From: a virus
Lineage: Duplodnaviria; Heunggongvirae; Uroviricota; Caudoviricetes
Virus record (IMG/VR): IMGVR_UViG_2585427777_000008
Coordinates: 1-63,513 of that record
Strand: one strand, 5' to 3'
Length of the DNA stretch: 63,513 bases
Part shown: positions 1-63,513 of the stretch, one piece after another
Position numbering within the stretch: the stretch's first letter is position 1
Layout: every line of letters starts with the position of its first letter
Position numbers and translations under genes: made by a program
The notes under the pieces: model-generated
The model's input: the letters and a program-made list of their open reading frames with translations, nothing else
The model's database searches: none
Told to the model about the DNA's origin: nothing

Positions 1-1079
1 GCCCCGGCCTGACCTACGCCAAGCTGTCCTGGCTGCAAGCCTGGCACATCCGCGACGAAACCTATTCGGCGGCCTTGGCCGAGCTGGTCAACCACCAGTA
101 TCGCCACGCCTTTGCCGCCCACTGGGGCGACGGCACGACCTCATCCTCCGATGGCCAGCGCTTCCGCGCGGGTGGCCGGGGCGAGAGCACCGGGCACGTC
201 AACCCGAAGTACGGTAGCGAGCCGGGACGGCTGTTCTATACCCATATCTCCGACCAGTACGCGCCGTTCAGCACCCGCGTGGTGAATGTCGGCGTCCGCG
301 ATTCCACCTATGTGCTCGACAGCCTGCTGTACCACGAGTCCGACCTGCGGATCGAGGAGCACTACACCGACACGGCCGGCTTCACCGATCACGTCTTTGC
401 CCTGATGCACCTGCTAGGCTTCCGCTTCGCGCCGCGCATCCGCGACCTCGGCGAAACCAAGCTGTACGTGCCGCAGGGCGTGCAAGCCTACCCGACGTTG
501 CGCCCGCTGATCGGCGGCACCCTGAACATCAAGCACGTGCGTGCCCACTGGGACGACATCCTGCGCCTGGCCAGCTCGATCAAGCAGGGCACCGTCACCG
601 CCTCGCTGATGCTGCGCAAGCTCGGCAGCTACCCGCGCCAGAACGGACTGGCCGTGGCCCTGCGCGAGCTGGGCCGGATCGAGCGCACGCTGTTCATCCT
701 GGACTGGCTGCAAAGTGTTGAACTGCGCCGCCGCGTGCATGCCGGCCTGAACAAAGGTGAGGCGCGCAACTCGCTGGCCAGGGCGGTGTTCTTCAACCGC
801 CTTGGGGAAATCAGGGATCGGAGCTTCGAGCAGCAGCGCTACCGGGCCAGCGGCCTCAACCTGGTGACGGCGGCTATCGTGCTGTGGAACACGGTGTACC
901 TGGAACGCGCCACCCAGGGGTTGGTCGAGGCCGGCAAGCCGGTGGACGGCGAGCTGCTGCAATTCCTGTCGCCGCTGGGCTGGGAGCACATCAACCTAAC
1001 CGGCGATTACGTCTGGCGGCAGAGCCGCAGACTGGAAGACGGGAAGTTTCGGCCCTTACGGATGCCCGGAAAACCTTAG
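1..1079 (+). CDS. tnpA: Tn3-family transposase TnpA, C-terminal portion (gene begins upstream of the window)
   Basis: Frame is open from the window edge to a TAG at 1077-1079. GC-rich unlike the rest of the window. Translation resembles the C-terminal region of Tn21/Tn501-group transposases and ends inside the terminal inverted repeat. Confidence 0.85.
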
Positions 1080-1112
1080 CGTACGATTTTTTCCGAATTC
1101 TGCGGGCTCCCC
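1075..1112. repeat. 38-bp terminal inverted repeat of a Tn3-family transposon (outer end GGGG at 1109-1112)
   Basis: Reverse complement reads GGGGAGCCCGCAGAATTCGGAAAAAATCGTACGCTAAG, the canonical 38-bp Tn3-family IR shape (GGGG...ACGCTAAG). Sharp GC drop immediately after 1112. Confidence 0.8.
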
Positions 1113-1244
1113 TTAAAACAATTTTCCTCAATAGTTAAGTCAAACATCCCGGCGTTAATTGTTAACTGGTTAACGTCACCGGGAGGCACCCGGCACCGCA
1201 ATCTAACAGCAATGGCGTTTTGTCTTAAAAGGTAGCTGCAAGTG

Positions 1245-1373
1245 ATGGATTTTTGGGCCTTTGCCGATAAGAACCCTGGTTGGACATTTTTATTTCTGCT
1301 GGTGGTTGCATATGGGATCGAGCAAGCGGCAAAAGCCTTACGCGGTTCTGGCAAAAAGCGTAAGCGGAATTAA
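1245..1373 (+). CDS. possible small hydrophobic peptide (42 aa)
   Basis: ATG at 1245 to TAA at 1371-1373; translation MDFWAFADKNPGWTFLFLLVVAYGIEQAAKALRGSGKKRKRN has a hydrophobic core and basic tail. Below the ORF-track size cutoff; no family assignment. Confidence 0.2.
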   Translation: MDFWAFADKNPGWTFLFLLVVAYGIEQAAKALRGSGKKRKRN

Positions 1374-1382
1374 CAGTAATCT

Positions 1383-1458
1383 GGCCCTTTAGCTCAGTGG
1401 TTAGAGCTGGCGACTCATAATCGCACGGTCACCGGTTCAAGTCCGGTAGGGGCCACCA
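1383..1458 (+). tRNA. tRNA with CAU anticodon (closest in shape to enterobacterial tRNA-Ile2/lysidine type; elongator Met not excluded)
   Basis: 76-nt cloverleaf: acceptor GGCCCTT/AGGGGCC, D-arm GCTCAGTGGTTAGAGC, anticodon loop CTCATAA (CAT at 34-36), T-arm ACCGG/TTCAAGT/CCGGT, discriminator A, encoded CCA. G1-C72 pair argues against initiator tRNA. Confidence 0.85.
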
Positions 1459-1911
1459 TATTTGGTTGTAACACGGCGTATGGCACATGCGTCGTTAGCG
1501 GTCTGGTGACGTTAAAGGGGTTAACTTTTCCCCTAGCTCAGGCAACAAACCAGGTAGCCGGAATGTGCAAGCCCCGTTCATATCGTCGGACCGAGGACTC
1601 ACCATCCTGGCGATTCGGTGTGACAGCCGGAAGAGTACGGCGCACAACAGGAAAAGGCGTTTAATTAGCGTGAGCGCCGTTTCCGTTGTGGTAATTGCGG
1701 CTATGCGCTCGTGACGAAGCCATTTTCATTCACTACGTTCTGATAAGTGACGTCGCCAGGAGTGGCTAACCTGGCAGGTGGAGGCACCACCGCCACAACT
1801 CCTTTCAATTCATCATATAGCCGCTCAGGCTGTAACCCTTAATTAATACGAAGTTTCGACATCTCTATCGGTTTAACCGAGGGATGGTCGCGCGTGTAAA
1901 AAGGAGACGTT

Positions 1912-2487
1912 ATGTTAACGGCGAACGATAACGCGTATGCAGAAGCAGATCTCATATTGAGTGACTTCATCGGTCAGCGGGAACGCTGGACACAAAAGCG
2001 AGAGGAACTTTATGCCTCGTTAGTTCGCAAAGGTGTCAACATTGAAACCGCTCAAAGCGGCGATATGACGGTAGTCAGTGTTGGATTACATGGTGTGAGC
2101 GTGTCCGCAGCCAATCATGAGCCATACGTAGCGTTATCCGAGTCGATGGCAAGGCTAATTAAGTTTCTGAAGCAAACAGAAGCCAATAATGTTTTCATCG
2201 CCAAAAAGAACATCAATTTTTCTGCCGCCATGTTCTGGATGATGAAGGGGCTGGATGCCCGCCGGGCATCATGGCCTAAAGGGAGCTATTTATCGATGTT
2301 CCGTGGCAGTATTGGCAGTAAAGAAAAGCTCGTCGAATTCCTGCCTGAAGAAGCATTCGATATTGTGGAAGGGTGCGATGTGATGGTTATGCCTCGGCTG
2401 GTAATGATGAATGGAGACTTACAGGCACAGACAGACTGGTTCGCCACTGGCGTGGATATTATCGCGACTGACTGGGAGGCATTCTGA
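1912..2487 (+). CDS. hypothetical protein
   Basis: 191-aa ORF with RBS-like AAGGAG upstream; stop overlaps the start of the next ORF (ATGA at 2484-2487). Confidence 0.5.
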   Translation: MLTANDNAYAEADLILSDFIGQRERWTQKREELYASLVRKGVNIETAQSGDMTVVSVGLHGVSVSAANHEPYVALSESMARLIKFLKQTEANNVFIAKKNINFSAAMFWMMKGLDARRASWPKGSYLSMFRGSIGSKEKLVEFLPEEAFDIVEGCDVMVMPRLVMMNGDLQAQTDWFATGVDIIATDWEAF

Positions 2488-2879
2488 TGTACGAGACTAC
2501 AAAATTAAGCATTCACGAAGTCTCCAATGTGGAGTGGAATATCGTCACCTGTAAGATTGTATCGTGTAATGCTACGCGTACTGATGCAGGCCATAAGAGC
2601 ACGATAACAGGCTACATGGTAATGGCTTATAGGGGATTGAGAGTTCGCTTTATCTGGAAAGCTCGGCAATTGACACCATTCAGAGAGCCGTCAATGCCAT
2701 TAGAGGTAGAACAGGATTATTTAAGCCTGCCGGAAATAGACGGTGCAACGCTGGTGGATTCTGATGGTCGTAAGGCTGATTTTGAAGTCAGCTTAAAGGT
2801 GGCGCAGGCCGTAATTAATAACTCACGTGGTAAGTGGATCGCTAAGGTAAAACACGTCGTTCGCTTATCTCGCTGGTAG
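2487..2879 (+). CDS. hypothetical protein
   Basis: 130-aa ORF translationally coupled to the upstream ORF. Confidence 0.5.
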   Translation: MYETTKLSIHEVSNVEWNIVTCKIVSCNATRTDAGHKSTITGYMVMAYRGLRVRFIWKARQLTPFREPSMPLEVEQDYLSLPEIDGATLVDSDGRKADFEVSLKVAQAVINNSRGKWIAKVKHVVRLSRW

Positions 2880-2909
2880 TGTTAGATGAATGGAATTAAT
2901 TTTCTAATA
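2880..2909. promoter_or_regulatory. operator-like inverted pair TGTTAGA-N16-TCTAATA
   Basis: Member of the dispersed TTCTAACA motif family; sits directly upstream of the 2988 ORF. Confidence 0.4.
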
Positions 2910-2987
2910 TAACCAACTTTTTGCCAGTCTATACAGAAATAACATTCTCATTATCATCCCCTCGGTCATTTCCTGCCTGGGGGATTA

Positions 2988-3380
2988 ATGGAGCATATCA
3001 GCAGCGCAGAAATTGCGGATATCATGATTAGGGCTGACTGCTATCTGACAGTCACCGAAATCACCACTCTAGCTAAAGAAAAATATCCTCACCTTCATGT
3101 TTCACGCGTAAGTGTAACCAACATCATTCGGCATTTTGTGCGGTCAAGCCGAGCTATTTGTGAGCTTGATGATCGTGTTTACCCACGGAAATACTGGTTG
3201 CATGGCCTGAACGGATATCAGTTCAAGGTGCGCGGGCGCACGCCTGAATACGGTAGCTTACTGGTTAAAAACTGTAGCAGGAAATCAGTCGAACAGGCGC
3301 GAAAAGAGCAACGAGAGCTGGTGGACATGGCGAATAAGCTGTGGAATGCCGCCGTTAAAAAGCGTGGTGTTGCTTTATGA
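2988..3380 (+). CDS. hypothetical protein; candidate late-promoter activator by position (Lpa-like)
   Basis: 130-aa ORF immediately upstream of pacA, preceded by an operator-like motif, as for lpa in P1. Assignment is by synteny only. Confidence 0.4.
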   Translation: MEHISSAEIADIMIRADCYLTVTEITTLAKEKYPHLHVSRVSVTNIIRHFVRSSRAICELDDRVYPRKYWLHGLNGYQFKVRGRTPEYGSLLVKNCSRKSVEQARKEQRELVDMANKLWNAAVKKRGVAL

Positions 3381-4741
3381 GTCTGGTTAATTGGGAGGAG
3401 CACCGCGCCCGCTTTATAGCGTTGCGTGAAGAAAAAGGGATCACTGTAAAGGAATACTGTGAGGAGCATGGCCTTAGCTTCAATACAGCCAGAAAGCATC
3501 TCAATATGAAAAAAAATGAGGTGCGGTCGCAGGTAAAGACAACAAAAAAAAGCACCAAATCACCTGAAAAAAAACGGGCGGGAAGAGCAACAAAAAAGCT
3601 GGAAGAGGGTGCAGAAAAAACAAAATTTACAGAAATTGACAATTCGCAGGGTGCAGGTTCTTTCCGAAGTATGCCAAGAAAGAAAACTTCGGATCATGAC
3701 AATAATACCAATAATAACAATGAGATAAAAGAATCTGTCAGGAGATCATGGCGCAAAAAAATGGCAAAAATGACCCCCGCCGAAGATAAATGCGCTTCAA
3801 AAACCGAGGGATCTTCAGCAATGATCCCTGGCGGTGCTGTGCAGCGTGCCACGTTGCCCACTACGAGTGTGGCTCGCGACATGATGAAGAACGGCGCAGA
3901 AGAGCACCTGCGGTTAGCAATTCAAATGGCGCAAGAACGCGCACTTCAGTACCAAAGCATTGTTGATCAGGAGGCCGAACGCCTACAGGCGGAGATAGAC
4001 GCCCTGGGTGATCAGCAGCCAGAAGGAATGCACCCTGGGCAGCGACTGCTCGGTCTAATCAGTGACGCGGCCTACTACATGAACGATTTTATCAGTAGGT
4101 TGGCAGCGATATATCAGTCCGAACAAAAGCTGCGACAGGGTGATGAAAAACTTCGTCAGGGTGCTCGCCAGCAAGCATTCAGAGAGGCCGAGGCCAAAGA
4201 AAAACTCGAATTAGCACGCCTACAGGCCGAACAGCGTGGCAAAGAGATTGAATATCGCATTGGCGCTGACGCACGCGCAGCCAGAGTTATCGCCGCCGCT
4301 ATACGTATGCGTGAGCGCGAGGAGCTGGACGATATCGGTGTTGCTGAATACATCGAGCGTCAGGGTGTCAGTGTTCCGGCTATCCTCGCGGCGCGCGCGG
4401 CGAAAGCTATCACTCTTCTCGAGCCTCCAGTTTCTGACATCAATGATGTTGATGATGAACAGCTGGACAAAGAAGCGAAGGAGTTTGCATCGCTTCAGGC
4501 TAACCATCCGCAATGGCTGGCAGAGCGCCGGGCGGATGTGGCAACCATTGTTGAAGATCTGGGGTGCGGAGATTACGACCACAATGGCGAGCGTAAGGCT
4601 GGGGAATTCGAGGCCAACGACGAAGAGTTGGATATTGACCCTTCGGCTACGGCTGAAATTTACGGTGATTATGATGCATCAGACGCAGGATATGACGCCG
4701 GAGATGATGATATCGCGATAGAACCGCCGGAGGACGACTAA
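3377..4741 (+). CDS. pacA: terminase small subunit PacA-like
   Basis: 454 aa with an N-terminal HTH-like region, central charged coiled region and acidic C-terminal tail; overlaps pacB start (ATGA at 4738-4741). P1 PacA-like architecture. Confidence 0.7.
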   Translation: MSLVNWEEHRARFIALREEKGITVKEYCEEHGLSFNTARKHLNMKKNEVRSQVKTTKKSTKSPEKKRAGRATKKLEEGAEKTKFTEIDNSQGAGSFRSMPRKKTSDHDNNTNNNNEIKESVRRSWRKKMAKMTPAEDKCASKTEGSSAMIPGGAVQRATLPTTSVARDMMKNGAEEHLRLAIQMAQERALQYQSIVDQEAERLQAEIDALGDQQPEGMHPGQRLLGLISDAAYYMNDFISRLAAIYQSEQKLRQGDEKLRQGARQQAFREAEAKEKLELARLQAEQRGKEIEYRIGADARAARVIAAAIRMREREELDDIGVAEYIERQGVSVPAILAARAAKAITLLEPPVSDINDVDDEQLDKEAKEFASLQANHPQWLAERRADVATIVEDLGCGDYDHNGERKAGEFEANDEELDIDPSATAEIYGDYDASDAGYDAGDDDIAIEPPEDD

Positions 4742-6249
4742 TGGCTGGTGGGCGCAAGATTAAATGCGTCACCAGCGATCCACGCTGGCGCGATATGGTA
4801 ATCAAATACCGCTACAACTTTACCCAGGCTGTTGTTGATATTTTCGGGATGTTTCCCTCCCACCAGCAGCAGGAGATTATCCAGTCCGTACAGCAAAAAG
4901 GGAGCAGAACCACTGTTACTTCTGGTCACGGTACAGGGAAATCGTCGTTAACGGCTATGTTGTTGCTGATTTATTTGATTCTGTTCCCCGATGCCCGTGT
5001 CATCATTGTTGCTAACAAGATAGGCCAGGTTAAAACAGGCGTATTCAAATACGTTAAACAGTATTGGGCGAATGCAGTTAAGCGTCACGGATGGTTACAG
5101 ACCTATTTTGTCCTGTCTGACACCATGTTTTATGAACGTTCCCGCAAAGGGATCTGGGAAGTTCTCTGCAAAGGTTATCGACTCGGTAACGAAGAAGCAC
5201 TGGCGGGGGGGCACGCGGCACATTTGCTTCTAATTCTGGATGAAGCATCAGGTATATCTGATAAAGCGATCGGCGTAATGACTGGCGCTCTGACTGAAGA
5301 AGATAACCGAATGTTGATGCTATCCCAGCCAACAAGGCCAAGTGGTTATTTCTACGATTCGCACCATTCTCAAGCTAAAACCCCAGACAACCCGAAAGGG
5401 ATCTGGACAGCAATTGTTCTTAACTCAGAAGAATCACCGTTCGTCACACCACAATTCATCAGGCAGAAACTCCTGGAATATGGCGGGCGAGATTCTATTG
5501 AGTACATGGTAAAGGTGCTTGGTCAGTTCCCTAGGGAGATTAACGGCTATTTGCTTGGTCGTGATGAATGCGATCGCGCTGCGCGGCGCAAGGTGTTGTT
5601 GGAGAAAAACTGGGGATGGGTGGCTACTGCTGACGTTGGTAACGGGCGAGACAAGTCAGTTCTTAATATCTGTAAAGTGTCTGGTCACCGGGAAAAGCGG
5701 CGTGTTGTTAACTTTAAGGTAATGGAAATGCCAGGGACTATGGACCCGCTGGCTTTTGCTGACTTTATATACAACGAATGCACGCCGGATAAATACCCGA
5801 ATATTACAATCGCGGTTGACGCAGACGGTTTTGGTTCAGATACCTGTGCGCAGCTGGTGCGCCGTGGGGCTAATCCGGTACGGATTCGGTGGGGGAAACC
5901 CATGTTTTCGAACAAAGACAAGGAGCGTTTTGTTAACCAGCGTGCCTACGCAAATATTATGGCTCGTGATGCCATAAAGTCAGGTCGTATGCGAATAGAC
6001 AGCGACCCTAAAACGGCAGAGCAAGCGTCAAAAATCCCCTTTTTACTTAATGAAGAAGGGAAGATGGCGATGATGCGCAAGGAGCACATGCGGCAAAAGC
6101 TGAACATCAAATCACCTGACCGATGGGATACCTACTGCTTTACAATGCTGGTGGACTATGTTCCTGCTAATGAAGATATCGGCGCTGAAATGGCTACCTT
6201 CCGCGATCAGGTTCTTGCAGATGTAGAAATGCCAGATCTGGATATTTGA
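4741..6249 (+). CDS. pacB: terminase large subunit PacB-like
   Basis: 502 aa with Walker A (SGHGTGKSS), Walker B (LLILDEASG) and a C-terminal Asp-rich nuclease-like region (VDADGFG). Confidence 0.8.
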   Translation: MAGGRKIKCVTSDPRWRDMVIKYRYNFTQAVVDIFGMFPSHQQQEIIQSVQQKGSRTTVTSGHGTGKSSLTAMLLLIYLILFPDARVIIVANKIGQVKTGVFKYVKQYWANAVKRHGWLQTYFVLSDTMFYERSRKGIWEVLCKGYRLGNEEALAGGHAAHLLLILDEASGISDKAIGVMTGALTEEDNRMLMLSQPTRPSGYFYDSHHSQAKTPDNPKGIWTAIVLNSEESPFVTPQFIRQKLLEYGGRDSIEYMVKVLGQFPREINGYLLGRDECDRAARRKVLLEKNWGWVATADVGNGRDKSVLNICKVSGHREKRRVVNFKVMEMPGTMDPLAFADFIYNECTPDKYPNITIAVDADGFGSDTCAQLVRRGANPVRIRWGKPMFSNKDKERFVNQRAYANIMARDAIKSGRMRIDSDPKTAEQASKIPFLLNEEGKMAMMRKEHMRQKLNIKSPDRWDTYCFTMLVDYVPANEDIGAEMATFRDQVLADVEMPDLDI

Positions 6250-6294
6250 CATCCTCCACGCCCTGAAGGACGGGGTTTTACGGCGCACCGGATA

Positions 6295-6316
6295 AAGCCC
6301 CGGCAATGCGGGGCTT
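6295..6316. terminator. GC-rich hairpin between convergent pacB and c1-like genes
   Basis: AAGCCCCG-GCAATG-CGGGGCTT stem-loop in the 70-bp gap between two convergent stops; T-run is weak. Confidence 0.4.
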
Positions 6317-6320
6317 GTGA

Positions 6321-7358
6321 TTACCAGAGTTTAGCGGCGTGCTGTGTTTGGGAGAAAGTGAACCCGTAACGTTCTTCTATGGTTTTACCGTATCTTTTCC
6401 GCGCGTCTGTCAGTTTTATGCCTGTCAGGTCATCTCCGGATGTCATCATTACGTCTAACAACTCCAGATCCATTTTATTCAGTCTCGCCATCGCTTCGCG
6501 TGCTGTCTGTATTTTACGCTCAATGATATGGCGAATAGCCGGATCGGCTTCCTCAAGCATTTTGGCTGATTTGTTCTTTAAGCTCTCATTGCGGATGTCG
6601 ATGTTTCGCAAGATGTATGACTTCGCAACATAGCTTGGTTGGTGTTTCTCCAGATCGCGAACGCGATAGAGACTAAAGTCACCAAGCAGGCCGCAAGGTA
6701 TCGACTCAACCCCAGAATAAATAGTAATGCTGCGACGTTCGCCGACATTATTAACAACGGGCACTGTGGTGTTCGGAAGTTTTGCGAACACTAAGGCTCC
6801 GTGTGCGCCTACCCTGAATCGTGACAGAGCATTGCTGCCTTCAATGTTTGTTGTAAGCACTACATCTGTGTATCCATCTTTGCGCGCCCGGTAAACTTCC
6901 CCTTCAGGTTCTGATGCGAAAAAACGGCGCTCTTCTTCAAGTGCACCAACAATCTGCGAAAATATCTTGTTTTTCAGGCTTTTCTTTATAATTGCATCAT
7001 ATTTTTTGAGCAGATTTTCGCGCGTAAATGAGCGGGTGGTGGTCGCGCTTTGCACAACAATATGCGTGCTTTGATTTGTGTCCTCGATAATGAATGGGAT
7101 CGGAGAATATACAGACTCAACAATGTTAGACGCTTTGCCGTCAGCGTTACGGCACAAGTCAACAAAGGCTTTCCATTCTGTGAGGCACTTTTCAGCTTCT
7201 TCTAGCACATTCTGATCATGTGTTAGTGCAACATGGCGGAATTCCTCGCCGGCATAACTGGTATCATGGAAAACAGAGTTTGCGACCACCAGCTCTTTCC
7301 ACCGTGCAGCGGTTTGCAGGAACCGTTTGTACTCTTTCTCGATCGACTTCTTACTCAT
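6321..7358 (-). CDS. putative C1-like immunity repressor (assignment by position)
   Basis: 345-aa ORF between pacB and the rox site, transcribed away from rox as c1 is in P1; operator-like motifs lie in its upstream region. No motif-level confirmation. Confidence 0.4.
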   Translation of the reverse strand: MSKKSIEKEYKRFLQTAARWKELVVANSVFHDTSYAGEEFRHVALTHDQNVLEEAEKCLTEWKAFVDLCRNADGKASNIVESVYSPIPFIIEDTNQSTHIVVQSATTTRSFTRENLLKKYDAIIKKSLKNKIFSQIVGALEEERRFFASEPEGEVYRARKDGYTDVVLTTNIEGSNALSRFRVGAHGALVFAKLPNTTVPVVNNVGERRSITIYSGVESIPCGLLGDFSLYRVRDLEKHQPSYVAKSYILRNIDIRNESLKNKSAKMLEEADPAIRHIIERKIQTAREAMARLNKMDLELLDVMMTSGDDLTGIKLTDARKRYGKTIEERYGFTFSQTQHAAKLW

Positions 7359-7376
7359 TATTCCTACTCGATTTAG

Positions 7377-7386
7377 TTTTCTAACA
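7377..7386. promoter_or_regulatory. operator-like motif TTTTCTAACA
   Basis: 19 bp upstream of the c1-like start codon; dispersed motif family. Confidence 0.4.
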
Positions 7387-7461
7387 TAAAATTACTATGA
7401 CAAATCTATGCCGAATAACAGGGTGAGTAAAGGATCAAGATGTGTTTTTTTATCATCAAAT

Positions 7462-7471
7462 TTAGAAAATT
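7462..7471. promoter_or_regulatory. operator-like motif (inverted orientation, TTAGAAAATT)
   Basis: Second copy in the c1-like upstream region; a third copy (AATTTCTAAC, 7554-7563) overlaps the left arm of rox. Confidence 0.3.
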
Positions 7472-7559
7472 CCGCTTAAAAACTGCCTGGCATAACTTAA
7501 AGCCCACACCAGCAATGCATTGCCCATCTGCGCGGAAAGGAAAAAATTTCCTAAATTTC

Positions 7560-7591
7560 TAACTTTAAATAATTGGCATTATTTAAAGTTA
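7560..7591. other. rox: rox-type site-specific recombination site (Dre target)
   Basis: TAACTTTAAATAATTGGCATTATTTAAAGTTA: perfect 14-bp inverted arms around a 4-bp core; its reverse complement is the rox sequence described for phage D6. Lies 150 bp upstream of the recombinase gene. Confidence 0.85.
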
Positions 7592-7743
7592 GGCTATAAT
7601 CATGTGTAGATGAACAGTGTTGACATCACTGAAAATACGTGCCTCGAATCAAAGGCTTGTATTTTGAAAATTAACTTATAGCTACCCTGTCATTTTTATA
7701 TTTTTCGCGTAGCGTCATCTGTATATAGAGGTCAAATAGTTTC

Positions 7744-8772
7744 ATGAGTGAATTAATTATCTCTGGCAGTTCCGGTGGTTTTCTGCGCAACATTGGCAAA
7801 GAGTACCAGGAAGCCGCAGAAAACTTTATGCGGTTCATGAATGACCAGGGAGCTTATGCGCCGAATACTCTGCGCGACCTCCGTTTGGTGTTTCATTCCT
7901 GGGCGCGCTGGTGTCACGCTCGCCAGCTTGCCTGGTTTCCGATCTCACCAGAAATGGCCCGCGAGTATTTTCTTCAGCTGCATGATGCCGATCTGGCTTC
8001 GACCACCATTGATAAGCACTACGCCATGCTGAACATGCTGCTTTCGCATTGTGGCCTTCCACCACTTTCGGATGATAAAAGTGTTTCTCTGGCTATGCGG
8101 CGCATCCGGCGCGAAGCGGCAACTGAAAAAGGCGAACGAACAGGCCAGGCTATACCGCTGCGGTGGGACGATCTGAAACTGCTCGACGTCCTGCTGTCCA
8201 GGTCAGAACGGCTGGTGGATCTGCGCAACCGGGCTTTTCTCTTTGTTGCATACAATACGCTGATGCGTATGTCGGAAATCTCGCGTATTCGTGTAGGAGA
8301 TCTGGACCAAACAGGTGACACTGTCACGCTACATATTTCACACACGAAGACAATAACGACCGCCGCCGGGCTTGATAAGGTGCTTTCCCGTCGCACTACC
8401 GCTGTGCTGAATGACTGGCTGGATGTTTCCGGGCTTCGCGAACATCCTGACGCAGTGCTGTTCCCGCCGATACACCGTAGCAATAAGGCCAGGATCACGA
8501 CAACGCCCCTTACTGCACCTGCAATGGAGAAAATATTCAGCGACGCCTGGGTGTTGCTGAATAAAAGAGATGCTACGCCAAACAAAGGAAGATACCGGAC
8601 GTGGACCGGGCATAGTGCACGCGTCGGGGCCGCTATTGATATGGCTGAAAAGCAGGTGTCTATGGTGGAGATCATGCAGGAAGGAACCTGGAAGAAACCG
8701 GAAACACTTATGCGGTATCTTCGCCGTGGCGGCGTGTCTGTGGGGGCTAATAGCCGCCTGATGGACTCGTAA
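7744..8772 (+). CDS. dre: Cre-family tyrosine recombinase, Dre-like
   Basis: 342 aa colinear with Cre: conserved SLAMRRIRRE, AYNTLMRMSEI, GHSARVGAAIDMA and C-terminal Tyr region (ETLMRYLRR). Adjacent rox site. Confidence 0.9.
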   Translation: MSELIISGSSGGFLRNIGKEYQEAAENFMRFMNDQGAYAPNTLRDLRLVFHSWARWCHARQLAWFPISPEMAREYFLQLHDADLASTTIDKHYAMLNMLLSHCGLPPLSDDKSVSLAMRRIRREAATEKGERTGQAIPLRWDDLKLLDVLLSRSERLVDLRNRAFLFVAYNTLMRMSEISRIRVGDLDQTGDTVTLHISHTKTITTAAGLDKVLSRRTTAVLNDWLDVSGLREHPDAVLFPPIHRSNKARITTTPLTAPAMEKIFSDAWVLLNKRDATPNKGRYRTWTGHSARVGAAIDMAEKQVSMVEIMQEGTWKKPETLMRYLRRGGVSVGANSRLMDS

Positions 8773-8778
8773 ATTAAA

Positions 8779-8788
8779 TTTCTAACAC
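8779..8788. promoter_or_regulatory. operator-like motif TTTCTAACAC
   Basis: Immediately after the dre stop and upstream of the 8846 ORF. Confidence 0.35.
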
Positions 8789-8845
8789 ATCTTTTTAGAT
8801 TAACGCCTTTGCTGTAAAGTACCCTCGCCTATTTAGGAGGGTGCT

Positions 8846-9190
8846 TTGCAGAGTCAAATCACGGAATCAAGACGCTTCAAGGTGGATGGTTACACCGTAA
8901 CCTTCGCCGCTGGTGTTAAGAACAGTCATGCTGTCGTTGTGTTCGGCATCATGACCGGGCTTGAGGCCGTCCCTGTGTTTACCCTCGAAAAAAACTGGCG
9001 AAATCTGGAGGAAGCAGAAAGCTACGTCCGGAAAGTAACCATCATTGCCGCCGAAAAACTCCTGGCCCACTATCAGGAAAATTATCGCACTATGGTCGAG
9101 AAGATTAATCTCGCTTTCACTCGCCCCACTACCGGCTTTATTGCACCGGATACTAATGCAGGTCGATATCCGGCAAGGGGGCGTCGGTGA
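8846..9190 (+). CDS. hypothetical protein
   Basis: 114-aa ORF preceded by RBS-like GGAGG; overlaps the next ORF start. Confidence 0.4.
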   Translation: MQSQITESRRFKVDGYTVTFAAGVKNSHAVVVFGIMTGLEAVPVFTLEKNWRNLEEAESYVRKVTIIAAEKLLAHYQENYRTMVEKINLAFTRPTTGFIAPDTNAGRYPARGRR

Positions 9191-9663
9191 AAACTTATTA
9201 CCCATCTCTGAATTGTTACCCGTCTTCCTATCCAGAATTGTCCGGGAAGCTGTTAGCTCTATTAGCTAAAGCACCTACGGAATGGTTTAAGCCAGTCGTT
9301 ATCAATCCACACTTCCTGGATTACGGATCTGTTCGCACTCGTAACGAACTCAAAAACCTACTGGCGCATGGATTCATTCGACACCGTGCCGGGAAAGGCT
9401 ATCAGTTAGCGATTGCGCCAGACGAGGCCGTGCGGCTATTCGCATATCGTGACAGCCAGACAAAAGCTCGGGTAATAGCTCAAATACTTCATAACGGCAG
9501 CACCTATGCCCGCCAGTTTGGCGGCGACACGTCGCAGTTCTTGCGGGCGGTGCGATCGCTGGAGGAGCAAGGGGTTATTGAAAGTTCCTGTCTTCCTGTT
9601 CCTACCGTTCCACATATCAAACGTCGGGTTTACACCTTCACGCAGAGAGCTAAAAAACAATGA
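9187..9663 (+). CDS. hypothetical protein
   Basis: 158-aa ORF coupled to the flanking ORFs (overlapping stops and starts). Confidence 0.45.
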   Translation: MKTYYPSLNCYPSSYPELSGKLLALLAKAPTEWFKPVVINPHFLDYGSVRTRNELKNLLAHGFIRHRAGKGYQLAIAPDEAVRLFAYRDSQTKARVIAQILHNGSTYARQFGGDTSQFLRAVRSLEEQGVIESSCLPVPTVPHIKRRVYTFTQRAKKQ

Positions 9664-10154
9664 TTTACGTAAAAGTGAAACGCCTACATCCGGCAGCAAA
9701 ACTTCCAGCTTATGCCACCTCCGGATCGGCGGCGATGGATTTTGAGGCTGTTGAAATAAAACCATGCGTCGATAGCAATGGTGCAATTTCCTCAAGCTGG
9801 TGGGTGTATACCGGACTGGCTATGGAGATCCCGCCCGGCTGGTGTCTGAAACTCTATCCGCGATCCGGATTGGGCTGCAAAAAACATACTCGCCTGGCTA
9901 ACTGCGTAGGAATTATCGACTCCGATTATCGCGGTGAAATCATGGCAAAACTGATTACTGATCCCGGCGGGGAAGGCGTTTGTCTCAAGCCTGGAATGGC
10001 TGTCATGCAAGGCATTTTTGAGCGTGTTGAACAAGTCTCACTAGTCGAGGTTGAGGAACTCAACGAAACGGAACGTGGTGCTGGTGGCTTTGGTAGCACA
10101 TCGGAAGGCCACTTTGAAATTAAGCGTTCACCGCTTCAGTACGAAAAGTTATAA
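9660..10154 (+). CDS. dut: dUTP diphosphatase (dUTPase)
   Basis: 164 aa with trimeric-dUTPase motifs GIIDSDYRGEI and C-terminal RGAGGFGSTS. Confidence 0.85.
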   Translation: MIYVKVKRLHPAAKLPAYATSGSAAMDFEAVEIKPCVDSNGAISSSWWVYTGLAMEIPPGWCLKLYPRSGLGCKKHTRLANCVGIIDSDYRGEIMAKLITDPGGEGVCLKPGMAVMQGIFERVEQVSLVEVEELNETERGAGGFGSTSEGHFEIKRSPLQYEKL

Positions 10155-10168
10155 GCAGAGAAAAGACT

Positions 10169-10846
10169 ATGAATAACATGGCAACGAAAGAGCTTTTTAA
10201 GTTCCTTCCCAAATACAAAGCTCACAAAAACGTTAGTGCATCGAAAATCAAAAATGTTGTTATTTTCGGAGTAACTGATGCCCCACTTTGGGGCTGCATC
10301 GAACTCGTTGAACCAAAAGGGGCAACAGTTTGTGTTGACGCAATGTTTTTACAAAAACACCGACCAAAAACTGGCGGGTATCTGATCGTTTATGAAAACG
10401 GTTATCTGTTCTATGCCCCGGAGAAACCATTTGAGGAACGCTATGGCCTGGTTAACGACGCCTCCAAAAATGGAACCACGGTCATCATTACGGATGACAA
10501 CGGCGTGATGATTAATCTTACCGGGAGCGTAACTATTTCTGCTGGTGGCATCACCACCCAGCAAGAAGAAATCGACCTTGAAGCAGCCGACTTTTCTGAC
10601 GCGCTGATGTGGCTGAAGGATGGCAAGAAAGTTGCTCGACGCGGGTGGAACGGCGAAAACCAATTCTGCTGGCTGGTTCCTGAAGGACAGTACCCGGCAC
10701 GAATGGAAGCCATTAAGGGATATTTCCCCGGCGACCTCGTTCCGTATGGTGCTTATTTCGCCTTAAAAAATGCACAAGGTGTAGTTGTTCCGTGGGTTCC
10801 TTCTGTAGGCGACTTACTGGCATGTGACTGGTTTGTAGTGGAGTGA
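10169..10846 (+). CDS. hypothetical protein with DUF2829-like C-terminal region
   Basis: 225 aa; C-terminal segment (ALMWLKDGKKVARRGWNG...GAYFALKNAQGVVVPWVPS) resembles a phage-associated domain of unknown function. Confidence 0.45.
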   Translation: MNNMATKELFKFLPKYKAHKNVSASKIKNVVIFGVTDAPLWGCIELVEPKGATVCVDAMFLQKHRPKTGGYLIVYENGYLFYAPEKPFEERYGLVNDASKNGTTVIITDDNGVMINLTGSVTISAGGITTQQEEIDLEAADFSDALMWLKDGKKVARRGWNGENQFCWLVPEGQYPARMEAIKGYFPGDLVPYGAYFALKNAQGVVVPWVPSVGDLLACDWFVVE

Positions 10847-10852
10847 TTTGAC

Positions 10853-11620
10853 ATGGAAAGCACCAAAACAATTCAATACCGCTTGCGTAATGGCCTGCTG
10901 GTGGCTGTTAACGCCGACATGTCACTGCCGTTTGACACGATTGAACGCACTATCATGACGTATCTCGGCTTTAATGAAGAGCTGAATGAAGAGCATGGCG
11001 TAGCTATATGGAGTGATGCAGACAGCGGCGTTCGTCGTTACATCACCGCCAGGGGCAAAGACTACTCTCTGGAAGAACTGTTTACCCTTGCGCAGTCTTT
11101 CGAATGTGTAGCATTAGACCTGTTTAATGATCCTGCTATAGCGCAACGACTTATACGCGAGCTTGGGCTATCCGTTACACCAATTATCTTTAAAAATGGC
11201 AGCCTGACTGGCACATGGCGCGTAGAACGCATCTCAAACTACCTTCCATATAACCGACAGTTAAATGGAGTAATCTCCGGCGTTAATCAGCCCGTAGCGT
11301 GTGAAAATGTAAACCTAGTTGTCGCTGTTTTGGCAACCGCATGTCGTGTTATCGGTTTGGCTAAACAGGCATTTATTCATTTCCCAAATGGTGCAGAAGG
11401 TAGCGCAGAGATTATCGCGTGTGATTTCGAATTTACCTGGATGCTACGCGAATATCTGGACCAAACAGTATTCCGTGCCGAAGAACTGGATATGTATATC
11501 ACGTCAACGATTCCAGACGATGTGCGAGCTGAAGCAATCGCTACAGCCAGGGCGAAATGCCGTGCGGCAATTGCAGAACAGGCCAAAGAAAAAGTTAAGG
11601 AAGTGGCAGATGGCGACTAA
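10853..11620 (+). CDS. hypothetical protein
   Basis: 255-aa ORF; its stop overlaps the start of the PacB paralog. Confidence 0.5.
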   Translation: MESTKTIQYRLRNGLLVAVNADMSLPFDTIERTIMTYLGFNEELNEEHGVAIWSDADSGVRRYITARGKDYSLEELFTLAQSFECVALDLFNDPAIAQRLIRELGLSVTPIIFKNGSLTGTWRVERISNYLPYNRQLNGVISGVNQPVACENVNLVVAVLATACRVIGLAKQAFIHFPNGAEGSAEIIACDFEFTWMLREYLDQTVFRAEELDMYITSTIPDDVRAEAIATARAKCRAAIAEQAKEKVKEVADGD

Positions 11621-12704
11621 GAGCAATATTTATAAAGATCCGCGCTGGCTGTCGCTGGTGGAGAAATATAAAGACAATTGGGTACTGGCAGCAAAAGAAT
11701 TGTTTGATATTGATTTAAGCCACCAGCAACAACAAATTGTTGAAGCTATACAGCCCAATAATGCAAAAGCTACTGTCACCACTCCGTATGGGATCGGACG
11801 ACCGCAAGTGCTTGCTGTTATTAGTACCCTTTATACGATTATGTATCCTGATTCCCGGACAGTAATTGTTTATCCAAAATCAAATGTTTGCAAAAGAGGA
11901 ATTGTTGCATATGTGTGGCAATGTTGGGAGGCATTGCTGAAAAAACAACCTTTTATCATTGAGTATTTTAAGGTCGGTGATAGCGGTCTGATGTTCAATG
12001 AATTTTGGGGAATGTGCTTTTGTAACTACCGCCTTAACTATGAAGATAGCATTGCAGGTCACTACGCCGACCATCTTTTATTCATTATTGTGGATTCCGC
12101 ACATATCAGCGATCGGGCATACAGCATTGTGTGGGCAAGCATGACTAGTGGTGATTCACGCATATTGCTCACTTCAATTCCGTCACCAGAGGAAATAGGC
12201 TTTTTTTATGATTCACATCATGGACGTGCTTTAGCTGAAGATAATCCGAGTGGTGTATATAAAGCCATTAAGCTGAGTGCGGAGGATTCACCATTTATTA
12301 CCCAAGAATATCTTGATCATTTTGCCGAAAGGTATGGCGGGCGAAATAGTGATGACTATCGTCGTATGATTCTTGGTGAGTTCCCTGGTATTAGGGAGGC
12401 TGTTCTTGAATCAGATATGCCGAAGACAATGCGCTTTTCGATGCCTGATGGTAGTGAATGGACAATGCCATTACGAGTGATAGCCCGGCATCATGCGCAG
12501 CACCACGCCAAAAAACATGGCGTCACGACATTAGAATGGTTGAAATCGCACACTATTCCACTCTTCACTGCAGATCACAATGCTATCGTTGAGTGGGCAA
12601 AAACAATTCCGTGGGAGCATGTCGCTGAATATGCTCACATGCTAAAACCGCCGAAAGACAGGCACGAAATTAGCTGGCTGACAGCCGAAAAAATCATTGA
12701 ATGA
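11610..12704 (+). CDS. PacB-like paralog with degenerate ATPase motifs and no nuclease domain
   Basis: Start taken at the ATG at 11610 (MATKSNIYKDPRWL), not the overlapping upstream ATG. Aligns with the PacB N-terminal half (DPRW, SHQQQ, YFYDSHH) but Walker A is PYGIGRP and Walker B is LFIIVDSAH; the C-terminus is unrelated to the PacB nuclease region. Confidence 0.6.
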   Translation: MATKSNIYKDPRWLSLVEKYKDNWVLAAKELFDIDLSHQQQQIVEAIQPNNAKATVTTPYGIGRPQVLAVISTLYTIMYPDSRTVIVYPKSNVCKRGIVAYVWQCWEALLKKQPFIIEYFKVGDSGLMFNEFWGMCFCNYRLNYEDSIAGHYADHLLFIIVDSAHISDRAYSIVWASMTSGDSRILLTSIPSPEEIGFFYDSHHGRALAEDNPSGVYKAIKLSAEDSPFITQEYLDHFAERYGGRNSDDYRRMILGEFPGIREAVLESDMPKTMRFSMPDGSEWTMPLRVIARHHAQHHAKKHGVTTLEWLKSHTIPLFTADHNAIVEWAKTIPWEHVAEYAHMLKPPKDRHEISWLTAEKIIE

Positions 12705-12749
12705 TATCAACAAAAAGCCCGCCTGGTCTGGCGGGCTTCTTTATGCGCC

Positions 12750-13139
12750 TTAAATCACAGGTCTATAATCAAACTCCCCACTTCGGGCATCATTAATGAC
12801 ATGAGTGATCACACCAAAAACAGCATTACTGCCCGTGCATCCATCGTCATCTACTGGTAACGCCTCTTTCTTCCCGGTGCTTAAATCCTCCAGGTGCTGG
12901 CGCGGATATTTCCTGTATCTCTTTATGCGATATTCACCCTCCATAGCGCATATAAGCAGTGAACCATCAACCGGAGTAAGTGAGGAATCAACCACCAGCA
13001 AAGCACCTTGCAATATTCCCTCACGGTGATGGCTGTCTGCCGCCCGCATGAAGTAGGTCGCGGAAGGATGTCTGATTAGTTGCTGATCAAGAGAAATGCG
13101 GCTCTCTGCATAATCCGCCGCAGGAGAAGGGAAGCCCAT
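12750..13139 (-). CDS. humD: UmuD'-like SOS mutagenesis protein (HumD-like, S24 peptidase fold)
   Basis: 129 aa starting GFPSPAADY, colinear with the processed UmuD' form (HPSATYF...VFGVITHVI). Confidence 0.85.
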   Translation of the reverse strand: MGFPSPAADYAESRISLDQQLIRHPSATYFMRAADSHHREGILQGALLVVDSSLTPVDGSLLICAMEGEYRIKRYRKYPRQHLEDLSTGKKEALPVDDDGCTGSNAVFGVITHVINDARSGEFDYRPVI

Positions 13140-13262
13140 AGCGTTTTACCTTAATGATACTGTTTATTCATACAGTATACATTGAAAAGGCATAGTTTGT
13201 GAAAGCGGGGTTTGTAGGCGCGCCACGCTGGGGGCTAATCACATTTCTCCCCCATCTTGCCG

Positions 13263-13529
13263 TTATTTTTTTGGTGCATCCTCGTTCTGATACACCGGAT
13301 CGCTCCCTTTTGGCAACTGGAGGCTTAACTGCCGGTAGTGCCGTAGCCGTTCCATGAAATAGGTGCGCAGATTCTCTGGTTGCTCGCGGGCTACCTGTTC
13401 AGCTATGACAGGTATGTTCAATCGCTCTTTGTACGCCACACCGCTGGCAGCCAGATCAACGTTAACCTTATCCCGTTCTTCCTGACTTTTGGCTGCAATA
13501 TTCCAGTCGCTCATGTTTAAGGCTCGCAT
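13263..13529 (-). CDS. hypothetical protein
   Basis: 88-aa ORF at the distal end of the long minus-strand operon. Confidence 0.4.
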
Positions 13530-13789
13530 TTCCAGATGGTATTCTGAACGCCTGTTCCGGGCGCAAGATGAGGATTAGCGTTAGCACTATGCTGATATAC
13601 GGCTTTAGACTTTCCGTATTGCTGGCAGGCTTTATCCGCTGTTTTTTGCAGGCTATCCAGGCCATACCAACCATCTGACTGGATGCTAACCTTTTCTCCG
13701 TCATTGTATTGCACCATAGCACACCCAGACATAGCCAACATCGCACCGACAATAACGCTTTTACCTAAAAATCTACGCAACATATACAA
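13517..13789 (-). CDS. putative lipoprotein
   Basis: 90 aa; N-terminal signal-like segment ending in a lipobox-like LAMSGC. Confidence 0.5.
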
Positions 13790-13886
13790 AAATCCCCTCT
13801 GTGAATTGAGGGGATTTTAGCATGGTGATCAGATATCAGCTTTATTCAGAATTTTACCCACCAGCTATGTGATTTTTTCTGACAGG

Positions 13887-14726
13887 TCATCTTTTATACT
13901 TGCACTTATGACATGCGAATCTCCACTGTTCATGGTCAAAGCACCAGAATACTTCCCTGGGCAGATTGTGTTTTTTCATTTGCGCCAGCACGTGCGTTGG
14001 CGTATTTGCGGGGATTTCTGGTAGCAAAGCCTTAGCCATTTCATGAATTAACATAGCATCTATTACCCCAAGCGTATGCCCCGCCTTAATCTTTAATGCG
14101 GTTTCAAGATGGCCCCTTTCCAGAGTTGTACTCACTCTTGGCTTCGGCGCTTGTGGATGGGTATCCAGACGGTTGCCAGATTCATAGGCTACCCGCAGCC
14201 AGTGCATGAATGTTTCCGTAGACACACAACCGCAGTCCTGGTCGATTTTTTCGTGTTGCTGCCCCAGCCACTGCTCAAAATTTAACTTGTTGGATGCTTC
14301 TAGAGCCTCTTCGTATTGTTTGCGCGAAATTATTTCCGTGTATTCCTCACGATCAAGGTTACTTATCGGGAGTCTGACCTCAAGGCAAAAATGGCGTCCT
14401 CGCAGGCTTTTTGCTGGGTCAGAGCCAAAAGCAAAGAGGCCATATGATGGTTCATACTCGTCCTCTCTAACCATGCGACAATCGAGCACATCATCAGGCC
14501 ACCCTCCACGCTTTGGCAGCTCCTGCACCAACAAGTCAATCAGCTTTATGGTTTCACCATCCTTGCAGGTTGCTAACGCTATTTTGGCAAGCTCCAACAC
14601 CTCATCTGCCGTATATCCAGCACCGTGTCCATACATTTCGATGCGTGCAATAATCTCTGATATGCGCAATTTAGTGATTCTGGTCATTTCTTGTTGCTCC
14701 ATTTCTTTTCGCATTCTTTGGTCCAA
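13887..14726 (-). CDS. hypothetical protein with C-terminal Cys/His cluster
   Basis: 279 aa; C-terminus WCFDHEQWRFACHKCKYKR suggests a small metal-binding knuckle. Confidence 0.45.
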   Translation of the reverse strand: MDQRMRKEMEQQEMTRITKLRISEIIARIEMYGHGAGYTADEVLELAKIALATCKDGETIKLIDLLVQELPKRGGWPDDVLDCRMVREDEYEPSYGLFAFGSDPAKSLRGRHFCLEVRLPISNLDREEYTEIISRKQYEEALEASNKLNFEQWLGQQHEKIDQDCGCVSTETFMHWLRVAYESGNRLDTHPQAPKPRVSTTLERGHLETALKIKAGHTLGVIDAMLIHEMAKALLPEIPANTPTHVLAQMKKHNLPREVFWCFDHEQWRFACHKCKYKR

Positions 14727-15058
14727 TTTTCAATGTTCCTTTTGGCAATATCAGTCATTCCATCACCTAAGAAATACTTATTCCGGTATGCCTTGCACTT
14801 AAACCACACTACAACAGCCACCAGCCAGAAAATAAAAGGCCAAAAAACAATTCCAACGAGTGAGACAATAAAGCCAAATATCCACAAATGAAGCTCGCCT
14901 ACTTCTGTTTCCGGTAATATCTTTAAAGAGTTAAGCAGCAGGATGAATGAATGGTCGTATGCATTTGCGGCATAAGACATGCAATCCATATAATTAAAGT
15001 CATAGCCTGCGGCTGCCGCCCATAATGGACGGTCAAGAAAATGTTTGAATGTCATCAT
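14684..15058 (-). CDS. putative membrane protein
   Basis: 124 aa with a long hydrophobic stretch (LWIFGFIVSLVGIVFWPFIFWLVAVVVWF). Confidence 0.45.
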   Translation of the reverse strand: MMTFKHFLDRPLWAAAAGYDFNYMDCMSYAANAYDHSFILLLNSLKILPETEVGELHLWIFGFIVSLVGIVFWPFIFWLVAVVVWFKCKAYRNKYFLGDGMTDIAKRNIENWTKECEKKWSNKK

Positions 15059-15140
15059 ATAAAATTACTCAATTACACAGTGTTGCAGCCCCCTGCCGTA
15101 ACGACAGGGGTAATAATATTGCTGGTGGTTTGAATCTTTC

Positions 15141-15299
15141 TCATGAAAGAATAAAAGCTAACATGCCCGCGAGTAATAAGGTGTCACCAACCATTACGCC
15201 GCAGTTCTCCGTTCCCCATTCTACGCCACCAGCTAAAGCAACAAAAAAGCCACAAACACAGACAAATAAAAACGTAGACCAAAACTTTTTATTTTTCAT
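15141..15299 (-). CDS. possible small membrane protein (52 aa)
   Basis: ATG overlaps the stop of the upstream gene (TAATG); translation MKNKKFWSTFLFVCVCGFFVALAGG... has two hydrophobic segments. Not in the ORF track. Confidence 0.3.
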   Translation of the reverse strand: MKNKKFWSTFLFVCVCGFFVALAGGVEWGTENCGVMVGDTLLLAGMLAFILS

Positions 15300-15592
15300 T
15301 ACGGATTGCTCCAGTTATCTTCAATAGCAATACTTAATCTCTGTAGCCATTCTGCTAATTTAAGCATTGCTTCTCTTTCGCTTAAACCACGCGGAAAATC
15401 ATCAAGCGCTATTGTTGGCTTGAAGTTACCAAAATTATCCATTTCAACGGTAAGATTTTGCTCCAGCACGGTATTCCTTACGCGGCTATTGTGCCGGAGC
15501 AAATATACTGAGCGTGATTTATTGGTTTTGTGGTCTAACGTATATTCGGTAAGTATCATCTGGCTTCTGCCATGACTATTACCACGCCACAT
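15299..15592 (-). CDS. hypothetical protein
   Basis: 97-aa ORF in the operon. Confidence 0.4.
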   Translation of the reverse strand: MWRGNSHGRSQMILTEYTLDHKTNKSRSVYLLRHNSRVRNTVLEQNLTVEMDNFGNFKPTIALDDFPRGLSEREAMLKLAEWLQRLSIAIEDNWSNP

Positions 15593-15604
15593 AATTACTC
15601 CGTG

Positions 15605-16045
15605 TTAATAAGAGAAATAGACCGTTGCAACACTGTTATATTGGTCGAACGAAATAGCATTTACTTCATAGCTGGTGGGCAGCTTCTTACCAAGAATGTA
15701 GCCAGGCCATGAGTTCCACGGAATTTCTGTTCGGTCGTCGTCTTGCCACATTACACAACCAAGAGAACCAACCATTTCGCTATTCCTCTTTCCGCAAGTA
15801 ACAAAGCCTATATTCGGTTTTGATTGTGTGACTGATACCGTGGTGGTGTTTGCGGAAGCATTGGTTGCAGCACGCCGCGCTTGCTCGCTGGCGATAGAAG
15901 CATTTACTGCCGCCGTGGTCGCCGCTGTTGCCGCCGCTGTTGCCGCCGCTGTTGCCGCCGCTCCAGCGGCAATAACTGACGCGTGGGATAAATGACTGGC
16001 TGATAACATAGCCAGAAAAATAATAGCTCTTTGAAATTTAGCCAT
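15605..16045 (-). CDS. putative secreted protein with (AAAT)n low-complexity repeat
   Basis: 146 aa with an N-terminal signal-like segment; repeat AAATAAATAAATAATTAA encoded by a 12-bp tandem DNA repeat. Confidence 0.5.
   Translation of the reverse strand: MAKFQRAIIFLAMLSASHLSHASVIAAGAAATAAATAAATAATTAAVNASIASEQARRAATNASANTTTVSVTQSKPNIGFVTCGKRNSEMVGSLGCVMWQDDDRTEIPWNSWPGYILGKKLPTSYEVNAISFDQYNSVATVYFSY
15918..15962. repeat. 12-bp tandem repeat (GTTGCCGCCGCT, about 3.7 copies) inside a coding region
   Basis: Direct tandem copies read on the + strand; in-frame, so copy-number change would alter repeat length without a frameshift. Confidence 0.6.
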
Positions 16046-16319
16046 TGATATTAACCTTTATCGCAAATACCTTAACCGGATTCTCTCCAAAGTGCGGATG
16101 TGTAATTGTCTTTATTTCATACCCTTCATACGGGACGTCTATTCTGCGACTGGAATCGTCGCGCTTCGGATATCCCTTTGTGATAATCAGGCGGTCATAT
16201 TCCCGGAACATGATTCGCTTATTCCAGTAGCCATTACACAAGCGATACTCTTCCGTTTTCTCTCCGCGAATCATGGCATCGAAGTATTCACCTTTGACGG
16301 CAAGTTGCAGGTTAGCCAC
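16038..16319 (-). CDS. ASCH/PUA-like domain protein
   Basis: 93 aa; N-terminal LAVKGEYFDAMIRGEKTEEYR resembles the ASCH-type G-x-K-x-x-E-x-R signature. Confidence 0.45.
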   Translation of the reverse strand: MANLQLAVKGEYFDAMIRGEKTEEYRLCNGYWNKRIMFREYDRLIITKGYPKRDDSSRRIDVPYEGYEIKTITHPHFGENPVKVFAIKVNING

Positions 16320-17115
16320 GGTTAACCTCCTGCGGCGGCTCTGGTAGTGGCATCCAATTGATTACATCGCATTCAGGGATGCTGATATCATCACCAAGCC
16401 ACCCTTGACCTTCAGACCAGCATTGCACGTAATACCCGTATTCTGTGTTCACTACGCACCACTGCGCGTCGTTCGGCATTCGCTCACTACAGCTTATCCA
16501 ACTATCCGGAGTTACCGGATAGTTGCGCATTGCGACCTTTAATGCCTCATAGAAGCAACCTTTCAGATTGTTGAACTGACGCCCATTAAGAGGGCCGTGT
16601 TCAGTAAGCATGTTGCGTAATTTCCATGCCGCGTCGTTTACTTCGTTGGATGACAGGGGAGGCAACTTGTAAGTTTGGCTTACAGGTTCGGCACCATGAA
16701 GCATGGCGCCGCTCCGCTCTATGCCATCCAGCGCGATTCGCAGTGCCTGAATTGTGGTAGAGCTATCGTTTGGGGCTATTCCATATCGCTCGAATACAGC
16801 TAAATGGTTGCGCATAATCTCAGGCGTAAGCTCTTTGTAAGCATAAGCAAGAGGCTCTGATGCATTATCCGGCACAACCGACGCAGGCGCGGCAGCATAA
16901 ACAGGAATAACGTCCGCTTGCTCTTTATTGCTTTCATCCGTTAAAGCCCAGAATAATTTCCCGGCCGGATGTTTGAAAATATAAGCAACTGGATCTGCTT
17001 CCAGCGATGCCAGTGCAATTTCATAAGCACGGCGCTCAATATTGTCTCGAACGTCCAGGCTGCTGATACGCTCTTTGATTTCTTTAATCAGTTCTTTGTC
17101 GGTGAAAGTGGTCAT
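16312..17115 (-). CDS. hypothetical protein with DUF551-like Cys/Trp-rich C-terminus
   Basis: 267 aa; C-terminal WISCSERMP...WCVV...CWSEGQGW pattern typical of a prophage domain of unknown function. Confidence 0.45.
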   Translation of the reverse strand: MTTFTDKELIKEIKERISSLDVRDNIERRAYEIALASLEADPVAYIFKHPAGKLFWALTDESNKEQADVIPVYAAAPASVVPDNASEPLAYAYKELTPEIMRNHLAVFERYGIAPNDSSTTIQALRIALDGIERSGAMLHGAEPVSQTYKLPPLSSNEVNDAAWKLRNMLTEHGPLNGRQFNNLKGCFYEALKVAMRNYPVTPDSWISCSERMPNDAQWCVVNTEYGYYVQCWSEGQGWLGDDISIPECDVINWMPLPEPPQEVNRG

Positions 17116-17116
17116 A

Positions 17117-17419
17117 TCACTCTCCTTTTCCCGCTGCTTTCGCCTGCTCTTTAGCGAGTCGCTCCGCTTCTCTGAAATCCCAATCCACTCGATGTGCTAT
17201 ATCAAGTGCAGAACGCACGGTCCGTTCAATTAGCGTATCCAGGTTATCAATTGTCATTGCCATATCTGGATTGCGAGATAAAATCTCCGCCCTCTGAATC
17301 TGCCAGTTGTTGCATGTTTCAAGTAATGAGTTAGCCATATCACTCTCCTTTGATGCGAATGCCAGTGGCGCGTGGCACATTAACTTCCACGATGCGCACT
17401 GTTGGTTTGTACATCTCAA
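17117..17419 (-). CDS. hypothetical protein
   Basis: 100-aa ORF; overlaps the neighbouring ORF by about 80 bp, so the true start is uncertain. Confidence 0.35.
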   Translation of the reverse strand: MRCTNQQCASWKLMCHAPLAFASKESDMANSLLETCNNWQIQRAEILSRNPDMAMTIDNLDTLIERTVRSALDIAHRVDWDFREAERLAKEQAKAAGKGE

Positions 17420-17984
17420 TCGCTGTCAGCCAGTCAGCTCCTGTCATGCGCTTTTCCGCATCGCCATTAGTCCACTGAACCGGTACACCAATAGCCTTCA
17501 TCGCGATTTCTATTTCCCCGGCGATGGCGCTTTTTCCGCAACCAGTAAAACCAGAAACAACGACAAGAACTTCACCTTTGGCTGGTTTTATTTCCCGTGC
17601 TTCCAGTTCTGCTATGCGCTTACTTCCATCCGCGATTACTCCCTCGTAATATTCACGCTGTTCGTTGAGTTTTGATTTTGCCGACTCCAGTTGTTTTGTT
17701 AGTTCCGCAATACGGCAAACATCGTTGATACGCGTTTCCTCTAATGCGTTGATCTCATCCAGTAGTGCCAGCACGGTTTCTGGTCCGGCCAGAAATTTGA
17801 AGGCGTTGAGGGCATCAATATCCACACCGTAATCTTTAAGTTCTTGTTCACTTAACAAATCATCATCAGCTGGCAACATTAACAGGCGTTCCATTGCTGG
17901 AATTGCACGTTCCGCCGCCTCACGCAGTGCCTGGTAATTAATTTCGCTCACTGGTTGCCTCCTTTGCGAAGCTGTTCCGCCCAT
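17340..17984 (-). CDS. Ea22/Ead-like lambdoid early protein (paralog 1)
   Basis: 214 aa; N-terminal INYQALREAAERA signature shared with paralog 2, followed by a coiled-coil. Confidence 0.5.
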   Translation of the reverse strand: MGGTASQRRQPVSEINYQALREAAERAIPAMERLLMLPADDDLLSEQELKDYGVDIDALNAFKFLAGPETVLALLDEINALEETRINDVCRIAELTKQLESAKSKLNEQREYYEGVIADGSKRIAELEAREIKPAKGEVLVVVSGFTGCGKSAIAGEIEIAMKAIGVPVQWTNGDAEKRMTGADWLTAIEMYKPTVRIVEVNVPRATGIRIKGE

Positions 17985-18652
17985 TCTTCAAGGGATTTCT
18001 CCGCATATTCACCAGATAGGCCATCAATCGGATGCGCTTCATTAGCCAACTCTTCTTTCGCTGACAAAATCATGCGTGTAACGTCGAAAACTTCACGCAA
18101 AGACTTATTGATAAATCCGTGATTGAACGCAGCAGCAAGACGGCTGGCGGTATAGTTAATCCCCTCGTTGCGTGCTTCCGCACGAATTTCAGCCAGAAAA
18201 GCATCGGTGGCTGGGGTTTCGCTGTGGTGCAGAGCATCGTTGATAATCATCGCAGCAACTCCGGCCTGCCCTGCATCCGTTACCGACACATGCTCAAGAG
18301 TTACGGCCATTGCGTGTTTCAGTCCGGCGTTCTCTGCCACCAGCGCCGCGATATTAGTTTCAAGCTCTGCAATACGGCACATAGCATCAATATTTGAGTC
18401 CTCCTGACGTTTAATTTCATCCAGTAGTGACAACGCAACTTTTGGTGGGATAGCAGCGATATAACGGGCATTAGCACCAGCATTCCTTTGTCCATCAATG
18501 CCAGGCCAGTCAATAAAGTATCCGCAATGCCTACCCTCAGATGTGCGCGCAGGATAAATGCCGTTATGCCCCGGCAAAATATATGCTACCCATTCATCTT
18601 GCGTTGCCTGCTCCGCTGCCTCGCGCAACTCCTGATAGTTAGTTTCACTCAC
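17948..18652 (-). CDS. Ea22/Ead-like lambdoid early protein (paralog 2)
   Basis: 234 aa starting MSETNYQELREAAEQ; C-terminal region is paralogous to the ORF at 21763..22272. Confidence 0.5.
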   Translation of the reverse strand: MSETNYQELREAAEQATQDEWVAYILPGHNGIYPARTSEGRHCGYFIDWPGIDGQRNAGANARYIAAIPPKVALSLLDEIKRQEDSNIDAMCRIAELETNIAALVAENAGLKHAMAVTLEHVSVTDAGQAGVAAMIINDALHHSETPATDAFLAEIRAEARNEGINYTASRLAAAFNHGFINKSLREVFDVTRMILSAKEELANEAHPIDGLSGEYAEKSLEEWAEQLRKGGNQ

Positions 18653-18839
18653 TATCTGCTCCTTCCGCTTTCTCTGCTTTATCCGCCATGATTTCCAGCT
18701 TTTGTGCTGCTGATGCCGCTAACATTTGAAATTCTTCATCTGTTTCAACTGGAATTGGTACAAACCTGACTCCAATTTGAGCAAGGCTATGCGCCATCTC
18801 TAGACTTGCTCTTAACTCTGCTGGTGAGGCTTTATTCAT
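18645..18839 (-). CDS. hypothetical small protein
   Basis: 64-aa ORF coupled to neighbours. Confidence 0.3.
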   Translation of the reverse strand: MNKASPAELRASLEMAHSLAQIGVRFVPIPVETDEEFQMLAASAAQKLEIMADKAEKAEGADSE

Positions 18840-18935
18840 TTGGCTTCCCCCTTCCGATACATCATGATTACCAGGCCTCCATTTGTAGTAATGCGGATGG
18901 TGCTGCCTGGCTCCATGCTCATGCCTTTATCCCAA

Positions 18936-19931
18936 TCAGTTATTAAACGTGATTACTCCGCGCTCGATGGCGAAGTCAAAAAGCTGGTTAGCGGCTACAT
19001 AAAGGCGTATGCCATGTGCTTTTTCCCATGCCCGGACATCGTGTTCTGCGCTTCTGGCGCAGTCATCGCAAAGAGGAACAGCCCAGCGGTCGTGTTCGTT
19101 TAACGAGCGGGCGCGGTACATGAACGGGTGTTTAACTTTGCCACCGCATCCGATGCACGGACGAGAAACCACAAACCGGAGATAAGCTGGGCTTTTACCG
19201 AGGACCGCTTTTGGTCGGCGCATATAAAGCAGGCCGGAATCCTCATCTACAGACAGGTTGACGATCTGCTCTGCGGTTATGTCCACCAGCTCGCGGGTAC
19301 TGTGCTCCCAGGTGATATCTGATTCTTTCAGCGTACCGGTAGGGATTTCAGTTTTTGGCTGACAAAATGCAATGCGCCCGGCTTCATCTGGCAGCTCATC
19401 TTTCAGATTCCGGCGAATGGCCCAAAAAGTGAGTTCAACCATGCTCAGATCGCGTTCTGGCGGTAGTTTTAACTCGCTCGCAGCCCAGTTCATAACCCAG
19501 TTGGCGCGATTCAGGGATAACTGGTCGTCCAGCTTGCTGTACCCCTTCATCATGTATTCCGCATCATGCTTCCAGCACAGGCGAACGGCAGAGCCGTTAT
19601 AGAAATGAGTGGTTAGCTGGTGGCTGCAATCGCGCTTATCGTGCGCCTGGCAATCGTGGATATTGGAACTTACCCAATGAACAAGCGAATCTTCACCGCC
19701 TAACGCGTTAAATACGCGCTCGCTTTGAAAAAATGGTTTCAGCGACTGGTTGGCAACCAGCGAATAATTCAGATCCACTACGCCATCTGGAGTGTTTTCA
19801 GCCTGTTCTCGCGGAAGTGGTGAGATAATGAAACGGCGACCTGCGCCGATGTAGTTGCTGGTGGGCTTGTCTACCGGAAAGACAGCCACACCAGTTTCAT
19901 TTACGACATATGGGGTGATTATTGCACTCAT
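18936..19931 (-). CDS. hypothetical protein with DUF968-like Cys cluster
   Basis: 331 aa; first gene of the leftward operon; C-terminal CIGCGG...CDDC pattern. Confidence 0.5.
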   Translation of the reverse strand: MSAIITPYVVNETGVAVFPVDKPTSNYIGAGRRFIISPLPREQAENTPDGVVDLNYSLVANQSLKPFFQSERVFNALGGEDSLVHWVSSNIHDCQAHDKRDCSHQLTTHFYNGSAVRLCWKHDAEYMMKGYSKLDDQLSLNRANWVMNWAASELKLPPERDLSMVELTFWAIRRNLKDELPDEAGRIAFCQPKTEIPTGTLKESDITWEHSTRELVDITAEQIVNLSVDEDSGLLYMRRPKAVLGKSPAYLRFVVSRPCIGCGGKVKHPFMYRARSLNEHDRWAVPLCDDCARSAEHDVRAWEKAHGIRLYVAANQLFDFAIERGVITFNN

Positions 19932-19973
19932 AATGCATACCGACTCTGTTTTGTTCCGAGTGGTAAAATAATA

Positions 19974-20003
19974 TGTTAGAAAACTAAAATCAATGTTCTA
20001 ACG
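19974..20003. promoter_or_regulatory. operator-like inverted pair TGTTAGAAAA-N12-TTCTAACG
   Basis: Lies between the phosphatase stop and the start of the 18936..19931 gene, at the head of the leftward operon. Confidence 0.4.
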
Positions 20004-20028
20004 CATTTTGAGTGCGTAAATGATTTGA

Positions 20029-20721
20029 TCAGACTTTAAGCTGCCATCCCTTCACCTGCATTAGCGTCAGATTTCCACAAAAAACCGCGCCCGTGTCTAT
20101 GTAATGCTGATTCCAGTATGCTTTTGGTCTTCGTACCGGTGTGTGCCCAAAGATAAAGCGATCTGCGCCTGTGATTTCTCCACCAATGCCATCTATCGAA
20201 TCACCGACGCGACTGCGCGACCAGACAACATCAAAAAGCGATACATCCTTACCGAACTGGTACTCTCCACCTGGATAGTCGGCATGGGCTATAACGATAG
20301 TTTCATGTCCGGTGTTCAACTCAATGATATATGGCAGACGCTTTACCAGCTCCACCAGCGCCTTGGCTAATATTTCCTGATCAGTGTCCAGCATGAAGAA
20401 CCATTGTCCGCCATTCATTAGCCAGTTATTCACGTTGCCATCTGGACTTAACGCATCAAGCATCAACCGCTCATGGTTCCCCATTACTGCCTTGAACCAG
20501 GGCATCTGCAATAGTTCCAGACATTCGACATTTTCAGTACCGCGATCGATAAGGTCGCCAACCGATATCAGTAAATCCTGCGCCGGGTCAAAATCCACAC
20601 GATGGAGTTCGGACATCAGTCTGGTGTAGCAACCATGCAGATCACCAACTACCCATATGTTTCTGTAGCCAGAACCATCAATACGGCTATATAAATTCAC
20701 TTCATGCATAGCTTGGATCAT
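20029..20721 (-). CDS. Ser/Thr protein phosphatase, lambda PPase-like
   Basis: Start placed at the ATG overlapping the upstream stop (ATGA). Metallophosphatase motifs GDLHGC, GDLIDRG, GNHE; colinear with lambda-type phosphatases. Confidence 0.85.
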
Positions 20722-21029
20722 GCGGCAACCTTCTCCCGCAGCCAGATACAAACTGGACCATCTTCAGTGTCATGAATAGAGCCAACAAACCAGCCTTCAC
20801 CCTCTGGTCGCTCCGGTTCCCAGGCGGCAATATCGGGACCAGCTGCGTCCAGATCAAAATCATCTTCATCCATACTGCGAATAGTCCACTGAAGATTATT
20901 TTCCTTCATCCAGGCGTCAAATTCCTCAGTGGAAATATATTCACGACCTGCGCAAAACTTCTCATACTCCGGATGTGTCCAGCAGCCATATTCATCACGT
21001 TCTACCGGCATTTCTTTAATTGTGTTCAC
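20718..21029 (-). CDS. hypothetical acidic protein
   Basis: 103-aa ORF, translationally coupled. Confidence 0.45.
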
Positions 21030-21250
21030 TCTTCATCCTCCAAATCAGCAATCGCGTCCATCACATCAGAACCGCGAATAACTTCAAAAGCGCGACAGGC
21101 CATTTGAAATACCCGTTGCTCTTGCGGGTGCGGAGACTCCCAATATTTGAAGCCTGGGCGATGCGTGTACCCCATCATGGAATAAAAATCGCCAGCAAGT
21201 TCAATCGCGGCATCAACAAGTTCGCGATTAGTCATTCGCTTTGCTGCCAT
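21026..21250 (-). CDS. hypothetical protein
   Basis: 74-aa ORF, coupled. Confidence 0.4.
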   Translation of the reverse strand: MAAKRMTNRELVDAAIELAGDFYSMMGYTHRPGFKYWESPHPQEQRVFQMACRAFEVIRGSDVMDAIADLEDEE

Positions 21251-21521
21251 TTGCTTTCTCCTGTCGGAACATCACGATCATCAGGTCATCTTTTGTTGCT
21301 ACCCTGGCTGTTGTGCCAGGCTCAATGCGGCTAAGTTCAAAGGCGTCATAGAACGCCTCTAACGCTTTCTGGCGTATCTCCTGTTTGCGGCGCTTTCCCC
21401 ACTGCTTTAGAAAAACAGAGGCCGCCCACTTCCCCGCACTGAACATGATGTAAAACCAACCGAGCAGGGCCAAACCTGTGTTGAGGGCCGTATCGATCGT
21501 TATCGTGGTGTCGATATTCAC
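21228..21521 (-). CDS. putative small membrane protein
   Basis: 97 aa with a hydrophobic N-terminal segment. Confidence 0.4.
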   Translation of the reverse strand: MNIDTTITIDTALNTGLALLGWFYIMFSAGKWAASVFLKQWGKRRKQEIRQKALEAFYDAFELSRIEPGTTARVATKDDLMIVMFRQEKANGSKAND

Positions 21522-21766
21522 TGTGGTGGCTCCTGCTTTTCTGCCTTTAATACCATGCGCGAACCATCATCCAGCTCCCAATTAATTTCACCGCCTTCTG
21601 CCATGACCAGATGCCAGACGAGTTGAGCGGCCTCGTTGGTTACATCACGACCGCGATCATTGCCAACACGACGTTTTGTTCCATCCCCTAAGTCACGCAT
21701 TTTTGCCAACACGATGGTTTTTGATAGCGGTGAAAAACCAAGCTGTAGTCGTGCGGAATTACTCAC
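21518..21766 (-). CDS. hypothetical protein
   Basis: 82-aa ORF, coupled. Confidence 0.4.
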   Translation of the reverse strand: MSNSARLQLGFSPLSKTIVLAKMRDLGDGTKRRVGNDRGRDVTNEAAQLVWHLVMAEGGEINWELDDGSRMVLKAEKQEPPQ

Positions 21767-22272
21767 TGTTTGCCTCCTTTTCCAAGCTGGGCGGCGATAT
21801 CTTCGAGAACGCCATCAGAGAATGAGCGGTCAAAATCGCCTTCCGGCGCATTAGCCATAAACTCAGTAGAGGTAAGAATCATCCGGGCAATATCCGCGGC
21901 GTTCTTCGCAGTATCATCAATAAAACCAGCTACCCAGGCAGCCAGCATTCTGTTCGCCACAAAGTAAGCGCCCTCCTTGCGTGCTTCAGTCTTCACTTCA
22001 TCCAGGAAAGTGTCGGTCGCAGGAGTAGTTTTTTGTGGTGATAGGGCGATACGAATTGTTTCAAGAGCTGGATCTATTTCCACTGTTGGCACCTTGATAA
22101 AACCAAGCTGCACACCATTCATAATGAACGTGCGGCGATCCTCACATATCGCCTTCAGTCTCGCATTCTCCGCAGCCAGCGCCGCGCGCTCTTTCTCAAG
22201 TCGGGAAATTTCCGTTACATACTCAGCGTTACGCTCTGCCAGTTGTGCGGGCGTTAAACCTTCAGACTTCAT
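21763..22272 (-). CDS. Ea22-like C-terminal-domain paralog
   Basis: 169 aa; C-terminal TPATDTFLDEVKTEARKEG...AAQLGKGGKQ closely parallels the C-terminus of the 17948..18652 product. Confidence 0.5.
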   Translation of the reverse strand: MKSEGLTPAQLAERNAEYVTEISRLEKERAALAAENARLKAICEDRRTFIMNGVQLGFIKVPTVEIDPALETIRIALSPQKTTPATDTFLDEVKTEARKEGAYFVANRMLAAWVAGFIDDTAKNAADIARMILTSTEFMANAPEGDFDRSFSDGVLEDIAAQLGKGGKQ

Positions 22273-22579
22273 GCACTCTCCTTTCGAAATAAACGTACTG
22301 ATTAATCATTCCCAGGGGCATTTCGAGTTTTTCTGCGATCTCACGGCGGGGAACACCACACTGATGAAGCTGCCGCGCCAGTTCTATATCGCTCTGCCGG
22401 TATTTGGCTGACTGGTGAAAGTCTCCTTTCAGAATCATGCTGATCCGCAGCTCCCGCGCTTTGGTCCTGACGGCATCACCGGTACGACCGATCAGCTTCC
22501 CAATACTCTCTACCGTCATAGTTCCGGCGCACTGGCGGAGTATCATGATTTCTGCCCTTCCCCATCCCCGCCAGCTCAC
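22262..22579 (-). CDS. putative HTH DNA-binding protein
   Basis: 105 aa with two HTH-like segments. Confidence 0.4.
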   Translation of the reverse strand: MSWRGWGRAEIMILRQCAGTMTVESIGKLIGRTGDAVRTKARELRISMILKGDFHQSAKYRQSDIELARQLHQCGVPRREIAEKLEMPLGMINQYVYFERRVHEV

Positions 22580-23226
22580 GCCGACATCCTCTGAGACATA
22601 AACTCCACAAAACGAACTGCATCTTCAGAAACAACGCCGCATGACTTCAGATAATTCATTGCGTCATTAGGTAGCGGATTAGTTGGTTCGGCATTTGCCA
22701 GGGATTGAGATAAACGCGTGATTAATTTGACCATTCTCCGCTGCCGGAGGTTGTATCCTTCAGCTAAAGACAGGTAACTGGAAAGGGTATTGCTTAAGCG
22801 GGCGCGAAGCTGATCCGTGCCGTGACATTCAATAGCAACATCACGTAACGCATCGACCAGTTCACGGTAAAGATGCGCTGCCATTCTGCAATCTGTGTCA
22901 GATGGTGCTTCATAAATTACCGTCAACCCCAGTTTTTCAGCCAGAGCGTGTTCTGCACGTGCTCCTGCGGACACATCCCATCCCTTAAGCAGATAGATCG
23001 CATCAGCAGAACGCACCATTGCCAGGCAAATATCCATGTATTCACTCTGACAAAGGCCACCAGGTAACACAGCTGGATTCAGAACGATATGCCCTTCAGC
23101 CATCAGCTCGCTCGCTTTCGCATTAAACGCCGCACGGTTGTAATCTGGATAACCAGTCATCGGCCCCGCGATGTAAATTTTCAAAACACGTTTCACCATC
23201 AAAATTTCCCCAAAATCGTGACGCAA
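22576..23226 (-). CDS. DUF4406-like (nucleoside 2-deoxyribosyltransferase-like fold) protein with C-terminal extension
   Basis: 216 aa; KIYIAGPMTG near the N-terminus matches the signature of that family; about 95 extra C-terminal residues. Confidence 0.45.
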   Translation of the reverse strand: MRHDFGEILMVKRVLKIYIAGPMTGYPDYNRAAFNAKASELMAEGHIVLNPAVLPGGLCQSEYMDICLAMVRSADAIYLLKGWDVSAGARAEHALAEKLGLTVIYEAPSDTDCRMAAHLYRELVDALRDVAIECHGTDQLRARLSNTLSSYLSLAEGYNLRQRRMVKLITRLSQSLANAEPTNPLPNDAMNYLKSCGVVSEDAVRFVEFMSQRMSA

Positions 23227-23391
23227 AACATAAGCACTGCGAAAAGCTCAATACCAAGCTCAAGTAGCGCCAACGCCCCGAAAAACAACACATAGAACAG
23301 GCCAATTTCATTCACAGATGGCTGGTGGATCGCACTTAAAGCTATAAGCATCATGTCCTCCAAACAGTTATCAGGAATGATATTAATGTTT

Positions 23392-23423
23392 TGTGTTAGA
23401 AAATCAATTTTGAATATCTAACA
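23392..23423. promoter_or_regulatory. operator-like inverted pair TGTGTTAGAAAA-N13-TCTAACA in a divergent promoter region
   Basis: Between the divergently transcribed 22576..23226 gene and the ref-like gene. Confidence 0.45.
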
Positions 23424-23471
23424 GTTTTGATCAATCATAGAAAAATCGTTGAAAAGTAAGAGACTGCCATC

Positions 23472-24050
23472 ATGCAGAAACAGAGTTATTGGGAGAAACA
23501 GAGACAAAAAGCCATGCAAAAATTGGCTGACCCGGCCTGGCGAGAGGAACAAAGGGCAAAGCGCCTTCAACAAGCTCAACGCCAGCAGCAGCGAGCGAGA
23601 GAAAAAGCCGCATCGCCTGAATATCGGCAAAAGAAAATTGAAAAAGCAAAGCAATATGAACAGCGGAGAAAAGATAAAGCTGTATCCGCTCCGTCCAAAA
23701 AAACACGCACGTCACGCGGCCTGAAGGGCAGATCACTCACAGCTGATGAACGCCGGATACAGACCGCTATCGGTACTCTCCCCTGCATTGCCTGCCATAT
23801 TCACGGACAACATAGCCCAGTAGTATCCCTGCACCATATCTTCGGGAGAACGGCAGAGAACGCGCATAAATATGTCCTCCCTTTGTGTAAATGGCACCAC
23901 CAGTACGCAGCGCCAGCCGAGGTCCGAGAACAATATCCCTGGCTGGTCCCTGTTCATGCTGATGGAAAAATAGGCGGAAAAGCAGATTTCATACGGCACA
24001 ATGCCGATGAAATGGCGTTGTATCAGATGGCGATTGAATTGATAAATTAG
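23472..24050 (+). CDS. ref: Ref-like HNH endonuclease (recombination enhancement function-like)
   Basis: 192 aa; highly charged Lys/Arg/Gln-rich N-terminal half and C-terminal HNH-like Cys/His cluster (CIACHIHGQH...CKWHH). Operator-like motif upstream, as for P1 ref. Confidence 0.6.
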   Translation: MQKQSYWEKQRQKAMQKLADPAWREEQRAKRLQQAQRQQQRAREKAASPEYRQKKIEKAKQYEQRRKDKAVSAPSKKTRTSRGLKGRSLTADERRIQTAIGTLPCIACHIHGQHSPVVSLHHIFGRTAENAHKYVLPLCKWHHQYAAPAEVREQYPWLVPVHADGKIGGKADFIRHNADEMALYQMAIELIN

Positions 24051-24060
24051 TTTTCTAACA
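24051..24060. promoter_or_regulatory. operator-like motif TTTTCTAACA at the head of the immI-like region
   Basis: Directly after the ref-like stop, upstream of the candidate immunity RNA region. Confidence 0.4.
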
Positions 24061-24381
24061 TTTTAAGTTGAATTGTAAATTTCTCCGATGTACATTCACT
24101 ACCGATTGGCACACCGGTCAACTTTTTGAGACAAACTATTTAGTTTTTCGTATGATTGCCGCCGCCATACCAATGGCGGTGCAATATAGGTGGCTGAAAA
24201 GCCCCCGTTGACTCACGGTGTTCCAGCCTTTATTGCGCCGCCACCAGACCGTGGAACAGTCGATGGCGGCTCCGAAAGCAAGGAGTCACTACACTATGAA
24301 CAACTACAGTCTTTTCCCATCACTCGTCGTCCACCACTCACGCGATAATCTGCATTCTTTACTCGCGCCGGGGGTGTCAAA

Positions 24382-24549
24382 ATGACTGTTCGCTACCTCA
24401 ACTTTCAAATCAAGAACATTACTGGCGGTTGCTATGACTGGTTTGTCACTCTCGGAAAAGAAGTGATCACCGGGAAGCTGGATGAAGTGAAAGCTAAAGC
24501 AATGGCCTACGCCTGCAAGCAAGCCCGGAAGAAATCCGCCAAAGCATAA
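24382..24549 (+). CDS. possible small protein (55 aa)
   Basis: ATG 24382 to TAA 24547-24549, translation MTVRYLNFQIKNITGGCYDWFVTLGKEVITGKLDEVKAKAMAYACKQARKKSAKA. Preferred over the overlapping minus-strand ORF 24304..24522, but weak. Confidence 0.25.
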   Translation: MTVRYLNFQIKNITGGCYDWFVTLGKEVITGKLDEVKAKAMAYACKQARKKSAKA

Positions 24550-24643
24550 AATACTGACTGTTGCGCCCTGGCATTATCGTGGGGTATATTTCTACGGCAC
24601 CTTAGAAAAACGGGTGCCGGGATTGGAACCCCGGATAATGTCA

Positions 24644-24667
24644 AAGGCGACACAGACGCCGAAAGCG
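24644..24667 (+). terminator. rho-independent terminator
   Basis: AGACGC-CGAAA-GCGTCT hairpin followed by seven T residues. Confidence 0.65.
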
Positions 24668-24689
24668 TCTTTTTTTGTGTCACGCCATC

Positions 24690-24830
24690 GCACAGCCATA
24701 CGTAGCGTTTAGCTCAGAGATCAATGGTAGTGCTGGCTGGGCTGCCGAAAGGCAGGCCGGTTCCCTTTGACGCCGGTAGTTCCAACCCAGTCAGTGCTAC
24801 CGCCATTGAGATTGGAACCTCACGCGGTAG
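24690..24830 (+). ncRNA. candidate c4-like antisense immunity RNA (boundaries approximate)
   Basis: Structured non-coding stretch with a tRNA-like 5' part (GCGTTTAGCTCAG...) and a GNRA hairpin (CTGCC-GAAA-GGCAG). CCTTTGAC at 24755-24762 is complementary to GTCAAAGG at 24843-24850, which overlaps the Shine-Dalgarno of the icd-like ORF, and to an upstream copy at 24630-24637. Confidence 0.35.
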
Positions 24831-24861
24831 CTCCTTAACTTAGTCAAAGGAGGCTGCCAAT

Positions 24862-25077
24862 ATGGCTACTATCCCTACCCCAACTCATTCTGAATTTATC
24901 TGGCGTTTCTATTCCTGCCAAAAACACCTGTATATCTGCGTCATGGCTGCTACCGAAGCAGAGGCGCGCTCATACCTTCCCGAAGAACCCTGCATTTTTG
25001 CTGCTCGCTTCACTCTTGATGCGATGGAGATCCTCAATTACTGGAATCTGCCGATGAACTGCGTGGAGGTACACTGA
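24862..25077 (+). CDS. Icd-like small protein (by position)
   Basis: 71-aa ORF whose RBS is the candidate antisense target; its stop overlaps the antirepressor start (ATGA at 25074-25077). Confidence 0.4.
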   Translation: MATIPTPTHSEFIWRFYSCQKHLYICVMAATEAEARSYLPEEPCIFAARFTLDAMEILNYWNLPMNCVEVH

Positions 25078-26003
25078 TGAATCTGTCCATCTCTCAAAAA
25101 GCGACAATGACAAGTATTGAGATCGCGGAGCTGGTGGGTAAGCGTCCTGACAACGTTAAACGCACCATTGAACACCTGGCGGAACGGGGCGTAATAACTT
25201 TTCCTCAAATTGAGGAAAAGCCCACCGCAGGCCGCCCGGCGAGCTATTACGTCTTCGAAGGCGAACAAGGCAAGCGCGATAGTATTATCGTCGTCGCGCA
25301 GCTCTCTCCCGAATTCACCGCCCGGCTGGTGGACCGCTGGCGCGAACTGGAGAGTGCCAGGGGACCGTTAAAATCAAAAGCCGAAATTCTGGCTGAAATG
25401 GCGCAAATGCATCTTGAGCATGAACGCCGGATCAACGCCGTAAATGCCCAGGTAGCCGAGGTATCGGCACAAGTATCGATGGTCGCTGAAACACTCGAGC
25501 AAATAAAGAAAGGCAATATTCCGGAAGGCTACATTGGCTACCGCCAGCTGGCGGCGAAATGTGGCCTGACTGAAGCCAAATGTCGCAACCTGGTTAACGC
25601 TTACCGGATTCCAACCGATACGCATGAGTTTTTAACGCCAGATGGTTTGCTTGCCCGACGCTCCATTGTGGCCTTAGCCCCCTTCCGGAAAGCCTTCAAG
25701 CAGGTTATGTCGGAGGCAGAACCACGCAACAAACGCTGGTATCATCCGAAGATGGGGCTGTTTCAGGCAATCCATCATCCTTTACCGGAAATCCCAAAAG
25801 ATAATCTGTCACTGCATACCGCCAGAGAGAAGATCAGAAGTGGATATGCAACGGTATGCCGTCGCGCCTCATGGTCTGAAGGTGTATGGGTATGGCCCGA
25901 AGGCGGATCAAGGAAGCACTGGCGCACTATCCGGGATGGGAAAATCCATGCTATTGATTTAGCGCCAGAGGATATGGTTGCTATGGACTGGATTGTTAGT
26001 TAA
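25077..26003 (+). CDS. ant: antirepressor-like protein (Ant/Rha-type N-terminal domain)
   Basis: 308 aa; N-terminal MTSIEIAELVGKRPDNVKRTIEHL resembles phage regulatory/antirepressor N-terminal domains; coupled to the icd-like ORF. Confidence 0.55.
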   Translation: MNLSISQKATMTSIEIAELVGKRPDNVKRTIEHLAERGVITFPQIEEKPTAGRPASYYVFEGEQGKRDSIIVVAQLSPEFTARLVDRWRELESARGPLKSKAEILAEMAQMHLEHERRINAVNAQVAEVSAQVSMVAETLEQIKKGNIPEGYIGYRQLAAKCGLTEAKCRNLVNAYRIPTDTHEFLTPDGLLARRSIVALAPFRKAFKQVMSEAEPRNKRWYHPKMGLFQAIHHPLPEIPKDNLSLHTAREKIRSGYATVCRRASWSEGVWVWPEGGSRKHWRTIRDGKIHAIDLAPEDMVAMDWIVS

Positions 26004-26011
26004 TTACTGTT

Positions 26012-26038
26012 GCCCCGGCCAGGTCGGGGCTTTAATTT
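26012..26038 (+). terminator. rho-independent terminator after the antirepressor gene
   Basis: GCCCCG-GCCAGGT-CGGGGC hairpin followed by TTTAATTT. Confidence 0.55.
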
Positions 26039-26039
26039 A

Positions 26040-26915
26040 CTAGTCCTGCTGACAATTCAGGAACATAAACGCACGTTTGTCCGTTAAATCCGTAACATAA
26101 TATTCACGAATACCATTCGGTTTTATGCGGCGAGCATACACAAACTTATGAACTGGCTGGTCGCTGCCATAACTAACCTCAGTGCGAAATTCATCGACCG
26201 TGCTACCATCCTTTTCTGTCTCTTTGCGTATCAGCTTATTGTTCAGAACTGGTTGAGTCTCATCCATTCCGCTAAATGCATCTTGCCCGGTACTATTACC
26301 CCGGTTGCCACGTGGTAAATCCCACGAGAAATAAGTCCCATAGTCTGTAATTACCTGATCCCACGCCCCGGCTTCATCCATATAATGACTACGCTTCCCT
26401 TGGTATGTTACGTCAACCTTACAGGAAAACGTTGGCGCGCTATTACTTGCAGCAGAGGCCGTTGAAGATTGTGTAACACTGCCATTGTTGGCATTTCCAT
26501 AGTTCCAGCCATCATGCAACGCTTTAACCCACAGATTAGTCAGGGATAGCGTAACATCATTCCCCAGCGCCTGGCTGATTCGAAGCCTCTGTATCCGACG
26601 CAACCCATACTCATAGGCTTCATCGTCATTAATCACTCGCCCACGTTGAGCGGCTACCACCCCAGATTGCCACGCACGATTAATTTCACGAATAAGATAT
26701 ACTTGTGGATCAACTCCGTATCTGTTGTATTCATAGTAAAGGCTCATTGCGCCATGTTGGCTCTGGTATTCATTAGCCCATGATATAACCGCGTTTCTTC
26801 CATAATCCGCGAGCGCAGAATGACTTGACAGAAGAAGAGCAACGCCAACAGTCTTCAGTAATTTGAATCGGAATAACTTTTTAATAATACGATTGGGAAA
26901 TATGTTTTTGCTCAC
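26040..26915 (-). CDS. secreted protein of unknown function (moron-like)
   Basis: 291 aa; basic N-terminus, hydrophobic core and ALA cleavage-like site (LLLSSHSALA-DYG). Opposite strand to both neighbours, with AT-rich flanks. Confidence 0.6.
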   Translation of the reverse strand: MSKNIFPNRIIKKLFRFKLLKTVGVALLLSSHSALADYGRNAVISWANEYQSQHGAMSLYYEYNRYGVDPQVYLIREINRAWQSGVVAAQRGRVINDDEAYEYGLRRIQRLRISQALGNDVTLSLTNLWVKALHDGWNYGNANNGSVTQSSTASAASNSAPTFSCKVDVTYQGKRSHYMDEAGAWDQVITDYGTYFSWDLPRGNRGNSTGQDAFSGMDETQPVLNNKLIRKETEKDGSTVDEFRTEVSYGSDQPVHKFVYARRIKPNGIREYYVTDLTDKRAFMFLNCQQD

Positions 26916-27143
26916 TTTTCAACCTTTCACCACAAATCAAGACCAACAACCCAATAATAATAACTAACCACTCTGTTTTTTTGATAAGCACCAAATCGTT
27001 TACAAAAAAAATAGCAAATGACTATTGACACTATTCTGGAAATCACAAACTGCACATAATCCATCGCGCTAACGGCTCCCGTTGAAGGTTCTTTTGACGA
27101 TTAACTTTCAGCCGAAGCGCGGTAGGGAGTCATAACGCCAAAG

Positions 27144-27167
27144 CAGGCCGCCATGTGCGGCCTTTTT
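27144..27167 (+). terminator. rho-independent terminator or attenuator upstream of the 27197 gene
   Basis: GGCCGC-CATGT-GCGGCC hairpin followed by TTTTTTT. Confidence 0.5.
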
Positions 27168-27196
27168 TTGTATCCGTCATCCGTGGAGGAAGGACA

Positions 27197-27850
27197 ATGG
27201 AAAAGATCGCAATATTCAGCCTGACCACCAGCAAGCCTCAAATGCTCACTGCAATACTGAAAGACGGTGCTCTCATTATTAACGAAGTAAAACCCCTTCC
27301 CGCGTCAGCATTGGAACAAAAGCAAAAAATTCCTCCAGCTATAGCAGCCCTGCGGAAAAGCAAATTTAAGGTGCTGGTTGACGAAATTACGCCAACGATC
27401 TCCGCTGGCACCGGAGCAAGCCAGGTAACACTCAAGACACGTCATGCCGACGGCAGAGCTGCGATCATCGTAGGGATGGAAAGATACAGAGAGCTAAAAC
27501 TCCAGAAGCTATTATCCCTGCCGCAAAATAACAAAGGTGCTTTCGAAATCCCCGACTCCATCGTTGACACCGAATACAACGGTAACGGAGAAGAAGTCTA
27601 CAGGGTGAACTGGCAGGATATCAGGCCGGAGCATATTCTGATGATCCTGTGTTGCTACGCGACCGTATACCACAACGTTGCCAGTGCAGATTACGTAGAG
27701 CAGATGACCGGCACAGTCGAGAAAGAGCAAAAAACAGGCATACTCGCTTCGTTCCTGTCCATTATTGGGCATGAAAAAGTTGAAGCAGGCACCTCCCAGC
27801 CAAAGTCACTGGCTGGGAAAGAAGTTGATGAAGATACCGTGATACTTTGA
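27197..27850 (+). CDS. hypothetical protein
   Basis: Start taken at MEKIAIF (RBS GGAGGAAGG) rather than the overlapping upstream ATG; 217 aa. Confidence 0.5.
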   Translation: MEKIAIFSLTTSKPQMLTAILKDGALIINEVKPLPASALEQKQKIPPAIAALRKSKFKVLVDEITPTISAGTGASQVTLKTRHADGRAAIIVGMERYRELKLQKLLSLPQNNKGAFEIPDSIVDTEYNGNGEEVYRVNWQDIRPEHILMILCCYATVYHNVASADYVEQMTGTVEKEQKTGILASFLSIIGHEKVEAGTSQPKSLAGKEVDEDTVIL

Positions 27851-28178
27851 TCACATTAGTAGCTTTGTTAACTCCCTCAATACCAGGTAGAAGAGTAACA
27901 AAAATATTGACGCCAGTATTTGAGTGGACAATGAAGCGTTCATAAACAGATCAATTAGCATTAATAATTCGAAGATAACATCCATGTCATTCACTCCGTT
28001 TAATTTTTAATCTAATGCCAGCAAATGAAGCTGGCCCCCGCATAAAGATTAATGAAAGTCACTTGTCACCAGTGAGGGGATTTATGAACCACATCCCCCT
28101 GAACTGGTGGCCAGTCTGTTTCTCGCATTTCACACCCTGCATACAGTTTCCACCAGGTTATGACTGAGAGGCTTTGTT

Positions 28179-28508
28179 ATGGGCTATAGCAGACTCGACG
28201 ATAGGTACATTGAAGACGATATTTTTCGTGCGCTGTTTCACCAGGAAATGATTAAGCGGGTATCGGAGTATCACTCTGATAATTTCCAGTACACGATAAA
28301 GATTGATGAAGTATATCGTTCAGACCTTGCAGCCTACAGGGCGTATGGCAATGCAGATTTGCGCTGGGTATTCCGGGTGCTGGTGGGCCATGAGTCAGAA
28401 ATGGAAGAAATGCCCGCCGGGACCACGTTAACTCTTCCTGATGTCGCATGGCTGAGGAACAAGATCCGTGATTACGCGAGCGCGGAACCGGAGATAGAAA
28501 ATGCCTGA
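28179..28508 (+). CDS. hypothetical protein
   Basis: 109-aa ORF; its stop overlaps the start of the next ORF. Confidence 0.5.
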   Translation: MGYSRLDDRYIEDDIFRALFHQEMIKRVSEYHSDNFQYTIKIDEVYRSDLAAYRAYGNADLRWVFRVLVGHESEMEEMPAGTTLTLPDVAWLRNKIRDYASAEPEIENA

Positions 28509-29697
28509 TTTCCTGAAAAACCAGGACGGGCGCTATATCACTGATGGCCTGTCCTCTAAGGACTTCACGCGTTTATTCGACCTTATCAGTAAAGAACAAA
28601 CCCGTAAGCGCCGACAAGCTCACCGGACGCTGACGCCCGGCAGACTGAGGAACAAATCCGCCGAAGATATTCTCAAGTTGGGGAAGAAGAAAGGCGGCAC
28701 GTTCTTTACGCGAGACGATCTGAAAGGCTTCGAAAAGCTACGGAGTAAAACGCGCGAAAAATATGACAGTAAGACGGCAGGCATCACATACGCCCAGCTG
28801 GTGGCATCCAGCCAGGCTATCGATATTAAGCGTGCAAATAACGCCGTGGATGACGGATCTGGTATCAAAAGAGCTACACCCGTATCTCTTCGCCACAATG
28901 TGATTAATATCCGCGTAGAAGCATCGGATATATCCGTCCACCAGCACCATATCGTCCGTATACGCTTTGAAGAATGGGATCAGATGGTCGATGACATCGC
29001 AGAAGACGATAAATCAGCTCTGAAAATCACTAAATCACTGTGCGCCGGGCGGGTGTCTTTCGATTGTGACTGTGGTCGTCATCAATACTGGTATCGTTAC
29101 ATCGCTACTGCGGGTAACTTTGCCTTGGCCCCGCCAAAAGAATACGCCTATCCAAAAGTTCGTAACCCTAAGCTACAAGGCGTCGCCTGTAAACACGTGA
29201 TCCACTCAATGACGCGGTTACAGTCCGCCAGTTGGCAAATGAGTATTGCTCGTGCGTTACAAAAGGCCGCAACGCAAATTGCATTTGGTGACGATCGCCG
29301 CCGTACAACTAAACACTTCTCAAAAGAAGACGAGAAGGAGTTTAATCGCAATCGTAGCAGTAAAACGAACGTTGAAGCCGCCAAACGCGAATGGAGGCTC
29401 TATCAGAAACGCCAGGCCGCTTTAAGCACAAAACTGGCAAAGGACAACGGGAAGATTGACAAGCTACGTGACCAGCTGACCAGGGCCAGAAAGTTGTCCG
29501 ATGCACAGAAAAAACGGGCAGCAGCAAAAGAAGCAGCCTTGCAACGTGAGAAACAGAAAAACAAGGAGCTTCAGCAACGCCTTGCCGATCAATTCGCACT
29601 GAAGAAGCAAGCGTTCATTGATGCACTGGTCATGGCAGGAACGTCACCTGAGCAAGCTGAAAAAATGTTTATGGAGTACGTGAAGAAAGGTTCTTGA
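28501..29697 (+). CDS. hypothetical protein with SWIM-like zinc-finger signature and basic coiled-coil C-terminus
   Basis: 398 aa; CxC...CxH pattern (FDCDCGRHQYW...GVACKHVIH) followed by a Lys/Arg/Gln/Glu-rich helical tail. Confidence 0.5.
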   Translation: MPDFLKNQDGRYITDGLSSKDFTRLFDLISKEQTRKRRQAHRTLTPGRLRNKSAEDILKLGKKKGGTFFTRDDLKGFEKLRSKTREKYDSKTAGITYAQLVASSQAIDIKRANNAVDDGSGIKRATPVSLRHNVINIRVEASDISVHQHHIVRIRFEEWDQMVDDIAEDDKSALKITKSLCAGRVSFDCDCGRHQYWYRYIATAGNFALAPPKEYAYPKVRNPKLQGVACKHVIHSMTRLQSASWQMSIARALQKAATQIAFGDDRRRTTKHFSKEDEKEFNRNRSSKTNVEAAKREWRLYQKRQAALSTKLAKDNGKIDKLRDQLTRARKLSDAQKKRAAAKEAALQREKQKNKELQQRLADQFALKKQAFIDALVMAGTSPEQAEKMFMEYVKKGS

Positions 29698-29731
29698 TTG
29701 ACAACAAAGGCGGTCATACAGACCGCCAAAC

Positions 29732-30091
29732 TCATACACCAACCAGGCTTTCAAGAGGAATGCCAAACTGGGAATGTAAACGACGAATCATAGGTAACGT
29801 TAAATTTCGTGTCCCATTTAGCACTTCGTAAACACGATTTGACTTACCAATCGCCGGTTCCAGATCCTTCACGGTCAGCCCTTGCTGTTCCATACGGAAT
29901 TTAATGGCTTCAATAGGTGATGGTGGCTCAATTGGGTAATGCTTTTTCTCGTACTCTTCAATGAGCAGGCACATTACTTCAAAGAAATCGCCTTCCGGTG
30001 TGTTCATTTCCGGTTCGTTATCGAACATCGGTTCGACCGCACGCAGTGCGGCCTCATAATCTTGTTCTGTACGGATAGGTTTAATGTTCAT
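29732..30091 (-). CDS. higA: HigA-like antitoxin (HTH)
   Basis: 119-aa ORF immediately downstream of the toxin, with a C-terminal HTH-like segment. Confidence 0.75.
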   Translation of the reverse strand: MNIKPIRTEQDYEAALRAVEPMFDNEPEMNTPEGDFFEVMCLLIEEYEKKHYPIEPPSPIEAIKFRMEQQGLTVKDLEPAIGKSNRVYEVLNGTRNLTLPMIRRLHSQFGIPLESLVGV

Positions 30092-30094
30092 GAT

Positions 30095-30397
30095 TTACTC
30101 CAGTTCTATTGTATCAGCTTCAATGGCATCGTATTCCTTATGTGTTCCAATAAACTTAACGAACATCCATCCTCGCTGATAAGCAATTGCGACAATTAAC
30201 CTGTAATCATTTCCCTTAATATTGAACACCACGCGCCTGTTTTTAAGGATGCTGGCTGTCCGGTACTGTTCTTTGATCTCAGCCGGATTTTTCCAGTCAG
30301 CCTTTGTTGCTTCATCAACCCATGCCTTTAATGGCTGTTCTGCATCGGGATTCTTCGCCCAGAAATCCCTTAGTGTTTTTACCGAAATTATTTTCAT
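30095..30397 (-). CDS. higB: HigB-like toxin (RelE/ParE superfamily)
   Basis: Start taken at MKIISVK with upstream AAGGA; C-terminal RVVFNIKGNDYRLIVAIAYQRGWMFVKFIGTHKEYD matches the HigB family pattern; toxin-first gene order typical of higBA. Confidence 0.8.
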   Translation of the reverse strand: MKIISVKTLRDFWAKNPDAEQPLKAWVDEATKADWKNPAEIKEQYRTASILKNRRVVFNIKGNDYRLIVAIAYQRGWMFVKFIGTHKEYDAIEADTIELE

Positions 30398-30426
30398 CAC
30401 AGATTCCTTCTCGCTGAAAGTATAGT

Positions 30427-30473
30427 AGTCCCAATATGGGACAATGTAAAGCACTTTAGTCCCATGCTGGGAT
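30427..30473. promoter_or_regulatory. two palindromic operator-like sites in the higBA promoter region
   Basis: AGTCCCAATATGGGAC and TCCCATGCTGGGA lie 30-75 bp upstream of the higB start. Confidence 0.5.
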
Positions 30474-30542
30474 ATGAATTGAAATCACAATCTCCAGACA
30501 ATGCACCCTCGATACCTGATAAATCGACCTTTGAGGATGCTT

Positions 30543-31334
30543 ATGGGCCGTTTTGACGAATGGTTTGCTGACGATGCAAACCTGGCAAGTAAGGAGTCAG
30601 AACATGACAGCACGCAGAGAGAAACGCCAGCGACGGTTGAAGCGGATGCAGGAGGCGCGCCGGAACATGGCAATACCGGTTCGGATTCATTCAGCATTCT
30701 GGAAGAGCAACCCGCCGCCAAAGCTGATAGCCATGATAATTTTGCTGATAGCAACGGTGGCCTTACTCCGGATGCTGGCGAATCAGATATAGCCATACTT
30801 CCATCTTCCCTGGCTGGCAGAGAACCGACTCCACAGTTAAAAGCACGCTATAACGGGCATAAAGCCTTTAACGACCAAATCCGCGCAGACTGGATGCTAA
30901 TTATTGAATCCAGCCCAGACGCGTTTCAGGCTCTCTTATATCGACCAGATGTTGGCACATATGGGGTAGTCAGCGACGAAACAGGAGAAGAGTCATTCAC
31001 CGAACTGGATAACAACCAACGCGAACTGACTTACCAGGAACCTGAAATCGTTTATGTGCTGGATAACCCTGACGGGCGTGACTCTTTCCATGCGATTGAC
31101 GCAGACGGTGAGCAGGATGGCTTAACCGATGATGTTCTGATTCTGCGTATTGCAGCAAATAACGTCCCCGTCGGATCAATTCTTGAATGGAATGAAGAGA
31201 TGGTAAACGGCGTAGCCCGCCGCTGGTGGTACGTGCACCGTATTTTTAGCTACGGCACACAGCATGTTGGTTCGCTTTACTACTGCATACCTGCCAGGAA
31301 TTTTGATACGACTCAAAACGGAGTGATCGAATGA
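30543..31334 (+). CDS. hypothetical protein, acidic N-terminal half (possible virion protein)
   Basis: Start taken at MGRFDEWF (RBS GAGGA) rather than the overlapping upstream ATG; first of four coupled ORFs ending in the spike gene. Confidence 0.5.
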   Translation: MGRFDEWFADDANLASKESEHDSTQRETPATVEADAGGAPEHGNTGSDSFSILEEQPAAKADSHDNFADSNGGLTPDAGESDIAILPSSLAGREPTPQLKARYNGHKAFNDQIRADWMLIIESSPDAFQALLYRPDVGTYGVVSDETGEESFTELDNNQRELTYQEPEIVYVLDNPDGRDSFHAIDADGEQDGLTDDVLILRIAANNVPVGSILEWNEEMVNGVARRWWYVHRIFSYGTQHVGSLYYCIPARNFDTTQNGVIE

Positions 31335-32098
31335 CTTCAAATAAAACCCTCCTGGCGCGAACAGGTGAATGGCAAACCTCACGCACAGGAAAATTCCAGA
31401 CCACGGGCTTTGAAAACGTGGATAACGCGTTTGCTACGCTAATCAGCAATATCTTTTCTGATATCTTACTGGTGGCCCCCGCGCCGGAAGAAAAACGCTT
31501 TGCGTCATTCCTGAATCGTCCACCAGCAGAGCGTGTCTATGTGGCCCGTTTCGACAATGCGATCGAGTTTCTTAAAGCAGTTCGTCGCGCAAATGCTGGG
31601 CAAGGAAGAAAACCGGAAAACCAGAACATTAATCGCGATGCCTTGCCGTTGATCAACATCTCCCGGTCTATGGATATCAGCTATATCAATGATGATCAGC
31701 AGATAGACCGCAGGCAAACTGCCAGTTTTTGCAACCCGGATACTGGAATGCCTTTAGCGACTCTGGAATACACCCAGGCTATCCTGACTTATGACGTTAC
31801 GTTAATGGCTACTGATAAAGCAACCATGAGTCTGATGTGTAATTCGCTGGGCGCGCGGCTCCGCCTGATGACCGGAACACAATTTGAGGCAAACACTAAC
31901 CTGGTGCGTGTTCCTGTTCCTCTGATTTGCTCCATTCAGGATGCTAAAGACGTTGGATTTACGGATGTTTCGGCACCAGTGGGAGAAGAGAGGATTTATG
32001 CTACTCAGGCACCTGTAAGCGTCATTGCGGATGTAATCACAGCCTGGGAATTGGACGCGAAACGCGTTGTTACTGAAACCTCGCTGGCTATGGGGTAA
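31331..32098 (+). CDS. hypothetical protein (probable baseplate/tail module member)
   Basis: 255-aa ORF coupled to neighbours. Confidence 0.45.
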   Translation: MTSNKTLLARTGEWQTSRTGKFQTTGFENVDNAFATLISNIFSDILLVAPAPEEKRFASFLNRPPAERVYVARFDNAIEFLKAVRRANAGQGRKPENQNINRDALPLINISRSMDISYINDDQQIDRRQTASFCNPDTGMPLATLEYTQAILTYDVTLMATDKATMSLMCNSLGARLRLMTGTQFEANTNLVRVPVPLICSIQDAKDVGFTDVSAPVGEERIYATQAPVSVIADVITAWELDAKRVVTETSLAMG

Positions 32099-32101
32099 TC
32101 A

Positions 32102-33082
32102 ATGTCCCAGGAGTTACAACAATACTTCCTCCAGTCAGTCACAATTAACGATAACAAAGTGCCACGAGACTGGATTTTTACCGCAGTGTACGTGGAAAAG
32201 AGCAGCCTTAAAGCGCCGTTATTGAAGCTGGAAATTCATGACATGACAGGCACCATAATTGATGACTGGAAAGCTAAATACGGTGCATCGCTGGTGGCTG
32301 AAATGGGCGATCCAAACGGTAATGCAGGCACTTTTAAAACAACTTTTTTTGTTACGTCAGCAATGTTGGCTGGGGATGTAGTTACCGTTATTGCGGTCAG
32401 TGAAGACGTGCATCGGTTTAAGATCCCCTCCCCTCGCACCAATCTACACACGAACAAAACGCCGGACACCATATTCAAGGCGTATAGCGGCAATCTTAAA
32501 ATTTCCAGCAGTGTCTTAAAGCGTGCGGTTACATATCACCTGAACGCAGGCGACAAACCGTCAAAAATGCTCTCGCAGATAGCGCGAGACAAAGGTGCAT
32601 TATGTTGGGTATGCCGGGGGGAATTTAACTTTTACACCCTGGCTGATCTGATGAAGCAAACGCCATCATTTACCTACGAGGGGAATAACCCTAAAGCAGA
32701 ATACACTTTGTCCAAAATGCGCCTACTCCAACAGGAACATGCGACAACAGCAAAGAATCAATATCGTTTTGTTGGGTATTCCATGACCGATGGCTACGTC
32801 GAATATGGCGATAGCTCACTCCCAGTGCGTTATATATCCGACTCTGATATGGAAACTCTTCGCAATATGCAGCTGTCTCTCGTCCCCAAAATGGATATAG
32901 AAGTCGCAGGCAATCCGGATATAAAACCGGGAATGGTAATAGAGATTATCGTATACCGCTATGACCAGGAAAACCGCATTGATGAATCAATGCCCCGCAA
33001 GCTGATAGTAAAAAATGTTGCGCACTTTGAAGACCGCGTAGGCTACACAACACGAATGATATTAGGAGTGCCGAACAAATGA
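32102..33082 (+). CDS. hypothetical protein (probable baseplate/tail module member)
   Basis: 326-aa ORF coupled to the downstream spike-like gene. Confidence 0.45.
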   Translation: MSQELQQYFLQSVTINDNKVPRDWIFTAVYVEKSSLKAPLLKLEIHDMTGTIIDDWKAKYGASLVAEMGDPNGNAGTFKTTFFVTSAMLAGDVVTVIAVSEDVHRFKIPSPRTNLHTNKTPDTIFKAYSGNLKISSSVLKRAVTYHLNAGDKPSKMLSQIARDKGALCWVCRGEFNFYTLADLMKQTPSFTYEGNNPKAEYTLSKMRLLQQEHATTAKNQYRFVGYSMTDGYVEYGDSSLPVRYISDSDMETLRNMQLSLVPKMDIEVAGNPDIKPGMVIEIIVYRYDQENRIDESMPRKLIVKNVAHFEDRVGYTTRMILGVPNK

Positions 33083-33732
33083 AGCGTAGAGCGCAAATTG
33101 TTGGAACTGTGCACCCGGCAGGGCTTATGCGTGCTCAGGTCCGTGTTTTACCAGACTGGAATGGCGTTCCTGATGACGATCTACCCTGGGCAGAATACCT
33201 GTTACCCATAGGTAACGCGTTTGTACCTACAGTAAAAGGCGACCTGGTATGGGTAGAGTTTCCTTATCTGGATGTTAATGGTCGAATTGATACCAGACGC
33301 CCAATGATAGTTGGCGCAGCTCAGGATGCGCCTGGCGGAGTACCAAACGTCGCGCCGGAGGCGTCAGGCAATGGTAGCGGCTGGACGCCACCAGAAGTAG
33401 ACGGAGCGCCTCCCCGCCCGCAATTTTCGGCGACAAAAGATTTCGTGATTCACCGCAACAATGTGCTCGAAGTGCGAACGGCTGGCGGTGGATATGAAAT
33501 AGCGAATACGGCAGCAGGCTCAAGGATTGGAATGAATGAATCAGGGCAGATATACATCATTGGTCCGGCTGATGTAGTAGTGAATGCGGGAGGGAGTGTT
33601 AACGTCAAATCAGCCGATAACATCAGCGTTAATGGCAAAAACATTACTGTGACAGCCGACGAAAATATTGATTTCAAGGCTGGAGGCACCTTCCAGGCTA
33701 TCGCAAGCAACTTTGATTTCAAGAAGGGATAG
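33079..33732 (+). CDS. baseplate central spike protein, gpV-like
   Basis: 217 aa; N-terminal OB-fold-like pattern (GTVHPAG...RAQVRV...GDLVWVEF) followed by a Gly-rich beta-helix-like tail. Confidence 0.5.
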   Translation: MKRRAQIVGTVHPAGLMRAQVRVLPDWNGVPDDDLPWAEYLLPIGNAFVPTVKGDLVWVEFPYLDVNGRIDTRRPMIVGAAQDAPGGVPNVAPEASGNGSGWTPPEVDGAPPRPQFSATKDFVIHRNNVLEVRTAGGGYEIANTAAGSRIGMNESGQIYIIGPADVVVNAGGSVNVKSADNISVNGKNITVTADENIDFKAGGTFQAIASNFDFKKG

Positions 33733-33746
33733 AAAACACATACAAT

Positions 33747-33780
33747 TGTGTTAGATAATTGAATAGAATTTTCTAACACA
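33747..33780. promoter_or_regulatory. operator-like perfect inverted repeat TGTGTTAGA-N16-TCTAACACA
   Basis: In the 59-bp gap upstream of rdgC. Confidence 0.45.
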
Positions 33781-33791
33781 ATTGGTGAAAC

Positions 33792-34697
33792 ATGAGATCA
33801 GTCGCTTTCAAAAACATCTTCATCTATCGTCTTTCACGTGAAGTTAACTGGAGTGCCGCAGAAGTATCCGATGCTCTTAGCAAATTCGTGTTTACTCCTT
33901 GCGGTTCTCAGGACACAGCTAAAGTCGGTTGGACACCTGTTCTTGGTGACAACCTCACCCATGAATACCAGGGTTTTCTGCTAATACAGCATAAGCGAGA
34001 AGAAAAAATTCTCCCCTCGCAGGTGCTCAAGGAAGAGTTGCAGAAAAAAGTCCTGAAACTCGAAGAAGAGCAAGCCCGCAAGCTGAAGAAAACGGAAAGA
34101 GACAGTCTTAAAGATGAAGTCCTGCATTCACTTTTGCCTCGCGCGTTCACGAGAAAATCACTCGCCAAAATCCTGATCGACCGCAGCAACCATCTGGTAT
34201 TCGTTGAGGCAAGCAGCGCCAAAAAGGCAGAGGACCAGCTGGCTTTATTGCGAAAGTCGCTCGGCAGCCTGCCTGTCATTCCATTCACACCACGCGAACC
34301 GCTGGAAATTACAATGACCGAGTGGTTTAAAAGCGGCTTCCCTGCCGGATTTACAGCAGGTGAAGACGCCACATTAAAGGGTCTGCTCGATAATGGTGGT
34401 GCCGTTCGCTGCAACAAAGTTGATCTACAGTCCGACGAGATTATGTCTCACATTGAGGCGGGGAAAGTAGCTACGACCGTTGCAATTAACTGGATGGACC
34501 GTGCGTCGTTCAGAGTCAACGATGATATGAGTATCAAAGCCCTGACATTCTGTGATGATCTCTATGACCAGAACGACGATATCGACCGGGAGGATGTAGC
34601 ACAACGATTTGATGCTGATTTCGTGCTCTTTACGGGCGAATTATCTGCACTGTTTAACGCGCTGGTGGAGGCCATTGGCGGTGAAGCAGAACGATAA
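33792..34697 (+). CDS. rdgC: recombination-associated protein RdgC
   Basis: 301 aa, colinear with enterobacterial RdgC along its whole length ([37 protein letters not shown]-terminal GGEA.R). Confidence 0.85.
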
Positions 34698-35361
34698 TAA
34701 CCGACCGCTTGTTGTGAGTCTTTGTGATTTTACGGGGGCAATGGTTGCCCCCTGGCTGGAATACGGTGTCGATGCCGCTATCGTCGATCCACAGCACTTA
34801 TCGACCAGTGACGAGCGGATGCAATCAGGTGCCGTTCTGACGCGTATTAGTGCGATCATCGATAGCGATGAAGTATACGCTTTTCTCCGTAAGAATTTGC
34901 AGCGCATCGTGTTTCTGGCCGGGTTCCCACCGTGTACTGACCTGGCTGTTTCCGGCGCGCGCTGGTTTTCGGACAAGGCTAATAAAGATCCGGTTTTCCA
35001 GTTCAAAGCAATGCAGGTTGTCTGGCAGTGTTATGACATTGCAAAGATGATCGGTTGTCCGTACATGATTGAAAATCCGGTCAGCAAAATATCGACATTC
35101 TGGCGTAAGCCAGATCACATCTTTCACCCTTACTTCTTCACTGCATATTGTCAGGAAGATAACTACACCAAAAAAACATGCCTCTGGAGCGGCCAGGGCT
35201 TTGTCATGCCTGATGCCCTAATGGACGAATCATTAGGCAAGCCAGATAACAGAATCCATGCCGCGCCACCAGGGCCTGACAGGGCTAATTTCCGAAGTGC
35301 TACTCCACATGGATTCGCAAAGGCAGTTTTCGAAGCGAATAAGGGGGTGCTCTATGAGTAA
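34681..35361 (+). CDS. short C5-cytosine methyltransferase-like protein (atypical)
   Basis: Motif I-like [11 protein letters not shown], motif IV PPC ([12 protein letters not shown]) and ENV-like ENPVS, but only about 227 aa with no evident target-recognition domain. GTG start is uncertain. Confidence 0.45.
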
Positions 35362-36259
35362 ATCTATAGCAAGCATAGCCATAGAAAAACAGGATACGAT
35401 GGCTGAAATTAGCTATATGCGCACCATTCGGACTCCGGATGAATATGAGCGTCCGATATTCAAATGGGTAGGTGGTAAATTCTCAGAATTGCCTACAGTG
35501 CTTGAGCATCTACCACACGGTAAGCGGTTAATAGAACCATTCGTTGGTGGCGGTTCCGTATTTACGAATGCAGGATTTCGCCACAACCTGCTTAATGATA
35601 TTAACGGTGACCTGATTAACTTCTATCAGACATTGCAGCGAGAAGGACATTCGCTCGTCACGCTGTCATATAGTTTTTTCAAAAATTACAACAACGCTGA
35701 CGCTTACCTCGAAGTGCGTGAGGCATTTAACAGAGGAAAATATGACCAGCTACATCATGCTGCCGCATTTTTGTACCTTAATCGTCACTGTTTTAATGGC
35801 GTAACGCGGTACAACCAAAATGGCGAGTTCAACGTGGGGTATGGCAAATACAAAGCGCCCTACTTCCCACATGCAGAGATGGAGGCATTTTTGGCTGATG
35901 ACGTACTCAAAAACACTTCCTTTGTATCAGGAGACTTTGCTAGCGTCATCGAGGCGGCTGGTGAAGACGATGTGATTTTTTGTGATCCGCCGTATGAACC
36001 GCTTCCGGATACAGAGGGATTTACCAGCTATTCAGGAAATAGCTTCCGTTTCGATGAACAAAAACGGCTTGTATCACTGTTGGTGGATGCCCACCAGCGC
36101 GGCGCTAAGGTAGTGATAACAAATAGTGGTGCTCCAAACATCCGTGAGCTATATGAAGGAAACGGGTTTAAAGTACATCATATGGCAGCCAGACGGTCGG
36201 TTTCCTGCAAGGCGTCAACACGTGTAGTTGCTAACGATATAATTGCAATAATGAAGTAA
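35354..36259 (+). CDS. dam: DNA adenine methyltransferase (Dam-like)
   Basis: Start at MSKSIAS (RBS AAGGGGG). Motif I region KWVGGK...EPFVGGGSV and catalytic DPPY. Confidence 0.85.
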   Translation: MSKSIASIAIEKQDTMAEISYMRTIRTPDEYERPIFKWVGGKFSELPTVLEHLPHGKRLIEPFVGGGSVFTNAGFRHNLLNDINGDLINFYQTLQREGHSLVTLSYSFFKNYNNADAYLEVREAFNRGKYDQLHHAAAFLYLNRHCFNGVTRYNQNGEFNVGYGKYKAPYFPHAEMEAFLADDVLKNTSFVSGDFASVIEAAGEDDVIFCDPPYEPLPDTEGFTSYSGNSFRFDEQKRLVSLLVDAHQRGAKVVITNSGAPNIRELYEGNGFKVHHMAARRSVSCKASTRVVANDIIAIMK

Positions 36260-36307
36260 AAAACGCCGCAGTAGCGGCGTTTACTTTTTCATGTGGCGAA
36301 ATACCTA

Positions 36308-37969
36308 TTAACCTAACTTCGCCCAGGTATCACGCAGCCCAACGGTGCGGTTAAATACCGGTTTTTCCGCCGTAGAATGGCGGCTGTCGAGGCAGAAATA
36401 ACCTTCACGCTCAAACTGGAATGCTTTACCCGCTACCGCTTCTTTCAGCGACGGTTCAGCAAAGCCTTGTTTGATCACCAGCGATTCCGGGTTAATCACC
36501 GACAGGAAATCATCCGCAGCACCTGGGTTCGGCACGTTGAACAGACGATCGTACAGGCGGATTTCAACCGGCAGCGCATGTGCCGCGCTCACCCAGTGAA
36601 TAACGCCTTTCACTTTACGACCATCTGCCGGATCTTTGCTTAAGGTGTCGGCGTCATAAGTACAGAAGATGGTGGTGATATTACCTTCGGCATCTTTCTC
36701 CACGCGTTCAGCCTTAATGACGTAAGCATTACGCAGACGCACTTCTTTACCCAGCACCAGACGTTTGTACTGCTTGTTAGCTTCTTCTCGGAAATCGGCG
36801 CGGTCGATCCAAATCTCACCGCTAAACGGCACCTGACGGCTACCCATTTCCGGTTTGTTTGGATGGTTCGGCATGGTGACCATTTCGCCTTCGCCCTGGT
36901 AGTTTTCGATAACCAGTTTCACCGGATCGATAACCGCCATTGCGCGCGGGGCATTTTCGTTGAGATCTTCACGGATGCAGGATTCCAGCGACGCCATCTC
37001 AATGGTGTTGTCCTGCTTGGTCACGCCGATGCGTTTGCAGAACTCACGAATAGAAGCCGCAGTGTAACCACGACGACGCAGACCGGAAATGGTCGGCATA
37101 CGCGGGTCATCCCAGCCTTCAACGTGCTTGTCGGTCACCAGCAGGTTCAGCTTACGCTTGGACATCACAGTGTATTCCAGATTCAGGCGCGAGAATTCGT
37201 ACTGGCGCGGGTGAACAGGAATGGTGATGTTGTCCAGCACCCAGTCGTACAGGCGACGGTTGTCCTGGAACTCAAGCGTACACAGAGAGTGCGTAATACC
37301 TTCCAGCGCATCGCTGATGCAGTGGGTGAAGTCGTACATCGGGTAGATGCACCACTTGTTGCCAGTCTGGTGGTGTTCAGCAAACTTAATGCGGTACAGC
37401 ACCGGATCGCGCATCACGATAAACGGCGACGCCATGTCGATTTTCGCACGCAGGCAGGCTTTACCTTCTTCAAAACCACCGGCACGCATTTTTTCGAACA
37501 GCGCCAGGTTCTCTTCAACGCTGCGATCGCGGTACGGGCTGTTTTTACCCGGCTGCGTCAGGGTGCCGCGGTATTCGCGGATCTGTTCCGGCGTCAGTTC
37601 GTCAACATACGCCAGGCCTTTGTTGATCAGTTCAACAGCATAGGCGTGGAGCTGATCAAAATAATCGGAGGAGTAACGGATGTTGCCAGACCAGTGAAAA
37701 CCTAACCATTCAACGTCGTTTTTAATCGACTCGACGTACTCGATATCTTCTTTTACCGGGTTAGTGTCGTCGAAACGCAGGTTGCACTGGCCTTTATAGT
37801 CCTGGGCGATCCCGAAGTTCAGGCAGATAGATTTCGCATGACCAATATGCAGATAGCCATTTGGTTCCGGCGGGAAACGGGTATGTACTGTGGTGTGCTT
37901 ACCACTGGCCAGATCTTCATCGATGATCTGACGAATGAAGTTAGTCGGGCGGGCTTCTGCCTCACTCAT
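36308..37969 (-). CDS. glnS: glutaminyl-tRNA synthetase
   Basis: 553 aa, full length, with class I signatures HIGH ([12 protein letters not shown]) and VMSKR; colinear with enterobacterial GlnS throughout. Confidence 0.9.
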
Positions 37970-38237
37970 TGTGGATTCCTCAAAGCGTAAACAACGTATA
38001 ACAGCGTATGATCTTATAAGCCGAATAGGCTGACAACCACTAGTTGATTAGAAATTGCTTTCTATCGTTATTTCAATAATGAGCTTTTTCATGAAGCCCA
38101 CTTTTGCGCATAAGTAAATTAATGACAAATGGTACACAATTGATACCAAAAAGGATGTAAAAGTGCACCAAATTAGTGGTGTATTGGTGCACCTTTGGTT
38201 CAAAACTTTTTAAGTTCTAAAACCAACCTGAAAGACT

Positions 38238-38525
38238 TTATTTTGCTTCCTCAGACTCCGCTAACATGAGGATAGCATGGCGGATCATATTCAATTTGCT
38301 GCGATTATGCTTTTTGCTTAACGCATCAAGTACCTGGTACTCGTATTCATTGAAGCCAACACGAATGGATTTAAAATCACGTGGGGCGTCCTTATCGAGC
38401 ACTTTGTTGTCTTCTGGTTGCTCACCCGGCACCAAATCAGCTTTGCTGGCAAAAGCCTCAATTCGGCGTTCAAGATCGAGGTCTTTTACTTCGGGGGCTT
38501 TTACCGATTTACGAGGCTTAATCAC
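38238..38525 (-). CDS. parG: ParG-like centromere-binding protein
   Basis: 95-aa ORF directly downstream of, and overlapping, the ParA-type ATPase gene; basic N-terminus. Confidence 0.55.
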   Translation of the reverse strand: MIKPRKSVKAPEVKDLDLERRIEAFASKADLVPGEQPEDNKVLDKDAPRDFKSIRVGFNEYEYQVLDALSKKHNRSKLNMIRHAILMLAESEEAK

Positions 38526-39159
38526 TTAATAACTCCTTAACCAACATCTGGATTTCACCTTTAGCTTTCCCGTTGTCCATCTCAACAACGCCCTTCCCTT
38601 CAGCCATACAATCGCGGTAAACCTTGCGATCGCGAATGATGGTTTTCAGCAACTTCAGTTGCGGATATTCAGCCAGGTACTCTTTGGCCTCATTGGCTTC
38701 ATTCACAACCGGATTGGATGGGGCCATTGTTAAGACTGCGCACGCCTTAATGCTAGGATTAGGCATCAGATCCAAAGCCTCTTCAAAGACTTCAACAAAA
38801 TGCGCCAGAGTGTCTAAATCTGGCTGAGATGGCCTGAATGGAACAAGCAAAACATCCGCCGCAGTAATACCGGTGCGCATTTCTTTGCTATCACGACCAG
38901 CGGTATCAACAACCACAAATTCATAACGCTTGTCCAGATCAAGAAGTGTTTCACGAATATTCCCAAACTTCTGGACGCAATGAATTACTGGAGAAACCTC
39001 TGCCGCATTACGGTCCGATGCCCAACGGGCAGATGTTCCTTGCTTATCTGCATCAAGTAGAACTACGTCCTTATTTGCGCGGGCAAGCTCCGCACAAATA
39101 TTTACGCTGGTGGTTGATTTGCCACAGCCACCTTTTTGGCTGGCTACCAATATAATCAT
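38518..39159 (-). CDS. parF: ParF-like small ParA partition ATPase
   Basis: Start taken at MIILVASQKGG; deviant Walker A QKGGCGKST; about 213 aa. Confidence 0.8.
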   Translation of the reverse strand: MIILVASQKGGCGKSTTSVNICAELARANKDVVLLDADKQGTSARWASDRNAAEVSPVIHCVQKFGNIRETLLDLDKRYEFVVVDTAGRDSKEMRTGITAADVLLVPFRPSQPDLDTLAHFVEVFEEALDLMPNPSIKACAVLTMAPSNPVVNEANEAKEYLAEYPQLKLLKTIIRDRKVYRDCMAEGKGVVEMDNGKAKGEIQMLVKELLSD

Positions 39160-39194
39160 ATCCGTTCCTCGGTGTGATTTTGGTATCAAAACGG

Positions 39195-39380
39195 TTCCAG
39201 ATAAGAGCCTTTTTGATGCGGGACAGGCTCTATAATGGAGTCATGAATGTTTGGCAAAGTATAACATCAATCAGACCAAATACACCTAATATTGCATCCT
39301 ATTTAACACGAAATCAGCCCCAAATTGGAACCAGATACAAAATTGCACCATAACAGCACCTAACTGGTTCCAGATTAACA
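39195..39380. repeat. centromere-like repeats upstream of parF (GGTTCCAGAT / GGAACCAGAT family)
   Basis: At least three copies of TGG(TT/AA)CCAGAT(A/T)A plus CACCA(A/T)T motifs in the 290-bp parF upstream region. Confidence 0.4.
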
Positions 39381-39401
39381 CCAATTAGACACCATTAATG
39401 C

Positions 39402-39428
39402 ATAAAAAAGGCTGCAATTTGCAGCCTT
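39402..39428 (-). terminator. rho-independent terminator after parR (minus strand)
   Basis: AAGGCTGCA...TGCAGCCTT palindrome preceded on the + strand by an A-run, i.e. followed by a T-run on the minus strand. Confidence 0.5.
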
Positions 39429-39446
39429 AAACCAGCACATCTTCTG

Positions 39447-39791
39447 TCAATCAGGTAGAGAGTCAGCCAGATTGCGCGCCGACGCGCTTTTGGCAACAAC
39501 TTGCTCCTTCACTGGCTCAATGGAGGCAGGGCGCTCCTCAACCGCAGCTGGTAGTTCCAGGAAGGATGCCAGCATTTTTCGGATCAGCTCCGGGTTATTG
39601 TCTTCGGTCAGCAGGGAAGCCAGTAATCCTGGAAGCCTGCTATCGACTTCTCCCAGCGCAAGCCCTGCCAACAATGCGGTTCTTGCCATATCGCTATGTT
39701 TTTTTATCTTCTCGCTAGCCGCCTTTTCATTGGCATAAGCCTCTGGGCGAAGATAAATCATCACTTTCTTACGTTCCTGAGACATGGACAT
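39447..39791 (-). CDS. parR: ParR-like adaptor
   Basis: 114-aa ORF immediately downstream of parM; segment ARTALLAGLALGEVDSRLPGLL parallels ParR/StbB proteins. Confidence 0.55.
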   Translation of the reverse strand: MSMSQERKKVMIYLRPEAYANEKAASEKIKKHSDMARTALLAGLALGEVDSRLPGLLASLLTEDNNPELIRKMLASFLELPAAVEERPASIEPVKEQVVAKSASARNLADSLPD

Positions 39792-39798
39792 TACCTCG

Positions 39799-40779
39799 TT
39801 AACCGATTGCTTTCAGGCCATGAACAAGAGCAAGTTGCGGGTCATCCGCCACGAAGAAACGGTCATCACGAATATTAACTTGCTCGCGAATTGCATCTGC
39901 CACCAGCGGTGCGCCACCACCGATCACCATGACATGCGTATATCCTTTAAAGTCGCCAATCACATCAAGAACGCGGGTACGCAGACGGTCAATGCTTGCG
40001 GCAATGGCCTTTTTCACATCACCAACCGCTGATGGGTCATTGATATTGTCGTTCAGATAATCTTCATCGTGGCGGTTAATAATGAGCTGATCGACATTGT
40101 AATTTGACGTTTCGGTATTGGCTCTGGCAAGTGCTTGCCTTACTTCCCTGGTGACCAGTGATACACCAAGATTCGAATCGCCAAAAACACGGGAAACTGC
40201 CGTCATTTGCCCGGCGACCATTGAAACATCAAGGGTAGTTCCACCCAAATCGACGATAAGAACAGAATGGGCAGGGTTCAGATTGTCGCACAGGCCAATT
40301 CCTGCCGGAATAGACTCCGGGCGTACCGTAACTTTCTTAATCGTGAACACATTGCCTTTATTCAGCGTGACGGGGCGCATAAGGCTGGCTTTCTTGCGCT
40401 CGATGTTATCGAGATTGTATTGCGCGTCGACGTCGTAAAACTCCGCCAGAGGCAGCGTGACCACAATTTCTACTTCCTGCGGCTCAATGCCACTTGTCAG
40501 CAGGGCATGGTGAACAGCCAGGACGTTAAGCGGGCTGTATTGCCATTCCACGTTATTCGTCGGCAGAACATCTGGCGAGATCAAATCATACGAATACTTT
40601 TCGTCGTCAATGACATAGTTAAACGGCTTGCCAGCACCAAATGTTGCTGACCATCCGCGCTTAAAGCTGTTAGGGCTGATGTGAGTGCGAGTTTCCCCGT
40701 CGTGCTCCCACAGCATTTTGATATTGGTTGAACCATCATCGATAAAAATGCGCATCTTCTTGCTCCACTTCTGAGACAC
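39799..40779 (-). CDS. parM: ParM-like actin-type segregation ATPase
   Basis: 326 aa; actin-fold phosphate motifs FIDDGSTNIK and LIVDLGGTTLD, colinear with ParM/StbA. Confidence 0.85.
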   Translation of the reverse strand: MSQKWSKKMRIFIDDGSTNIKMLWEHDGETRTHISPNSFKRGWSATFGAGKPFNYVIDDEKYSYDLISPDVLPTNNVEWQYSPLNVLAVHHALLTSGIEPQEVEIVVTLPLAEFYDVDAQYNLDNIERKKASLMRPVTLNKGNVFTIKKVTVRPESIPAGIGLCDNLNPAHSVLIVDLGGTTLDVSMVAGQMTAVSRVFGDSNLGVSLVTREVRQALARANTETSNYNVDQLIINRHDEDYLNDNINDPSAVGDVKKAIAASIDRLRTRVLDVIGDFKGYTHVMVIGGGAPLVADAIREQVNIRDDRFFVADDPQLALVHGLKAIG

Positions 40780-40780
40780 A

Positions 40781-40936
40781 TTTGAGAATCAAAATGTAAT
40801 TTTAAAAGAGAAGCACCCAAAAATCCACACCAAACGAGATAAAGAAGAGCGATTGTTGAGTTTATTTTGAGAATATCTTAATCACCCACCGAATGATGGT
40901 CTGATAGTGAGATTTATTTGAGAACGAATTGAGAAT
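40781..40936. repeat. parC-like centromere repeats (TTGAGAA(T/C) iterated)
   Basis: At least four copies of TTTGAGAAT/TTGAGAAC in the AT-rich region upstream of parM. Confidence 0.45.
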
Positions 40937-41021
40937 ACAAAAATATTCCGAAATTTAACTCTCCGTTTGAATGACGAAATAACAAAGTGATGACAATAGG
41001 AGGATAACCAGGAGGTGAAGA

Positions 41022-41306
41022 ATGAGCGCAATAGCCACCAGCGACACCCTTTGTTCTGGTCACGGAGGATTTCCGCCGCGACTGGTAGCTGAAACCGTTC
41101 CCTGGTTCACCGTTAACGGTAAGCCAGTTGTTGTAGATGGTGCCATGTTTCCCAGTCACACTGACGGTAACAGTGCACATCCAGGGGCAGCTGTATCGAC
41201 GCGAGTATGGTTTTCGATAGGTGGAAAGGGAGTTGTCTGTGTAGGCGATCCGCTTTCTTGTGGTTCTGTTATCGCCAACGGCGAGGATATTTTTCAGGTT
41301 GCATAA
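41022..41306 (+). CDS. PAAR-like spike-tip protein
   Basis: 94 aa, Gly-rich, with repeated G.P.V.G/VGD...C..GS..V segments typical of PAAR cone proteins. The overlapping minus-strand ORF 40914..41318 is rejected. Confidence 0.55.
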   Translation: MSAIATSDTLCSGHGGFPPRLVAETVPWFTVNGKPVVVDGAMFPSHTDGNSAHPGAAVSTRVWFSIGGKGVVCVGDPLSCGSVIANGEDIFQVA

Positions 41307-42112
41307 TGCTTGATTCAATAGGTGAAGTTAAAGCCTTCAAAATTCTGTCAGATGCCGGTATCTCTACACCAGAATCTATAACCATAAGCCGGGCAGCTTC
41401 TGTAAAAGCCTCATCGCTCGCCAGCGCCATACACGGGATAGTTCACGCCGATAAAACCTATCCTGATTCTGTTTCGGCCTGGACCACTCAATTGCTTGGC
41501 TTTTCTGAACAGCTCAATGAGGCCAGCAAAGCGTCTTCATTACTGGCTGATTCTCTTTCCCCATACACCAAGCCATCAGAATTGTTACAGATGAAGATTG
41601 GCTGGGAATGCTACGCAAAAGGTAACGAGCTGACCCCCATACCTGCTTTCGCCCTTGTTGAGGGAATGGGGAATGTTTCCATTCCGCAATCTCTAACGGA
41701 CGCATTGACGGCGCTAAAACTTGATGCTCTGAAAACCGCCATGAACGCCATTAACGCAAAAATTGAAGCTGCCGGAAGTGCTGGTGGTGGTGAAAGCAAT
41801 GGTGGACAGGGTGGTGCTGGGGGCGCTCAGGCTCCAGTCATTACTCAGGATGAAATTGATGCTTTACGGGAAGCAGTGACAGCCGCCGAAGTTTTACTCT
41901 CCGAAATTAACTCAGCAAGTGAGGGTGTCGTAGCCCTTACAGGTCGCATTAAAACGTCAACCACTCAGGCAACCAAAGGTTTAGAGAACGCTGTCGCCAT
42001 CACGTTAACTGGTTCTCTACTGGATGATGCAGTAATGAGTCCGGCAATCAGTTTAATCATGCCACAAGGCGTTATCGATGCGCTCCAAAAGAACACCAAA
42101 AAGGAATCATAG
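41306..42112 (+). CDS. hypothetical protein (Ala/Ser/Thr-rich; possible virion-associated)
   Basis: Start at the ATG overlapping the PAAR stop (TAATG); 268 aa. Confidence 0.45.
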   Translation: MLDSIGEVKAFKILSDAGISTPESITISRAASVKASSLASAIHGIVHADKTYPDSVSAWTTQLLGFSEQLNEASKASSLLADSLSPYTKPSELLQMKIGWECYAKGNELTPIPAFALVEGMGNVSIPQSLTDALTALKLDALKTAMNAINAKIEAAGSAGGGESNGGQGGAGGAQAPVITQDEIDALREAVTAAEVLLSEINSASEGVVALTGRIKTSTTQATKGLENAVAITLTGSLLDDAVMSPAISLIMPQGVIDALQKNTKKES

Positions 42113-42168
42113 AAACACCACTTAGGCACACAAAAGGATGTAAATTGGTACATGTTTAACACCAAATA

Positions 42169-42642
42169 ATGAACCTGGAGAGGATGGTTTTGAAAAAGAT
42201 AATTTTGATTGTAATTGCGCTTTTAGCCATTTCTGGAATTTACCGAACAACGACGGCAGTTATCGAACACATCAGGTATGTCCGATCGCTTGAAGACTCA
42301 AAATCACAACTGGAAAGCACGAACAACACGCTTTCTACCGCATTACAGTTAAGTGAGAAGGCTCGCTCAGCCATGCTGACCGAAAACGAAAGAATTAAAG
42401 CACTGGAAAAGGAGTACCAGCGCAAAACAGCAGAACTGAATGCCAACCTAATCAAACAACGAGAGGAAAGCCAGAATGAAATCACTCGCCTTGAAAATGC
42501 GTTACGCCGTGCTGGGATTAACGATGTGCGTGTGCCTGATGACGTTATCAGGATGCAGCGGGAACGGGCAAAAGCCATCAACCAGCGTGCCAGTGAAAAT
42601 TACCGTAGAAGCCACCAGCAAGCCGCAGGCAAATCTGATTGA
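42169..42642 (+). CDS. inner-membrane spanin (Rz-like)
   Basis: 157 aa; N-terminal transmembrane helix followed by a long coiled-coil periplasmic region. Confidence 0.55.
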   Translation: MNLERMVLKKIILIVIALLAISGIYRTTTAVIEHIRYVRSLEDSKSQLESTNNTLSTALQLSEKARSAMLTENERIKALEKEYQRKTAELNANLIKQREESQNEITRLENALRRAGINDVRVPDDVIRMQRERAKAINQRASENYRRSHQQAAGKSD

Positions 42643-42808
42643 TTATTCCCCTTGTCTGGTGCCAGAGGACACGCCAGTGCTGTTAAACAAGTATCCAACA
42701 TACACTGAACAGTTATTCAGCACGATCGATGAATGCAACCAACGAAACGCACTGAATAACCAAAGGAATAGGGAGATTTGGGAAGGGAAGGGTAATCACG
42801 GCTCCTGA
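42476..42808 (+). CDS. outer-membrane spanin lipoprotein (Rz1-like), overlapping Rz in another frame
   Basis: Signal-like segment with lipobox LSGC; starts inside the Rz gene in a different frame and extends beyond it. Start codon uncertain. Confidence 0.45.
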   Translation: MKSLALKMRYAVLGLTMCVCLMTLSGCSGNGQKPSTSVPVKITVEATSKPQANLIDYSPCLVPEDTPVLLNKYPTYTEQLFSTIDECNQRNALNNQRNREIWEGKGNHGS

Positions 42809-43254
42809 AGCCAGATATCCTGGCTGTCAGCTTCTTCGAAACCGTGACAGACGTTAAAGTCACTCAAGCGATACTGACGCTGACGGCCTCTATTTCGCTC
42901 ATACCAATGCATATATCCACCAGCAAATGCCAGCGGGCAATCGCTATAGTCTATGTAGCCAATGCCATTCCCCAAACGCGCTTCGCGCGCCCCGGCTTTC
43001 CAGGACAGCAGAAAAGAGTCACGATCTGCCAGCATGACAACAAAATCATCCGGATCGCCTATGCAGTGAAGAATCCCGGCTTTGCACAACTGTTTTAGTG
43101 CTTTCGACTGTCCCAGAATGTCTTCACCGTAATACTGAAAACAATCATCAACAACAGCGGGATAGCCAGCAGGGGGATTCAGGCTGGTTGGTATAGCTGA
43201 CGCGATCGCCAGCATTAAGCGATATTGTGTTTTTGATGGATTCGCGTGACTCAT
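42796..43254 (-). CDS. hypothetical protein
   Basis: 152-aa ORF downstream of the 43273 gene, same strand. Confidence 0.45.
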   Translation of the reverse strand: MSHANPSKTQYRLMLAIASAIPTSLNPPAGYPAVVDDCFQYYGEDILGQSKALKQLCKAGILHCIGDPDDFVVMLADRDSFLLSWKAGAREARLGNGIGYIDYSDCPLAFAGGYMHWYERNRGRQRQYRLSDFNVCHGFEEADSQDIWLQEP

Positions 43255-43272
43255 TTTGCCCCCCCTGTTTAC

Positions 43273-43665
43273 TCATTGTCGCCATGCGTTTTTTAACTCT
43301 GGAATATCTGCCATTTCAATTAACTTTCGCAGTCCAGCACTGACTTTCCCGTTGCCAATCACAGCAAGCCAGTCTCTTACTGCTTTCGGCATATAGAGCG
43401 TAGCGGTTACCGGCTCTTCAACTCTCGCCGGGCATCCACATACAGGCCATTTAATGGATTCCATGACTTCGGAGGCCGGGGTGAGGGCGGGGACATTAAG
43501 AATATCTCTACCAGAAAACTGGATGACGATTCGTTCAGCGAGGGAGAGTATCTCACTTTCAGCAAGAATTGATGCCAGTTGCGCCTCAACAAGAAAGCGG
43601 CTCGTTGTGTTCAGGGAGTGGCTTTTCGCGCCATTTTTATACGAAACAAAGATCCGATACGCCAT
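43273..43665 (-). CDS. hypothetical protein
   Basis: Start moved to MAYRIFVSYKN (43665) so that the operator-like motif at 43679-43690 lies in the promoter, not the coding region. Confidence 0.45.
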   Translation of the reverse strand: MAYRIFVSYKNGAKSHSLNTTSRFLVEAQLASILAESEILSLAERIVIQFSGRDILNVPALTPASEVMESIKWPVCGCPARVEEPVTATLYMPKAVRDWLAVIGNGKVSAGLRKLIEMADIPELKNAWRQ

Positions 43666-43678
43666 AACCGTAATGATT

Positions 43679-43690
43679 TGTGTTAGAAAA
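43679..43690. promoter_or_regulatory. operator-like motif TGTGTTAGAAAA
   Basis: 14 bp upstream of the revised start of the 43273..43665 gene. Confidence 0.4.
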
Positions 43691-43823
43691 TTAAAATTAA
43701 ACCACATAACAACACGTGTGTTAACAGATTTTATTTTACTAATGCTATTGACTAAATCACAAAGTTGGTATTGTTAGCGCGTCAAAAGAACCTTCACGCC
43801 GCGACCGAATTTAGGGCTTAACC

Positions 43824-45521
43824 GTGAATAAAAACATTCAGCCAGCTCGTGATCGCGAGCGCGAGATTATGAATCGGGCGGCAAGCGTCATGGCTATGAC
43901 CGTCGATCCGACCACCGATGCTGCGGGCAATATGATTGCTGATCAGGCAGCGATGATGGAGAACCTGGATAAAGCTATCCAGAAGGAGGCTATGTTTGAA
44001 GGCGTAAATCCAGAGGTTGCACGTCAGATCGCTGGTGGGTGGGCTATGTCTCTGCATGAGTACAAGCGCCAGCATGGTCACTACCCGGCAAGCGATATCC
44101 TGGCAAACGCACACATGGCACTTGAACGCCTGATGACTGAATGTGCCAGCGATACACACGTAGGCACTGGCAAGGCAATGTTTGAGTCTGTCGCGCAATC
44201 AATGCGTAGCTCTGACGGCGTAATGAAAGTTGCTCAATATGCTGCACTAATTCTGCCTGCCTCTCTGGGTGCTGCTACCAGTGATGCCTGTACTTTTGTT
44301 CCTTGTGATCGTGATGAGTCAAATATTTATGAACTGGTCAACGTAGCAGGCACAAAATTCGGCACCTTCGAGCAAGGTGACGAACTGAATATGCAGTCCG
44401 CTGGTGTTTATTCTCAAATGAAGCGCCTGTATACCCTTTCCACGAAAGGGGACGGCAGCACCAAAACTTTCCAGTTCGACATCCAAAATTTTGAGGGGCA
44501 GTCCTGCCCGCTGCGTGCTGGTTATAACAAGCTGCTTATCAACCGCAAACCGTCCAAGGTTGACGACGGTGATGGCAACCTTTATTTCAATGATAAAGAC
44601 TGCAAAGGCAATGCATTCTCAGCTACCGCAAAAGTCGCTTATGACACTGGTGTCATCGACATTACCTTCACTCAAGCGCCAGCAGAAGGGACTGAAATTG
44701 CGGTTCAGGTCGAAATTAACATCGAGCGCAATCCAAGCCTGATTCCGGTAATCAACCAGGCTATGCGTAAGTATGAAGTTCGACCGTCTCAGTACGTAAT
44801 TGCTTCCGAACACACCGTAATGTCCGCTTCCGATTTAAGCCGTGAACACGGCCTTGAATTGGCGGCACTTCAGTTCTCCGCAATGCGGAACTGGATCTCC
44901 CATGAAACCGACATCATGCGTCTGCGCACCCTGGTATTCCATACCGTTTATGGTCGTGAATTTGATGTGGCTCTGCCTGAAGCTCAAAACTATGAGTCCT
45001 GGGTCGGCCTCCTGCGCCACGCAGTAAACGCCCTGTCTCAGGAAATGGCAAACCGCACCCTGACCACAGGTATTCGCGGTGGCTTCGCAGGTGGTGACGC
45101 CGCTAACTTCCTGCGTTCTCTGCCTCCACAGCACTTCCAAATCGCGCCGGGCTACGTTCAGTCACCGTATGTGCAGTACATCGGCACCCTGTTTGGCACG
45201 ATTCGTATTTACGAAGTGCCGCAGCCTGTGTGTGAGCAATTCAAGGCTCAGGGATATGACTTAGGTCTGGATGACATTTATTTCTATGGTCGCGGTGAAG
45301 GCATCGGTAAAGCCGGGCTGATCGCTGGTGATGCGGTCCCAGCAATCCCGTATGTGCACGAAACCAATCCATCTCTCGTTAACCGCACCACTCTCTGGGG
45401 TAGTGCTATCAACGAAGTCCACCCGCGCAACGGTGAGAATTATTTCGCCCGCCTGCGTCTGACTCGTGCCAAAGAAGGTGCAATCGACATGCTGTCCGGG
45501 AAGGTCAACGAAAAAAAGTAA
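43824..45521 (+). CDS. putative major capsid protein precursor
   Basis: 565 aa; charged, helix-prone N-terminal about 100 aa (delta-domain-like), then a long mixed domain; followed by an Ig-like gene and a sheath-like gene. Assignment is by size, architecture and context. Confidence 0.45.
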   Translation: MNKNIQPARDREREIMNRAASVMAMTVDPTTDAAGNMIADQAAMMENLDKAIQKEAMFEGVNPEVARQIAGGWAMSLHEYKRQHGHYPASDILANAHMALERLMTECASDTHVGTGKAMFESVAQSMRSSDGVMKVAQYAALILPASLGAATSDACTFVPCDRDESNIYELVNVAGTKFGTFEQGDELNMQSAGVYSQMKRLYTLSTKGDGSTKTFQFDIQNFEGQSCPLRAGYNKLLINRKPSKVDDGDGNLYFNDKDCKGNAFSATAKVAYDTGVIDITFTQAPAEGTEIAVQVEINIERNPSLIPVINQAMRKYEVRPSQYVIASEHTVMSASDLSREHGLELAALQFSAMRNWISHETDIMRLRTLVFHTVYGREFDVALPEAQNYESWVGLLRHAVNALSQEMANRTLTTGIRGGFAGGDAANFLRSLPPQHFQIAPGYVQSPYVQYIGTLFGTIRIYEVPQPVCEQFKAQGYDLGLDDIYFYGRGEGIGKAGLIAGDAVPAIPYVHETNPSLVNRTTLWGSAINEVHPRNGENYFARLRLTRAKEGAIDMLSGKVNEKK

Positions 45522-45668
45522 TGGTGGCGAACGTGTCGGTATCACCAACGTCAGTTGACGTAAATGAAGGTGAAACTATCGCCGCGAGCACTTCAAAGGC
45601 ACAGAAAAAAACAAAGCAGAAGTAAGGCAAAAACACGCCCCTGAATAAGGGGCGTTCAGGAGAAAAGA

Positions 45669-45947
45669 ATGGCAAACATTCAAGTAACTATCACGCCATC
45701 TGACGCAACAGACAAATCTTTCACTGTTGAGTCCGATCACCCTGAAATTGTCCAGGTTGATGGCACTACATGTACCGCTCTTAAGGCAGGGCAGGCAGTG
45801 CTGACAATCAAAACTAATGACGGCAATAAAACCGCACAGTGCACGGTCACTGTTAGGGAGGCACCTAAAAGCGTAAGCGCCGTCAGTGTTGAACCGACTA
45901 CGAAAGAAGTAACCGTAGGCGACAACTTCACGGTAGGCGAATCCTGA
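45669..45947 (+). CDS. bacterial Ig-like (Big_2-type) domain protein, possible decoration protein
   Basis: 92 aa, Thr/Val-rich beta pattern typical of Ig-like domains; followed by a GC-rich hairpin. Confidence 0.5.
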   Translation: MANIQVTITPSDATDKSFTVESDHPEIVQVDGTTCTALKAGQAVLTIKTNDGNKTAQCTVTVREAPKSVSAVSVEPTTKEVTVGDNFTVGES

Positions 45948-46015
45948 TCAGAGGCTACCCATTAACCGTGGGTAGCCTTGCCTCGTTCTCTCGCTTTAGA
46001 GGATAAGAACACAGC

Positions 46016-47674
46016 ATGAATAAGATTAGTTTTTCGGTAGGGCAGGCAGCTGGCGTTGCTGTAATGGCGGTAAATGCTGACGCTACCCTCACCAATACCA
46101 GCGGTGGCGCATCTGTCTTTGCTGGGCTTGTAATATCGCGTCGTGGCGCACCGGGTAAAGTGCTGAAAGTTGACGATACGACTTATCAAAGCGTATTAGG
46201 TTCACCTATTCACCCTCGCCTGGGATCGGCATTTGAACCATACCGCCACGTGGAGCGTGCCGTAAAAGGTGGCTCTGGTTATGTCGTTCGTGTTTGCGCT
46301 AAAGACATGAAGGTGCCGGGAATTTCTGTTTCCGTCGCGAGCAGAGCAAAAGCGGCAAAGGCCAACAAAACACTTACCGTGGAACCTGCTGAAACCACAG
46401 TAAATCCAGGTGACACATTGAGCGTGGGTGTTGCTTCAACTGCAACGACACAATCAGTAACTTTCACACCAAAAGAAACTCCCCAGATTAAAGACGAAGG
46501 GAAGGCATTATTCTTCATCAAAGATGGTGATGCATCTCAAAATCGCACGTTATCACTAACTCGCGATGATGAAGAAAGTGAACTCTTTACGCTGACGCTG
46601 AAAGAAAAACAAACCGATGGGTCTGTTGAGGTGCTGGAAAGCCACCAGGTGTCCTTCAATCCAGAAGGCACTAACGACATGGGCCAACCAGCATGGATTC
46701 CGACACTGCTTGAAAGCCAGTCCACTCGCATTGGTGCCGTCCTGGCAGATAATGCGGAAGCATCTGCTGCTCAACTCATGTTTGAGGATGTGGCTTTTGA
46801 AGGCGGCACTGATGGCGATTTGTCCACCATTGACACCGAAGACTATCTGGAAGCATTAAAGGTTCTCGAAGCCTCGGAGGTTAATTACACCGCATTACTG
46901 TCACTGGGCTGCTATGACGCATCCGCCTTAGCCGCGCTCAAAAATCTGGCAGAAGACGTTCGTGTAGACATGTTCTACGACCTGAAGGGCAACCAGACAC
47001 CAGAAAATGCTATTTCAGAAGCGAAAAGCCATAGTTTTGGCGGCTCACATCAACCAAGCCGTTACTACTTCCCGCTCTCCTGCCGAGATACTTTCACTGG
47101 AATGAATGTCGTCTATGGCATTAGCTGCGACGCATTCGTAGCGAAAGCAAAAGGAGTGGCGCTGGTACCGGATGTTGGTGGTTGGCATTACGCACCGGCA
47201 GGTATATCACGCGCGATTATTGATCGACAGAACATTGCCCGAATTCCAAATATCGGTGCAGTTGATCGTGAAGCCTTCGTTCTTGCGCGCATTAATCCAG
47301 TTTCAGTTGCTGCTGACGGGTCCGTTTACATTGACGACTCTTTAACAACTTACAGCAAAAACAACTATCTGCGATTCCAGCATGTGTCTTCCTTGATGAA
47401 CGCCATCGCCAGAGATTTCTATGAAGTAGCTCAGGCGATTAAGCACGAACCGGATGGCATTACCAAAGAAACGCTAATGAAAGCAATGACTGAATTGCTT
47501 GACCGTTACGTTGCAGCCGGTGCGCTGGTTACTCCACGTGACAAGTCCCAGGGCGAAGATCCATATGTTGTTCAGGTTGTCCAAAAGGACATCGATCTGT
47601 GGGAAGTGTCCTGGTCTGTTTGTCCGACCGGTACAGCTCGCCGAATCGTCGGTAAGCCAATTCTGATGCGCTGA
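46016..47674 (+). CDS. putative contractile tail sheath protein
   Basis: 552 aa with an internal Ig-like insertion and a C-terminal region resembling myovirus sheath C-terminal domains. Context-supported, not motif-proven. Confidence 0.45.
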   Translation: MNKISFSVGQAAGVAVMAVNADATLTNTSGGASVFAGLVISRRGAPGKVLKVDDTTYQSVLGSPIHPRLGSAFEPYRHVERAVKGGSGYVVRVCAKDMKVPGISVSVASRAKAAKANKTLTVEPAETTVNPGDTLSVGVASTATTQSVTFTPKETPQIKDEGKALFFIKDGDASQNRTLSLTRDDEESELFTLTLKEKQTDGSVEVLESHQVSFNPEGTNDMGQPAWIPTLLESQSTRIGAVLADNAEASAAQLMFEDVAFEGGTDGDLSTIDTEDYLEALKVLEASEVNYTALLSLGCYDASALAALKNLAEDVRVDMFYDLKGNQTPENAISEAKSHSFGGSHQPSRYYFPLSCRDTFTGMNVVYGISCDAFVAKAKGVALVPDVGGWHYAPAGISRAIIDRQNIARIPNIGAVDREAFVLARINPVSVAADGSVYIDDSLTTYSKNNYLRFQHVSSLMNAIARDFYEVAQAIKHEPDGITKETLMKAMTELLDRYVAAGALVTPRDKSQGEDPYVVQVVQKDIDLWEVSWSVCPTGTARRIVGKPILMR

Positions 47675-47712
47675 TTTATAACCCCCCGCTAAATGATGCG
47701 GGGGAGAGAGGT

Positions 47713-48453
47713 TTGAATATGAAAAATTATACTGCTGATCCTTTTATGCGTGCGATTTTCGGTTCTGGCTGCTTTGAAAGCGGTGATAAATCCACGCAGG
47801 ACAATAATGATAACGCCATGCTGGAAAGCGCAGGACAGAAAGGAAAGGACACTCAACCAAAGCCCAAAGACGACATTGAAACCGCGATGATGGAAGCGGT
47901 TGAATCCCGTGCACAAGGTGATATGCGCAGCCTGGCAGCTTCCATGCTTGCTGGTTGGGTTGAAGATGGTGATCCGGAGGCTGACTCATTTGATGCATTA
48001 GCAATCACTATGGCTGGCCTGGCTGATATCGATGAAGACACCGATTTCACCGATGAGCAAATCGATGCTTATAACGATGCTCTCGCAGCTCTTGCTGATG
48101 CAGCTGTTGCGCTTGGCGCTGATCAGGACGATGTAACCGAAATGATCGACGATGAAGATGACTCAGCTGCCGAACGTGTTTATGACGCTCTTTCCGAAAG
48201 CGACACCGACATGATGGAAACAGCTATTGCCATTTACACCGTTGCTGGTGGTGATAGCGCAATGCTGGAAGCGGTACGTAAAAAAGTGGTTCGTGATGGC
48301 AAGGTTACCATCATCCGTAAACGCCCGCGTCCTCGCCGCATGACGTCATTGCAAAAACAGGCGCTGAAAAAAGCACGCCGCAAAGCACATACATCCGTAG
48401 CGAATATCAACCGCAAAAAATCAATGCGCATTCGCAAAAAACGCGGTTTGTAA
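47713..48453 (+). CDS. highly acidic protein with basic C-terminal tail
   Basis: 246 aa; long Asp/Glu-rich region then an Arg/Lys-rich tail (RKRPRPRR...RKKRGL). Confidence 0.45.
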   Translation: MNMKNYTADPFMRAIFGSGCFESGDKSTQDNNDNAMLESAGQKGKDTQPKPKDDIETAMMEAVESRAQGDMRSLAASMLAGWVEDGDPEADSFDALAITMAGLADIDEDTDFTDEQIDAYNDALAALADAAVALGADQDDVTEMIDDEDDSAAERVYDALSESDTDMMETAIAIYTVAGGDSAMLEAVRKKVVRDGKVTIIRKRPRPRRMTSLQKQALKKARRKAHTSVANINRKKSMRIRKKRGL

Positions 48454-48502
48454 GTGACATAGGCCGCCTGCAAAGGTGGCCTCTACCTGGGAGAAATAGC
48501 GT

Positions 48503-49093
48503 TTGATTTGCGGCGCGATAATGCCTGACGGAATAAGTCCGTTAATGAAGGTTTATATCCTCTCTTCAGAGGATATGGTCGTCGGTTATATCGGTGAAGG
48601 ATCTACCGCAGAACTGTCATCAATGTGGCAATCACCATTTGAAAACCAGTCAGTAGGAGGTTTGCTTGGCGGTATTAGCGCTGCGGCTGGCTCTCTTGCA
48701 GATACGCTTCAGACCGCAACCGGCGTAACAACAAAAACCCTCTTCAACTCAATGCTTGTTTGGGAAGGTCAGCAACCGCCTGAATTTAATCTGGTAATTG
48801 ATTTCATGGCGACAACGAACGCGCAACTTGAAGTGAACGCAGCCATTACAGCATTGCTGAAGATGGAATCGCCGGAACTGAACAATGTAGCGCCATTCGG
48901 TCGTCGCCCGGAGACAGTAACGTTAAACATAGGTAGGAACATAGCCCTTACCGACGTTGTTATCAAAAGCGTGAGTTACCAACTGGACGCCCCGCGCACA
49001 CCGGAAGGCTATTTCACTCATAACACGGTAACCCTGCAATGCAGCGGTAACACATCGATCAACCGTAGCAATATCTCATCTGTTTTTGTGTAG
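48503..49093 (+). CDS. virion structural protein (tail-tube candidate)
   Basis: 196-aa ORF in the structural block; no diagnostic motif. Confidence 0.35.
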   Translation: MICGAIMPDGISPLMKVYILSSEDMVVGYIGEGSTAELSSMWQSPFENQSVGGLLGGISAAAGSLADTLQTATGVTTKTLFNSMLVWEGQQPPEFNLVIDFMATTNAQLEVNAAITALLKMESPELNNVAPFGRRPETVTLNIGRNIALTDVVIKSVSYQLDAPRTPEGYFTHNTVTLQCSGNTSINRSNISSVFV

Positions 49094-49101
49094 GAGTATT
49101 T

Positions 49102-49593
49102 ATGTCCGGTTTTGCAAATACAAAAGCCGATATGGCCTTTCTAAAATCCCGGTTTAATAAAAACCTGGCTGCAGGCGAAAAACTTATTGGTTCTGAATAT
49201 TGGATGACCATTAAGGGTTACGAACATCTGTCTGTACTAGTTCGTACAGCTCAGTTACCAGAAATGACACGTGAAGATGTGGAGGATTACGCCCCTGGTG
49301 GCATGAAATTCAACCAGCACGGACCATTACGCAACTCTGGTGAATTTCAGGTCACATGCGCGGAAACTATCGAAGGCGCAGTTCTCGCCGCTGTAAAACA
49401 GATGGTATACGGAAAAGAATATCTGGAAATTACCTTACAGGCGGCGGCTGAATCGAATAGCGGTAACCATAAAGGTCTGATCCGCACATATTCTCATTGC
49501 AAAGTGTATTCCGACGCCGTGGACTTCTCATCCGAAGACGTAACGGCGGTCGTTAAACCTTCCCTGCGCATTGTTTACAACTGGGCGGAATAA
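49102..49593 (+). CDS. virion structural protein (tail-tube candidate)
   Basis: 163-aa ORF with strong RBS GGAG, in the structural block. Confidence 0.35.
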   Translation: MSGFANTKADMAFLKSRFNKNLAAGEKLIGSEYWMTIKGYEHLSVLVRTAQLPEMTREDVEDYAPGGMKFNQHGPLRNSGEFQVTCAETIEGAVLAAVKQMVYGKEYLEITLQAAAESNSGNHKGLIRTYSHCKVYSDAVDFSSEDVTAVVKPSLRIVYNWAE

Positions 49594-49647
49594 TCCCTAT
49601 CCCGCCCTTGTGGCGGGAACATCCTTGTTATTGAGTTGTAGGCAACA

Positions 49648-50199
49648 ATGACACCAATTGAATTATTAGAAAGCGTTAAAGAGCGATTTAATCCGCTGCT
49701 TGTGCGTGAAGAAGAAACGTTGAAAGCATTCCTGATCAAAGCTCTGACCACGTATCAGGACAGGGCAGGGGTAGTGAAAACGTTAAAACTTGAAAAAGCT
49801 GGTGGTACTGCAATCCCGTTGCCAGAAGATTATCTCTCTCTGGTTCATGTTACCGACAACAACGGCTTGTTGGTCTATTCGGATGAATTATCCGGATTTA
49901 TTGAATTAGAGCTAACAGGTTCAGAACGCTGGCCTTTTCGAATGCTGTATCTGGTTAATCTACGCGACAGAGAGCTGGATGAATGGCAAGTGCCTCCTGC
50001 AATCATTGGAATGCTGGAGGAATATCTGGAGGCGCTTATCAATGTAAGAAATGTCGCCCGGCAGCGTAGAGCGTCCATCGACGGGAAATTTGACTACTCC
50101 GATCTGCCCGATGAAGCCACGCTATATGCCCGCGTGCAGGAGATTGAGGAAAAAATGTCCTCAAACCGGGCCATTATTCCGGGGGCTACCATTTTTTAA
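49648..50199 (+). CDS. hypothetical structural-module protein
   Basis: 183-aa ORF. Confidence 0.4.
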   Translation: MTPIELLESVKERFNPLLVREEETLKAFLIKALTTYQDRAGVVKTLKLEKAGGTAIPLPEDYLSLVHVTDNNGLLVYSDELSGFIELELTGSERWPFRMLYLVNLRDRELDEWQVPPAIIGMLEEYLEALINVRNVARQRRASIDGKFDYSDLPDEATLYARVQEIEEKMSSNRAIIPGATIF

Positions 50200-50214
50200 C
50201 GCTGGAGGCGCAGA

Positions 50215-50922
50215 GTGAGTATTTTCAGCAGCGTTGGTAGAACGTTGACCACCGCATTGTCATTTAACACGAAATCATTCACCAGCAACCTCATTAGCGA
50301 CATTCTTGATAAAGCCATATCAGGCGGCGGGGTAAGCGGGAATTACAGTAGCGATATTGCCTACGGGAAAAATATTGTTGCTGCCGCTATGCGTATCCGT
50401 TACGCCCAGGGGTGGCAGTGGACCGTTGAAGTGGATGGTCTGAACGGCTTCGATATGTTCGTGAAGGATATCACCTACAGCAGTGGGAACATCGAGACAG
50501 AAAGCAAGGTGATCGGCAGCGTAGAATTCAGCAAGCCAACCTATGTTAGCGCCGGACCGGTCACTATGACCGTGAGGGATACCGAAGATGGCAAGATCAT
50601 GGACTGGTTCAAAGAGCGTCGTTCTCGTGTAACAAATCCTGATGGAACAATAAACCTTCCTCCGGAATATCTGATGAAAATCCGTGTCTACCGGGTAACT
50701 CAGGACGGCGGAAAAGAACTGGAAGAAGAAATGCGCGTATTTCCTACTCAACTTGGGGAAATCACTCGCTCACGTGATCAGGTGTCAGAGTTCTTGTCAT
50801 ACCCAATCACTTTCCAGAAATACACATCCGCAGGCTCAGGTGTTTCTGCTTTGGTCAACGGTGCCGCTGGCATGGCTACAAGTGCGTTAAAGGGGGCTGT
50901 GAGTGGAGTGATCAAATTCTGA
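50215..50922 (+). CDS. hypothetical structural-module protein
   Basis: 235-aa ORF. Confidence 0.4.
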   Translation: MSIFSSVGRTLTTALSFNTKSFTSNLISDILDKAISGGGVSGNYSSDIAYGKNIVAAAMRIRYAQGWQWTVEVDGLNGFDMFVKDITYSSGNIETESKVIGSVEFSKPTYVSAGPVTMTVRDTEDGKIMDWFKERRSRVTNPDGTINLPPEYLMKIRVYRVTQDGGKELEEEMRVFPTQLGEITRSRDQVSEFLSYPITFQKYTSAGSGVSALVNGAAGMATSALKGAVSGVIKF

Positions 50923-51012
50923 ATAGCTTTAATTATGTGTGCTGGAGGGTTGCTCATTTCCCGTCAGCACCCACGCCCTCAACGATAGCGTGTAGGGAAG
51001 GTAGCGCAATTT

Positions 51013-51307
51013 TGAGGGCATTTTTTACATCATTAATCCATCTGTAATGAAGGCATTCTTTACACATTTCAATAATATCAATCAGTTAACACAGTGAATG
51101 ATAATAAAAAAGCGCAATAAGAATGCACGATACGCACGATATTGGTTGAGGGTGATTTTTACATAATCCTTATATGTCAATATGTTATATAAAAACACAA
51201 CTTGCCAATAACAAGATACATGCAATTAAGATGTAAAAATTGCCCTCAATTGCCGATCGTTAAGGGCAAATTCTACACCTTGAGAGGGGTGTAAAAATTG
51301 CCCTTAA
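51013..51307. repeat. iteron cluster downstream of rep (about 5 copies, both orientations)
   Basis: Copies of the 19-bp unit TGAGGGCAAATCTTACACC and variants at 51013-51031, 51147-51165, 51231-51249 (inverted), 51261-51279 and 51289-51307 (inverted), in an AT-rich region. Confidence 0.7.
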
Positions 51308-52059
51308 GACTGCTGATAGGTAAATTTTATCCTGGTAACTTTGCCGCCTTCCGTCACCTCTGAGAAGACTATTTTCATTTTTGTATTTTTTTCAATCTCT
51401 GCTACAGCCTTCGTTAAAAAACTTCTCTTAAATTCGGCATACCGCTGATAGCTTTTTGGTAACCCATAACGCTCACGCATCCATTCGACGCCAAGTATGG
51501 CAAAGCCGCTTCCATCATCCTTCCTGTACTGGCATAAGGACTCATAAAGCCGCATAGAATAAGGATTTGTAAGGCGAGATACTTCAGTAAAATTCAGCCT
51601 TGTGAATCTCTTATCAAGCAGAGTAAAAAACGGCATGAGATATGGATTAAGATGAATAATGTAAGTCCCGCGCCGTGGTGAATAGGCATCCTTAATCATC
51701 CAAGGATAAGACTCATAACTGTCTTCTGATTCGGTCGATTCATCAGGGTTATATATCGTAACTTTCTTCTCGCTAAGACCTGAAATGGCCTTACGAATAT
51801 CCTTGCTGGCTTCAGCAGAGGGCAAATTATACATCTCTGCATATTCGTTGACCGTCAACTCACAGGCACCTGAACCAAGAACGCCATCCTTAGAAGCATA
51901 GCGAAGCCTTCCCACCACAATAAACAACAGTCGCTTTTGGTCGCGAGTCAGGTGATAAGCAGCCTCCGTGATCTCATTGGCTTGTGCCAAACTACGACTA
52001 ATAGGTGTCGCTGACTCAATCAGGCTGACGGCTTTTGCTGTTAATTCCGCTCTGTTCAT
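51304..52059 (-). CDS. repA: iteron-type plasmid replication initiator (Rep_3 / RepA-RepE-like)
   Basis: C-terminal half (NPYSMRLYESLCQYRK...FAILGVEWMRERYGLPKSYQRYAEFKRSFLTKAVAEIEKNT...) has the Rep_3 winged-helix pattern; iterons on both sides. Start could also be the upstream ATG at 52092. Confidence 0.7.
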   Translation of the reverse strand: MNRAELTAKAVSLIESATPISRSLAQANEITEAAYHLTRDQKRLLFIVVGRLRYASKDGVLGSGACELTVNEYAEMYNLPSAEASKDIRKAISGLSEKKVTIYNPDESTESEDSYESYPWMIKDAYSPRRGTYIIHLNPYLMPFFTLLDKRFTRLNFTEVSRLTNPYSMRLYESLCQYRKDDGSGFAILGVEWMRERYGLPKSYQRYAEFKRSFLTKAVAEIEKNTKMKIVFSEVTEGGKVTRIKFTYQQS

Positions 52060-52083
52060 AACCCTGTGTGATCCTTCAAATGG

Positions 52084-52201
52084 TGAGGGCAATTTTTACA
52101 TCACTTTGAGGGCAATTACTACACCTTTTGAGGGTAAATCTTACACCTTTTGAGGGCAAATCTTACACCGATCGTATTTAATTGAGGGCAAATCTTACAC
52201 C
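52084..52201. repeat. five direct 19-bp iterons upstream of rep (origin-like)
   Basis: TGAGGGCAATTTTTACATC, TGAGGGCAATTACTACACC, TGAGGGTAAATCTTACACC, TGAGGGCAAATCTTACACC (x2), spaced 21-32 bp; an inverted copy at 52324-52342 and a DnaA-box-like TGTGGATAT at 52297-52305. Confidence 0.8.
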
Positions 52202-52447
52202 AGCCTCCTCTACAGCCCGCGCCACTACTGGCTCCAGCGACGCCTAAAAAGGATCTAAAAAGGATTAAAAATGGAAAAAGGTTTATAAAAATACTCTGTG
52301 GATATGTGAGTAGCGTCACTTAAGGTGTAAAAATCACCCTCAATAATCGCTTCTCGACCGGCAAAGATCTTCATTCAATCCCCATCGCAAATCACACACT
52401 CCCTATCCTCTGGAAAATGAACAGATACCTGCTTTTCGGAGGAATAA

Positions 52448-53269
52448 TTGAACATTCCAAAATTCCCATTGCCTTCCCGTCCTGAGACAGAAATTCAGTT
52501 TCACGCCCCTACCGTGAAGGATGCGCTGAAATATTCTGACCTGAACCCGGCAGAAGATGAGGCAACTACTACAGAGTACCTTAACTCTATGCAGGATGGT
52601 GAAATTAACGACAGTGCTAACTGGACAGTTCAGGATCGCAGAACTGCTCTTTGGTGGATATTTGTTAATTCGCGCCCTGATGCAGTAATGACCTACTCCT
52701 ATGAGTGCAGTCACTGCGGTAATACGCATCATGCAGATATTAACCTGAGCGACCTGGCCCAAACAGTAGAAATACTCACTGTGCCTCCTTACGTGAAAAC
52801 CAACGTACCAGTAAATGGAGTACCAACTGACTGGATACTTAAACCATTAACCGGGAAAGGCGCGGAACTCCTTGAACGAATGCGAGCGTCACTTCCTGAT
52901 ATGAAAAGCCCCGAATACAGTGCTGGCGTGGCACGGATGCGAATTGCTGAACTCGCTTTATGCACGGCGCTTGAAGACGATCCGGAGGACTTCACGCAGG
53001 CCGCTAACCGACGCTTTGACATCATTGAAAGCATGGCGCTTGAAACCGAATTTACTCCGCTTGTGGCTCGCATACAGCTTATGCAAAAAGACCTACGCCA
53101 CGGCCTGAAAATGTCTATTGAGAGAGGCACAAGCCGACTGATCCTGCCTCCGCAACATTGCAAAAACGCTAAGGAGGGTGCAGATGTGACAACCACACTG
53201 TACGTCCCCTTTCTCAATAGAGAGTTTATCCCATCAATTAGATCTGAATGGATGGCTAACCATTATTAA
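52448..53269 (+). CDS. hypothetical protein
   Basis: 273-aa ORF between the replicon and the giant structural gene. Confidence 0.45.
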   Translation: MNIPKFPLPSRPETEIQFHAPTVKDALKYSDLNPAEDEATTTEYLNSMQDGEINDSANWTVQDRRTALWWIFVNSRPDAVMTYSYECSHCGNTHHADINLSDLAQTVEILTVPPYVKTNVPVNGVPTDWILKPLTGKGAELLERMRASLPDMKSPEYSAGVARMRIAELALCTALEDDPEDFTQAANRRFDIIESMALETEFTPLVARIQLMQKDLRHGLKMSIERGTSRLILPPQHCKNAKEGADVTTTLYVPFLNREFIPSIRSEWMANHY

Positions 53270-53323
53270 CAACCTGACTCTATATGGATATCAGCCCGTT
53301 AGTGACGTTGAACAATTGCCACA

Positions 53324-56300
53324 ATGGCGAGCACTCCATATGTCAAAAGCCCTGGAAGAAAAATACAAAGCTCAAGCCAGGAAACGTTGATCACCGCTGG
53401 CAAAAGAGAGGTTATTTTGAAAGAGAATAAAGACCGTATCGCAATAATTGACGCTATTCAGGGGGCGAGCACAAACGAACTTAAGGCTCTTGCTGAGATC
53501 AAAGACGCCATTCTCTCTGGGGCAAGCACCATAACTCAACAGGACGAAAGGCAAGGCAGAGTTAGCAACAGACTATCACGCAGGCGTAAAGACTACGAGC
53601 AAAGTACATCTGATAGCGTCAGAGATGCCCAAGCTAACCCATATAAAAAACGTCTCCCTGCTAAAAAGGAGAGGGCACCGATAAACCAAACCGTGGACCG
53701 CTCTATCGTTGCAACGAACACACCAGAAAGTGTTCGCTCCGTGCAATCACGTCAGACCATCCGAAAATTGGACGGTTTCATACCGGTAGCTGCTAATTCA
53801 GCCCCTCTTGAACCACAATCCCCCCAAAGTCTAAAAGGCCCGCTGCGGGATAGTAATGGACGTTTTGTATCCCAAAAAAGCAATGAGGATGTAGCCAGAA
53901 AAAAAGAATTGCAGAACGCACGTAAAGCCGACGCAAAATTACAAGCTGGCTTTCTCAGAAAGCTAGGTTCCATTATGGGGGTAGATGGCAATCAGTCTTC
54001 CAGTGAAGAGTCTTTAACAAATGCAGCTGGTGTCGGTGCTGGTGGGCCGTTATGGATGGCGGCTCGTGGCATGTACGACATAACTAAAGAGATCACAGGT
54101 AAAGCAGAATCTCTTAAAGAATGGGTAGAAAAGGGGAAAAAAGAAACATCAACCTCGAAAGCAATATCACCAGTAATTACTTATCCGGCGGCGGTGAATT
54201 CTCAAAAAGCAACATCTGCAAAAGCGTTCAATAACGCTGTTGAGACAAAATCCGCACAAGCAGTAGAAGAGCAAACCACAATCCTTCAGGCCAATGACAA
54301 CAAAATAATTGATGGTCTGGAAAATGTTTCTGACGAGATAGTTAAGCTTCGGAAATCAGTGTCTTCTGGAAATAAGTTCGGCTTAAGTGATCTCTGGAAA
54401 AATCGAGCAAGCAGAAGAAATAAAATCAATATTGGTGATCAAACGGAAAAAAATAAACGGAATAAATCGAAAAGGAAAGGCCGCAATCTTGGGAAAAAAG
54501 CACTCTCCGTTGGCGAAAAAGTTGCTGCCGGTAGTGCTGCAGCTGGCACTGGTGTCGGAGCAGCAAAAGTAGTTAAAAATAAGATCAGCAAACCCAAAGA
54601 TGTAAGCACTATCAGCGATACATCAAAGGGGATTGCAAAGGAAACAAAAAATACTGCTAAGGCCGTGAAGTCAGCTGGTGTTGTGGCTGAAGATGCCACC
54701 ATTAAAACCGGCGAAGCCATTGCAAAGAAAAAAACTGAATCTGTAGCCCTCAAAAGTGCTGCAAAAATAGGAGTTAAATCAGCAGCATCCACAGCGGCAA
54801 GAGCGGTCCCTATCATCGGTTCGCTGGCAATGGCTGGATATGACGCCATAGATGGTTACACAGATACAGAGGCGCAAAAGGCAGCCTTTGGTTTAAGTGA
54901 CGATGATGCTGTATCCGAACAGCAAAAAACGGCTTACGCAACAGCTAATGTGCTCGATATGGGGGGCTTGGTGTCGGGCGCAACAAACTTGATAGGGAAA
55001 GGAATTTCTGCGCTAGGATTTGAAAGAGCAGGTGAAAAACTTCAGAATTTTGATACCGGAGATATTGCTCGTGGTGTTAACGGCGCGGTAGATATCACCA
55101 AATCTGTTTTTGGTAGCCTTAAGGATACATTTTTATCCACTGACGAAAACACAAAACAAGTAAAAAAAGCTGTTGAAGACGGCACCAAAAAAACTGTCGA
55201 TGCGATTCATTCTTTAGGTGAGCAGCTACAAGGCGGGCGTGATGGTGAAGATGGTGTTGGTGAGCACGGGTATACTTCCCCGGCTGAATTTAATGCCCCT
55301 ACCAGCAACACCATTGCAGCGGATCTGAATATTGGTGGCAGCAACGCTAAAAACCGCAATTACCGGAATAATAATCTCGGCAACCTTGTTTTCGCTAATC
55401 AGGAAGGGGCGACGCTGGAAGCACCAAATGCAAAAGGTGAACAACGTTTTGCGCGATTTAACACGCCTGAAGAAGGGATCAGGGCGCTGGCAAACCAGGT
55501 GTCAAGCTATTACAACGGCACCAGCGCCGCTGCTGGGTATCAGAAGCTACAGACGGTATCCAGTATTATTTCCAAATGGGCACCCCCAAAGGAGAACAAT
55601 ACTAATCAATATATTGATAACGTCAGCAAATATCTTGGCGTCTCGCCTAATGAAAAAATAGACGTCAGCAACCCAGAGGTTATGACGCAATTAGTTCGTG
55701 CAATAGCGACGAAAGAAGGTGGAAACCCGGCGGTTAACAATGAGTACATAAAGAATGCTCTTGGGGCATTTAACACAAATACTGGTCGATGGGAGGGACA
55801 ATTCTCTGACGAAACATTGGCGCGGATTAATAAAATTCAGAAAGAAAATGGTGGTCAGCTAATTGCCCGCGATTCGCAATATAGTGTTGGTCGCAAGGTA
55901 AAATATGCTAATGGAAAATCTCCAGCTCAACCAGTTTTGAATGCCGTTCCGACAGCAACACAACAGCCAATTGAGGTTGCACAACATGCTCAGACAGTCA
56001 AAAAGCCACAAAAAACAGGCAATCAATCGCAACCGATTAATCCAGAGAATGTTGATGTTAATACTGGCTCGCCATCAAGTCTGCTTGAGAGATTAATCGC
56101 TATAAATGACAGCGGGGTAGGTAATTTATTTGGAGGTGCGGCTACCAGCATTGCTGGTACAAGCCTTGGCCTGATTAAGGATTTTGCGTCGGCGACTTCG
56201 TTTGGTTCTATATCTTCGCTTTCCGAAAAAGCGAAAGGAATGGATCAGGCTCTTACTGAAAAGATATCCAGCTTAACCGGTAAATCTTTTGGATTTCAAA

Positions 56301-57067
56301 AAGCAAGCCAGGTAACTGATATAAGAAACGCTTTACAAAAAAGACCAAAAACTGAACGCGATATGCCTTCAGTGGATCTTCTCTCCGGTGTTTCTTCGGC
56401 AAGTGAGAGTGAAAAAATCTCTGTAAACTCAAGGGAGATTCCAGTTTATGACAATGGATACAAGGTAATTGATGGTGAAGATAAGGGGGTGCTTGGCTCT
56501 TTGTTTGACTCGTCATTAACCGGTCTGAAACGTATTAGCTCTGCTGTGTTACCTGCAATTGGCGATAACGTTTCACAACTTATTGGTGGGGTAGATGGCA
56601 CTGGTATTGTTAATGATTTGGTTTATCAGGCTACTGGACAGAACTCAACAATTGCCAGGGCTATTAGCCCGCTTACCAGGAGCGCCGGTAGTTGGCTGAA
56701 TAATGGTATTCAACAAACCGCAGATAGCATTAGAGGTATATCAAACGAAGCCAATAATGCCATATTTGGCTCTGCGTCAGCCGTGCAAGAACCTTTTCTT
56801 GCTATGCCACCACAGCTTCCTACTGTAACAGATCTCGCACGAAGCGGAATAAGACAACCATTAACTACTGACACTATAAATAACGATCCTGCTATGTTGA
56901 AGGCGCTGGATAACATCTGCTCTATCCTGAACGATCTTCTGAATGTGAACAAGAACAATACAAAAGGCGATCCGGATAAGGTTGTCAAAACATCGCAGCC
57001 GCAACCGCGACCACGTGCTAGCACAACTATTAATGACCCGTCGCTGGATGCTCTGCTTGAGGATTAA
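53324..57067 (+). CDS. large tail protein, tape-measure / Sit-like
   Basis: 1247 aa; Lys-rich low-complexity N-terminal third, Ala/Gly-rich helical middle, and a conserved-looking segment (NNLGNLVFANQEG...TKEGGNP) that may be an enzymatic insert. Lies directly upstream of baseplate genes. Confidence 0.5.
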   Translation: MASTPYVKSPGRKIQSSSQETLITAGKREVILKENKDRIAIIDAIQGASTNELKALAEIKDAILSGASTITQQDERQGRVSNRLSRRRKDYEQSTSDSVRDAQANPYKKRLPAKKERAPINQTVDRSIVATNTPESVRSVQSRQTIRKLDGFIPVAANSAPLEPQSPQSLKGPLRDSNGRFVSQKSNEDVARKKELQNARKADAKLQAGFLRKLGSIMGVDGNQSSSEESLTNAAGVGAGGPLWMAARGMYDITKEITGKAESLKEWVEKGKKETSTSKAISPVITYPAAVNSQKATSAKAFNNAVETKSAQAVEEQTTILQANDNKIIDGLENVSDEIVKLRKSVSSGNKFGLSDLWKNRASRRNKINIGDQTEKNKRNKSKRKGRNLGKKALSVGEKVAAGSAAAGTGVGAAKVVKNKISKPKDVSTISDTSKGIAKETKNTAKAVKSAGVVAEDATIKTGEAIAKKKTESVALKSAAKIGVKSAASTAARAVPIIGSLAMAGYDAIDGYTDTEAQKAAFGLSDDDAVSEQQKTAYATANVLDMGGLVSGATNLIGKGISALGFERAGEKLQNFDTGDIARGVNGAVDITKSVFGSLKDTFLSTDENTKQVKKAVEDGTKKTVDAIHSLGEQLQGGRDGEDGVGEHGYTSPAEFNAPTSNTIAADLNIGGSNAKNRNYRNNNLGNLVFANQEGATLEAPNAKGEQRFARFNTPEEGIRALANQVSSYYNGTSAAAGYQKLQTVSSIISKWAPPKENNTNQYIDNVSKYLGVSPNEKIDVSNPEVMTQLVRAIATKEGGNPAVNNEYIKNALGAFNTNTGRWEGQFSDETLARINKIQKENGGQLIARDSQYSVGRKVKYANGKSPAQPVLNAVPTATQQPIEVAQHAQTVKKPQKTGNQSQPINPENVDVNTGSPSSLLERLIAINDSGVGNLFGGAATSIAGTSLGLIKDFASATSFGSISSLSEKAKGMDQALTEKISSLTGKSFGFQKASQVTDIRNALQKRPKTERDMPSVDLLSGVSSASESEKISVNSREIPVYDNGYKVIDGEDKGVLGSLFDSSLTGLKRISSAVLPAIGDNVSQLIGGVDGTGIVNDLVYQATGQNSTIARAISPLTRSAGSWLNNGIQQTADSIRGISNEANNAIFGSASAVQEPFLAMPPQLPTVTDLARSGIRQPLTTDTINNDPAMLKALDNICSILNDLLNVNKNNTKGDPDKVVKTSQPQPRPRASTTINDPSLDALLED

Positions 57068-57072
57068 TACAG

Positions 57073-57447
57073 ATGCTTTATGAAATAGACGCAAGACTTC
57101 AAACGAATGAGAGCGGTGTCATTATTGCAGAAGGAAGTACCGCAGCATGGATGGCCCGACTTGACGAGTGGCTACGAACCCCTGAAGGGAGTGTTTATGG
57201 TTTACCCTCTTGGGGGAATCCAATGGAAGAATTTAAGCATGAACCATTCGGCTCTGAAACTTCGCACATAGTTGAAGTGGCTATTGAAGGGAGAATGATG
57301 AAAAAACTACGACAAGACTTGCCAGGTTTGGATGTGCAGGGGATTCGTTGCACATCAATTTCTGAAGATTCTTTATTAATTAGTTTTTATGCGAAAGGTG
57401 GGAGCATGGATATTGTTATGCAGAAATCAAGTGGGGTGGGCGCGTGA
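57073..57447 (+). CDS. baseplate wedge protein, gp25/gpW-like
   Basis: 124 aa; pattern WLRTPEGSVYGLPSWGNP...EPFG...IVEVAIEG resembles the gp25/W family; overlaps the next gene. Confidence 0.45.
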   Translation: MLYEIDARLQTNESGVIIAEGSTAAWMARLDEWLRTPEGSVYGLPSWGNPMEEFKHEPFGSETSHIVEVAIEGRMMKKLRQDLPGLDVQGIRCTSISEDSLLISFYAKGGSMDIVMQKSSGVGA

Positions 57448-58874
57448 CGATTACAGAATTACTGGACAAATTTAACGCTAAGTTAAATGAAAACACATGG
57501 TGGTCACGATTTGTAAATAGTCAGTTTGTGCAGATGCACGCTATATTCGGATCACAGCTTATTTATATTGCCCGTACATTTGCAAGCCGCGGCCTCACTG
57601 AGGGACTTATTTCAACGGCTACGCGCCGCTCAAGTATTTTAGCGGTTGCTGAAGACCGTAGCTACGTAGGGCGATTTGTTAGTGCTTCATACGGAACAAC
57701 GTCTATAACCAATAAAACTGATCGGGATATTACGTTACCAGCCGGGGCTGAATTGCTTGCCAATGACCAAACACCTTTGGCAATTATTAACAGCGTTGTA
57801 ATTCCTGCTGGAGGAACTGTTTCTGGCGTAGAAACTAAACAGCATGAAGCTGTTAGCGTTACATTTGATATTGAGAAGGAAACTTTATTTCTGACATTGT
57901 TGCTTTCCAGAGAGTTAACAAAAGAAGTCTCTAGCCTGGATGTTTATGTTATTACAGATGGCGTAGAAGAAAAATGGACATATAACCCATTATTTAGAAT
58001 GTCCAGAGACAAGAGTAAGCACTATTCATTGGCATATAAACCTACAGAACAACTTGGAGTCAAGTTTGGTGATGGTTCTATGGGTATGATGCCTCCAGCA
58101 GGCTGTCAGGTTCGAATCGATGTTATGGCTAGCCTTGGCGACTATACTTTGGCTGAAGGACAAAAGTTAGAACCGGCTGGAAATATCGCTCAATATGTGG
58201 AGTCACTAGAGTTTAAAACTGATTCGATCATTACCGGTGGTAGTGGTATGGAAACTACAGAAGAAACTCGAAATCGTGCTCAGTATTATGTTGCATACGA
58301 TGAACAAGTGGTATGGGGCGGTGATTATCGCCAATTCATTCAGAATGTTGTTCATGGAACTTCATGGTTGAACGTTTGGGGCGAAGCGTTGCAAGAGAAA
58401 ATAACTGGGTTTGACGTTCGAAACATCAACAAGATTTTCTTTTGCGGACATAAGCCAGGTGTAAGCCAGGCTCAGCTAAAATCAGAAATACTGAAAGCTC
58501 TAGAGAATGTTCCAAATGAGTTGAACAAGCGGTTTGAGTATGTAGATACAAATGAACAACCATTTACTATAAAATTTACAGGTATTGCACGTAAAAATGT
58601 TCTGATAGACGACGCTCAAAATGCTATTAAAGCAGCGTTGGAAGATAATTTTGGTCGTGATTCGTCATCATTCAGTTTATTACTACAGAGTGATGATGAT
58701 TCTCAGCAATGTTATGCACAGGTAAAAGTTAAAGATATTTGGCGAGTAATAGAGTCGCTGGATATGTTTCTCTCTTATGACATAAAAATACAAAATATGA
58801 AAGATGCAGTTTACTTTAATGACTTCATTTATCTTGACGTGAAATCTTCAACGTTCAGCATTTCTTACCCGTAA
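57444..58874 (+). CDS. baseplate protein, gpJ/gp6-like (by size and position)
   Basis: 476-aa ORF immediately after the gp25-like gene. Confidence 0.4.
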   Translation: MTITELLDKFNAKLNENTWWSRFVNSQFVQMHAIFGSQLIYIARTFASRGLTEGLISTATRRSSILAVAEDRSYVGRFVSASYGTTSITNKTDRDITLPAGAELLANDQTPLAIINSVVIPAGGTVSGVETKQHEAVSVTFDIEKETLFLTLLLSRELTKEVSSLDVYVITDGVEEKWTYNPLFRMSRDKSKHYSLAYKPTEQLGVKFGDGSMGMMPPAGCQVRIDVMASLGDYTLAEGQKLEPAGNIAQYVESLEFKTDSIITGGSGMETTEETRNRAQYYVAYDEQVVWGGDYRQFIQNVVHGTSWLNVWGEALQEKITGFDVRNINKIFFCGHKPGVSQAQLKSEILKALENVPNELNKRFEYVDTNEQPFTIKFTGIARKNVLIDDAQNAIKAALEDNFGRDSSSFSLLLQSDDDSQQCYAQVKVKDIWRVIESLDMFLSYDIKIQNMKDAVYFNDFIYLDVKSSTFSISYP

Positions 58875-58884
58875 TGAGGTTAGC

Positions 58885-59730
58885 ATGAAAGATAATTGGC
58901 TTAAGGAACGATTAACTAAAGTAAAACAGGATTCACATCTCTGGAGTGCATTTATAGACGCTTTACAGGATGTCTGGAATGAGGCAGTAGAACCAATATT
59001 AACAAGAATAAGTAACAGAAAATCCTTCTTCACTATGGACAGTGAGGACATGGATGCCCGCATTGCTGAATACGGGCGTTTTTTCGTTATCACTGAAAAA
59101 GATAAGGACCGTAGGCCAATGCTGCTGGCGCAACGTTTAGATGAAGTGCACTTTAAAGGCACTATCTTGCCTATTGAGCAGACATTCTGGCGTGAATTCG
59201 GTTGTATTCCTGTTAGTTGGGAACCGCTGTATGCACCTGTAAATATAGAAAAACACCCCTATGGTTCATATTTTGCGACCGAAATAGAAATACCTACGGC
59301 ACAGGCTCAATTCGGTGAGTTCTTCCTGACATCAAGGGGGCTGGTCGTTGTTGATCAGAACAAGCTATATCGCTCATATGGAGAGCAGGATAAAGAAGCC
59401 GCTGTGCAGAAATTGTTATCTGACTTCGAAACAGTAATAGCCCCTTTGTTGCCATTGCATATTGTTTTTGATGGCGTCTCGTTTCGGCTTAGTGCTGTAT
59501 TCCCTGAAGTGGCAGAAATACTAAATTGCTTGTCTACGGATGTTTCGGTAATTGAAGGTGTTTATGTTACTGAGAGTATGGCTGATATGCTATCCCATAG
59601 TGATACCTCCTGCCAGGTAAACAATATTTCTCTTAACGCCATACCGAACAGAACGGCAGAAAAGCAATTACATCTTGATGTAACCCCACTCGATGCGTGG
59701 CCTTTGGATTACCACCTTCAACCTGTTTAA
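58885..59730 (+). CDS. hypothetical baseplate/tail protein
   Basis: 281-aa ORF followed by a GC hairpin (CTTCCCCC-AAATG-CGGGGGAAG). Confidence 0.4.
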   Translation: MKDNWLKERLTKVKQDSHLWSAFIDALQDVWNEAVEPILTRISNRKSFFTMDSEDMDARIAEYGRFFVITEKDKDRRPMLLAQRLDEVHFKGTILPIEQTFWREFGCIPVSWEPLYAPVNIEKHPYGSYFATEIEIPTAQAQFGEFFLTSRGLVVVDQNKLYRSYGEQDKEAAVQKLLSDFETVIAPLLPLHIVFDGVSFRLSAVFPEVAEILNCLSTDVSVIEGVYVTESMADMLSHSDTSCQVNNISLNAIPNRTAEKQLHLDVTPLDAWPLDYHLQPV

Positions 59731-59824
59731 TAATTCTTCCCCCAAATGCGGGGGAAGAACAACGGAAATCACAAACTGAGCATACTCTCCTTTGGTTCAT
59801 TGCTTATGAAGGGGCTATGTTCGT

Positions 59825-60271
59825 ATGGCTGAAAATTTAAAGGCAAGAGATGGTAACCGCCTGTATAAGGCGCAATTGCTTTCCTACTATTATTCACGCC
59901 GCGCTGAGTCGGCGATCGGCAAAGGTGCGCGTTTTGTTATCTCTAAGGCGTATTGGTGCAAATCTAGTCTGGTAACTGCTAATGGTGCAGGAGGCTGGAA
60001 TATAGCGGACATTCCACTCGATTTTAAATTGAGAAACGCTCAGCAGTTTGCTGTGTCCGATCTGATATTGTCCAGTGTGGATGGGATTATCACTATCAAT
60101 GCAGCCTTCCCTCAAGAAAGAATGCCGGATAACACGCCTTACGACTTTAACACGCTTGTGCTTGTTGATGCTGAGGAACAGGCTTTTGCTGTGCTTTGCA
60201 CCCAGCAAGACACCCTCTATAAAGGTAAACGTTACAGTATTCTCATGACAATCGAGCAAGTTGAGGGTTGA
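59825..60271 (+). CDS. hypothetical protein upstream of the tail fiber gene
   Basis: 148-aa ORF; its stop is 2 bp from the tail-fiber start. Confidence 0.4.
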   Translation: MAENLKARDGNRLYKAQLLSYYYSRRAESAIGKGARFVISKAYWCKSSLVTANGAGGWNIADIPLDFKLRNAQQFAVSDLILSSVDGIITINAAFPQERMPDNTPYDFNTLVLVDAEEQAFAVLCTQQDTLYKGKRYSILMTIEQVEG

Positions 60272-60273
60272 TT

Positions 60274-63200
60274 ATGGGTGCTGATAAAACGAACAACATA
60301 ATGACACTATCCTCTGGTGTCTCACAGCCGTTGCTTGCTGATGTTCAATATTTCGAACTCTATAGTAGTTCGGCTCTTAACAGAAAACTTAAAAATATTG
60401 TTTTGCCGGGCTTTTACTGTGGATTTGAACCAGTTCCCGGCGCAGGGTTGAGAGTCCGTATAACTTCTGAAAACTCAGAAGGTAAAGGGGCTGCTTCAGT
60501 AGATGTAAATAATGTTCAGATATCCGTTCAGCAAATAGAAGATGTGACTGTCTCGGTAAAGGCTGGGGCTACCAACATTATTGTGCTAGAAGCCAATTTT
60601 GAACATGGTGTAAAAACGACACAGGTAGAGAGCGCATCTTCTGTCAGTGCTGCAAGAATTTACGCGCGTACGGACAATACTATTGGGCAGAATCAAATTG
60701 AATTATGTCGAGTTATCGTGCCTAACGGCGCAACGGCTGTGACGAAAGAAATGATTGTGCTTAAATACCGGGTTAACCGTGCTGTTGGTGTCGAATTCTC
60801 TAATGAAATAAGCAGTACAGAAGAAAGAAAAGCGGCTACACCTCTGGCTGTCAAAACTCTCCATGATTTGGTTGATACAAAAGCTCCGCTCGATAGTCCA
60901 CATCTGTCAGGTACGCCGACTTCGCCGACACCTGAACCCGGTACAAACAACACACAGATCGCAAATGCGGCCTTTGTTAAGGCAGCTATAACGGCACTTA
61001 TCAACGGTGCACCTGGCACATTGGATACGCTGAAAGAAATAGCGGCTGCGATCAATAACGACCCGAATTTCAGCACAACTATCAACAATGCCCTGGCTCT
61101 CAAAGCGCCTTTGGCAAGCCCGGCGTTCACAGGTACGCCGACAGCACCTACGGCCTCACAAGGCACAAATAGCACGCAGATTGCAAATACAGCCTTTGTT
61201 AAGGCAGCTATAACGGCACTTATCAACGGTGCACCTGGCACATTGGATACGCTGAAAGAAATAGCGGCTGCGATCAATAACGACCCGAATTTCAGCACAA
61301 CTATCAACAATGCCCTGGCTCTCAAAGCGCCTTTGGCAAGCCCGGCGTTCACAGGTACGCCGACAGCACCTACGGCCTCACAAGGCACAAATAGCACGCA
61401 GATTGCAAATACAGCCTTTGTTAAGGCAGCTATAACGGCACTTATCAACGGTGCACCTGGCACATTGGATACGCTGAAAGAAATAGCGGCTGCGATCAAT
61501 AACGACCCGAATTTCAGCACAACTATCAACAATGCTCTGGCCCTTAAAGCGCCTTTAGCAAGTCCTGCATTAACGGGAATACCTACTGCGCCTACCGCTG
61601 CACAGGGTACGAATAACACGCAGATTGCTACGACCGCTTATGTAAGAGCTGCTATCTCTGCATTGGTCGGCTCATCACCTGAAGCTCTTGATACCCTGAA
61701 TGAGCTTGCAGCAGCACTGGGCAATGACCCGAACTTTGCGACAACAATGACAAATGCGCTGGCAGGCAAACAGCCTCTGGATGCAACTTTAACCGCGCTC
61801 GCTGCCCTTGCGACTGGTGCAAACAAACTGCCTTATTTCACTGGTAAGGATACGGTAGCGCAGACTGATTTAACGTCAGTCGGTCGCGATATTCTGGCTA
61901 AAACAAGCACACTGGCCGTTATCCAATACCTTGGTTTAAGAGAACTCGGTACCAGCGGTGAAAAGATCCCCCTGTTGAGTACGGCTAACACATGGAGTGC
62001 GCGCCAGACTTTCAACGGCGGGATCACCGGGGCGCTGACAGGGAACGCCGACACCGCGACGAAATTAAAAACAGCCATAAACATTAATGGCGTCAGGTTC
62101 GATGGTTCGGCTGACATTACGTTGACTCCTAAAGATCTGGACGTTTACAGCAAAAGCGAAATAGACAATAAAAAAGGGATGAGAAAATACACTTTTTCAG
62201 CGCCTGCAAATGCAGTAAGCGGTAAGTGGTATCCTATAGTCTTTCGCCGATCTAGAGGCAGTACCGATGAATTAGCCTCACGAGTTGTGATAACTACTTA
62301 TTCCTCAGCTGGCGGATACGCCATGAATAATTGTGAATTTAATGGTTTTGTTATGCCTGGCGGTTGGTCTGATCGCGGTTCATATGCGGCTGGTTTTTTC
62401 TCAATATATTCTACTGCTGAGCGAGCTATACACTCGATTATTTCAAGTGTGAAAGATGACGATTTGTGTAGTGTGTTTTACGTTGAAGCCAGAGCATTTC
62501 CTATCAAGATATTTGCTGAGGAGGGCTTGAACGTAATTGTTCCAACTACTGACTATACCGTTGGTCAAGCCACCTATAAGTGGGGGGCCACAGATCCAGT
62601 AGCAGAAAGTACAAATACTCAAACCATTCTGGATTTTAAAAATGGACGTGGTTATTACTGCTCACATCAGTTTGTTTCAAGCCTTTCAGGAAATGCAGCA
62701 ACAGCAACGAAATTAGCAAGTTCAATAAACATAGGTGGTGTATCCTTTGATGGTTCAGCCGATATAGATTTGCCTGGTGTTAATGCGACTGGTAATCAGA
62801 ACACCACGGGGAATGCGGCGTCTGCCACGAAATTACAAACGGCAAGAACCATTGGTGGCGTTTCATTTGATGGCTCCGCCAATATCAACCTGCCGGGCGT
62901 GAATATTGCTGGTAGCCAGAACACGACTGGTAATGCTGCAACCGCAACGAAACTTCAGACGGCCCGCACAATAGGCGGCGTGTCATTCGATGGTAGTGCC
63001 AATATCGACCTGCCAGGTGTGAATAAAACAGGTAATCAGAGCACAACCGGTAATGCTGCAACTGCAACAAAACTGCAAACAGCACGCACAATAGGCGGCG
63101 TGTCATTCGATGGCTCCGCCAATATCAACCTGCCGGGTGTAAACATTGCTGGTAACCAGAACACAACCGGTAATGCAGCGACAGCGACCAAGTTACAAAC

Positions 63201-63513
63201 CGCTAGAACTATAAATGGGGTGTCGTTTGACGGTTCTAAAAACATTGAGCTAACTCCAAGGTCTATAGGCACGATCAACTCAGCAACAATGTCTTTTAGT
63301 GGTGGTGCCGGATGGTTCAAGCTGGCAACTGTAACCATGCCACAAGCCAGTTCCGTGGTTTACATAAGCCTGATTGGTGGCGCAGGGTTTAACGTTGGCT
63401 CCCCGCAGCAAGCAGGCATCTCTGAGCTGGTTCTGCGTGCAGGAAATGGGAACCCCAAAGGTATTACTGGTGCATTATGGCGACGGACCTCGGTTGGATT
63501 TACTAATTTTGCA
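60274..63513 (+). CDS. tail fiber protein (3' end beyond the window)
   Basis: Frame open from the ATG at 60274 to the window edge (over 1079 codons), so it is absent from the ORF track. Contains three near-identical 74-aa repeats (APLASPAFTGTPTAP...NFSTTINNALALK) and five 40-aa repeats (GNAATATKLQTARTIGGVSFDGSANI.LPGVN), both typical of tail-fibre shafts. Confidence 0.8.
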   Translation, partial: MGADKTNNIMTLSSGVSQPLLADVQYFELYSSSALNRKLKNIVLPGFYCGFEPVPGAGLRVRITSENSEGKGAASVDVNNVQISVQQIEDVTVSVKAGATNIIVLEANFEHGVKTTQVESASSVSAARIYARTDNTIGQNQIELCRVIVPNGATAVTKEMIVLKYRVNRAVGVEFSNEISSTEERKAATPLAVKTLHDLVDTKAPLDSPHLSGTPTSPTPEPGTNNTQIANAAFVKAAITALINGAPGTLDTLKEIAAAINNDPNFSTTINNALALKAPLASPAFTGTPTAPTASQGTNSTQIANTAFVKAAITALINGAPGTLDTLKEIAAAINNDPNFSTTINNALALKAPLASPAFTGTPTAPTASQGTNSTQIANTAFVKAAITALINGAPGTLDTLKEIAAAINNDPNFSTTINNALALKAPLASPALTGIPTAPTAAQGTNNTQIATTAYVRAAISALVGSSPEALDTLNELAAALGNDPNFATTMTNALAGKQPLDATLTALAALATGANKLPYFTGKDTVAQTDLTSVGRDILAKTSTLAVIQYLGLRELGTSGEKIPLLSTANTWSARQTFNGGITGALTGNADTATKLKTAININGVRFDGSADITLTPKDLDVYSKSEIDNKKGMRKYTFSAPANAVSGKWYPIVFRRSRGSTDELASRVVITTYSSAGGYAMNNCEFNGFVMPGGWSDRGSYAAGFFSIYSTAERAIHSIISSVKDDDLCSVFYVEARAFPIKIFAEEGLNVIVPTTDYTVGQATYKWGATDPVAESTNTQTILDFKNGRGYYCSHQFVSSLSGNAATATKLASSINIGGVSFDGSADIDLPGVNATGNQNTTGNAASATKLQTARTIGGVSFDGSANINLPGVNIAGSQNTTGNAATATKLQTARTIGGVSFDGSANIDLPGVNKTGNQSTTGNAATATKLQTARTIGGVSFDGSANINLPGVNIAGNQNTTGNAATATKLQTARTINGVSFDGSKNIELTPRSIGTINSATMSFSGGAGWFKLATVTMPQASSVVYISLIGGAGFNVGSPQQAGISELVLRAGNGNPKGITGALWRRTSVGFTNFA
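60893..61780. repeat. 222-bp tandem repeat (3 near-identical copies plus 1 divergent) inside the tail fiber gene
   Basis: Identical strings recur at 60971, 61193 and 61415 (period 222 bp = 74 codons). Confidence 0.8.
62691..63290. repeat. 120-bp tandem repeat (about 5 copies) inside the tail fiber gene
   Basis: Period 120 bp = 40 codons, each encoding GNAATATKL...GGVSFDGS...LPGVN. Confidence 0.75.

Follow-up and report, generated by a model that had tools for sequence, protein, structure and literature searches.

The analysed stretch, hereafter the window, comprises all 63,513 nucleotides of the record and is a D6-like, P1-related plasmid prophage. Among its features are a putative repressor gene, a late-promoter activator gene and an immI-like module:

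2988..3380 (+): lpa, late-promoter activator (PF25716, E 1.4e-56), predicted regulon target and late-gene switch
6321..7358 (-): c1, 345-aa putative repressor, presumed binder of the motif described below
24597..26003 (+): immI-like module, predicted regulon target (Rfam, Pfam and D6 annotation)
24597-24675: isrK-like RNA (Rfam)
24720-24807: C4 antisense RNA (RF01695, 77 bits)
24862-25077: icd, part of the immI-like module
25077-26003: Rha-type antirepressor (Rha domain, Pfam)

The lpa product is 31% identical to P1 Lpa, the ref product matches PF16786, and hrdC, which heads the methyltransferase operon, has an RdgC match in Pfam (E 5e-103). The lpa-like, ref-like, immI-like and methyltransferase-operon identities initially proposed for genes downstream of the motif were all confirmed by Pfam or Rfam. 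The 6321..7358 product, which had been called c1-like, is a genuine but very divergent P1 C1 homologue: it matches phrog_1678 over its full length (E 1.9e-158), a family shared end to end with P1 C1 (E 2.6e-140), BLASTP finds a 167-aa match to P1 C1 at 22% identity (E 1e-7), and the two proteins align collinearly. A direct tblastn link between window c1 and P1 C1 was not found at E≤1e-5, hence this homology is distant. The product is 89.6% identical to D6 C1, and its homologues, which bear the name "phage repressor protein", carry PF27008; the product itself matched neither a Pfam helix-turn-helix (HTH) domain nor any other local Pfam family, and a PDB sequence search returned no hit.

A dispersed asymmetric motif in non-coding DNA

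The scattered TTCTAACA motif is real. It forms part of an asymmetric element of ~19–21 nt with consensus AAATTnATTTTCTAACAcA, found at 13 sites in the window, eight of them in four inverted pairs and five standing singly, at nine loci in all. Every site is non-coding, in agreement with the original prediction. Information in the alignment spans about 19–21 nt without an internal dyad, and the TCTAAC core is sharp and invariant. Scored with a position weight matrix (PWM) of 21 nt (consensus AAATTTAATTTTCTAACACAA), the 13 sites reach ≥16.5 bits and are set apart from all else. These sites, together with two lower-scoring sequences, are as follows (PWM scores in bits, leave-one-out scores in brackets where given):

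2877..2912, halves 2877-2897 (-) and 2892-2912 (+, core TCTAAT): predicted bivalent operator upstream of lpa; 18.1 and 24.0; right half invariant in five relatives; positional counterpart of the annotated P1 Olpa
7369..7389 (+): predicted operator next to c1, whose start codon lies 11 bp downstream; 25.9 (23.2); counterpart of P1 Oc1
7462..7471 (-): operator-like but degenerate block ATTTTCTAAA, located upstream of the predicted c1 promoter; score <0
7547..7567 (+): weak, doubtful site that overlaps the left end of rox and precedes the dre -35 by 6 bp (promoter TTGGCA-16-TATAAT, predicted at 7573-7600); 16.5 (8.8); positional analogue of P1 Oc1e/P4cre, Oc1e being annotated in P1
8770..8790 (+): predicted single operator that directly follows the dre stop codon and heads the orf117-orf116-dut operon; 27.4 (25.6)
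19971..20006 (pair): predicted bivalent operator between ppp and a pdcB-like (DUF968) gene, preceding the pdcB-like operon, which runs leftward; 27.1 and 22.3
23391..23426 (pair): predicted bivalent operator between the divergent orf88-like gene and ref, conserved; 28.2 and 20.4; counterpart of P1 Oref
24043..24063 (+): predicted single operator that overlaps the stop codon of ref and precedes the immI-like unit; 26.0; positional counterpart of P1 Omat, which overlaps the ref stop, and functional counterpart of Oc4
33746..33781 (pair): predicted bivalent operator 10 bp upstream of hrdC (hrdC-dcm-dmt operon); 24.7 and 24.6; counterpart of the annotated P1 Odmt
43678..43698 (-): predicted single operator, top-scoring of all, upstream of the orf52/orf53-like genes, which run leftward, and divergent from capsid gene 23; 30.3 (29.1)
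43727..43747 (+): sub-threshold operator-like sequence near the preceding site; 13.6, next-best after the 13 sites

The exact 8-mer TTCTAACA occurs seven times in the window against 1.79 expected, and all seven copies fall in the non-coding 11.4% of the sequence (P about 2.5e-7). In a prior-free k-mer ranking of non-coding DNA, TTTCTAAC came top at k = 8 (7 vs 0.35 expected, Bonferroni 6e-4) and TCTAACA at k = 7 (9 vs 1.05, Bonferroni 7.5e-3); when flank information was computed around frequent non-coding 6-mers, the best four of 469 anchors were members of the TCTAAC motif. Leave-one-out scores ranged from 8.8 to 29.1 bits, with 11 of 13 sites at ≥15 bits, while a null preserving local composition gave 0.66 hits at ≥14 bits on average and four at most. 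The motif is thus more frequent than expected by chance, as the original prediction supposed. The same k-mer pipeline applied to P1 as a control returned the annotated C1 operator word GCTCTAAT at the top (12 vs 0.29, Bonferroni 3.6e-12), so the method does find C1 operators.

Eight of the 11 sites first proposed hold (2880-2909, 7377-7386, 8779-8788, 19974-20003, 23392-23423, 24051-24060, 33747-33780 and 43679-43690), the last being intergenic only if the D6-annotated start of the neighbour gene is used. The remaining three (1201, 7554 and 7462) do not hold as described. A weaker half-site at 1201-1209 was rejected: it scores <8 bits in a GC-rich context and adjoins the end of a Tn3-family transposon, beyond the part homologous to D6. 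The site at 7554-7563 does overlap rox, but it is weak (8.8 bits), is partly rox itself and is unconserved in D6 (TATAAC) and in relative L009 (CCTAAC). The 7462-7471 block fails the PWM but keeps its position in relatives: TTAGAAAA is conserved there in D6, L006 and L007 amid scrambled sequence, the exact sequence not being kept, and L009 has a full GTTAGAAAAT near that position.

The inverted pairs themselves were borne out, but not the variable spacing of 12–16 bp once ascribed to them: all four follow GTTAGA-N16-TCTAAC, with exactly 16 bp between cores, a 17-nt offset and half-sites 22 bp apart centre to centre. Even one such pair arose in just 0.6% of simulations, and the geometry recurs in 11 of 11 pairs, i.e., the four of the window plus seven across D6, L006 and L007. 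Four strong single sites (7369, 8770, 24043 and 43678) have no recognisable partner half-site at N16, and several pairs in D6 and L009 retain one good half only. Single sites average 27.4 bits vs 23.7 for paired half-sites, as expected where one strong asymmetric site suffices.

Conservation and covariation with C1 type

Within diverging spacers, the sites stand out as conservation islands: the share of invariant columns is 62% in operators and 29% elsewhere in intergenic DNA (Mann–Whitney p 6e-8). The TTTTCTAAcATAAA segment at the 7369 site is an invariant island as far as a relative with 42% C1 identity. The 19971..20006 pair is conserved in D6 and L007, and L009 keeps its left half too. D6 carries an identical copy of the 8770 site (89945-89965), a pair at hrdC (64113/64128) and, immediately ahead of orf52, a counterpart of the 43678 site (54200-54220). 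Beyond the region covered by the window, repL and a second immI copy in D6 bear the same sites, for 15–17 sites in that element.

The motif ranked top in elements whose C1 is 90, 81, 73 and 42% identical to that of the window, and the window PWM gave no hit in three elements with about 28% C1 identity. These Citrobacter, Leclercia and Pantoea P1-like plasmids encode homologous C1 proteins (27–29% identity to the window protein, with a C-terminal extension as well) and also have a dispersed asymmetric motif with the TCTAA core at syntenic positions, but the core reads TCTAAGG and the flanks differ. Such TCTAAGG-type words stand upstream of c1, at lpa, ref and rdgC, and after cre; the last of these, behind the cre-like stop codon, is the same place as the 8770 site. 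The Citrobacter word TTCTAAGG was counted 7 times where 0.19 were expected (Bonferroni 7.7e-6); significance is modest for Leclercia and Pantoea taken alone (Bonferroni 7e-3 to 3.5e-2). In Pantoea, the paired sites are convergent (TCTAAG-N6-CTTAGA), which is the P1 bivalent geometry, unlike that of the window. These patterns suggest that all three plasmids carry C1-type regulons, for which we found no earlier description in the literature. Overall, TCTAA is common to the window, TCTAAGG and P1 motif types, and the motif switches when the C1 type switches, which, across the handful of lineages covered, is the strongest available argument for C1 as the binder.

A predicted C1 regulon and competing readings

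Given these patterns, the motif is very likely the operator of the D6-type C1 repressor, the predicted binder in the plasmid-prophage state. C1 would recognise about AAATTnATTTTCTAACAcA at roughly ten promoter regions across the genome and block transcription, possibly by promoter occlusion. Specifically, it would silence lpa and, via lpa, all late genes; it would also block ref and the adjacent divergent early operon, the hrdC-dcm-dmt operon, the pdcB-like operon, orf52/53, the dut operon downstream of dre and the immI-like antirepressor unit. Through the 7369..7389 site it would probably repress its own gene. A relaxed scan placed half-sites within or beside -35/-10 elements at ref/orf88, hrdC, c1, dre and immI; most of the predicted sigma-70 promoters near sites are weak (8–9 of 12 matches), and a strict scan found promoters in just two of the three regions examined. 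At lpa, the strict scan gave a single promoter, placed about 18 bp downstream of the pair. The spacer of the 23391..23426 pair contains back-to-back -35-like hexamers, TTGATT (-) at 23407-23402 and TTGAAT (+) at 23410-23415, so that each half-site falls within a -35/-10 spacer. Paired half-sites lie two helical turns apart on one DNA face, and a doubled site could span a couple of back-to-back promoters or a -10 together with the start site. The P1 precedent and the strong unpaired sites lead us to infer one C1 molecule per site, with doubled sites probably bound cooperatively.

Chance is refuted as the origin of the motif. TTCTAACA falls outside the top over-represented 8-mers when the whole genome is counted, and one of 100 shuffles reached seven copies in the first simple test, as AT-rich intergenic composition might yield; the rank of the motif among non-coding words, its leave-one-out scores, its uniform pair geometry and its conservation islands all contradict this reading. 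It is also most improbable that the motif is a promoter element, either an Lpa-dependent late-promoter box or a special -35/-10 part. Although TCTAACAT includes a -10-like TAACAT and predicted hexamers overlap with some of the sites, another word, AAATCACA, marks the operons for late and morphogenetic functions (gene 23, pmgB-sit, R, gene 7 and mat); this word is followed by a -10-like hexamer and corresponds to the P1 -22 box AAGTGACTT. TCTAAC sites instead precede early genes and lpa itself, in inverted pairs or in varying orientation to the downstream gene. Slightly less remote, yet still improbable, is binding by another factor, such as a host nucleoid or regulatory protein or a different phage regulator, that happens to occupy early-gene control regions. 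The element is AT-rich, like many nucleoid-associated protein sites, and H-NS binds the P1 ref control region (PMC4713147). A host-factor site should, however, stay constant among plasmids of closely related Enterobacterales, whereas this motif changes with C1 type yet holds syntenic positions; its sharp core, its match in position to annotated P1 C1 operators and the site immediately ahead of c1 likewise favour C1.

If C1 is the binder, it could still act otherwise than supposed here: the D6-type protein might bind inverted pairs as a dimer, the true operator being a 36-bp palindrome-like unit and the singles half-operators with weaker or different roles, a departure from the monomer-per-site mode of P1. 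Eight of the 13 sites are paired at one fixed geometry that is identical over four elements, and the ~60-aa helical C-terminal extension of D6-type C1, absent from P1 C1, could self-associate. We nevertheless consider dimer binding unlikely: the top-scoring and best-conserved sites are the four partnerless singles, several pairs in D6 and L009 keep one good half, and the C1 model has its sole significant fold match in a protein that is monomeric and binds asymmetric sites.

Relation to P1 and other repressor systems

In P1, 22 C1 operators are dispersed and share an asymmetric 17-bp consensus, and C1 controls lpa, repL, ref, dmt and kilA (PMC8546580; PMC4713147). The original prediction that sites precede genes with C1-controlled P1 counterparts is supported by the P1 RefSeq annotation, which places Olpa, Oc1a–e, Oref, Omat, Oc4 and Odmt at corresponding positions; taking window and D6 together, sites are syntenic with Olpa, Oc1, Oc1e, Oref, Omat, Oc4, Odmt and OrepL. 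The repressors of P1 and P7 are homologous to the window C1 (same PHROG family), and these elements share long asymmetric A/T-rich operators with a TCTAA core in more than ten copies over a ~90-kb plasmid prophage. Shared positions, across the window and D6, are lpa, c1, the flank of lox/rox, ref, the ref stop codon, immI with its C4 RNA, hrdC-dmt and repL. Some operators are doubled in both systems, and c1 is probably autoregulated.

The motif had also been said to resemble, but differ from, the P1 operator, and this is what we observe. The window consensus AAATTnATTTTCTAACAcA stands against ATTGCTCTAATAAATTT in P1 (P1 word ATTGCTCTAAT), with the A/T arm 5′ of the core in the window and 3′ in P1, and the PWMs do not cross-match: a PWM from annotated P1 operators gave 21 hits at ≥15 bits in P1 and none in the window or D6, while the window PWM hit no annotated P1 operator at ≥15 bits. 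Because the P1 operator consensus is unmatched in the element, heteroimmunity to P1 and P7 is predicted. Doubled operators are divergent in the window, with 16 bp between cores, and convergent in P1, with 6 bp (TCTAAT-N6-ATTAGA); the P1 bivalent operators (Oban a/b, Oc1 a/b) are convergent 17-mers overlapping by 6 bp. The window has an operator after dre, where P1 has none after cre, and lacks a counterpart of Oban at a ban operon. Its C1 is 345 aa long, including the extra C-terminal region, vs 283 aa in P1 (about 22% identity). The antirepressor is of the Rha type, and an Ant1/2 homologue was not detectable. In P1, C1 is partnered by the antirepressor Coi and the corepressor Lxc/Bof. Searched by tblastn against the window and D6, Coi and Lxc gave best E values of 0.8–1.8, although small, fast-evolving proteins could escape detection, and a D6-like plasmid was reported without Lxc (PMC6799933). 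With both partners undetectable, the repression circuit appears to differ from that of P1.

Beyond P1, two protein families offer a comparison. Lambda-type repressors bind palindromic operators as dimers through a helix-turn-helix domain, unlike the window C1 with its asymmetric single sites and no Pfam HTH match. Tus, the E. coli replication terminator protein, clamps its long asymmetric DNA site as a monomer, and it is the sole protein to which the predicted C1 structure has a significant fold match, with TM-scores of only 0.40–0.45. The likeness lies at the fold level of a predicted structure only: sequence similarity is undetectable, Ter is unlike the operator, and Tus–Ter arrests replication forks whereas C1 is predicted to repress transcription. 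We tentatively propose, as a reading with somewhat less than even prospects, that C1 repressors of P1-like phage-plasmids, P1's included, form a Tus-fold, non-HTH family of monomers clamping long asymmetric sites with a common TCTAA core, in which class-specific residues read the flanks; strands around residues 30–46 and 86–99 are candidate flank-reading regions. If so, at least three immunity classes would be predictable from sequence, namely P1 (GCTCTAAT), D6 (TTTCTAACA) and Citrobacter/Leclercia/Pantoea (TCTAAGG), and the D6 class would have re-wired its doubled operators to the divergent N16 form, silencing two back-to-back promoters together.

A motif confined to non-coding DNA

In reverse orientation, the window aligns at ~89-98% identity, interrupted by mosaic replacements, to Escherichia phage D6, a plasmid prophage related to P1 that carries Dre/rox; identity to many E. 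coli plasmids is ~96%. At the window's left, positions 1-1113 hold the 3' portion of a Tn3-family transposase, a transposon end inserted relative to D6; a tRNA-Met (CAT anticodon) follows at 1383-1458. Both D6 records label the counterpart of the ORF at 6321..7358(-) as c1; they mark rox and cix sites and no operators.

The original prediction held that an operator-like motif recurs in intergenic positions. The exact word TTCTAACA occurs 7 times across the whole window against 1.8 expected, a modest excess taken alone; all seven copies are non-coding, as had been claimed, whereas non-coding DNA makes up 11.4% of the window (P about 2.5e-7). When k-mers were ranked without prior in non-coding DNA only, on the transferred gene map, the TTTCTAAC/TCTAACA family came first at both k=7 and k=8 (Bonferroni-corrected p 6e-4 to 7.5e-3). 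Ranking over the whole window was dominated by Chi and codon-related words and did not surface the motif, and an EM motif finder applied to the non-coding portion was misled by GC/AT heterogeneity and returned only GC-rich pseudo-motifs, so that the k-mer and flank-information tests were preferred. In the flank test, information was measured beside every 6-mer with ≥8 non-coding copies as anchor: the top four of 469 anchors all overlapped the motif, and the conserved element is therefore much longer than 8 nt.

Oriented alignment of the sites yielded AAATTTAATTTTCTAACACAA, and scanning both strands with the resulting PWM returned 13 sites at 16.5-30.3 bits, the next-best match reaching 13.6 bits. 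Leave-one-out scores were ≥15 bits for 11 of the 13, while a null keeping local composition gave 0.66 matches at ≥14 bits (maximum 4), placing the motif above chance as anticipated. All four inverted pairs share the geometry GTTAGA-N16-TCTAAC; even one such pair arose in only 0.6% of random placements.

Predicted operator loci in the window and their P1 counterparts
2877-2912: upstream of lpa; Olpa
7369-7389: immediately ahead of c1; Oc1
7547-7567 (weak): beside the recombination site and recombinase promoter; Oc1e/P4cre
8770-8790: after dre; without P1 counterpart
19971-20006: between ppp and a pdcB-like gene; without P1 counterpart
23391-23426: upstream of ref; Oref
24043-24063: overlapping the ref stop codon and preceding the immI-like unit; Omat (position), Oc4 (function)
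33746-33781: upstream of hrdC-dcm-dmt; Odmt
43678-43698: before orf52; without P1 counterpart

The comparison rests on C1 operators each annotated in the P1 RefSeq record. Six loci correspond in position to these operators, and Pfam confirmed that operator-bearing units are headed by Lpa, Ref and RdgC, in line with the proposal that the sites precede genes with C1-controlled P1 counterparts. Eight of the 11 loci first listed were confirmed and three corrected. The half-site at 1201-1209 was rejected, given its GC-rich context outside D6 homology; 7554-7563 is a weak site, partly rox itself, and is not kept in D6 or in L009, an Enterobacter relative; 7462-7471 fails the PWM, although its TTAGAAAA block is conserved in position. 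The immI-like unit, present once in the window and twice in D6, carries a C4 antisense RNA at 24720-24807(+) (Rfam, 77.1 bits), then icd and a Rha-type antirepressor, with an isrK-like Hfq-binding RNA at 24597-24675(+) (62.7 bits) directly upstream of the C4 RNA. In D6 the motif recurs at 15-17 places; those before repL (the OrepL counterpart) and at the first c4/icd/ant copy lie beyond the window.

Other sequence features stood out in these scans. No 8-mer in the window is more over-represented than the Chi octamer GCTGGTGG (47 copies versus about 3.7 expected; 29 on the + strand, e.g., 1298, 2750 and 3317, and 18 on the - strand, e.g., 4860 and 7286); enrichment of this octamer extends to the Pantoea and Enterobacter relatives, in their non-coding DNA. 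A repA-like gene, 51304-52092(-), is flanked at 50976-51243 and 52112-52337 by about 20-bp direct repeats, GGTGTAAGATTTGCCCTCAA and variants; these are iterons for plasmid replication, the analogue of P1 incA/incC, and CCCTCAA, the other enriched non-coding word, belongs to them.

Covariation of the motif with C1 type

Among 50,697 phage records, D6 was the only tblastn match to the 345-aa protein encoded at 6321..7358, and no family matched it in the Pfam copy searched. Both this protein (E 1.9e-158) and P1 C1 (E 2.6e-140) match phrog_1678 over their full length, and pairwise BLASTP aligns the two at 22% identity (E 1e-7). The 345-aa protein is thus genuinely homologous to C1, if distantly, which upholds its original designation as c1-like. 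In PLSDB, 157 plasmids encode a protein matching it (E≤1e-3), about 130 of them at ≥60% identity; plasmids provide a graded series of C1 alleles.

Relatives were compared by the same no-prior pipeline, which on P1, as positive control, returned ATTGCTCTAAT words as the top match (Bonferroni 3.6e-12); L008 was left out, its source plasmid being a resistance plasmid with a phage fragment only. The top non-coding motif stays TTTCTAAC in elements whose C1 is 90% (D6), 81%, 73% and 42% identical to that of the window. The window PWM found no match in Leclercia, Pantoea or Citrobacter elements (C1 27-29% identity), where (A/T)TCTAAGG replaces it; in Citrobacter, TTCTAAGG occurs 7 times versus 0.19 expected (Bonferroni 7.7e-6). 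The (A/T)TCTAAGG positions are syntenic, lying upstream of c1, lpa, ref and rdgC and also just after the stop of a cre-like gene. Cross-scans with the P1 and D6 PWMs were empty both ways despite a common TCTAA core, matching the earlier view that the motif resembles the P1 operator yet differs from it. From these syntenic positions and class-specific words, it follows that operator positions are conserved while the sequence changes with the repressor, the TCTAA core persisting in all three classes. Within the D6 class, 62% of operator columns are invariant versus 29% of other columns (Mann-Whitney p 6e-8), i.e., the sites are conservation islands within diverging spacers.

This covariation is the decisive in silico argument for C1 as the predicted binder. 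We consider it highly probable that the motif constitutes the operator set of a D6-type C1, and the sequence comparisons support the C1-regulon interpretation originally put forward. Chance as the source of the motif is excluded by the non-coding enrichment and by the PWM and pair statistics. A bound host factor is unlikely because the motif switches together with C1 between plasmids of closely related hosts. Reading the motif as a late-promoter box fails, since a separate word, AAATCACA, fronts the late and morphogenetic operons of capsid gene 23, pmgB-sit, tail-fibre R, gene 7 and mat (12752, 27040, 30482, 43754, 52389 and 59766, all +), with a -10-like hexamer about 8-10 nt later. That word is probably the D6-type Lpa-dependent late-promoter "-22 box", corresponding to P1's AAGTGACTT, with Lpa only 31% identical. 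A dimer of C1 could bind each pair, but the sites that score highest and are best conserved are unpaired singles.

In the TCTAAGG class, TGATCA / GTGATCA(C) is strongly enriched in non-coding DNA (18 versus 2.3 expected in Citrobacter, L013; also in Pantoea, L011+L012). From its likeness to P1's AAGTGACTT, TGATCA may be the late-promoter box of these plasmids; it contains a Dam site.

Predicted mode of repression and fold

For C1 acting on these operators, we infer one molecule per asymmetric site. Promoter assignments near the sites are predictions, a strict scan returning few. In the divergent orf88/ref region, the AT-rich pair spacer carries back-to-back -35-like hexamers (TTGATT, minus strand 23407-23402; TTGAAT, plus strand 23410-23415), so that each half-site would fall inside the -35/-10 spacer of one predicted promoter. 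At hrdC, the pair would cover about -10 to +15 of the predicted promoter. The 22-bp centre-to-centre spacing would set both half-sites on the same helix face. A conserved candidate c1 promoter (TTTACT 7431-7426, TAGATT 7408-7403) appears bracketed by a strong proximal operator in the leader and a degenerate distal block, an arrangement that would permit autoregulation, possibly with looping, as proposed for P1.

Between rox and this predicted promoter, a terminator-like hairpin with a T-run on the c1 strand, 7487-7512(-), could insulate c1 from leftward transcription off the rox side. Inside rox (7560-7591), a near-consensus sigma-70 promoter at 7573-7600(+), TTGGCA-16-TATAAT (11/12 matches), reads into dre and is kept in all relatives examined. 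After dre, a degenerate inverted half trails the operator at 8781-8799(+), giving TCTAAC-N7-TTTAGA; this arrangement approaches the convergent P1-type geometry and departs from the window's divergent N16 pairs. L009 (C1 42% identical) has a convergent pair, TCTAAC-N7-ATTAGA, at 29198-29218; pair geometry is thus not uniform even among TTCTAAC-core elements.

Sequence and profile searches of the PDB found no solved structure for the C1 family. An AlphaFold2 model built from 12 homologues (pLDDT 83, pTM 0.50) was compared with the PDB by Foldseek, and four Tus-Ter entries alone matched significantly, at E 1e-7 to 5e-6 with probability 1.00 and TM 0.40-0.45 over about 305 aligned columns; the next match had E 0.14. 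A BFVD fold search gave no significant match, a profile search of PDB sequences matched nothing and gave no sequence signal to Tus, the operator and Ter showed no convincing similarity by eye, and our literature search found no paper linking a C1 repressor with Tus. Tus clamps onto a long asymmetric site as a monomer, a mode that would fit the operator format. Because this lead comes from a single predicted model, we regard a Tus-like fold of C1 as about evenly balanced; if true, it suggests how C1 recognises an asymmetric site.

Significance and comparison with P1

Phage-plasmids of the D6-like and P1-like kinds occur commonly in E. coli, Salmonella and Shigella, many with resistance genes. 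Knowing the operator would allow immunity groups to be assigned by sequence, i.e., which elements exclude or co-repress each other, and the early regulon to be mapped; repressor and operator would also be defined parts orthogonal to P1, for engineering beside the widely used Dre/rox. The D6-type operator is described in neither the D6 records nor the searchable literature, earlier mention in the primary D6 papers being possible.

By tblastn, P1 Coi, Lxc/Bof and Ant1/2 have no homologue in the window or D6 (best E ≥0.8), and Lxc is also reported absent from a D6-like plasmid (PMC6799933); this repressor must consequently be inactivated or modulated in another way than in P1, or by proteins too diverged to be recognised. 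The window C1 has an extra ~60-aa C-terminal helical region relative to P1 C1. Pairing the D6 operator with the reverse-complemented P1 operator via an AAATTT arm gave ~10/17 matches; as these are driven by A/T content, we preferred the TCTAA-core alignment. The recognition sequence differs from that of P1, with the window's A/T arm on the opposite side of the core, and doubled operators are divergent N16 in the window and convergent N6 in P1, whose pair geometry the Pantoea class retains. Overall, this is a well-known kind of system, exemplified by P1 C1 with its 22 dispersed asymmetric operators (PMC8546580), and the paired-operator architecture of the window is a variant of it.

Follow-up and report, generated by a model that had tools for sequence, protein, structure and literature searches.

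The locus at positions 7560 to 8772 of a 63,513-nucleotide viral sequence (IMG/VR record IMGVR_UViG_2585427777_000008; the whole of this stretch is referred to below as the window) is very probably the Dre/rox site-specific recombination module of a D6-like phage-plasmid, a reading to which we assign a probability of roughly 93% from sequence comparison. All of the features that define Dre/rox at the sequence level are present at this locus, and none of the observations speaks against the identification. Judged by identity to reference records, the recombinase is Dre itself, beyond being merely Dre-like, and the element that carries it is a D6-like phage-plasmid distinct from D6. The D6 records used for comparison were AY753669, covering the immC region, and MF356679, representing the complete genome. 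The finding of Dre/rox in this DNA is correct, was known before and is ordinary: since Dre/rox is a standard genome-engineering tool, and since both Dre and rox had been noticed earlier in E. coli strains H252 and DEC12A (PMC4957104), no new biology is revealed. The module does provide a secure annotation anchor, marking the window as a D6-type phage-plasmid with a fully intact Dre/rox system, while minor additions of value are a putative operator motif with its target set, a promoter embedded in rox and the natural diversity encountered around rox. The gene and site features of the module are as follows.

6321-7358, minus strand: c1-type prophage repressor gene (345 aa), divergent from dre, with 90% protein identity to D6 C1
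7560-7591, no strand assigned: rox recombination site, composed of left arm 7560-7573, asymmetric spacer TGGC 7574-7577 and right arm 7578-7591
7728-7731, plus strand: candidate ribosome-binding site GAGG, 12 nt before the dre ATG, read from the sequence
7744-8772, plus strand: dre, encoding a Cre-family tyrosine recombinase (342 aa) with 100% protein identity to D6 Dre

The rox site reads TAACTTTAAATAATTGGCATTATTTAAAGTTA and consists of perfect 14-bp inverted arms on either side of the 4-bp TGGC; an inverted-repeat listing gives 15-nt arms for this palindrome, because one additional flanking base pairs on each side. The preliminary description had recognized the palindrome as the rox site of phage D6, and this is borne out by the misc_recomb feature 'rox' of AY753669 (4909-4940), which it matches at 32 of 32 bases and whose orientation with respect to dre it shares. 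That record, deposited by the discoverers of Dre, annotates the feature as 'region of crossover (rox) site for Dre recombinase'. The 14-4-14 layout has been described in PMC4777119, where the usual printed rox string, TAACTTTAAATAATGCCAATTATTTAAAGTTA, is also found; this string is the exact reverse complement of the window site, while strings in the window's own orientation occur in PMC5964202 and PMC12824266. No second rox was found in the window with up to three mismatches allowed, nor did any occur in 100 shuffles. The distance from rox to the ATG of dre is 153 nt in the window, in D6 and in all 22 loci with a readable dre, and the sequence TATAGAGGT at the candidate ribosome-binding site of dre is conserved in the flank alignments.

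The recombinase had been said to fit Dre as a 342-aa member of the Cre family, and the comparison leads to a firmer statement, as all 342 residues are identical to those of D6 Dre (AAV84949). Both alignments proposed in the preliminary description, i.e., of 7744-8772 to Dre and of 7560-7591 to rox, were accordingly at 100%, for the protein and for the site respectively. At the DNA level, 1000 of the 1029 bases of dre match those of D6; since the protein is unchanged, the 29 differences are all synonymous, and the fact that every one of them is silent points to strong purifying selection on the gene. The ORF matches Pfam Phage_integrase, its product exhibits 41% identity to P1 Cre over 322 aa, and a match to Cre chains in the PDB (E=5e-69) confirms the fold family. 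The active-site residues listed for Dre, i.e., R175, H290, R293, W316 and Y325 (PMC4777119), are all present in the window protein, as is K202. It has previously been demonstrated that Dre recombines rox without cross-reacting with Cre/loxP (PMC4777119, PMC12331466, PMC3553980), and Dre-dependent recombination between two rox sites has been shown experimentally for the identical protein and site (PMC4777119, PMC12331466), this being a simple two-site reaction that needs no accessory factors (PMC4777119). Since protein and site in the window are identical to this experimentally characterised pair, the biochemical reading, namely that they would recombine two rox sites in the manner of Cre and would not cross-react with loxP, is secure.

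The assignment of the element to the D6 type, likewise put forward in the preliminary description, also holds, with the qualification that the element itself is not D6. Synteny with D6 (MF356679) extends over 52.9 of its 63.5 kb, in collinear blocks that are 89-98% identical; the structural, repA-like and stbAB genes fall in one of these blocks, which spans 30.9 kb at 96.5%. The plasmids most closely related to it come from E. coli, Salmonella and Shigella and are circular, non-mobilizable and ~90 kb in size, and it is the combination of D6 synteny with these plasmid relatives that makes the designation 'D6-like phage-plasmid' the right one. Segment 7300-8900 matched 193 PLSDB records, the best of them at 98.7% (CP057742), while rox was detected in 119 of 5426 complete E. 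coli genomes, at 120 places of which three are chromosomal.

The mechanism that we propose for the window system follows that of Cre/loxP. By this analogy each 14-bp rox arm would be bound by one Dre monomer and two occupied rox sites would synapse as a tetramer, in which Tyr325 would cleave and exchange strands around the asymmetric TGGC centre via a Holliday intermediate. Plasmid multimers that arise through homologous recombination would be returned to monomers by Dre/rox, thereby aiding segregation of the low-copy prophage, and infecting linear DNA would be circularised when its terminal redundancy includes rox. We infer, again by analogy, that resolution of dimers or multimers and cyclisation would be the in vivo roles of Dre/rox in the window. 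Of the 120 places where rox occurs in complete E. coli genomes, 117 are on plasmids, as would be expected for a function in plasmid maintenance. A P1-like GATC cluster marking the pac site was searched for in pacA and was not found, so the geometry of cyclisation remains an analogy.

In addition to these roles, rox may be a natural point of exchange, at which Dre-mediated crossover between co-resident rox-bearing elements would bring the pac-c1 immunity side together with different dre sides and give rise to cointegrates with other plasmids, a proposal that we regard as possible though doubtful. Several observations are consistent with it. Identity between the window and D6 steps from 84% in c1 and 91% in pacB to 97-99% rightward of rox; left-flank homology to the window starts at most 4 bp from the edge of rox in 111 of 134 plasmid records; and across 20 IMG/VR loci and the plasmids one identical rox is found next to at least four distinct left flanks. 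Furthermore, an element of the D6 c1 class (L006) matches the first 184 nt of the window, counted from rox, at 100%, while the same 184 nt are just 96% identical to the window's own c1-class relatives, and an exact rox together with an 89%-identical Dre occurs on conjugative or mobilizable IncFIB and IncC plasmids. On the other hand, mosaic blocks are found throughout the alignment of the window with D6, such that the boundary at rox is not unique, and the same sharp edge would be expected if rox and dre are under strong selection next to a spacer that is free to evolve. The base at position 9 of the left rox arm also argues against exchange: it is G in all six of the inspected relatives that share the window's flank class, whereas the window carries the canonical A, which a central Dre crossover with a parent bearing G at that position would not yield.

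The flank class of the window is represented by 23 of 134 PLSDB records and by 27 of the 119 rox-bearing complete E. coli genomes. The 136 bp around rox had no exact match in PLSDB or in the complete E. coli genomes, the best match being at 97.8%. The rox copies of the IncFIB and IncC plasmids sit among IS26, IS903 and IS3 elements. As natural diversity, the A-to-G variant of the left rox arm and the joining of several immunity classes at rox are of minor value. A small ORF at 7440-7562 (40 aa) was considered as a gene and set aside, because it sits in a segment that is unalignable between classes.

A second proposal concerning rox is that it doubles as a regulatory element, with Dre autoregulating dre, transcription being tied to synapsis, and a degenerate C1 operator adding lysogeny control in the immunity class of the window; taken as a whole, we consider this tentative and rather unlikely. 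It draws on two promoter-like elements between rox and dre.

7573-7600, plus strand: sigma-70-like promoter directed toward dre, with -35 TTGGCA at 7573-7578, a 16-nt spacer and -10 TATAAT at 7595-7600
7620-7649, plus strand: second promoter-like element, with TTGACA at 7620-7625, an 18-nt spacer and TCGAAT at 7644-7649, read from the sequence

The first of these agrees with the consensus at 11 of 12 positions and was the sole promoter-like match in a scan of 7200-9000. Its -35 hexamer spans the rox spacer and its -10 hexamer begins 3 bp outside rox. In every aligned rox flank class, the IS-flanked IncFIB and IncC copies included, TATAAT is unchanged, while the 3 nt that separate it from rox and the ~20 bases that follow it are variable. 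This predicted promoter, with its -35 inside rox, appears to transcribe dre. Across the flank classes, TTGACA of the second element does not vary and TCGAAT hardly does, and a promoter function may be assigned to it on the basis of its sequence. Should the rox-embedded promoter be active, binding of Dre to rox would block it, and Dre would probably repress its own gene in this way. By alignment of the flank classes, this promoter is the better conserved regulatory feature when compared to the operator-like motif at the left arm (see below). Should rox indeed double as a regulatory element, the rox-side operator and promoter of the window would represent a compact counterpart of Oc1e/P4cre of phage P1, and rox scars might act as half-promoters in bacterial constructs; a promoter that overlaps rox could in any case matter to anyone placing rox sites in such constructs.

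The lysogeny-control component depends on a motif that we regard as a probable operator of the c1 repressor. The c1 gene of the window is 84% identical to that of D6 in DNA sequence, and its product is a distant relative of P1 C1 (22% identity over 167 aa, E=1e-7) that scores 23 bits against NCBIfam phage_rep_C1, far under the family cut-off, and matches phrog_1678 over its full length. A 16-bp motif, TTARTTTTCTAACAYA, emerged when k-mers of the c1-dre intergenic region were compared with the entire window. It is present in the window in eight strong copies of 22-27 bits, where about 0.2 copies of at least 16 bits would be expected by chance. Three of the eight strong copies have a weaker inverted partner alongside, the partners scoring 8.6, 9.8 and 15.8 bits. 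Orthologous sites in D6 lie directly upstream of c1, lpa, ref, hrdC, pdcB and pmgS, and further D6 sites are located upstream of both icd/antirepressor operons and just past the dre stop codon, with a weaker copy upstream of repL. Because this target set mirrors the annotated C1 regulon of P1 and because the repressor is distantly homologous to P1 C1, the motif is probably the D6-type C1 operator. No published D6-type operator motif turned up in the literature that was accessible, and no operators are annotated in the D6 records. The copies nearest to the module are the following.

7373-7388, plus strand: strong putative C1 operator TTAGTTTTCTAACATA, 15 bp upstream of the c1 start codon, 26.8 bits
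7551-7566, plus strand: degenerate operator-like motif CTAAATTTCTAACTTT, covering the first 7 bp of the left rox arm, 10.4 bits in the 16-column model
8774-8789, plus strand: strong putative C1 operator TTAAATTTCTAACACA, 2 bp after the dre stop codon, 24.9 bits

The site at 7373-7388 is invariant in all aligned c1 classes and has an orthologue in D6, where the operator upstream of c1 is identical, while that at 8774-8789 lies upstream of the orf2-orf3-dut genes and has its D6 orthologue at 89942-89965. The c1-rox-dre module is thus bracketed by two strong motif copies.

The degenerate copy at the left rox arm had been noted in the preliminary description as an operator-like motif through which repressor occupancy might modulate recombination or dre transcription. 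The motif is present and the family to which it belongs is real; the copy itself is weak and is absent from D6. The octamer TTTCTAAC occupies 7556-7563 within it. That C1 would bind 7551-7566 and thereby block Dre at the left rox arm, repress the rox-embedded dre promoter, or both, seems to us improbable, and we are just as sceptical of the corollary that recombination or dre expression would be coupled to the lysogenic state. Apart from the eight strong copies and their recurrence at orthologous D6 promoter regions, what speaks for such binding is that 12 consecutive bases, TAAATTTCTAAC, are common to the rox-left copy and the strong site, in which they occupy 8775-8786, and that with rox held fixed a random left flank equals the motif score with P ~4e-4 to 1.5e-3. 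The score is also similar to those of the weak partner half-sites of the three paired operators. There is, moreover, a positional precedent in P1, where Oc1e adjoins the -35 of P4cre 44 bp to the left of lox and is annotated with the remark that it 'may control expression of cra and cre', and annotated P1 operators themselves agree with the P1 consensus at just 10 to 16 of 17 positions.

These points are outweighed by the following. Set against the bona fide copies of the motif the rox-left copy is not comparable (10.4 versus 22-27 bits), falling 12-17 bits under every strong site, and in the wider 24-column model it reaches only 5.1 bits. The rox-left copy has T directly after CTAAC, where all eight strong sites have A, and rox itself contributes 4 to 7 of its bases. 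No strong partner site lies alongside it, and the position at which an inverted partner would be expected (7533-7548) matches the consensus at ~6 of 16 positions, judged by eye. Only relatives with the same flank class as the window keep the motif; the flanks of D6, class B and the IncFIB class lack it and score negative, so it would act, if at all, in one immunity class only.

Very improbable is the suggestion that the 32-bp palindrome serves chiefly as a terminator or RNA hairpin, insulating from each other the c1 and dre units, which are transcribed divergently. When transcribed, the palindrome would form a hairpin of 14-16 bp, with a predicted -16 to -19 kcal/mol for the whole folded segment, but the stem is AU-rich, and the conservation of the palindrome is fully explained by its identity to a proven recombination site. 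A terminator in particular was rejected, since neither strand has a U-run directly after the stem and a terminator scan did not call the palindrome. An Rfam scan of 7200-9000, at E up to 1, returned no RNA family. Hardly credible at all is an integrase reading, in which the palindrome would be an attP-like site through which the prophage enters the chromosome. The three chromosomal rox places in complete E. coli genomes would favour this, but they stand against 117 on ~90-kb plasmids. The site has the symmetric 14-4-14 design of the lox type, is identical to rox and is not an arm-type attP, and the protein is Dre, for which simple two-site recombination that needs no accessory factors has been documented (PMC4777119).

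The Dre/rox reading may finally be placed among known systems, the most remote of which are Cre-like systems related to Panto/pox. A scan of representative genomes with Dre returned only relatives of 41-47% identity and no further true Dre loci. Seventy-four such loci were found in Pantoea, Erwinia, Rahnella and Mixta, their recombinases being 41-47% identical to Dre, and most of these Erwiniaceae loci possess lox/rox-like palindromes 220-290 nt upstream, for example TAACTTCATATAA-N6-TTATATGAAGTTA. Relatives with upstream palindromes of their own fit the published Panto/pox system (PMC4957104), and Panto has been reported to recombine rox as well (PMC4957104). The Erwiniaceae systems differ from that of the window in the sequences of arms and spacer and in their location, which is mostly on large plasmids or chromosomal contigs and not on phage-plasmids of the P1/D6 type.

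Cre/loxP of phage P1 shares with the window system the enzyme family, the catalytic residues, a place next to c1 and the pac genes, and the presumed roles, and the P1 gene order pacA-pacB-c1-lox-cre corresponds to pacA-pacB-c1-rox-dre in the window. The sites are of different design, i.e., 13-8-13 in the 34-bp loxP as opposed to 14-4-14 in the window, and no match to the loxP arms was found in the window with up to three mismatches allowed. Given this result and an identity to Cre of just 41%, the window system is, by sequence, a homologue of Cre/loxP and not a member of it. Its layout is also more compact: in P1, cra and 419 bp separate lox from cre, and imcA/imcB/coi lie between c1 and lox, whereas in the window rox is only 153 bp from dre and 201 bp from c1. 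All annotated cre promoters of P1 lie outside lox, whereas the predicted -35 in the window lies inside rox. P1 also has a C1 operator and promoter, Oc1e/P4cre, just left of lox, to which the degenerate motif at the left rox arm would correspond if C1 were to act there.

Closest to the window are the D6-like plasmid prophages of E. coli and Salmonella (for example pYU39_89, PMC6799933, and the PLSDB rep_cluster_1704 plasmids), which are likewise circular, non-mobilizable and about 90 kb in size, and which carry the same c1-rox-dre module; the six inspected members of the window's flank class differ by the A-to-G change in the left rox arm, which the window does not have. Compared to D6 itself, the ~90 bp immediately to the left of rox are unalignable, and ~10.6 kb of the window is without a D6 counterpart. 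Dre/rox was reportedly described by Sauer and McDermott in 2004 as the system of Escherichia phage D6, and with the system of that phage the window shares the gene order pacA-pacB-c1-rox-dre-orf2-orf3-dut, the orientation of its components and the same spacing between rox and the start codon of dre.

The 16-bp motif TTARTTTTCTAACAYA was found in eight strong copies in the window, and weaker inverted partners of this motif were also detected, at the following positions:

2896-2911, 7373-7388, 8774-8789, 19972-19987, 23392-23407, 24047-24062, 33765-33780 and 43679-43694: strong copies of the 16-bp motif
19990-20005, 23410-23425 and 33747-33762: weaker inverted partners of the motif

The reference phage D6 carries the same motif at the orthologous promoter regions, i.e., those of c1, lpa, ref, hrdC, pdcB, pmgS and two icd/antirepressor operons, and also at the orthologous place after dre. 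The motif probably represents the D6-type C1 operator, marking the C1 regulon. The GenBank records of D6 do not annotate it, and a literature search found no mention of it within the searchable papers.

The variable spacer between the repressor gene c1 and rox, the recombination site of Dre, is flanked on both sides by a 14-nt inverted repeat (7458-7471 and 7545-7558), the copies of which are 93% complementary. Within the left copy (7458-7471) lies TTAGAAAA, which corresponds to the operator core TTTTCTAA in reverse complement and is invariant across all aligned c1 classes.

A natural rox variant, TAACTTTAGATAAT, was observed in each of the six plasmids inspected from the same c1 and left-flank class as the window:

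Left-arm position 9 (corresponding to window 7568): A-to-G substitution in rox, loci L028-L031 and L035-L037

The substitution renders the two rox arms unequal, while the rox site of the window is, unlike that of these six plasmids, canonical. A rox/Dre system with one point mutation has been mentioned for E. coli DEC12A (PMC4957104).

Comparison of dre (7744-8772) with its D6 equivalent revealed 29 nucleotide differences and not a single amino-acid change, whereas 36 of the 345 residues encoded by the adjoining c1 differ, a pattern which indicates that Dre is under unusually strong constraint relative to the adjoining repressor.

An exact rox site, together with a Dre of 89% identity, is also present on IncFIB and IncC plasmids of 49-215 kb, which are mobilizable or conjugative:

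L025: CP062864
L026: LC807804, pD223
L027: MG825383

On these three plasmids the rox spacing is unchanged at 153 nt, and the cassette is surrounded by IS26, IS903B, IS3 and IS1 elements, with no phage context. A search of complete E. coli genomes placed rox on the chromosome in three of 120 rox-bearing places, the others being located on plasmids; these three could be integrated copies, cointegrated copies or assembly artefacts.

More distant recombinases, with 41-47% identity to Dre, are encoded on genome contigs of Pantoea, Erwinia, Rahnella and Mixta (loci L038-L111). Most are preceded, 220-290 nt upstream, by a lox/rox-like palindrome with arms such as TAACTTCATATAA, TAACTTTATATAA and TGACTTCGTATAA and centres of 4-6 nt, and a conserved box resembling GGTATCAT/GGTATGAT often lies ~20 nt past the palindrome. 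These loci represent a natural series of enzyme and site variants.

Several stretches of 11594-18917 lack a D6 counterpart and encode typical accessory phage proteins, including two Ead/Ea22-like proteins and one DUF551 protein; several ORFs in these stretches matched no Pfam family. The ORF at 10169-10846 (225 aa) specifies a C-terminal Tad2-like domain (Thoeris anti-defence 2, formerly DUF2829; E=1.8e-22). Part of it is missing from D6 (window 10231-10465 does not align), and its D6 counterpart is orf114, of 146 aa.

Follow-up and report, generated by a model that had tools for sequence, protein, structure and literature searches.

A probably ATPase-dead paralog of the large terminase PacB with an exchangeable terminase-like domain as a candidate binding-only mimic in D6- and P1-type phage-plasmids

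Besides its resident large terminase PacB, the window analyzed here (the whole stretch of 63,513 nucleotides, IMG/VR record IMGVR_UViG_2585427777_000008) encodes a PacB paralog which is, judged by its motifs, ATPase-dead. This gene is under purifying selection, and alleles of its terminase-like domain are swapped as a cassette, independently of the near-invariant resident PacA and PacB. We tentatively regard its product as a binding-only terminase mimic within an accessory conflict module, a reading to which we give somewhat less than an even chance. In this scenario, an ancient, monophyletic and degenerate paralog of the PacB ATPase domain, fused to a constant phage domain of ~100 aa, would be made together with IsaA from overlapping frames, as part of a block in the dre/dut operon of D6-type and the ssb operon of P1-type phage-plasmids, and would act by binding, without ATP hydrolysis or DNA cutting. 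The features of the locus are as follows.

7573 to 7600, + strand: promoter-like site upstream of dre (cre-like); 11/12 hexamer matches, a consensus match only
10169 to 10846, + strand: Tad2-like (DUF2829) gene, which opens the three-gene block (Pfam PF11195, E 1.8e-22)
10853 to 11620, + strand: isaA homolog, 255 aa, upstream partner of the paralog (ORF call, BLAST, phrog_2326)
11597 to 11603, + strand: Shine-Dalgarno sequence AAGGAAG of the paralog, within the coding sequence of isaA (read from the sequence)
11610 to 12704, + strand: paralog (pseudo-terminase) gene, 364 aa (ORF as described earlier)
11610 to 11620, + strand: 11-nt overlap of paralog start and isaA stop, ATGGCGACTAA (sequence)
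11610 to 12389, + strand: terminase-ATPase-like domain, residues 1-260, with degenerate catalysis motifs; variable allelic cassette (BLASTP, AF2, Foldseek)
11781 to 11804, + strand: degenerate Walker A TPYGIGRP, residues 58-65 (aligned to PacB SGHGTGKS)
12075 to 12098, + strand: degenerate Walker B LLFIIVDS, residues 156-163 (aligned to PacB)
12393 to 12701, + strand: C-terminal domain of ~100 aa, the constant part of the paralog (allele comparison, free-standing homologs)
12716 to 12745, no strand given: GC-rich hairpin with a T-run after it, in the gap between paralog and convergent humD (terminator-like site)

At the level of sequence, the similarity of the paralog to PacB is far above chance. 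Residues 7-259 align with residues 10-264 of the window's PacB (BLASTP, 96/258 identities, 37%, E 8e-62), and the PacB proteins of D6, P1, P7, SJ46 and RCS47 are matched at E 1e-45 to 1e-48 (tblastn). In a single-chain AF2 model, residues 1-260 (pLDDT 80-95) are predicted to form an ASCE ATPase domain with the terminase fold, and all of the top 30 Foldseek matches to this model are TerL ATPase domains, the best being those of P74-26, T4 gp17, Sf6, HK97 and D6E (E ~1e-7). The relationship to the N-terminal half of PacB, as claimed in the preliminary description, is therefore a real homology by pairwise alignment and by fold. Over its full length the paralog matches PHROG 5902 (E 1.1e-164, residues 4-363 on profile positions 2-358 of 359), which is a phage protein family without assigned function; a search for solved structures matching the paralog or IsaA by sequence found none. 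Some records annotate the paralog as “terminase large subunit,” a label that can mislead packaging-type prediction and phage taxonomy.

The catalytic motifs, however, are gone. PYGIGRP (residues 59-65) stands in place of the PacB Walker A motif GHGTGKS, and the position of the Walker A lysine is taken by R, E, Q, H, M, C, T, I or N across 14 paralogs, whereas it is K in 13 of 13 active terminases. Walker B reads IIVDSAH instead of LILDEAS, with D167 replaced by V161 and the catalytic E168 by D162, and nowhere in the paralog clade is the acidic pair conserved; Q, T and R of the C-motif (SQPTR) are lost as well. The loss of Walker A and of the Walker B glutamate, already pointed out for the window's protein, extends to the whole family: its members have lost 24 positions that active terminases conserve, among them the complete Walker A, Walker B and C-motif, and have retained 31 fold positions. 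Kept in common with PacB are the N-terminal helices, the QQ motif, the P-loop glycines, FYDSHH, EDSP and YGG..Y. One allele class features a lysine shifted by one position together with a glutamate at the catalytic position (GIGQKT ... IVTEAA). The 14 dead paralogs form one clade, apart from the 13 active PacB-type terminases.

Moreover, the PacB-type RNase-H-like nuclease half is absent, and the paralog stops ~100 aa past its ATPase domain. The earlier statement that the nuclease region is lacking holds to this extent, but the region is not simply missing, as a different, independent domain of ~100 aa takes its place: residues ~262-364 have no similarity to the C-terminal half of PacB (hhalign probability 0.2%), and the tail gives no match to a Pfam terminase C-domain. 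This C-terminal domain is 96-99% identical among alleles whose N-domains share 50%, and free-standing homologs of ~100 aa exist. It corresponds to gene_35 of Cronobacter phage JK004, two genes downstream of a DnaB-type helicase, and to the C-terminus of phrog_17928 proteins in Xanthomonas phages, encoded beside recombinase, exonuclease and SSB genes. Profile searches of Pfam, NCBIfam and the PDB gave no known domain, the only match being to phrog_17928/5902, and the AF2 model of this part is poor (pLDDT below 55).

The paralog is the last gene of a seven-gene plus-strand array including dre, dut, the Tad2-like gene and isaA. It adjoins no small terminase gene and no packaging or head module; the resident pacA-pacB pair lies at 3377-6249, 5 kb upstream, with PacB at 4741-6249. 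Its ATG at 11610 is located within isaA, whose TAA occupies 11618-11620, and follows the Shine-Dalgarno sequence at a spacing of 6 nt. Overlaps of isaA stop and paralog start recur in three diverged lineages, with 11 nt in the window and 14 nt and 8 nt in the others, and their sequences differ. The coupling to an upstream “unknown” protein of 255 aa was accordingly described correctly with respect to the conserved overlap, but the partner has a name: it is a homolog of the uncharacterized IsaA of P1 (48% identity, E 3e-89), similar over its full length and matching phrog_2326 at E 1.3e-133. Its fold matches, to nuclease-like and dsRBD-like folds, are weak. Two further candidate relationships were rejected, as IsaA shows no BLASTP similarity to PacA, which would have made the pair a duplicated pacAB, and P1 isaB shows no similarity to the paralog, of which it could have been an IS1-cut remnant. 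IsaA and the paralog are no obligate unit, since roughly two thirds of the IsaA-positive plasmids carry IsaA without the paralog (472 vs 163), and isaA of P1 is non-essential by CRISPRi (PMC10695390). The isaA region of P1-type plasmids is also an insertion hotspot for resistance genes.

Comparison of related plasmids demonstrated how freely the terminase-like domain moves. Three N-domain allele classes, only 50-75% identical to each other, are distributed over four plasmids whose PacB proteins are 99.4-100% and whose PacA proteins are 98.9-99.8% identical. At the nucleotide level this results in a mosaic of isaA (98-100% identity), N-domain (43-77%) and C-domain (98%), and the identity trough between the window and a sister plasmid spans 11577-12375. 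Allele swapping alone is no proof of diversifying selection, because mosaicism is common to these plasmids; for example, PacB shows a dS of 0.5 when the window is compared with a plasmid that has a 98-100% identical isaA. The paralog is under purifying selection with dN/dS values of 0.09-0.5 overall (0.09 for window vs L010; 0.46 for the N-domain in L009 vs L011), below 1 in every comparison, and PacB has values of 0.02-0.03. That it is a functionless remnant of a pacB duplicate, hitch-hiking with isaA, is extremely improbable and largely refuted already. The missing catalytic motifs, the dispensability of the gene and its deletion in some lineages would fit such a remnant, but the ORF of 364-366 codons is intact across lineages 47-53% identical in the terminase-like domain, and conservation extends to the retained fold positions and to the overlap of isaA stop and paralog start. 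Of 5,426 complete E. coli genomes, 117 contain a full-length copy, as do 163 plasmids of PLSDB; a 100% identical copy is carried by the D6-type phage-plasmid NZ_CP034790. The view of a maintained gene instead of a decaying pseudogene, put forward earlier, is upheld by these data.

The gene is nevertheless optional: the paralog is absent from the type phages P1, D6 and SJ46 and from most P1/D6-type plasmids, and in the D6-like plasmid NZ_CP086473 it is reduced to a 3' remnant. This bears on the idea of a regulator or safety lock of the phage's own pacase, which would titrate PacA or cap PacB rings against premature pac cleavage of the plasmid prophage, or time packaging. Resident PacB is the closest relative of the paralog by sequence and its N-terminal ~45 residues are conserved, and non-catalytic paralogs act as regulatory subunits in other ring ATPases. 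However, a regulatory role in the phage's own packaging, one of the roles suggested in the preliminary description, is very unlikely, because the type phages are viable without the paralog, and its N-domains differ strongly beside 99-100% identical PacA and PacB, so that it is no co-evolving partner of the resident packaging enzyme. Furthermore, pacAB is late and Lpa-dependent, while the paralog lies far off in an early or constitutive accessory operon.

The Tad2-like gene, isaA and the paralog form a mobile block, which occupies two different backbone positions, after dut in D6-likes and after ssb in a P1-like plasmid. In both backbones the Tad2-like gene is directly upstream of the isaA-paralog pair, and its alleles are shuffled as well (59-99% identity). 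In D6-likes, dre and dut belong to the same array as the block, and humD and hot come after it; in P1-likes the Dar/Ddr anti-restriction operon adjoins it. More distant relatives show other arrangements: no IsaA is present upstream of the 444-aa dead paralog P0028, a dead paralog on a distant phage-plasmid contig overlaps a gene for a Ref-like RecA-dependent nuclease (PF16786, E 2e-34), and of two short dead paralogs, P0026 was not found in genome contigs but has loci in viral contigs, and P0023 was not found in viral contigs.

With regard to expression, the only sigma-70-like site on the plus strand before 12678 is the one upstream of dre, and the hairpin behind the paralog is likely the end of the operon. 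P1-likes have a match to the C1 operator with one mismatch just upstream of ssb, where the P1 annotation places Ossb, and no plus-strand promoter-like or terminator-like site from ssb to the end of the paralog, which would suggest that the block is expressed early in these phage-plasmids. The window itself contains no match to the P1 C1 operator within three mismatches, and D6-type immunity presumably differs from the C1 type of P1. This context, i.e., the Tad2-like neighbor and the apparently C1-operator-controlled ssb operon in P1-likes, points to a putative accessory conflict module and not to a packaging operon. Tad2 anti-Thoeris genes are reported for 93% of D6-type and 56% of P1-type phage-plasmids (preprint 10.1101/2025.09.12.675607).

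Within the reading as a binding-only mimic, we infer a terminase look-alike that would be produced early in the lytic cycle, whose variable domain may engage a factor that contacts TerL ATPase domains and differs between hosts or competitors, with the constant C-terminal domain and IsaA supplying the invariant part of the function. The most likely purpose, although itself doubtful, would be counter-defense by a decoy or blocker for host sensors of large terminases of the Avs type. Avs2 binds a large terminase, as shown by pull-down, with the contact predicted to run via the ATPase domain, and also senses a small phage protein with a weak TerL-ATPase-like fold (PMC11564622). A more specific version, which we consider rather unlikely, is that of an early decoy from the same operon as Tad2 that could occupy Avs-type sensor domains before the real PacB is present, while C-domain and IsaA would block receptor oligomerization; in that case, the differences among the exchanged N-domain alleles would be the trace of an arms race with receptor variants. 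Avs3, for its part, reportedly contacts both the ATPase and the nuclease active site of the terminase (Gao et al. 2022), and the paralog would be a poor decoy for it because both sites are lost. A terminase look-alike could also trigger such sensors instead of blocking them. Also at odds with the mimic reading are the many plasmids that have IsaA but no paralog, the dN/dS values, none of which reaches 1, and the lack of a match in PADLOC.

An alternative, and an unlikely one, is interference with the packaging of competitors, the main suggestion of the preliminary description. Here, the dead ATPase domain would co-assemble with or sequester PacA/PacB-type subunits of superinfecting P1/D6-type phages or satellites, and stall their packaging, or would be the variable sensor in an abortive-infection pair whose constant effector consists of IsaA and the C-terminal domain. 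Consistent with this, the paralog retains the fold of PacB as well as its N-terminal helices and, in the lid region, the motifs FYDSHH, EDSP and YGG..Y. The combination of a variable N-domain with a constant C-domain and IsaA is reminiscent of how many defense proteins arrange sensor and effector, abortive-infection systems are frequent on P1-type plasmids, and in P1-like plasmids the isaA region is known as a hotspot of variation (PMC9603915, PMC6906374). However, PacB of rival P1/D6-type phages is 91-100% identical to the resident PacB, so interference would poison the carrier's own packaging too. Moreover, the P1-like block should be off in the lysogen, when exclusion is needed, because it lies behind the C1 operator; IsaA often occurs alone, and neither IsaA nor the paralog nor the Tad2-like protein has a match in PADLOC-DB v2 at E up to 0.1.

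The neighborhoods described above may also evoke a factor in replication, recombination or end handling, although we deem this quite improbable. The dead translocase fold and the C-terminal domain would then bind DNA or replisome and recombination proteins, e.g., to protect or process the termini of linear DNA after its injection and before Cre/Dre cyclize it, or to modulate RecA/RecBCD-dependent steps. Helicase, recombinase, exonuclease and SSB genes near homologs of the C-terminal domain, the position after ssb or among dre, dut, humD and hot, the overlap with the Ref-like nuclease gene and the nuclease-like and dsRBD-like matches of IsaA are all in line with this. Early phage regions, however, mix replication and anti-defense genes, which makes evidence from neighborhood weak; it is hard to see why N-domain alleles would be swapped if DNA or a conserved host protein were the target; and no DNA-binding motif was found, the model of the C-terminal domain being of low confidence.

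The large terminases rank among the phage proteins with the strongest conservation, and bacterial pattern-recognition immunity is directed at them. A catalytically dead copy of the terminase motor domain that has long persisted under selection, and whose enzyme-like part is exchanged between phage-plasmids that are identical otherwise, points to a use of the terminase fold outside packaging, for which we found no literature; likewise, a search for papers on a dead terminase paralog, the function of IsaA or a terminase decoy returned none. If the paralog is a decoy or blocker, it would offer a testable route to how phages evade or exploit core-protein recognition, and the proposal, if true, would assign a role to the isaA region of P1-type plasmids, long without explanation. 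If the early Avs decoy is real, it would represent the first case of a virus with a “self-mimic” of a conserved immune trigger.

Among known systems, PacB of P1/D6-type phages shares the ATPase-domain fold (37% identity over 258 aa), but has the Walker A Lys/Ser, Walker B Asp-Glu, C-motif Q/T/R and RNase-H-like nuclease that the paralog is without; the latter lies away from pacA, is optional, evolves under ~10-fold weaker constraint and has alleles that vary independently of PacA/PacB. Of solved structures, the TerL ATPase domains of P74-26 (4ZNL/7KS4), T4 gp17 (2O0H) and Sf6 gp2 (4IDH) match the model of residues 1-260 best (Foldseek E 1e-7 to 2e-6, probability 1.0), yet these are active motors with intact nucleotide sites and 13-18% identity to the paralog. 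Satellite hijackers, i.e., the small-terminase homologs of SaPI/PICI, Ppi and Rpp, are likewise accessory and non-essential; they are related to terminase subunits or bind them, and redirect or block packaging through protein binding. In contrast to the paralog, a dead large-subunit ATPase domain of a helper-type phage-plasmid, these satellite-encoded proteins originate from the small subunit or act on it. The variable region isaA-IS1-isaB (“RD-2”) of P1-like plasmids has in common with the locus an IsaA homolog upstream of the paralog, and in IS1-free P1-like phages ssb-isaA-paralog-hxr occupies its exact place; classic P1 differs in having IS1 and the unrelated isaB where the paralog sits, and the function of IsaA is unassigned. 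Finally, Ksap2 of phage Bas60, which is sensed by KpAvs2 (PMC11564622), is an accessory protein without assigned function, with a reportedly weak TerL-ATPase-like fold and a tie to terminase-sensing immunity; it is a defense trigger and not a shown inhibitor, and its likeness to the paralog is by analogy only.

The window represents a D6-type phage-plasmid of the P1 family, in which seven tightly packed plus-strand genes (7744-12704) encode, in this order, Dre, two small ORFs, Dut, a Tad2-like protein (DUF2829), the 255-aa protein IsaA and the 364-aa terminase paralog studied here. The features needed in the following are:

75-1079, Tn3-family transposase DDE domain (PF01526, E 2e-128; profile positions 79-389 only)
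1912-2487, second Tad2-like-domain protein (PF11195, E 1.6e-9), upstream of the lpa/pacA region
3377-4741, pacA
4741-6249, pacB
6321-7358, minus strand, C1-like repressor gene
7573-7600, single promoter-like site ahead of the seven-gene array
7744-8772, plus strand, Dre/Cre-type recombinase gene (dre), product 100% identical to the phage D6 recombinase
10169-10846, plus strand, Tad2-like gene (DUF2829, PF11195) with an N-terminal extension, directly upstream of isaA
10853-11620, plus strand, isaA
11610-12704, plus strand, paralog gene
12716-12745, hairpin and T-run at the array end

The element thus has two Tad2-domain genes. As its profile match is only partial, the transposase gene is either truncated or interrupted by the edge of the window; its surroundings have 66% GC, foreign to the backbone of ~47% GC, and are probably a transposon insertion. 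Every sister D6-type plasmid inspected has a phd-doc addiction module in the interval from the paralog to humD (phage D6 also carries pdcA at this position); in the window this module is missing (12705-12750) and humD directly abuts the paralog terminator.

The homology to PacB proposed in the preliminary description was borne out, as residues 7-259 of the paralog align with the window's own PacB (37% identity, E 8e-62). Tblastn matched PacB of D6, P1, P7, SJ46 and RCS47 (E 1e-45 to 1e-48), and PHROGs assigned the protein to phrog_5902 (unknown function, E 1e-164), with the large terminase family phrog_2 as second match (E 9e-9). The AlphaFold2 model, confident over residues 1-260 (pLDDT 80-95), found only large-terminase ATPase domains as best PDB matches (P74-26, T4 gp17, Sf6, HK97 and D6E; E 1e-7 to 1e-5). 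Both motif losses were likewise as first described, with PYGIGRP at the place of the PacB Walker A motif GHGTGKS, and IIVDSAH versus LILDEAS at Walker B (Asp to Val, catalytic Glu to Asp). A role as active terminase is ruled out by the evidence.

Among 1.84 billion representative proteins, searched exhaustively with HMMER, 767 relatives were identified, the nearest being other degenerate-motif proteins, followed by PacB-type terminases of ~500 aa. When 14 dead paralogs were aligned with 13 active PacB-type terminases, G-x-G-T-G-K-[ST] and h-h-h-h-D-E were kept in 13/13 active enzymes and 0/14 paralogs, which carry R, E, Q, H, M, C, T, I or N at the Walker A lysine position. Altogether, the paralogs have lost 24 positions that the active enzymes conserve, with the complete Walker A and Walker B motifs and the C-motif Q/T/R among them, and have retained 31 structural-looking positions, including the QQ motif, the P-loop glycines, FYDSHH, EDSP and YGG..Y. 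The dead paralogs group in one clade of a neighbour-joining tree built from the ATPase-domain region, which speaks for duplication and inactivation in a single ancient event rather than for repeated decay. By sequence, we regard the paralog as a pseudo-enzyme offshoot of PacB-type large terminases, although residual nucleotide binding may persist in one allele class (GIGQKT ... IVTEAA), in which a lysine is off by one residue and a glutamate occupies the catalytic position.

Databases label the family "hypothetical protein" or, wrongly, "terminase large subunit", the latter e.g., in MH422554.1 (locus positions 4995-6089) and protein P0002, and one metagenomic entry was extended to 438 aa by reading across the isaA overlap. 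Both the label and the extension are annotation errors, which could mislead packaging-type calls. A literature search found no paper on a catalytically dead terminase paralog, IsaA function or a terminase decoy; new in the paralog are its domain partner and its unusual population behaviour.

The description as nuclease-less holds insofar as the PacB nuclease region is missing; the C-terminal third, however, is not a mere truncation, but a separate domain (residues ~262-364). This domain recurs as free-standing proteins of ~100 aa in metagenomes, as gene_35 of the P1-like Cronobacter phage JK004 (locus positions 4001-4297), two genes after a DnaB-type helicase, and as C-terminus of the 471-aa phrog_17928 proteins of Xanthomonas CP2-like phages (Tenjo, locus positions 1894-3309), whose genes adjoin those for recombinase, exonuclease and SSB. 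Its alignment contains invariant residues including D20, P27, T55, P57, F59, W69, W75 and W96; searches of Pfam, NCBIfam and PDB gave no match, and AlphaFold modelled this part poorly. It is an independent phage domain. These genomic contexts would suit a function in replication, recombination or at DNA ends, as would the surroundings of a dead paralog on a distant 86-kb phage-plasmid-like contig (IMGVR_UViG_3300045988_166783, locus positions 5330-6792), but we consider such a role quite unlikely. The paralog on that contig has 263 aa, lacks the C-terminal domain and overlaps the end of a gene for a Ref-like RecA-dependent nuclease (PF16786, E 2e-34); 2.7 kb upstream of it, a dUTPase-like ORF is immediately followed by a remote IsaA homolog (hhalign 98.4%).

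The upstream partner, previously taken as unknown, turned out to be a homolog of P1 IsaA (48% identity, E 3e-89; phrog_2326). The coupled gene arrangement noted earlier is real, the paralog ATG at 11610 sitting 11 nt within isaA, after an AAGGAAG ribosome-binding site. Overlaps of different sequence occur in three lineages (11 nt for the window type, 14 nt for the type of the related plasmid loci L009 and L011, 8 nt for P1-likes, where the paralog starts with GTG), which argues for coupled, roughly equimolar synthesis of both proteins. IsaA is often alone, with 472 plasmids carrying it against 163 for the paralog; the full-length paralog directly follows IsaA in every locus inspected. CRISPRi showed that P1 does not require isaA (PMC10695390). 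The start annotated for P1 isaA (NC_005856, locus positions 7570-8532, 320 aa) is probably too far upstream, since similarity to all other IsaA proteins begins at residue ~60.

Full-length copies of the paralog (coverage at least 80%) were present on 163 PLSDB plasmids and in 117 of 5,426 complete E. coli genomes, where 191 of 193 matching places lay on plasmids, and copies also occur in three P1-like phage records. By Nei-Gojobori, dN/dS was 0.09 between the window's paralog and a 97.5%-identical allele (L010), 0.46 for the terminase-like N-domain (residues 1-260) between the L009 and L011 alleles (whole-protein identity 81%), 0.02–0.03 for PacB of the same plasmid pairs and 0.10–0.14 for IsaA. 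The paralog is under purifying selection, with constraint far weaker than on the real terminase. As already held in the preliminary description, a decaying pseudogene is thus ruled out, and a functionless remnant is scarcely conceivable.

The gene is optional: phage D6 continues from isaA directly to pdcA-doc-phd, classic P1 reads isaA-IS1-isaB (isaB being unrelated to the paralog) and SJ46 ssb-Tad2-like-isaA-hxr. In the D6-type plasmid NZ_CP086473.1, all that remains of the paralog gene behind isaA is its last ~55 nt (locus positions 2501-2555), with doc-phd coming next, which looks like a deletion scar. The Tad2-like–isaA–paralog block is mobile, standing after dut in D6-types and after ssb in P1-types; the Tad2-like gene moves with isaA and the paralog between these backbones, its alleles being likewise shuffled (59–99% amino acid identity among plasmids with nearly identical flanking genes), and some P1-types have isaA–paralog without it. 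Moreover, the terminase-like domain is an exchangeable cassette: between the window and a sister plasmid, nucleotide identity is 98–100% in isaA, drops to 43–77% over 11577-12375 and returns to 98% in the C-terminal domain. Among six plasmids compared, four have PacB 99.4–100% and PacA 98.9–99.8% identical, yet carry three N-domain allele classes of only 50–75% mutual identity, the C-terminal domain being 96–99% identical throughout. This uncoupling means that the paralog does not co-evolve with resident PacA or PacB. Together with the optional nature of the gene, it largely rules out the previously suggested regulatory role in the phage's own packaging, and a lock on its own pacase appears very unlikely.

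One P1-type plasmid that carries the full block has a match to the C1 operator (ATTGCTCTAATTAATTT, 1 mismatch) immediately ahead of ssb, and no plus-strand promoter-like or terminator-like site was found from ssb to the paralog end; according to the P1 record annotation, the C1 operator controls the ssb promoters. Judging from this arrangement, the P1-type block should be kept repressed during lysogeny and come on early once the phage infects or is induced. In the D6-type backbone of the window, where no P1-type C1 operator is present, the block shares one array with dre. A role in blocking the packaging of rivals, or as a sensor-effector pair in defence, is unlikely, as rival and resident PacB are nearly identical and the block would be silent in P1-type lysogens.

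Tentatively, we read the paralog as belonging to an accessory conflict module that would work by binding only, in which a variable terminase-shaped recognition part would be joined to a constant part (C-terminal domain and IsaA). For this module, we favour counter-defence over prophage-encoded exclusion because of the immediate, conserved linkage of the block to the Tad2-like gene, the Dar/Ddr anti-restriction operon adjoining it in P1-types and the early C1-controlled operon. Terminase-sensing Avs receptors are an evident candidate target. That the paralog serves as their decoy is, however, rather doubtful, as a terminase look-alike could trigger the receptor instead of blocking it, and Avs3 reportedly reads, according to its original structure paper, the ATPase and nuclease active sites of the terminase, both of which the paralog lacks. 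Among known systems, Tad2 has been described as an anti-Thoeris protein of 93% of D6-type phage-plasmids and 56% of P1-type ones (preprint 10.1101/2025.09.12.675607), and KpAvs2 binds a large terminase through its ATPase domain, as found by prediction and pull-down (PMC11564622).

What the first reader, a model, noticed from the sequence alone, without database searches (positions are those of the whole stretch)
13263..16045. Run of small membrane, lipoprotein and secreted proteins at the end of the early operon
Six consecutive coupled ORFs encode a lipoprotein (LAMSGC lipobox), a polytopic membrane protein, a 52-aa hydrophobic peptide missing from the ORF track, and a signal-peptide protein containing an (AAAT)n repeat. 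Envelope-targeted small proteins in a prophage early operon are typical of superinfection exclusion, entry blocking or lysis control.
Basis: inference. Interest (0 to 1): 0.45.

Follow-up and report, generated by a model that had tools for sequence, protein, structure and literature searches.

The report
Shuffled accessory envelope genes, plasmid prophage
The stretch is the variable tail of a long operon in a D6/P1-like plasmid prophage, holding seven small genes, four aimed at the cell envelope (one an outer-membrane lipoprotein that may be a distant YecR relative); they move between phages one by one and none matches a protein of known function, so a role in blocking rival phages is plausible but unproven.

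Summary
The ORFs are real, conserved and under purifying selection, but the description is only partly right. The window is a phage D6-like (P1-related) plasmid prophage. Coordinates 13263-16045 hold seven minus-strand genes, not six.

Four are envelope-targeted:
- a secreted 146-aa protein with a polymorphic (AAAT)n linker
- a 52-aa two-helix membrane peptide
- a 124-aa protein with one ~30-residue hydrophobic stretch, so "polytopic" is not supported
- an 88-aa lipoprotein

They are interleaved with two cytoplasmic proteins and end with Hot, a DNA polymerase III theta homolog. Two gaps carrying hairpins break the "coupling".

Related plasmids gain and lose these genes singly. Their homologs sit in early or accessory regions of unrelated phages (N15, P22-like, Mu-like, virulent Vequintavirinae). 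This is a mosaic of independent accessory genes, not one system.

Superinfection exclusion remains a reasonable, untested guess. Interest is modest.

The parts
15605..16045 (-). sec146: a secreted protein. It has a Sec-type signal peptide (MAKFQRAIIFLAMLSASHLSHA|S), a variable Ala/Thr linker, and a conserved ~70-aa C-terminal domain with two invariant Cys.
   Evidence: phrog_8805 (unknown function), E=1.3e-48. Homologs in Av-05, KW1E_UTAR and Mu-like prophages each have their own signal peptide. The AF2 model is poor, pLDDT 55.
15909..15962 (-). 12-bp tandem repeat x4.5 encoding (AAAT)n. It is in frame, and copy number is polymorphic among alleles.
   Evidence: TRF. Homolog lengths of 134-159 aa differ in this linker.
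15299..15592 (-). p97: a soluble 97-aa protein of a widespread phage nin/early-region family.
   Evidence: phrog_1258, E=3.9e-49. Homologs are N15 gp44, phiKO2, and P22-like nin regions. No hydrophobic segment. dN/dS 0.08-0.18.
15141..15299 (-). pep52: a 52-aa membrane peptide with two hydrophobic helices and a KNKK N-terminus. Its start overlaps the p97 stop (TAATG).
   Evidence: It is part of a 234-nt insertion that is absent from SJ46 and other P1/D6-like plasmids.
15090..15110 (-). GC-rich hairpin (CCCCTGTCG-TTA-CGGCAGGGG) that travels with pep52. It has no T tract.
   Evidence: A TC-to-CT change in L004 keeps the pairing through G-U/G-C swaps.
14684..15058 (-). mem124: a membrane protein with one ~30-residue hydrophobic stretch (about residues 57-86, conserved Pro74), a conserved N-terminal 55 aa, and a basic C-terminal tail.
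   Evidence: phrog_2638, E=3.6e-59. Narrow family of 17 clusters. Alignment. dN/dS 0.19-0.25.
13887..14687 (-). p266: a soluble mosaic protein. It shares N-terminal modules with lambdoid ea/DUF551-type proteins, has a PmgU-like part, and has a Cys-rich C-terminus. Its start overlaps the mem124 stop (ATGA).
   Evidence: Nine partial PHROG hits. tblastn hits to the P1 pmgU region and to D6 orf104. The 3' end is replaced relative to related plasmids.
13789..13818 (-). Terminator-like hairpin (AAAATCCCCTC-loop-GAGGGGATTTT, then TGTAT). Its 3' arm contains the lipoprotein gene's ribosome-binding site.
   Evidence: First-listed terminator-like site (11 stem pairs) in the scan. Identical in five related plasmids.
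13517..13783 (-). lipo88: a lipoprotein precursor. The mature protein is 67 aa, with Ala at +2 (predicted outer-membrane sorting), two further conserved Cys, and a beta-beta-alpha-beta-beta fold.
13263..13514 (-). hot: a homolog of DNA polymerase III theta subunit. It is cytoplasmic and not part of any envelope set.
   Evidence: PF06440, E=4.6e-34. 94% identical to P1 Hot.
23391..23404 (+). Operator-like 14-mer TTGTGTTAGAAAAT, lying between the ref-like gene and the head of the leftward operon.
   Evidence: 7 sites in the window against 0.72 expected, and 0 of 100 shuffles reach 7.

Best explanation
The locus is the hypervariable accessory end of the ~10-kb leftward operon of a D6-like (P1-related) plasmid prophage. 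That operon is probably repressor-controlled. The locus occupies the slot that holds upfM-upfO in P1, just upstream of hot-humD.

It is a mosaic of independently exchangeable small genes, not a multi-component system. Four products go to the envelope.
- sec146 is exported by Sec to the periplasm.
- pep52 and mem124 insert in the inner membrane.
- lipo88 is lipidated and, having Ala at +2, is predicted to be sorted by Lol to the inner leaflet of the outer membrane.

lipo88 belongs to a small uncurated family that is probably a distant relative of YecR, the lipoprotein that decorates the outside of the flagellar L ring. By inference, it docks on the periplasmic or membrane-embedded face of an outer-membrane protein assembly.

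The most likely purpose of the envelope-directed genes is competition between phages. They would mask a receptor or block DNA entry of a superinfecting phage, each acting alone.
- Inferred: localisation, timing of expression, and any exclusion activity.
For: Identity of the element and the slot.

Real genes: dN/dS is 0.03-0.42. The ORFs are intact in all related loci examined, apart from a stop in mem124 in L014 and a frameshifted p266 homolog in L015.

Targeting signals are conserved while surrounding sequence varies.

Modularity:
- pep52 is a discrete 234-nt insertion.
- sec146 is absent from L015 and SJ46.
- p97, mem124 and sec146 each occur alone in unrelated phages.
- lipo88 occurs alone in Klebsiella plasmids and in Serratia and Klebsiella prophages.
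- GC is low, 38-41%, over 14650-15550.

YecR link:
- The AF2 model has pLDDT 81.6.
- hhalign gives probability 81.8%, E=1.1e-5.
- The real score of 32.9 exceeds all 100 shuffles, whose maximum is 28.0.
- The lipid Cys, the helix motif A-x-x-A-C-Q-Q-x-G and the C-terminal Cys are shared.

Early expression: sec146 relatives lie in accessory regions of virulent phages and among Mu-like early genes, which fits a periplasmic role during infection. An operator-like motif sits at the operon head.
Against: No homology to any characterised exclusion protein. The PHROG matches are all to unknown-function families, and PADLOC gives nothing.

The YecR link is weak in three ways:
- Foldseek finds no significant PDB or BFVD match.
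- Pfam PF13992 does not hit lipo88.
- Only one of 26 relatives reaches E=0.0039.

YecR's own function is unknown (PMC11756786).

If the operon is repressed in lysogens, the products would not protect a lysogen. A separate promoter for lipo88 is only a weak guess: an extended -10, TGCTAAAAT, by eye, which the scan did not call.

No topology predictor or experiment was available.
Confidence: 0.45

Rival explanations
1. Host-benefit (lysogenic conversion) genes. The lipoprotein and membrane peptides would change envelope properties for the host's sake. Examples are serum or stress resistance as with lambda Bor, outer-membrane barrier maintenance, or modulation of the flagellar basal body through a YecR-like contact, rather than acting against phages.
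For: lipo88 travels as a single gene on large non-phage Klebsiella IncFIB/IncHI1B plasmids and at prophage ends, which are typical moron positions. It shows very strong purifying selection, dN/dS 0.03-0.06. It has a YecR-like fold. A conserved hairpin just upstream separates it from the operon.
Against: No match to Bor, Iss, Lom or TraT families. sec146 relatives in strictly virulent phages cannot be lysogenic-conversion genes. No promoter was detected by the scan.
Confidence: 0.22
2. One coordinated envelope-spanning system. The secreted protein, the two inner-membrane proteins and the lipoprotein would assemble into a single complex, as the 'run of coupled ORFs' implies.
For: The genes are co-oriented and tightly packed, with overlaps ATGA at mem124/p266 and TAATG at p97/pep52. 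p97-mem124-p2xx-lipo88 recur together in several P1/D6-like plasmids.
Against: pep52 and sec146 are individually present or absent. SJ46 has p97, mem124 and a p266 homolog but no lipo88 or hot. Outside the P1/D6 group each gene occurs alone with unrelated neighbours. A terminator-like hairpin splits the set.
Confidence: 0.08
3. Lysis timing or control. The small membrane proteins would act as holin, antiholin or spanin-like factors.
For: Small two-helix membrane peptides and lipoproteins are the typical shapes of holins and o-spanins. The Ala/Gly/Thr-rich N-terminus of sec146 loosely recalls signal-anchor-release domains. This rests on inspection only.
Against: There is no endolysin or i-spanin gene nearby. 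No holin or spanin Pfam or PHROG family is hit. lipo88 is not embedded in or next to an Rz-like gene, and it is a folded 67-aa domain rather than a Pro-rich o-spanin. In P1 the lysis genes lie elsewhere (own knowledge of the P1 map).
Confidence: 0.06
4. Toxin-antitoxin or abortive-infection module. pep52 or mem124 would be a membrane-depolarising toxin, held in check by the adjacent soluble p97 or p266.
For: pep52 is a short hydrophobic peptide with an adjacent conserved GC hairpin, and it arrives as a mini-cassette. Soluble and membrane partners alternate along the locus.
Against: p97 and mem124 occur without each other and without pep52 in other phages. There is no Rfam antisense or type I family and no PADLOC hit. 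pep52 is translationally coupled to p97 rather than having its own regulated leader.
Confidence: 0.08

Closest known systems
YecR (PF13992), the lipoprotein bound to the outside of the Salmonella flagellar L ring (PDB 7bgl)
   Different: lipo88 is below the Pfam threshold and Foldseek finds no match. Identity is 18%, and YecR is longer with extra Cys. lipo88 is carried by phages and plasmids and has no flagellar gene context. YecR's own function is unknown (PMC11756786).
Phage outer-membrane lipoproteins that exclude superinfecting phages: Cor (phi80/N15/T1 group) and Llp (T5)
   Same: Both are small phage-encoded lipoproteins presumed to sit in the outer membrane. The proposed logic is the same: bind an outer-membrane protein from the periplasmic side and block entry.
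Early envelope-targeted exclusion proteins: T4 Imm and Spackle, P1 Sim, HK97 gp15
   Same: These are small proteins that are secreted or membrane-inserted and encoded among early or accessory genes. sec146 relatives likewise occur in virulent phages and in Mu-like early regions.
   Different: There is no detectable homology. The comparison is by analogy only.
The P1 upfM-upfN-upfO slot between pmgV and hot
   Same: The genomic position is the same, at the end of the pmgT-hot operon and immediately upstream of hot/humD. Both hold small genes of unknown function.
   Different: The gene content is completely different. P1 has the late promoter LPhot here, and no P1-type late-promoter box was found in this region.

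Membership tests
Bacterial lipoprotein (signal peptidase II substrate) | Positively charged n-region, hydrophobic h-region, and a lipobox [LVI..][ASTVI..][GAS]C | tested here: met
   The sequence is [20 protein letters not shown]|C. The Cys is invariant and the preceding Gly is conserved in at least 90% of 27 relatives, while the rest of the signal peptide varies. The same holds in distant relatives. No SignalP or LipoP run and no biochemical test was possible.
YecR-like lipoprotein (PF13992) | Match to the Pfam model above the gathering score (27 bits) | tested here: not met
   lipo88 gets no PF13992 hit even at E<=10. One of 26 family members hits at E=0.0039, below threshold.
YecR-like lipoprotein (PF13992) | Same fold and profile-level homology to YecR | tested here: inconclusive
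YecR-like lipoprotein (PF13992) | Association with the flagellar L ring | not testable with these tools
   This needs cryo-EM or pull-down experiments. No flagellar genes lie near any copy examined.
Sec-exported periplasmic protein (sec146) | Cleavable N-terminal signal peptide with small residues at -3 and -1 | tested here: met
   By inspection, the n-region is MAKFQR, there is a hydrophobic core, and the cleavage site is S-H-A|S. Distant homologs have different but equally typical signal peptides. No SignalP was available.
Polytopic inner-membrane protein (mem124) | Two or more separate membrane-spanning helices | tested here: not met
   There is a single hydrophobic stretch of about 30 residues with a conserved Pro in the middle. 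That is too short for two full spans. No topology predictor was available.
Known superinfection-exclusion or defence families (Cor, Llp, Imm, Sp, SieA/B, Sim; PADLOC systems) | Sequence match to a family annotated with that function | tested here: not met
   The PHROG matches for all six non-Hot proteins are to unknown-function families. PADLOC gives no hits. Pfam and NCBIfam give nothing above threshold.
Phage lysis cassette (holin, antiholin, spanin) | Adjacency to an endolysin gene, and a match to a holin or spanin family | tested here: not met
   There is no lysozyme or endolysin family in 12750-17115, and no holin or spanin hit.
Type I toxin-antitoxin (pep52) | Small hydrophobic toxin with its own leader and an antisense RNA | tested here: inconclusive
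   The peptide shape fits. However, there is no Rfam family, and its start codon overlaps the p97 stop, which argues for simple co-translation.

The most novel reading that the evidence does not exclude
lipo88 represents a phage-borne branch of the YecR lipoprotein superfamily. It would dock on an outer-membrane ring or barrel assembly, such as the flagellar L ring or a phage receptor, from the inner leaflet. That would give plasmid prophages and lambdoid prophages across Enterobacterales a new type of receptor or conduit lock. Separately, the sec146 family could be a new Spackle-like periplasmic early protein shared by P1/D6-like, Mu-like and virulent phages.
Probability: 0.15. Interest if true: 0.6.

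Novelty: new member of a known kind. Interest (0 to 1): 0.3.

Why it matters
If any of these proteins excludes phages, it would add uncharacterised, very compact single-gene exclusion factors. They are carried by P1/D6-like phage-plasmids, which are common in clinical and livestock E. coli and Salmonella and also spread resistance genes. That bears on phage-therapy host range.

The possible YecR link would also give a first functional handle on YecR, whose role at the flagellar L ring is unknown.

As it stands, the locus is an ordinary example of the mosaic accessory ("moron", nin/ea-type) gene content of temperate phages.

Tried and rejected
- tblastn of lipo88 against 50,697 phage records found nothing. 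The family lives in plasmids and prophages instead.
- PDB sequence searches with single proteins and with profiles gave nothing. The 'Cake' designed-repeat hits are spurious, with 0 stretches.
- The AF2 model of sec146 was too poor (pLDDT 55) for a fold search.
- The afdb50 fold library was unavailable.
- Foldseek against BFVD and PDB gave no significant hit for lipo88.
- Rfam found nothing in 12700-17200.
- The P1 C1 operator consensus and the P1 late-promoter -22 box are absent from the region. This element therefore does not use P1's exact regulatory sites. A different operator-like 14-mer was found instead.
- I looked for a conserved partner gene next to p97 or mem124 in other phages and found none.
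- The P1 genome paper (PMC523184) is not held. The D6-like population paper and the P1 mutagenesis paper say nothing about this region.
Full report
**What the element is**

The finding region matches P1-like phages and about 90-kb E. coli plasmids. The best phage match for window 7576-24000 is phage D6, at 96% identity. D6 is a P1-related circular plasmid prophage (annotation).

All genes from about 23360 down to 12750 lie on the minus strand. In P1 the equivalent stretch is the C1-operator-controlled pmgT-pmgU-pmgV-upfM-upfN-upfO-hot operon, followed by LexA-controlled humD.

The P1 C1 operator consensus is absent from the window. A different 14-mer, TTGTGTTAGAAAAT, occurs 7 times against 0.72 expected. 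One site lies between the ref-like gene and the head of the leftward operon (23391-23404). Another lies just upstream of the ORF at 6321-7358, which I take to be c1 from the D6 c1 match. "End of an early, repressor-controlled operon" is therefore a reasonable reading, by analogy plus this motif. It is not demonstrated.

**Anatomy of 13263-16045**

Seven minus-strand genes lie here. They are listed below in transcription order.

| Gene | Coordinates | Nature | Junction with the next gene |
|---|---|---|---|
| sec146 | 15605-16045 | Secreted | 12-nt gap to p97 |
| p97 | 15299-15592 | Soluble | Stop overlaps the pep52 start (TAATG) |
| pep52 | 15141-15299 | Two hydrophobic helices | 82-nt gap with a GC hairpin at 15090-15110 |
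| mem124 | 14684-15058 | Membrane | Stop overlaps the p266 start (ATGA) |
| p266 | 13887-14687 | Soluble | 103-nt gap with a terminator-like hairpin at 13789-13818 |
| lipo88 | 13517-13783 | Lipoprotein | 2-nt gap to hot |
| hot | 13263-13514 | Pol III theta homolog, PF06440, E=4.6e-34 | End of the locus |

- sec146 overlaps the upstream ASCH gene by 8 nt.
- The ribosome-binding site of lipo88 lies in the 3' arm of the terminator-like hairpin.

Four of seven is not statistically unusual (binomial P about 0.13 at a 30% background, my arithmetic).

**Are they real genes?**

Yes.
- Pairwise dN/dS against alleles in related plasmids is 0.03-0.06 for lipo88, 0.08-0.18 for p97, 0.19-0.25 for mem124 and 0.42 for pep52.
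- lipo88 is intact in all five related P1/D6-like plasmid loci examined that carry it, even where PGAP leaves it unannotated.
- pep52 has alleles of 63-98% identity in 44 plasmids.

**Envelope targeting**

*lipo88.* The n-region is MLRR..K, followed by a hydrophobic core and the lipobox A-M-S-G-C. The Cys is invariant and the preceding Gly is conserved in at least 90% of relatives, although the signal peptides differ freely. Position +2 is Ala in most relatives, which predicts outer-membrane sorting by the E. coli +2 rule (established knowledge). Two further Cys (C53, C86) are invariant across the wider family, which suggests a periplasmic disulfide.

*sec146.* It has a classical Sec signal peptide (SHA|S). 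Homologs in virulent phages have unrelated but equally typical signal peptides. Next comes an Ala/Thr linker encoded partly by a 12-bp repeat of 4.5 copies. The repeat is in frame and its copy number differs among alleles, giving proteins of 134-159 aa. Last is a conserved ~70-aa domain with two invariant Cys.

*pep52.* It has a KNKK N-terminus and two hydrophobic helices.

*mem124.* It has one ~30-residue hydrophobic stretch with a conserved central Pro and a very basic C-terminal tail. "Polytopic" is not supported.

No dedicated predictor was available, so localisation remains inferred.

**Not one system but a mosaic**

- pep52 plus its hairpin is a clean 234-nt insertion between p97 and mem124. 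It is absent from SJ46 and from plasmids L013 and L015.
- sec146 is absent from L015 and SJ46.
- p97 occurs alone in N15 (gp44), phiKO2, P22-like nin regions, mEp235 and HK225.
- mem124 occurs alone in Yersinia, Klebsiella and Proteus phages.
- The sec146 C-terminal domain occurs in the virulent Vequintavirinae phage Av-05, in 45-kb phages (KW1E_UTAR, KLB16/22), and in the early region of Mu-like prophages.
- lipo88 occurs alone on large Klebsiella IncFIB/IncHI1B plasmids, at the end of a Serratia prophage, and in Klebsiella lambdoid prophages.
- Neighbouring genes of p97 and mem124 elsewhere are unrelated to each other.
- GC drops to 38-41% over 14650-15550, against 46-51% in the flanks.
- p266 is itself a mosaic of ea-type modules with a PmgU-like part. 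Its 3' end is replaced relative to related plasmids.

**Function**

None of the six non-Hot proteins matches a Pfam or NCBIfam family above threshold, or any PADLOC family. The PHROG matches are all to families of unknown function. PDB sequence and profile searches are empty.

The one positive lead concerns lipo88. Its AF2 model is confident (pLDDT 81.6, beta-beta-alpha-beta-beta fold).

Evidence for a link to YecR:
- An exhaustive profile search found only 39 representative clusters, a small and uncurated family.
- With those distant members added, hhalign against E. coli YecR rises from 38% to 82% probability.
- The real score of 32.9 exceeds all 100 shuffled controls (mean 20.2, maximum 28.0).
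- The shared motif is (T/I)AD(K/R)ACQQxG plus the C-terminal Cys.

Evidence against:
- Foldseek sees nothing.
- Pfam PF13992 does not reach threshold.

I rate distant homology to YecR as probable but unproven. YecR sits on the outside of the flagellar L ring, and a yecR mutant still forms the L ring (PMC11756786). The similarity therefore suggests a way of acting, namely docking on an outer-membrane assembly, rather than a function.

**Verdict**

The interpretation (envelope proteins, perhaps exclusion) is plausible but rests on analogy only. Lysis control is unlikely because there is no endolysin and no holin or spanin family hit. A toxin-antitoxin or Abi role for pep52 cannot be excluded.

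The locus is a typical mosaic accessory region of a phage-plasmid. Its novelty is limited to uncharacterised members of known kinds of phage accessory proteins, plus the possible YecR relationship.

Noticed in passing
window 13158-13177: A near-perfect LexA box (TACTGTTTATTCATACAGTA) lies between hot and humD, as in P1. The lxr gene that P1 has here is missing.
   Followed up: partly
window 2899, 7376, 8777, 23391, 33746/33768 (inverted pair), 43678: An operator-like 14-mer, TTGTGTTAGAAAAT, occurs 7 times against 0.72 expected. Sites I checked lie between ORFs, including just upstream of the ORF I take to be c1. It is probably the D6-type C1 operator, which is distinct from P1's ATTGCTCTAATAAATTT.
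   Followed up: partly
window 10853-12704 and 12750-13139: Directly beyond humD the window has plus-strand genes of 255 aa and about 360 aa, instead of the phd-doc-pdcA addiction module that follows humD in P1, D6 and several related plasmids. Plasmid L013 shares this arrangement.
   Followed up: no
L018-L021 (Klebsiella lambdoid prophages), about 4795-6261: The lipo88 homolog there lies about 1 kb from another DNA pol III theta (hot-like) gene. A loose lipoprotein-hot linkage therefore recurs in an unrelated phage type.
   Followed up: no
window 15090-15110: A GC hairpin without a T tract travels with pep52. A TC-to-CT difference in L004 preserves the pairing. Its role is unknown and there is no Rfam match.
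   Followed up: partly
window 13795-13803 (minus strand): A possible extended -10 (TGCTAAAAT) overlaps the 5' arm of the hairpin upstream of lipo88. A transcript starting there would lack that arm and leave the ribosome-binding site free, whereas read-through RNA would fold and hide it. This is purely an inference from the sequence.
   Followed up: no
L001, L013, L014 (RefSeq plasmids): The intact, strongly conserved lipo88 gene is left unannotated by PGAP in several related plasmids.
   Followed up: yes
window 13887-14687: p266 ends in a Cys/His-rich tail (CFDHEQWRFACHKCKYKR) that looks like a small zinc-binding motif. Its C-terminus differs from that of the p2xx alleles in related plasmids, with the recombination breakpoint inside the gene.
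   Followed up: partly
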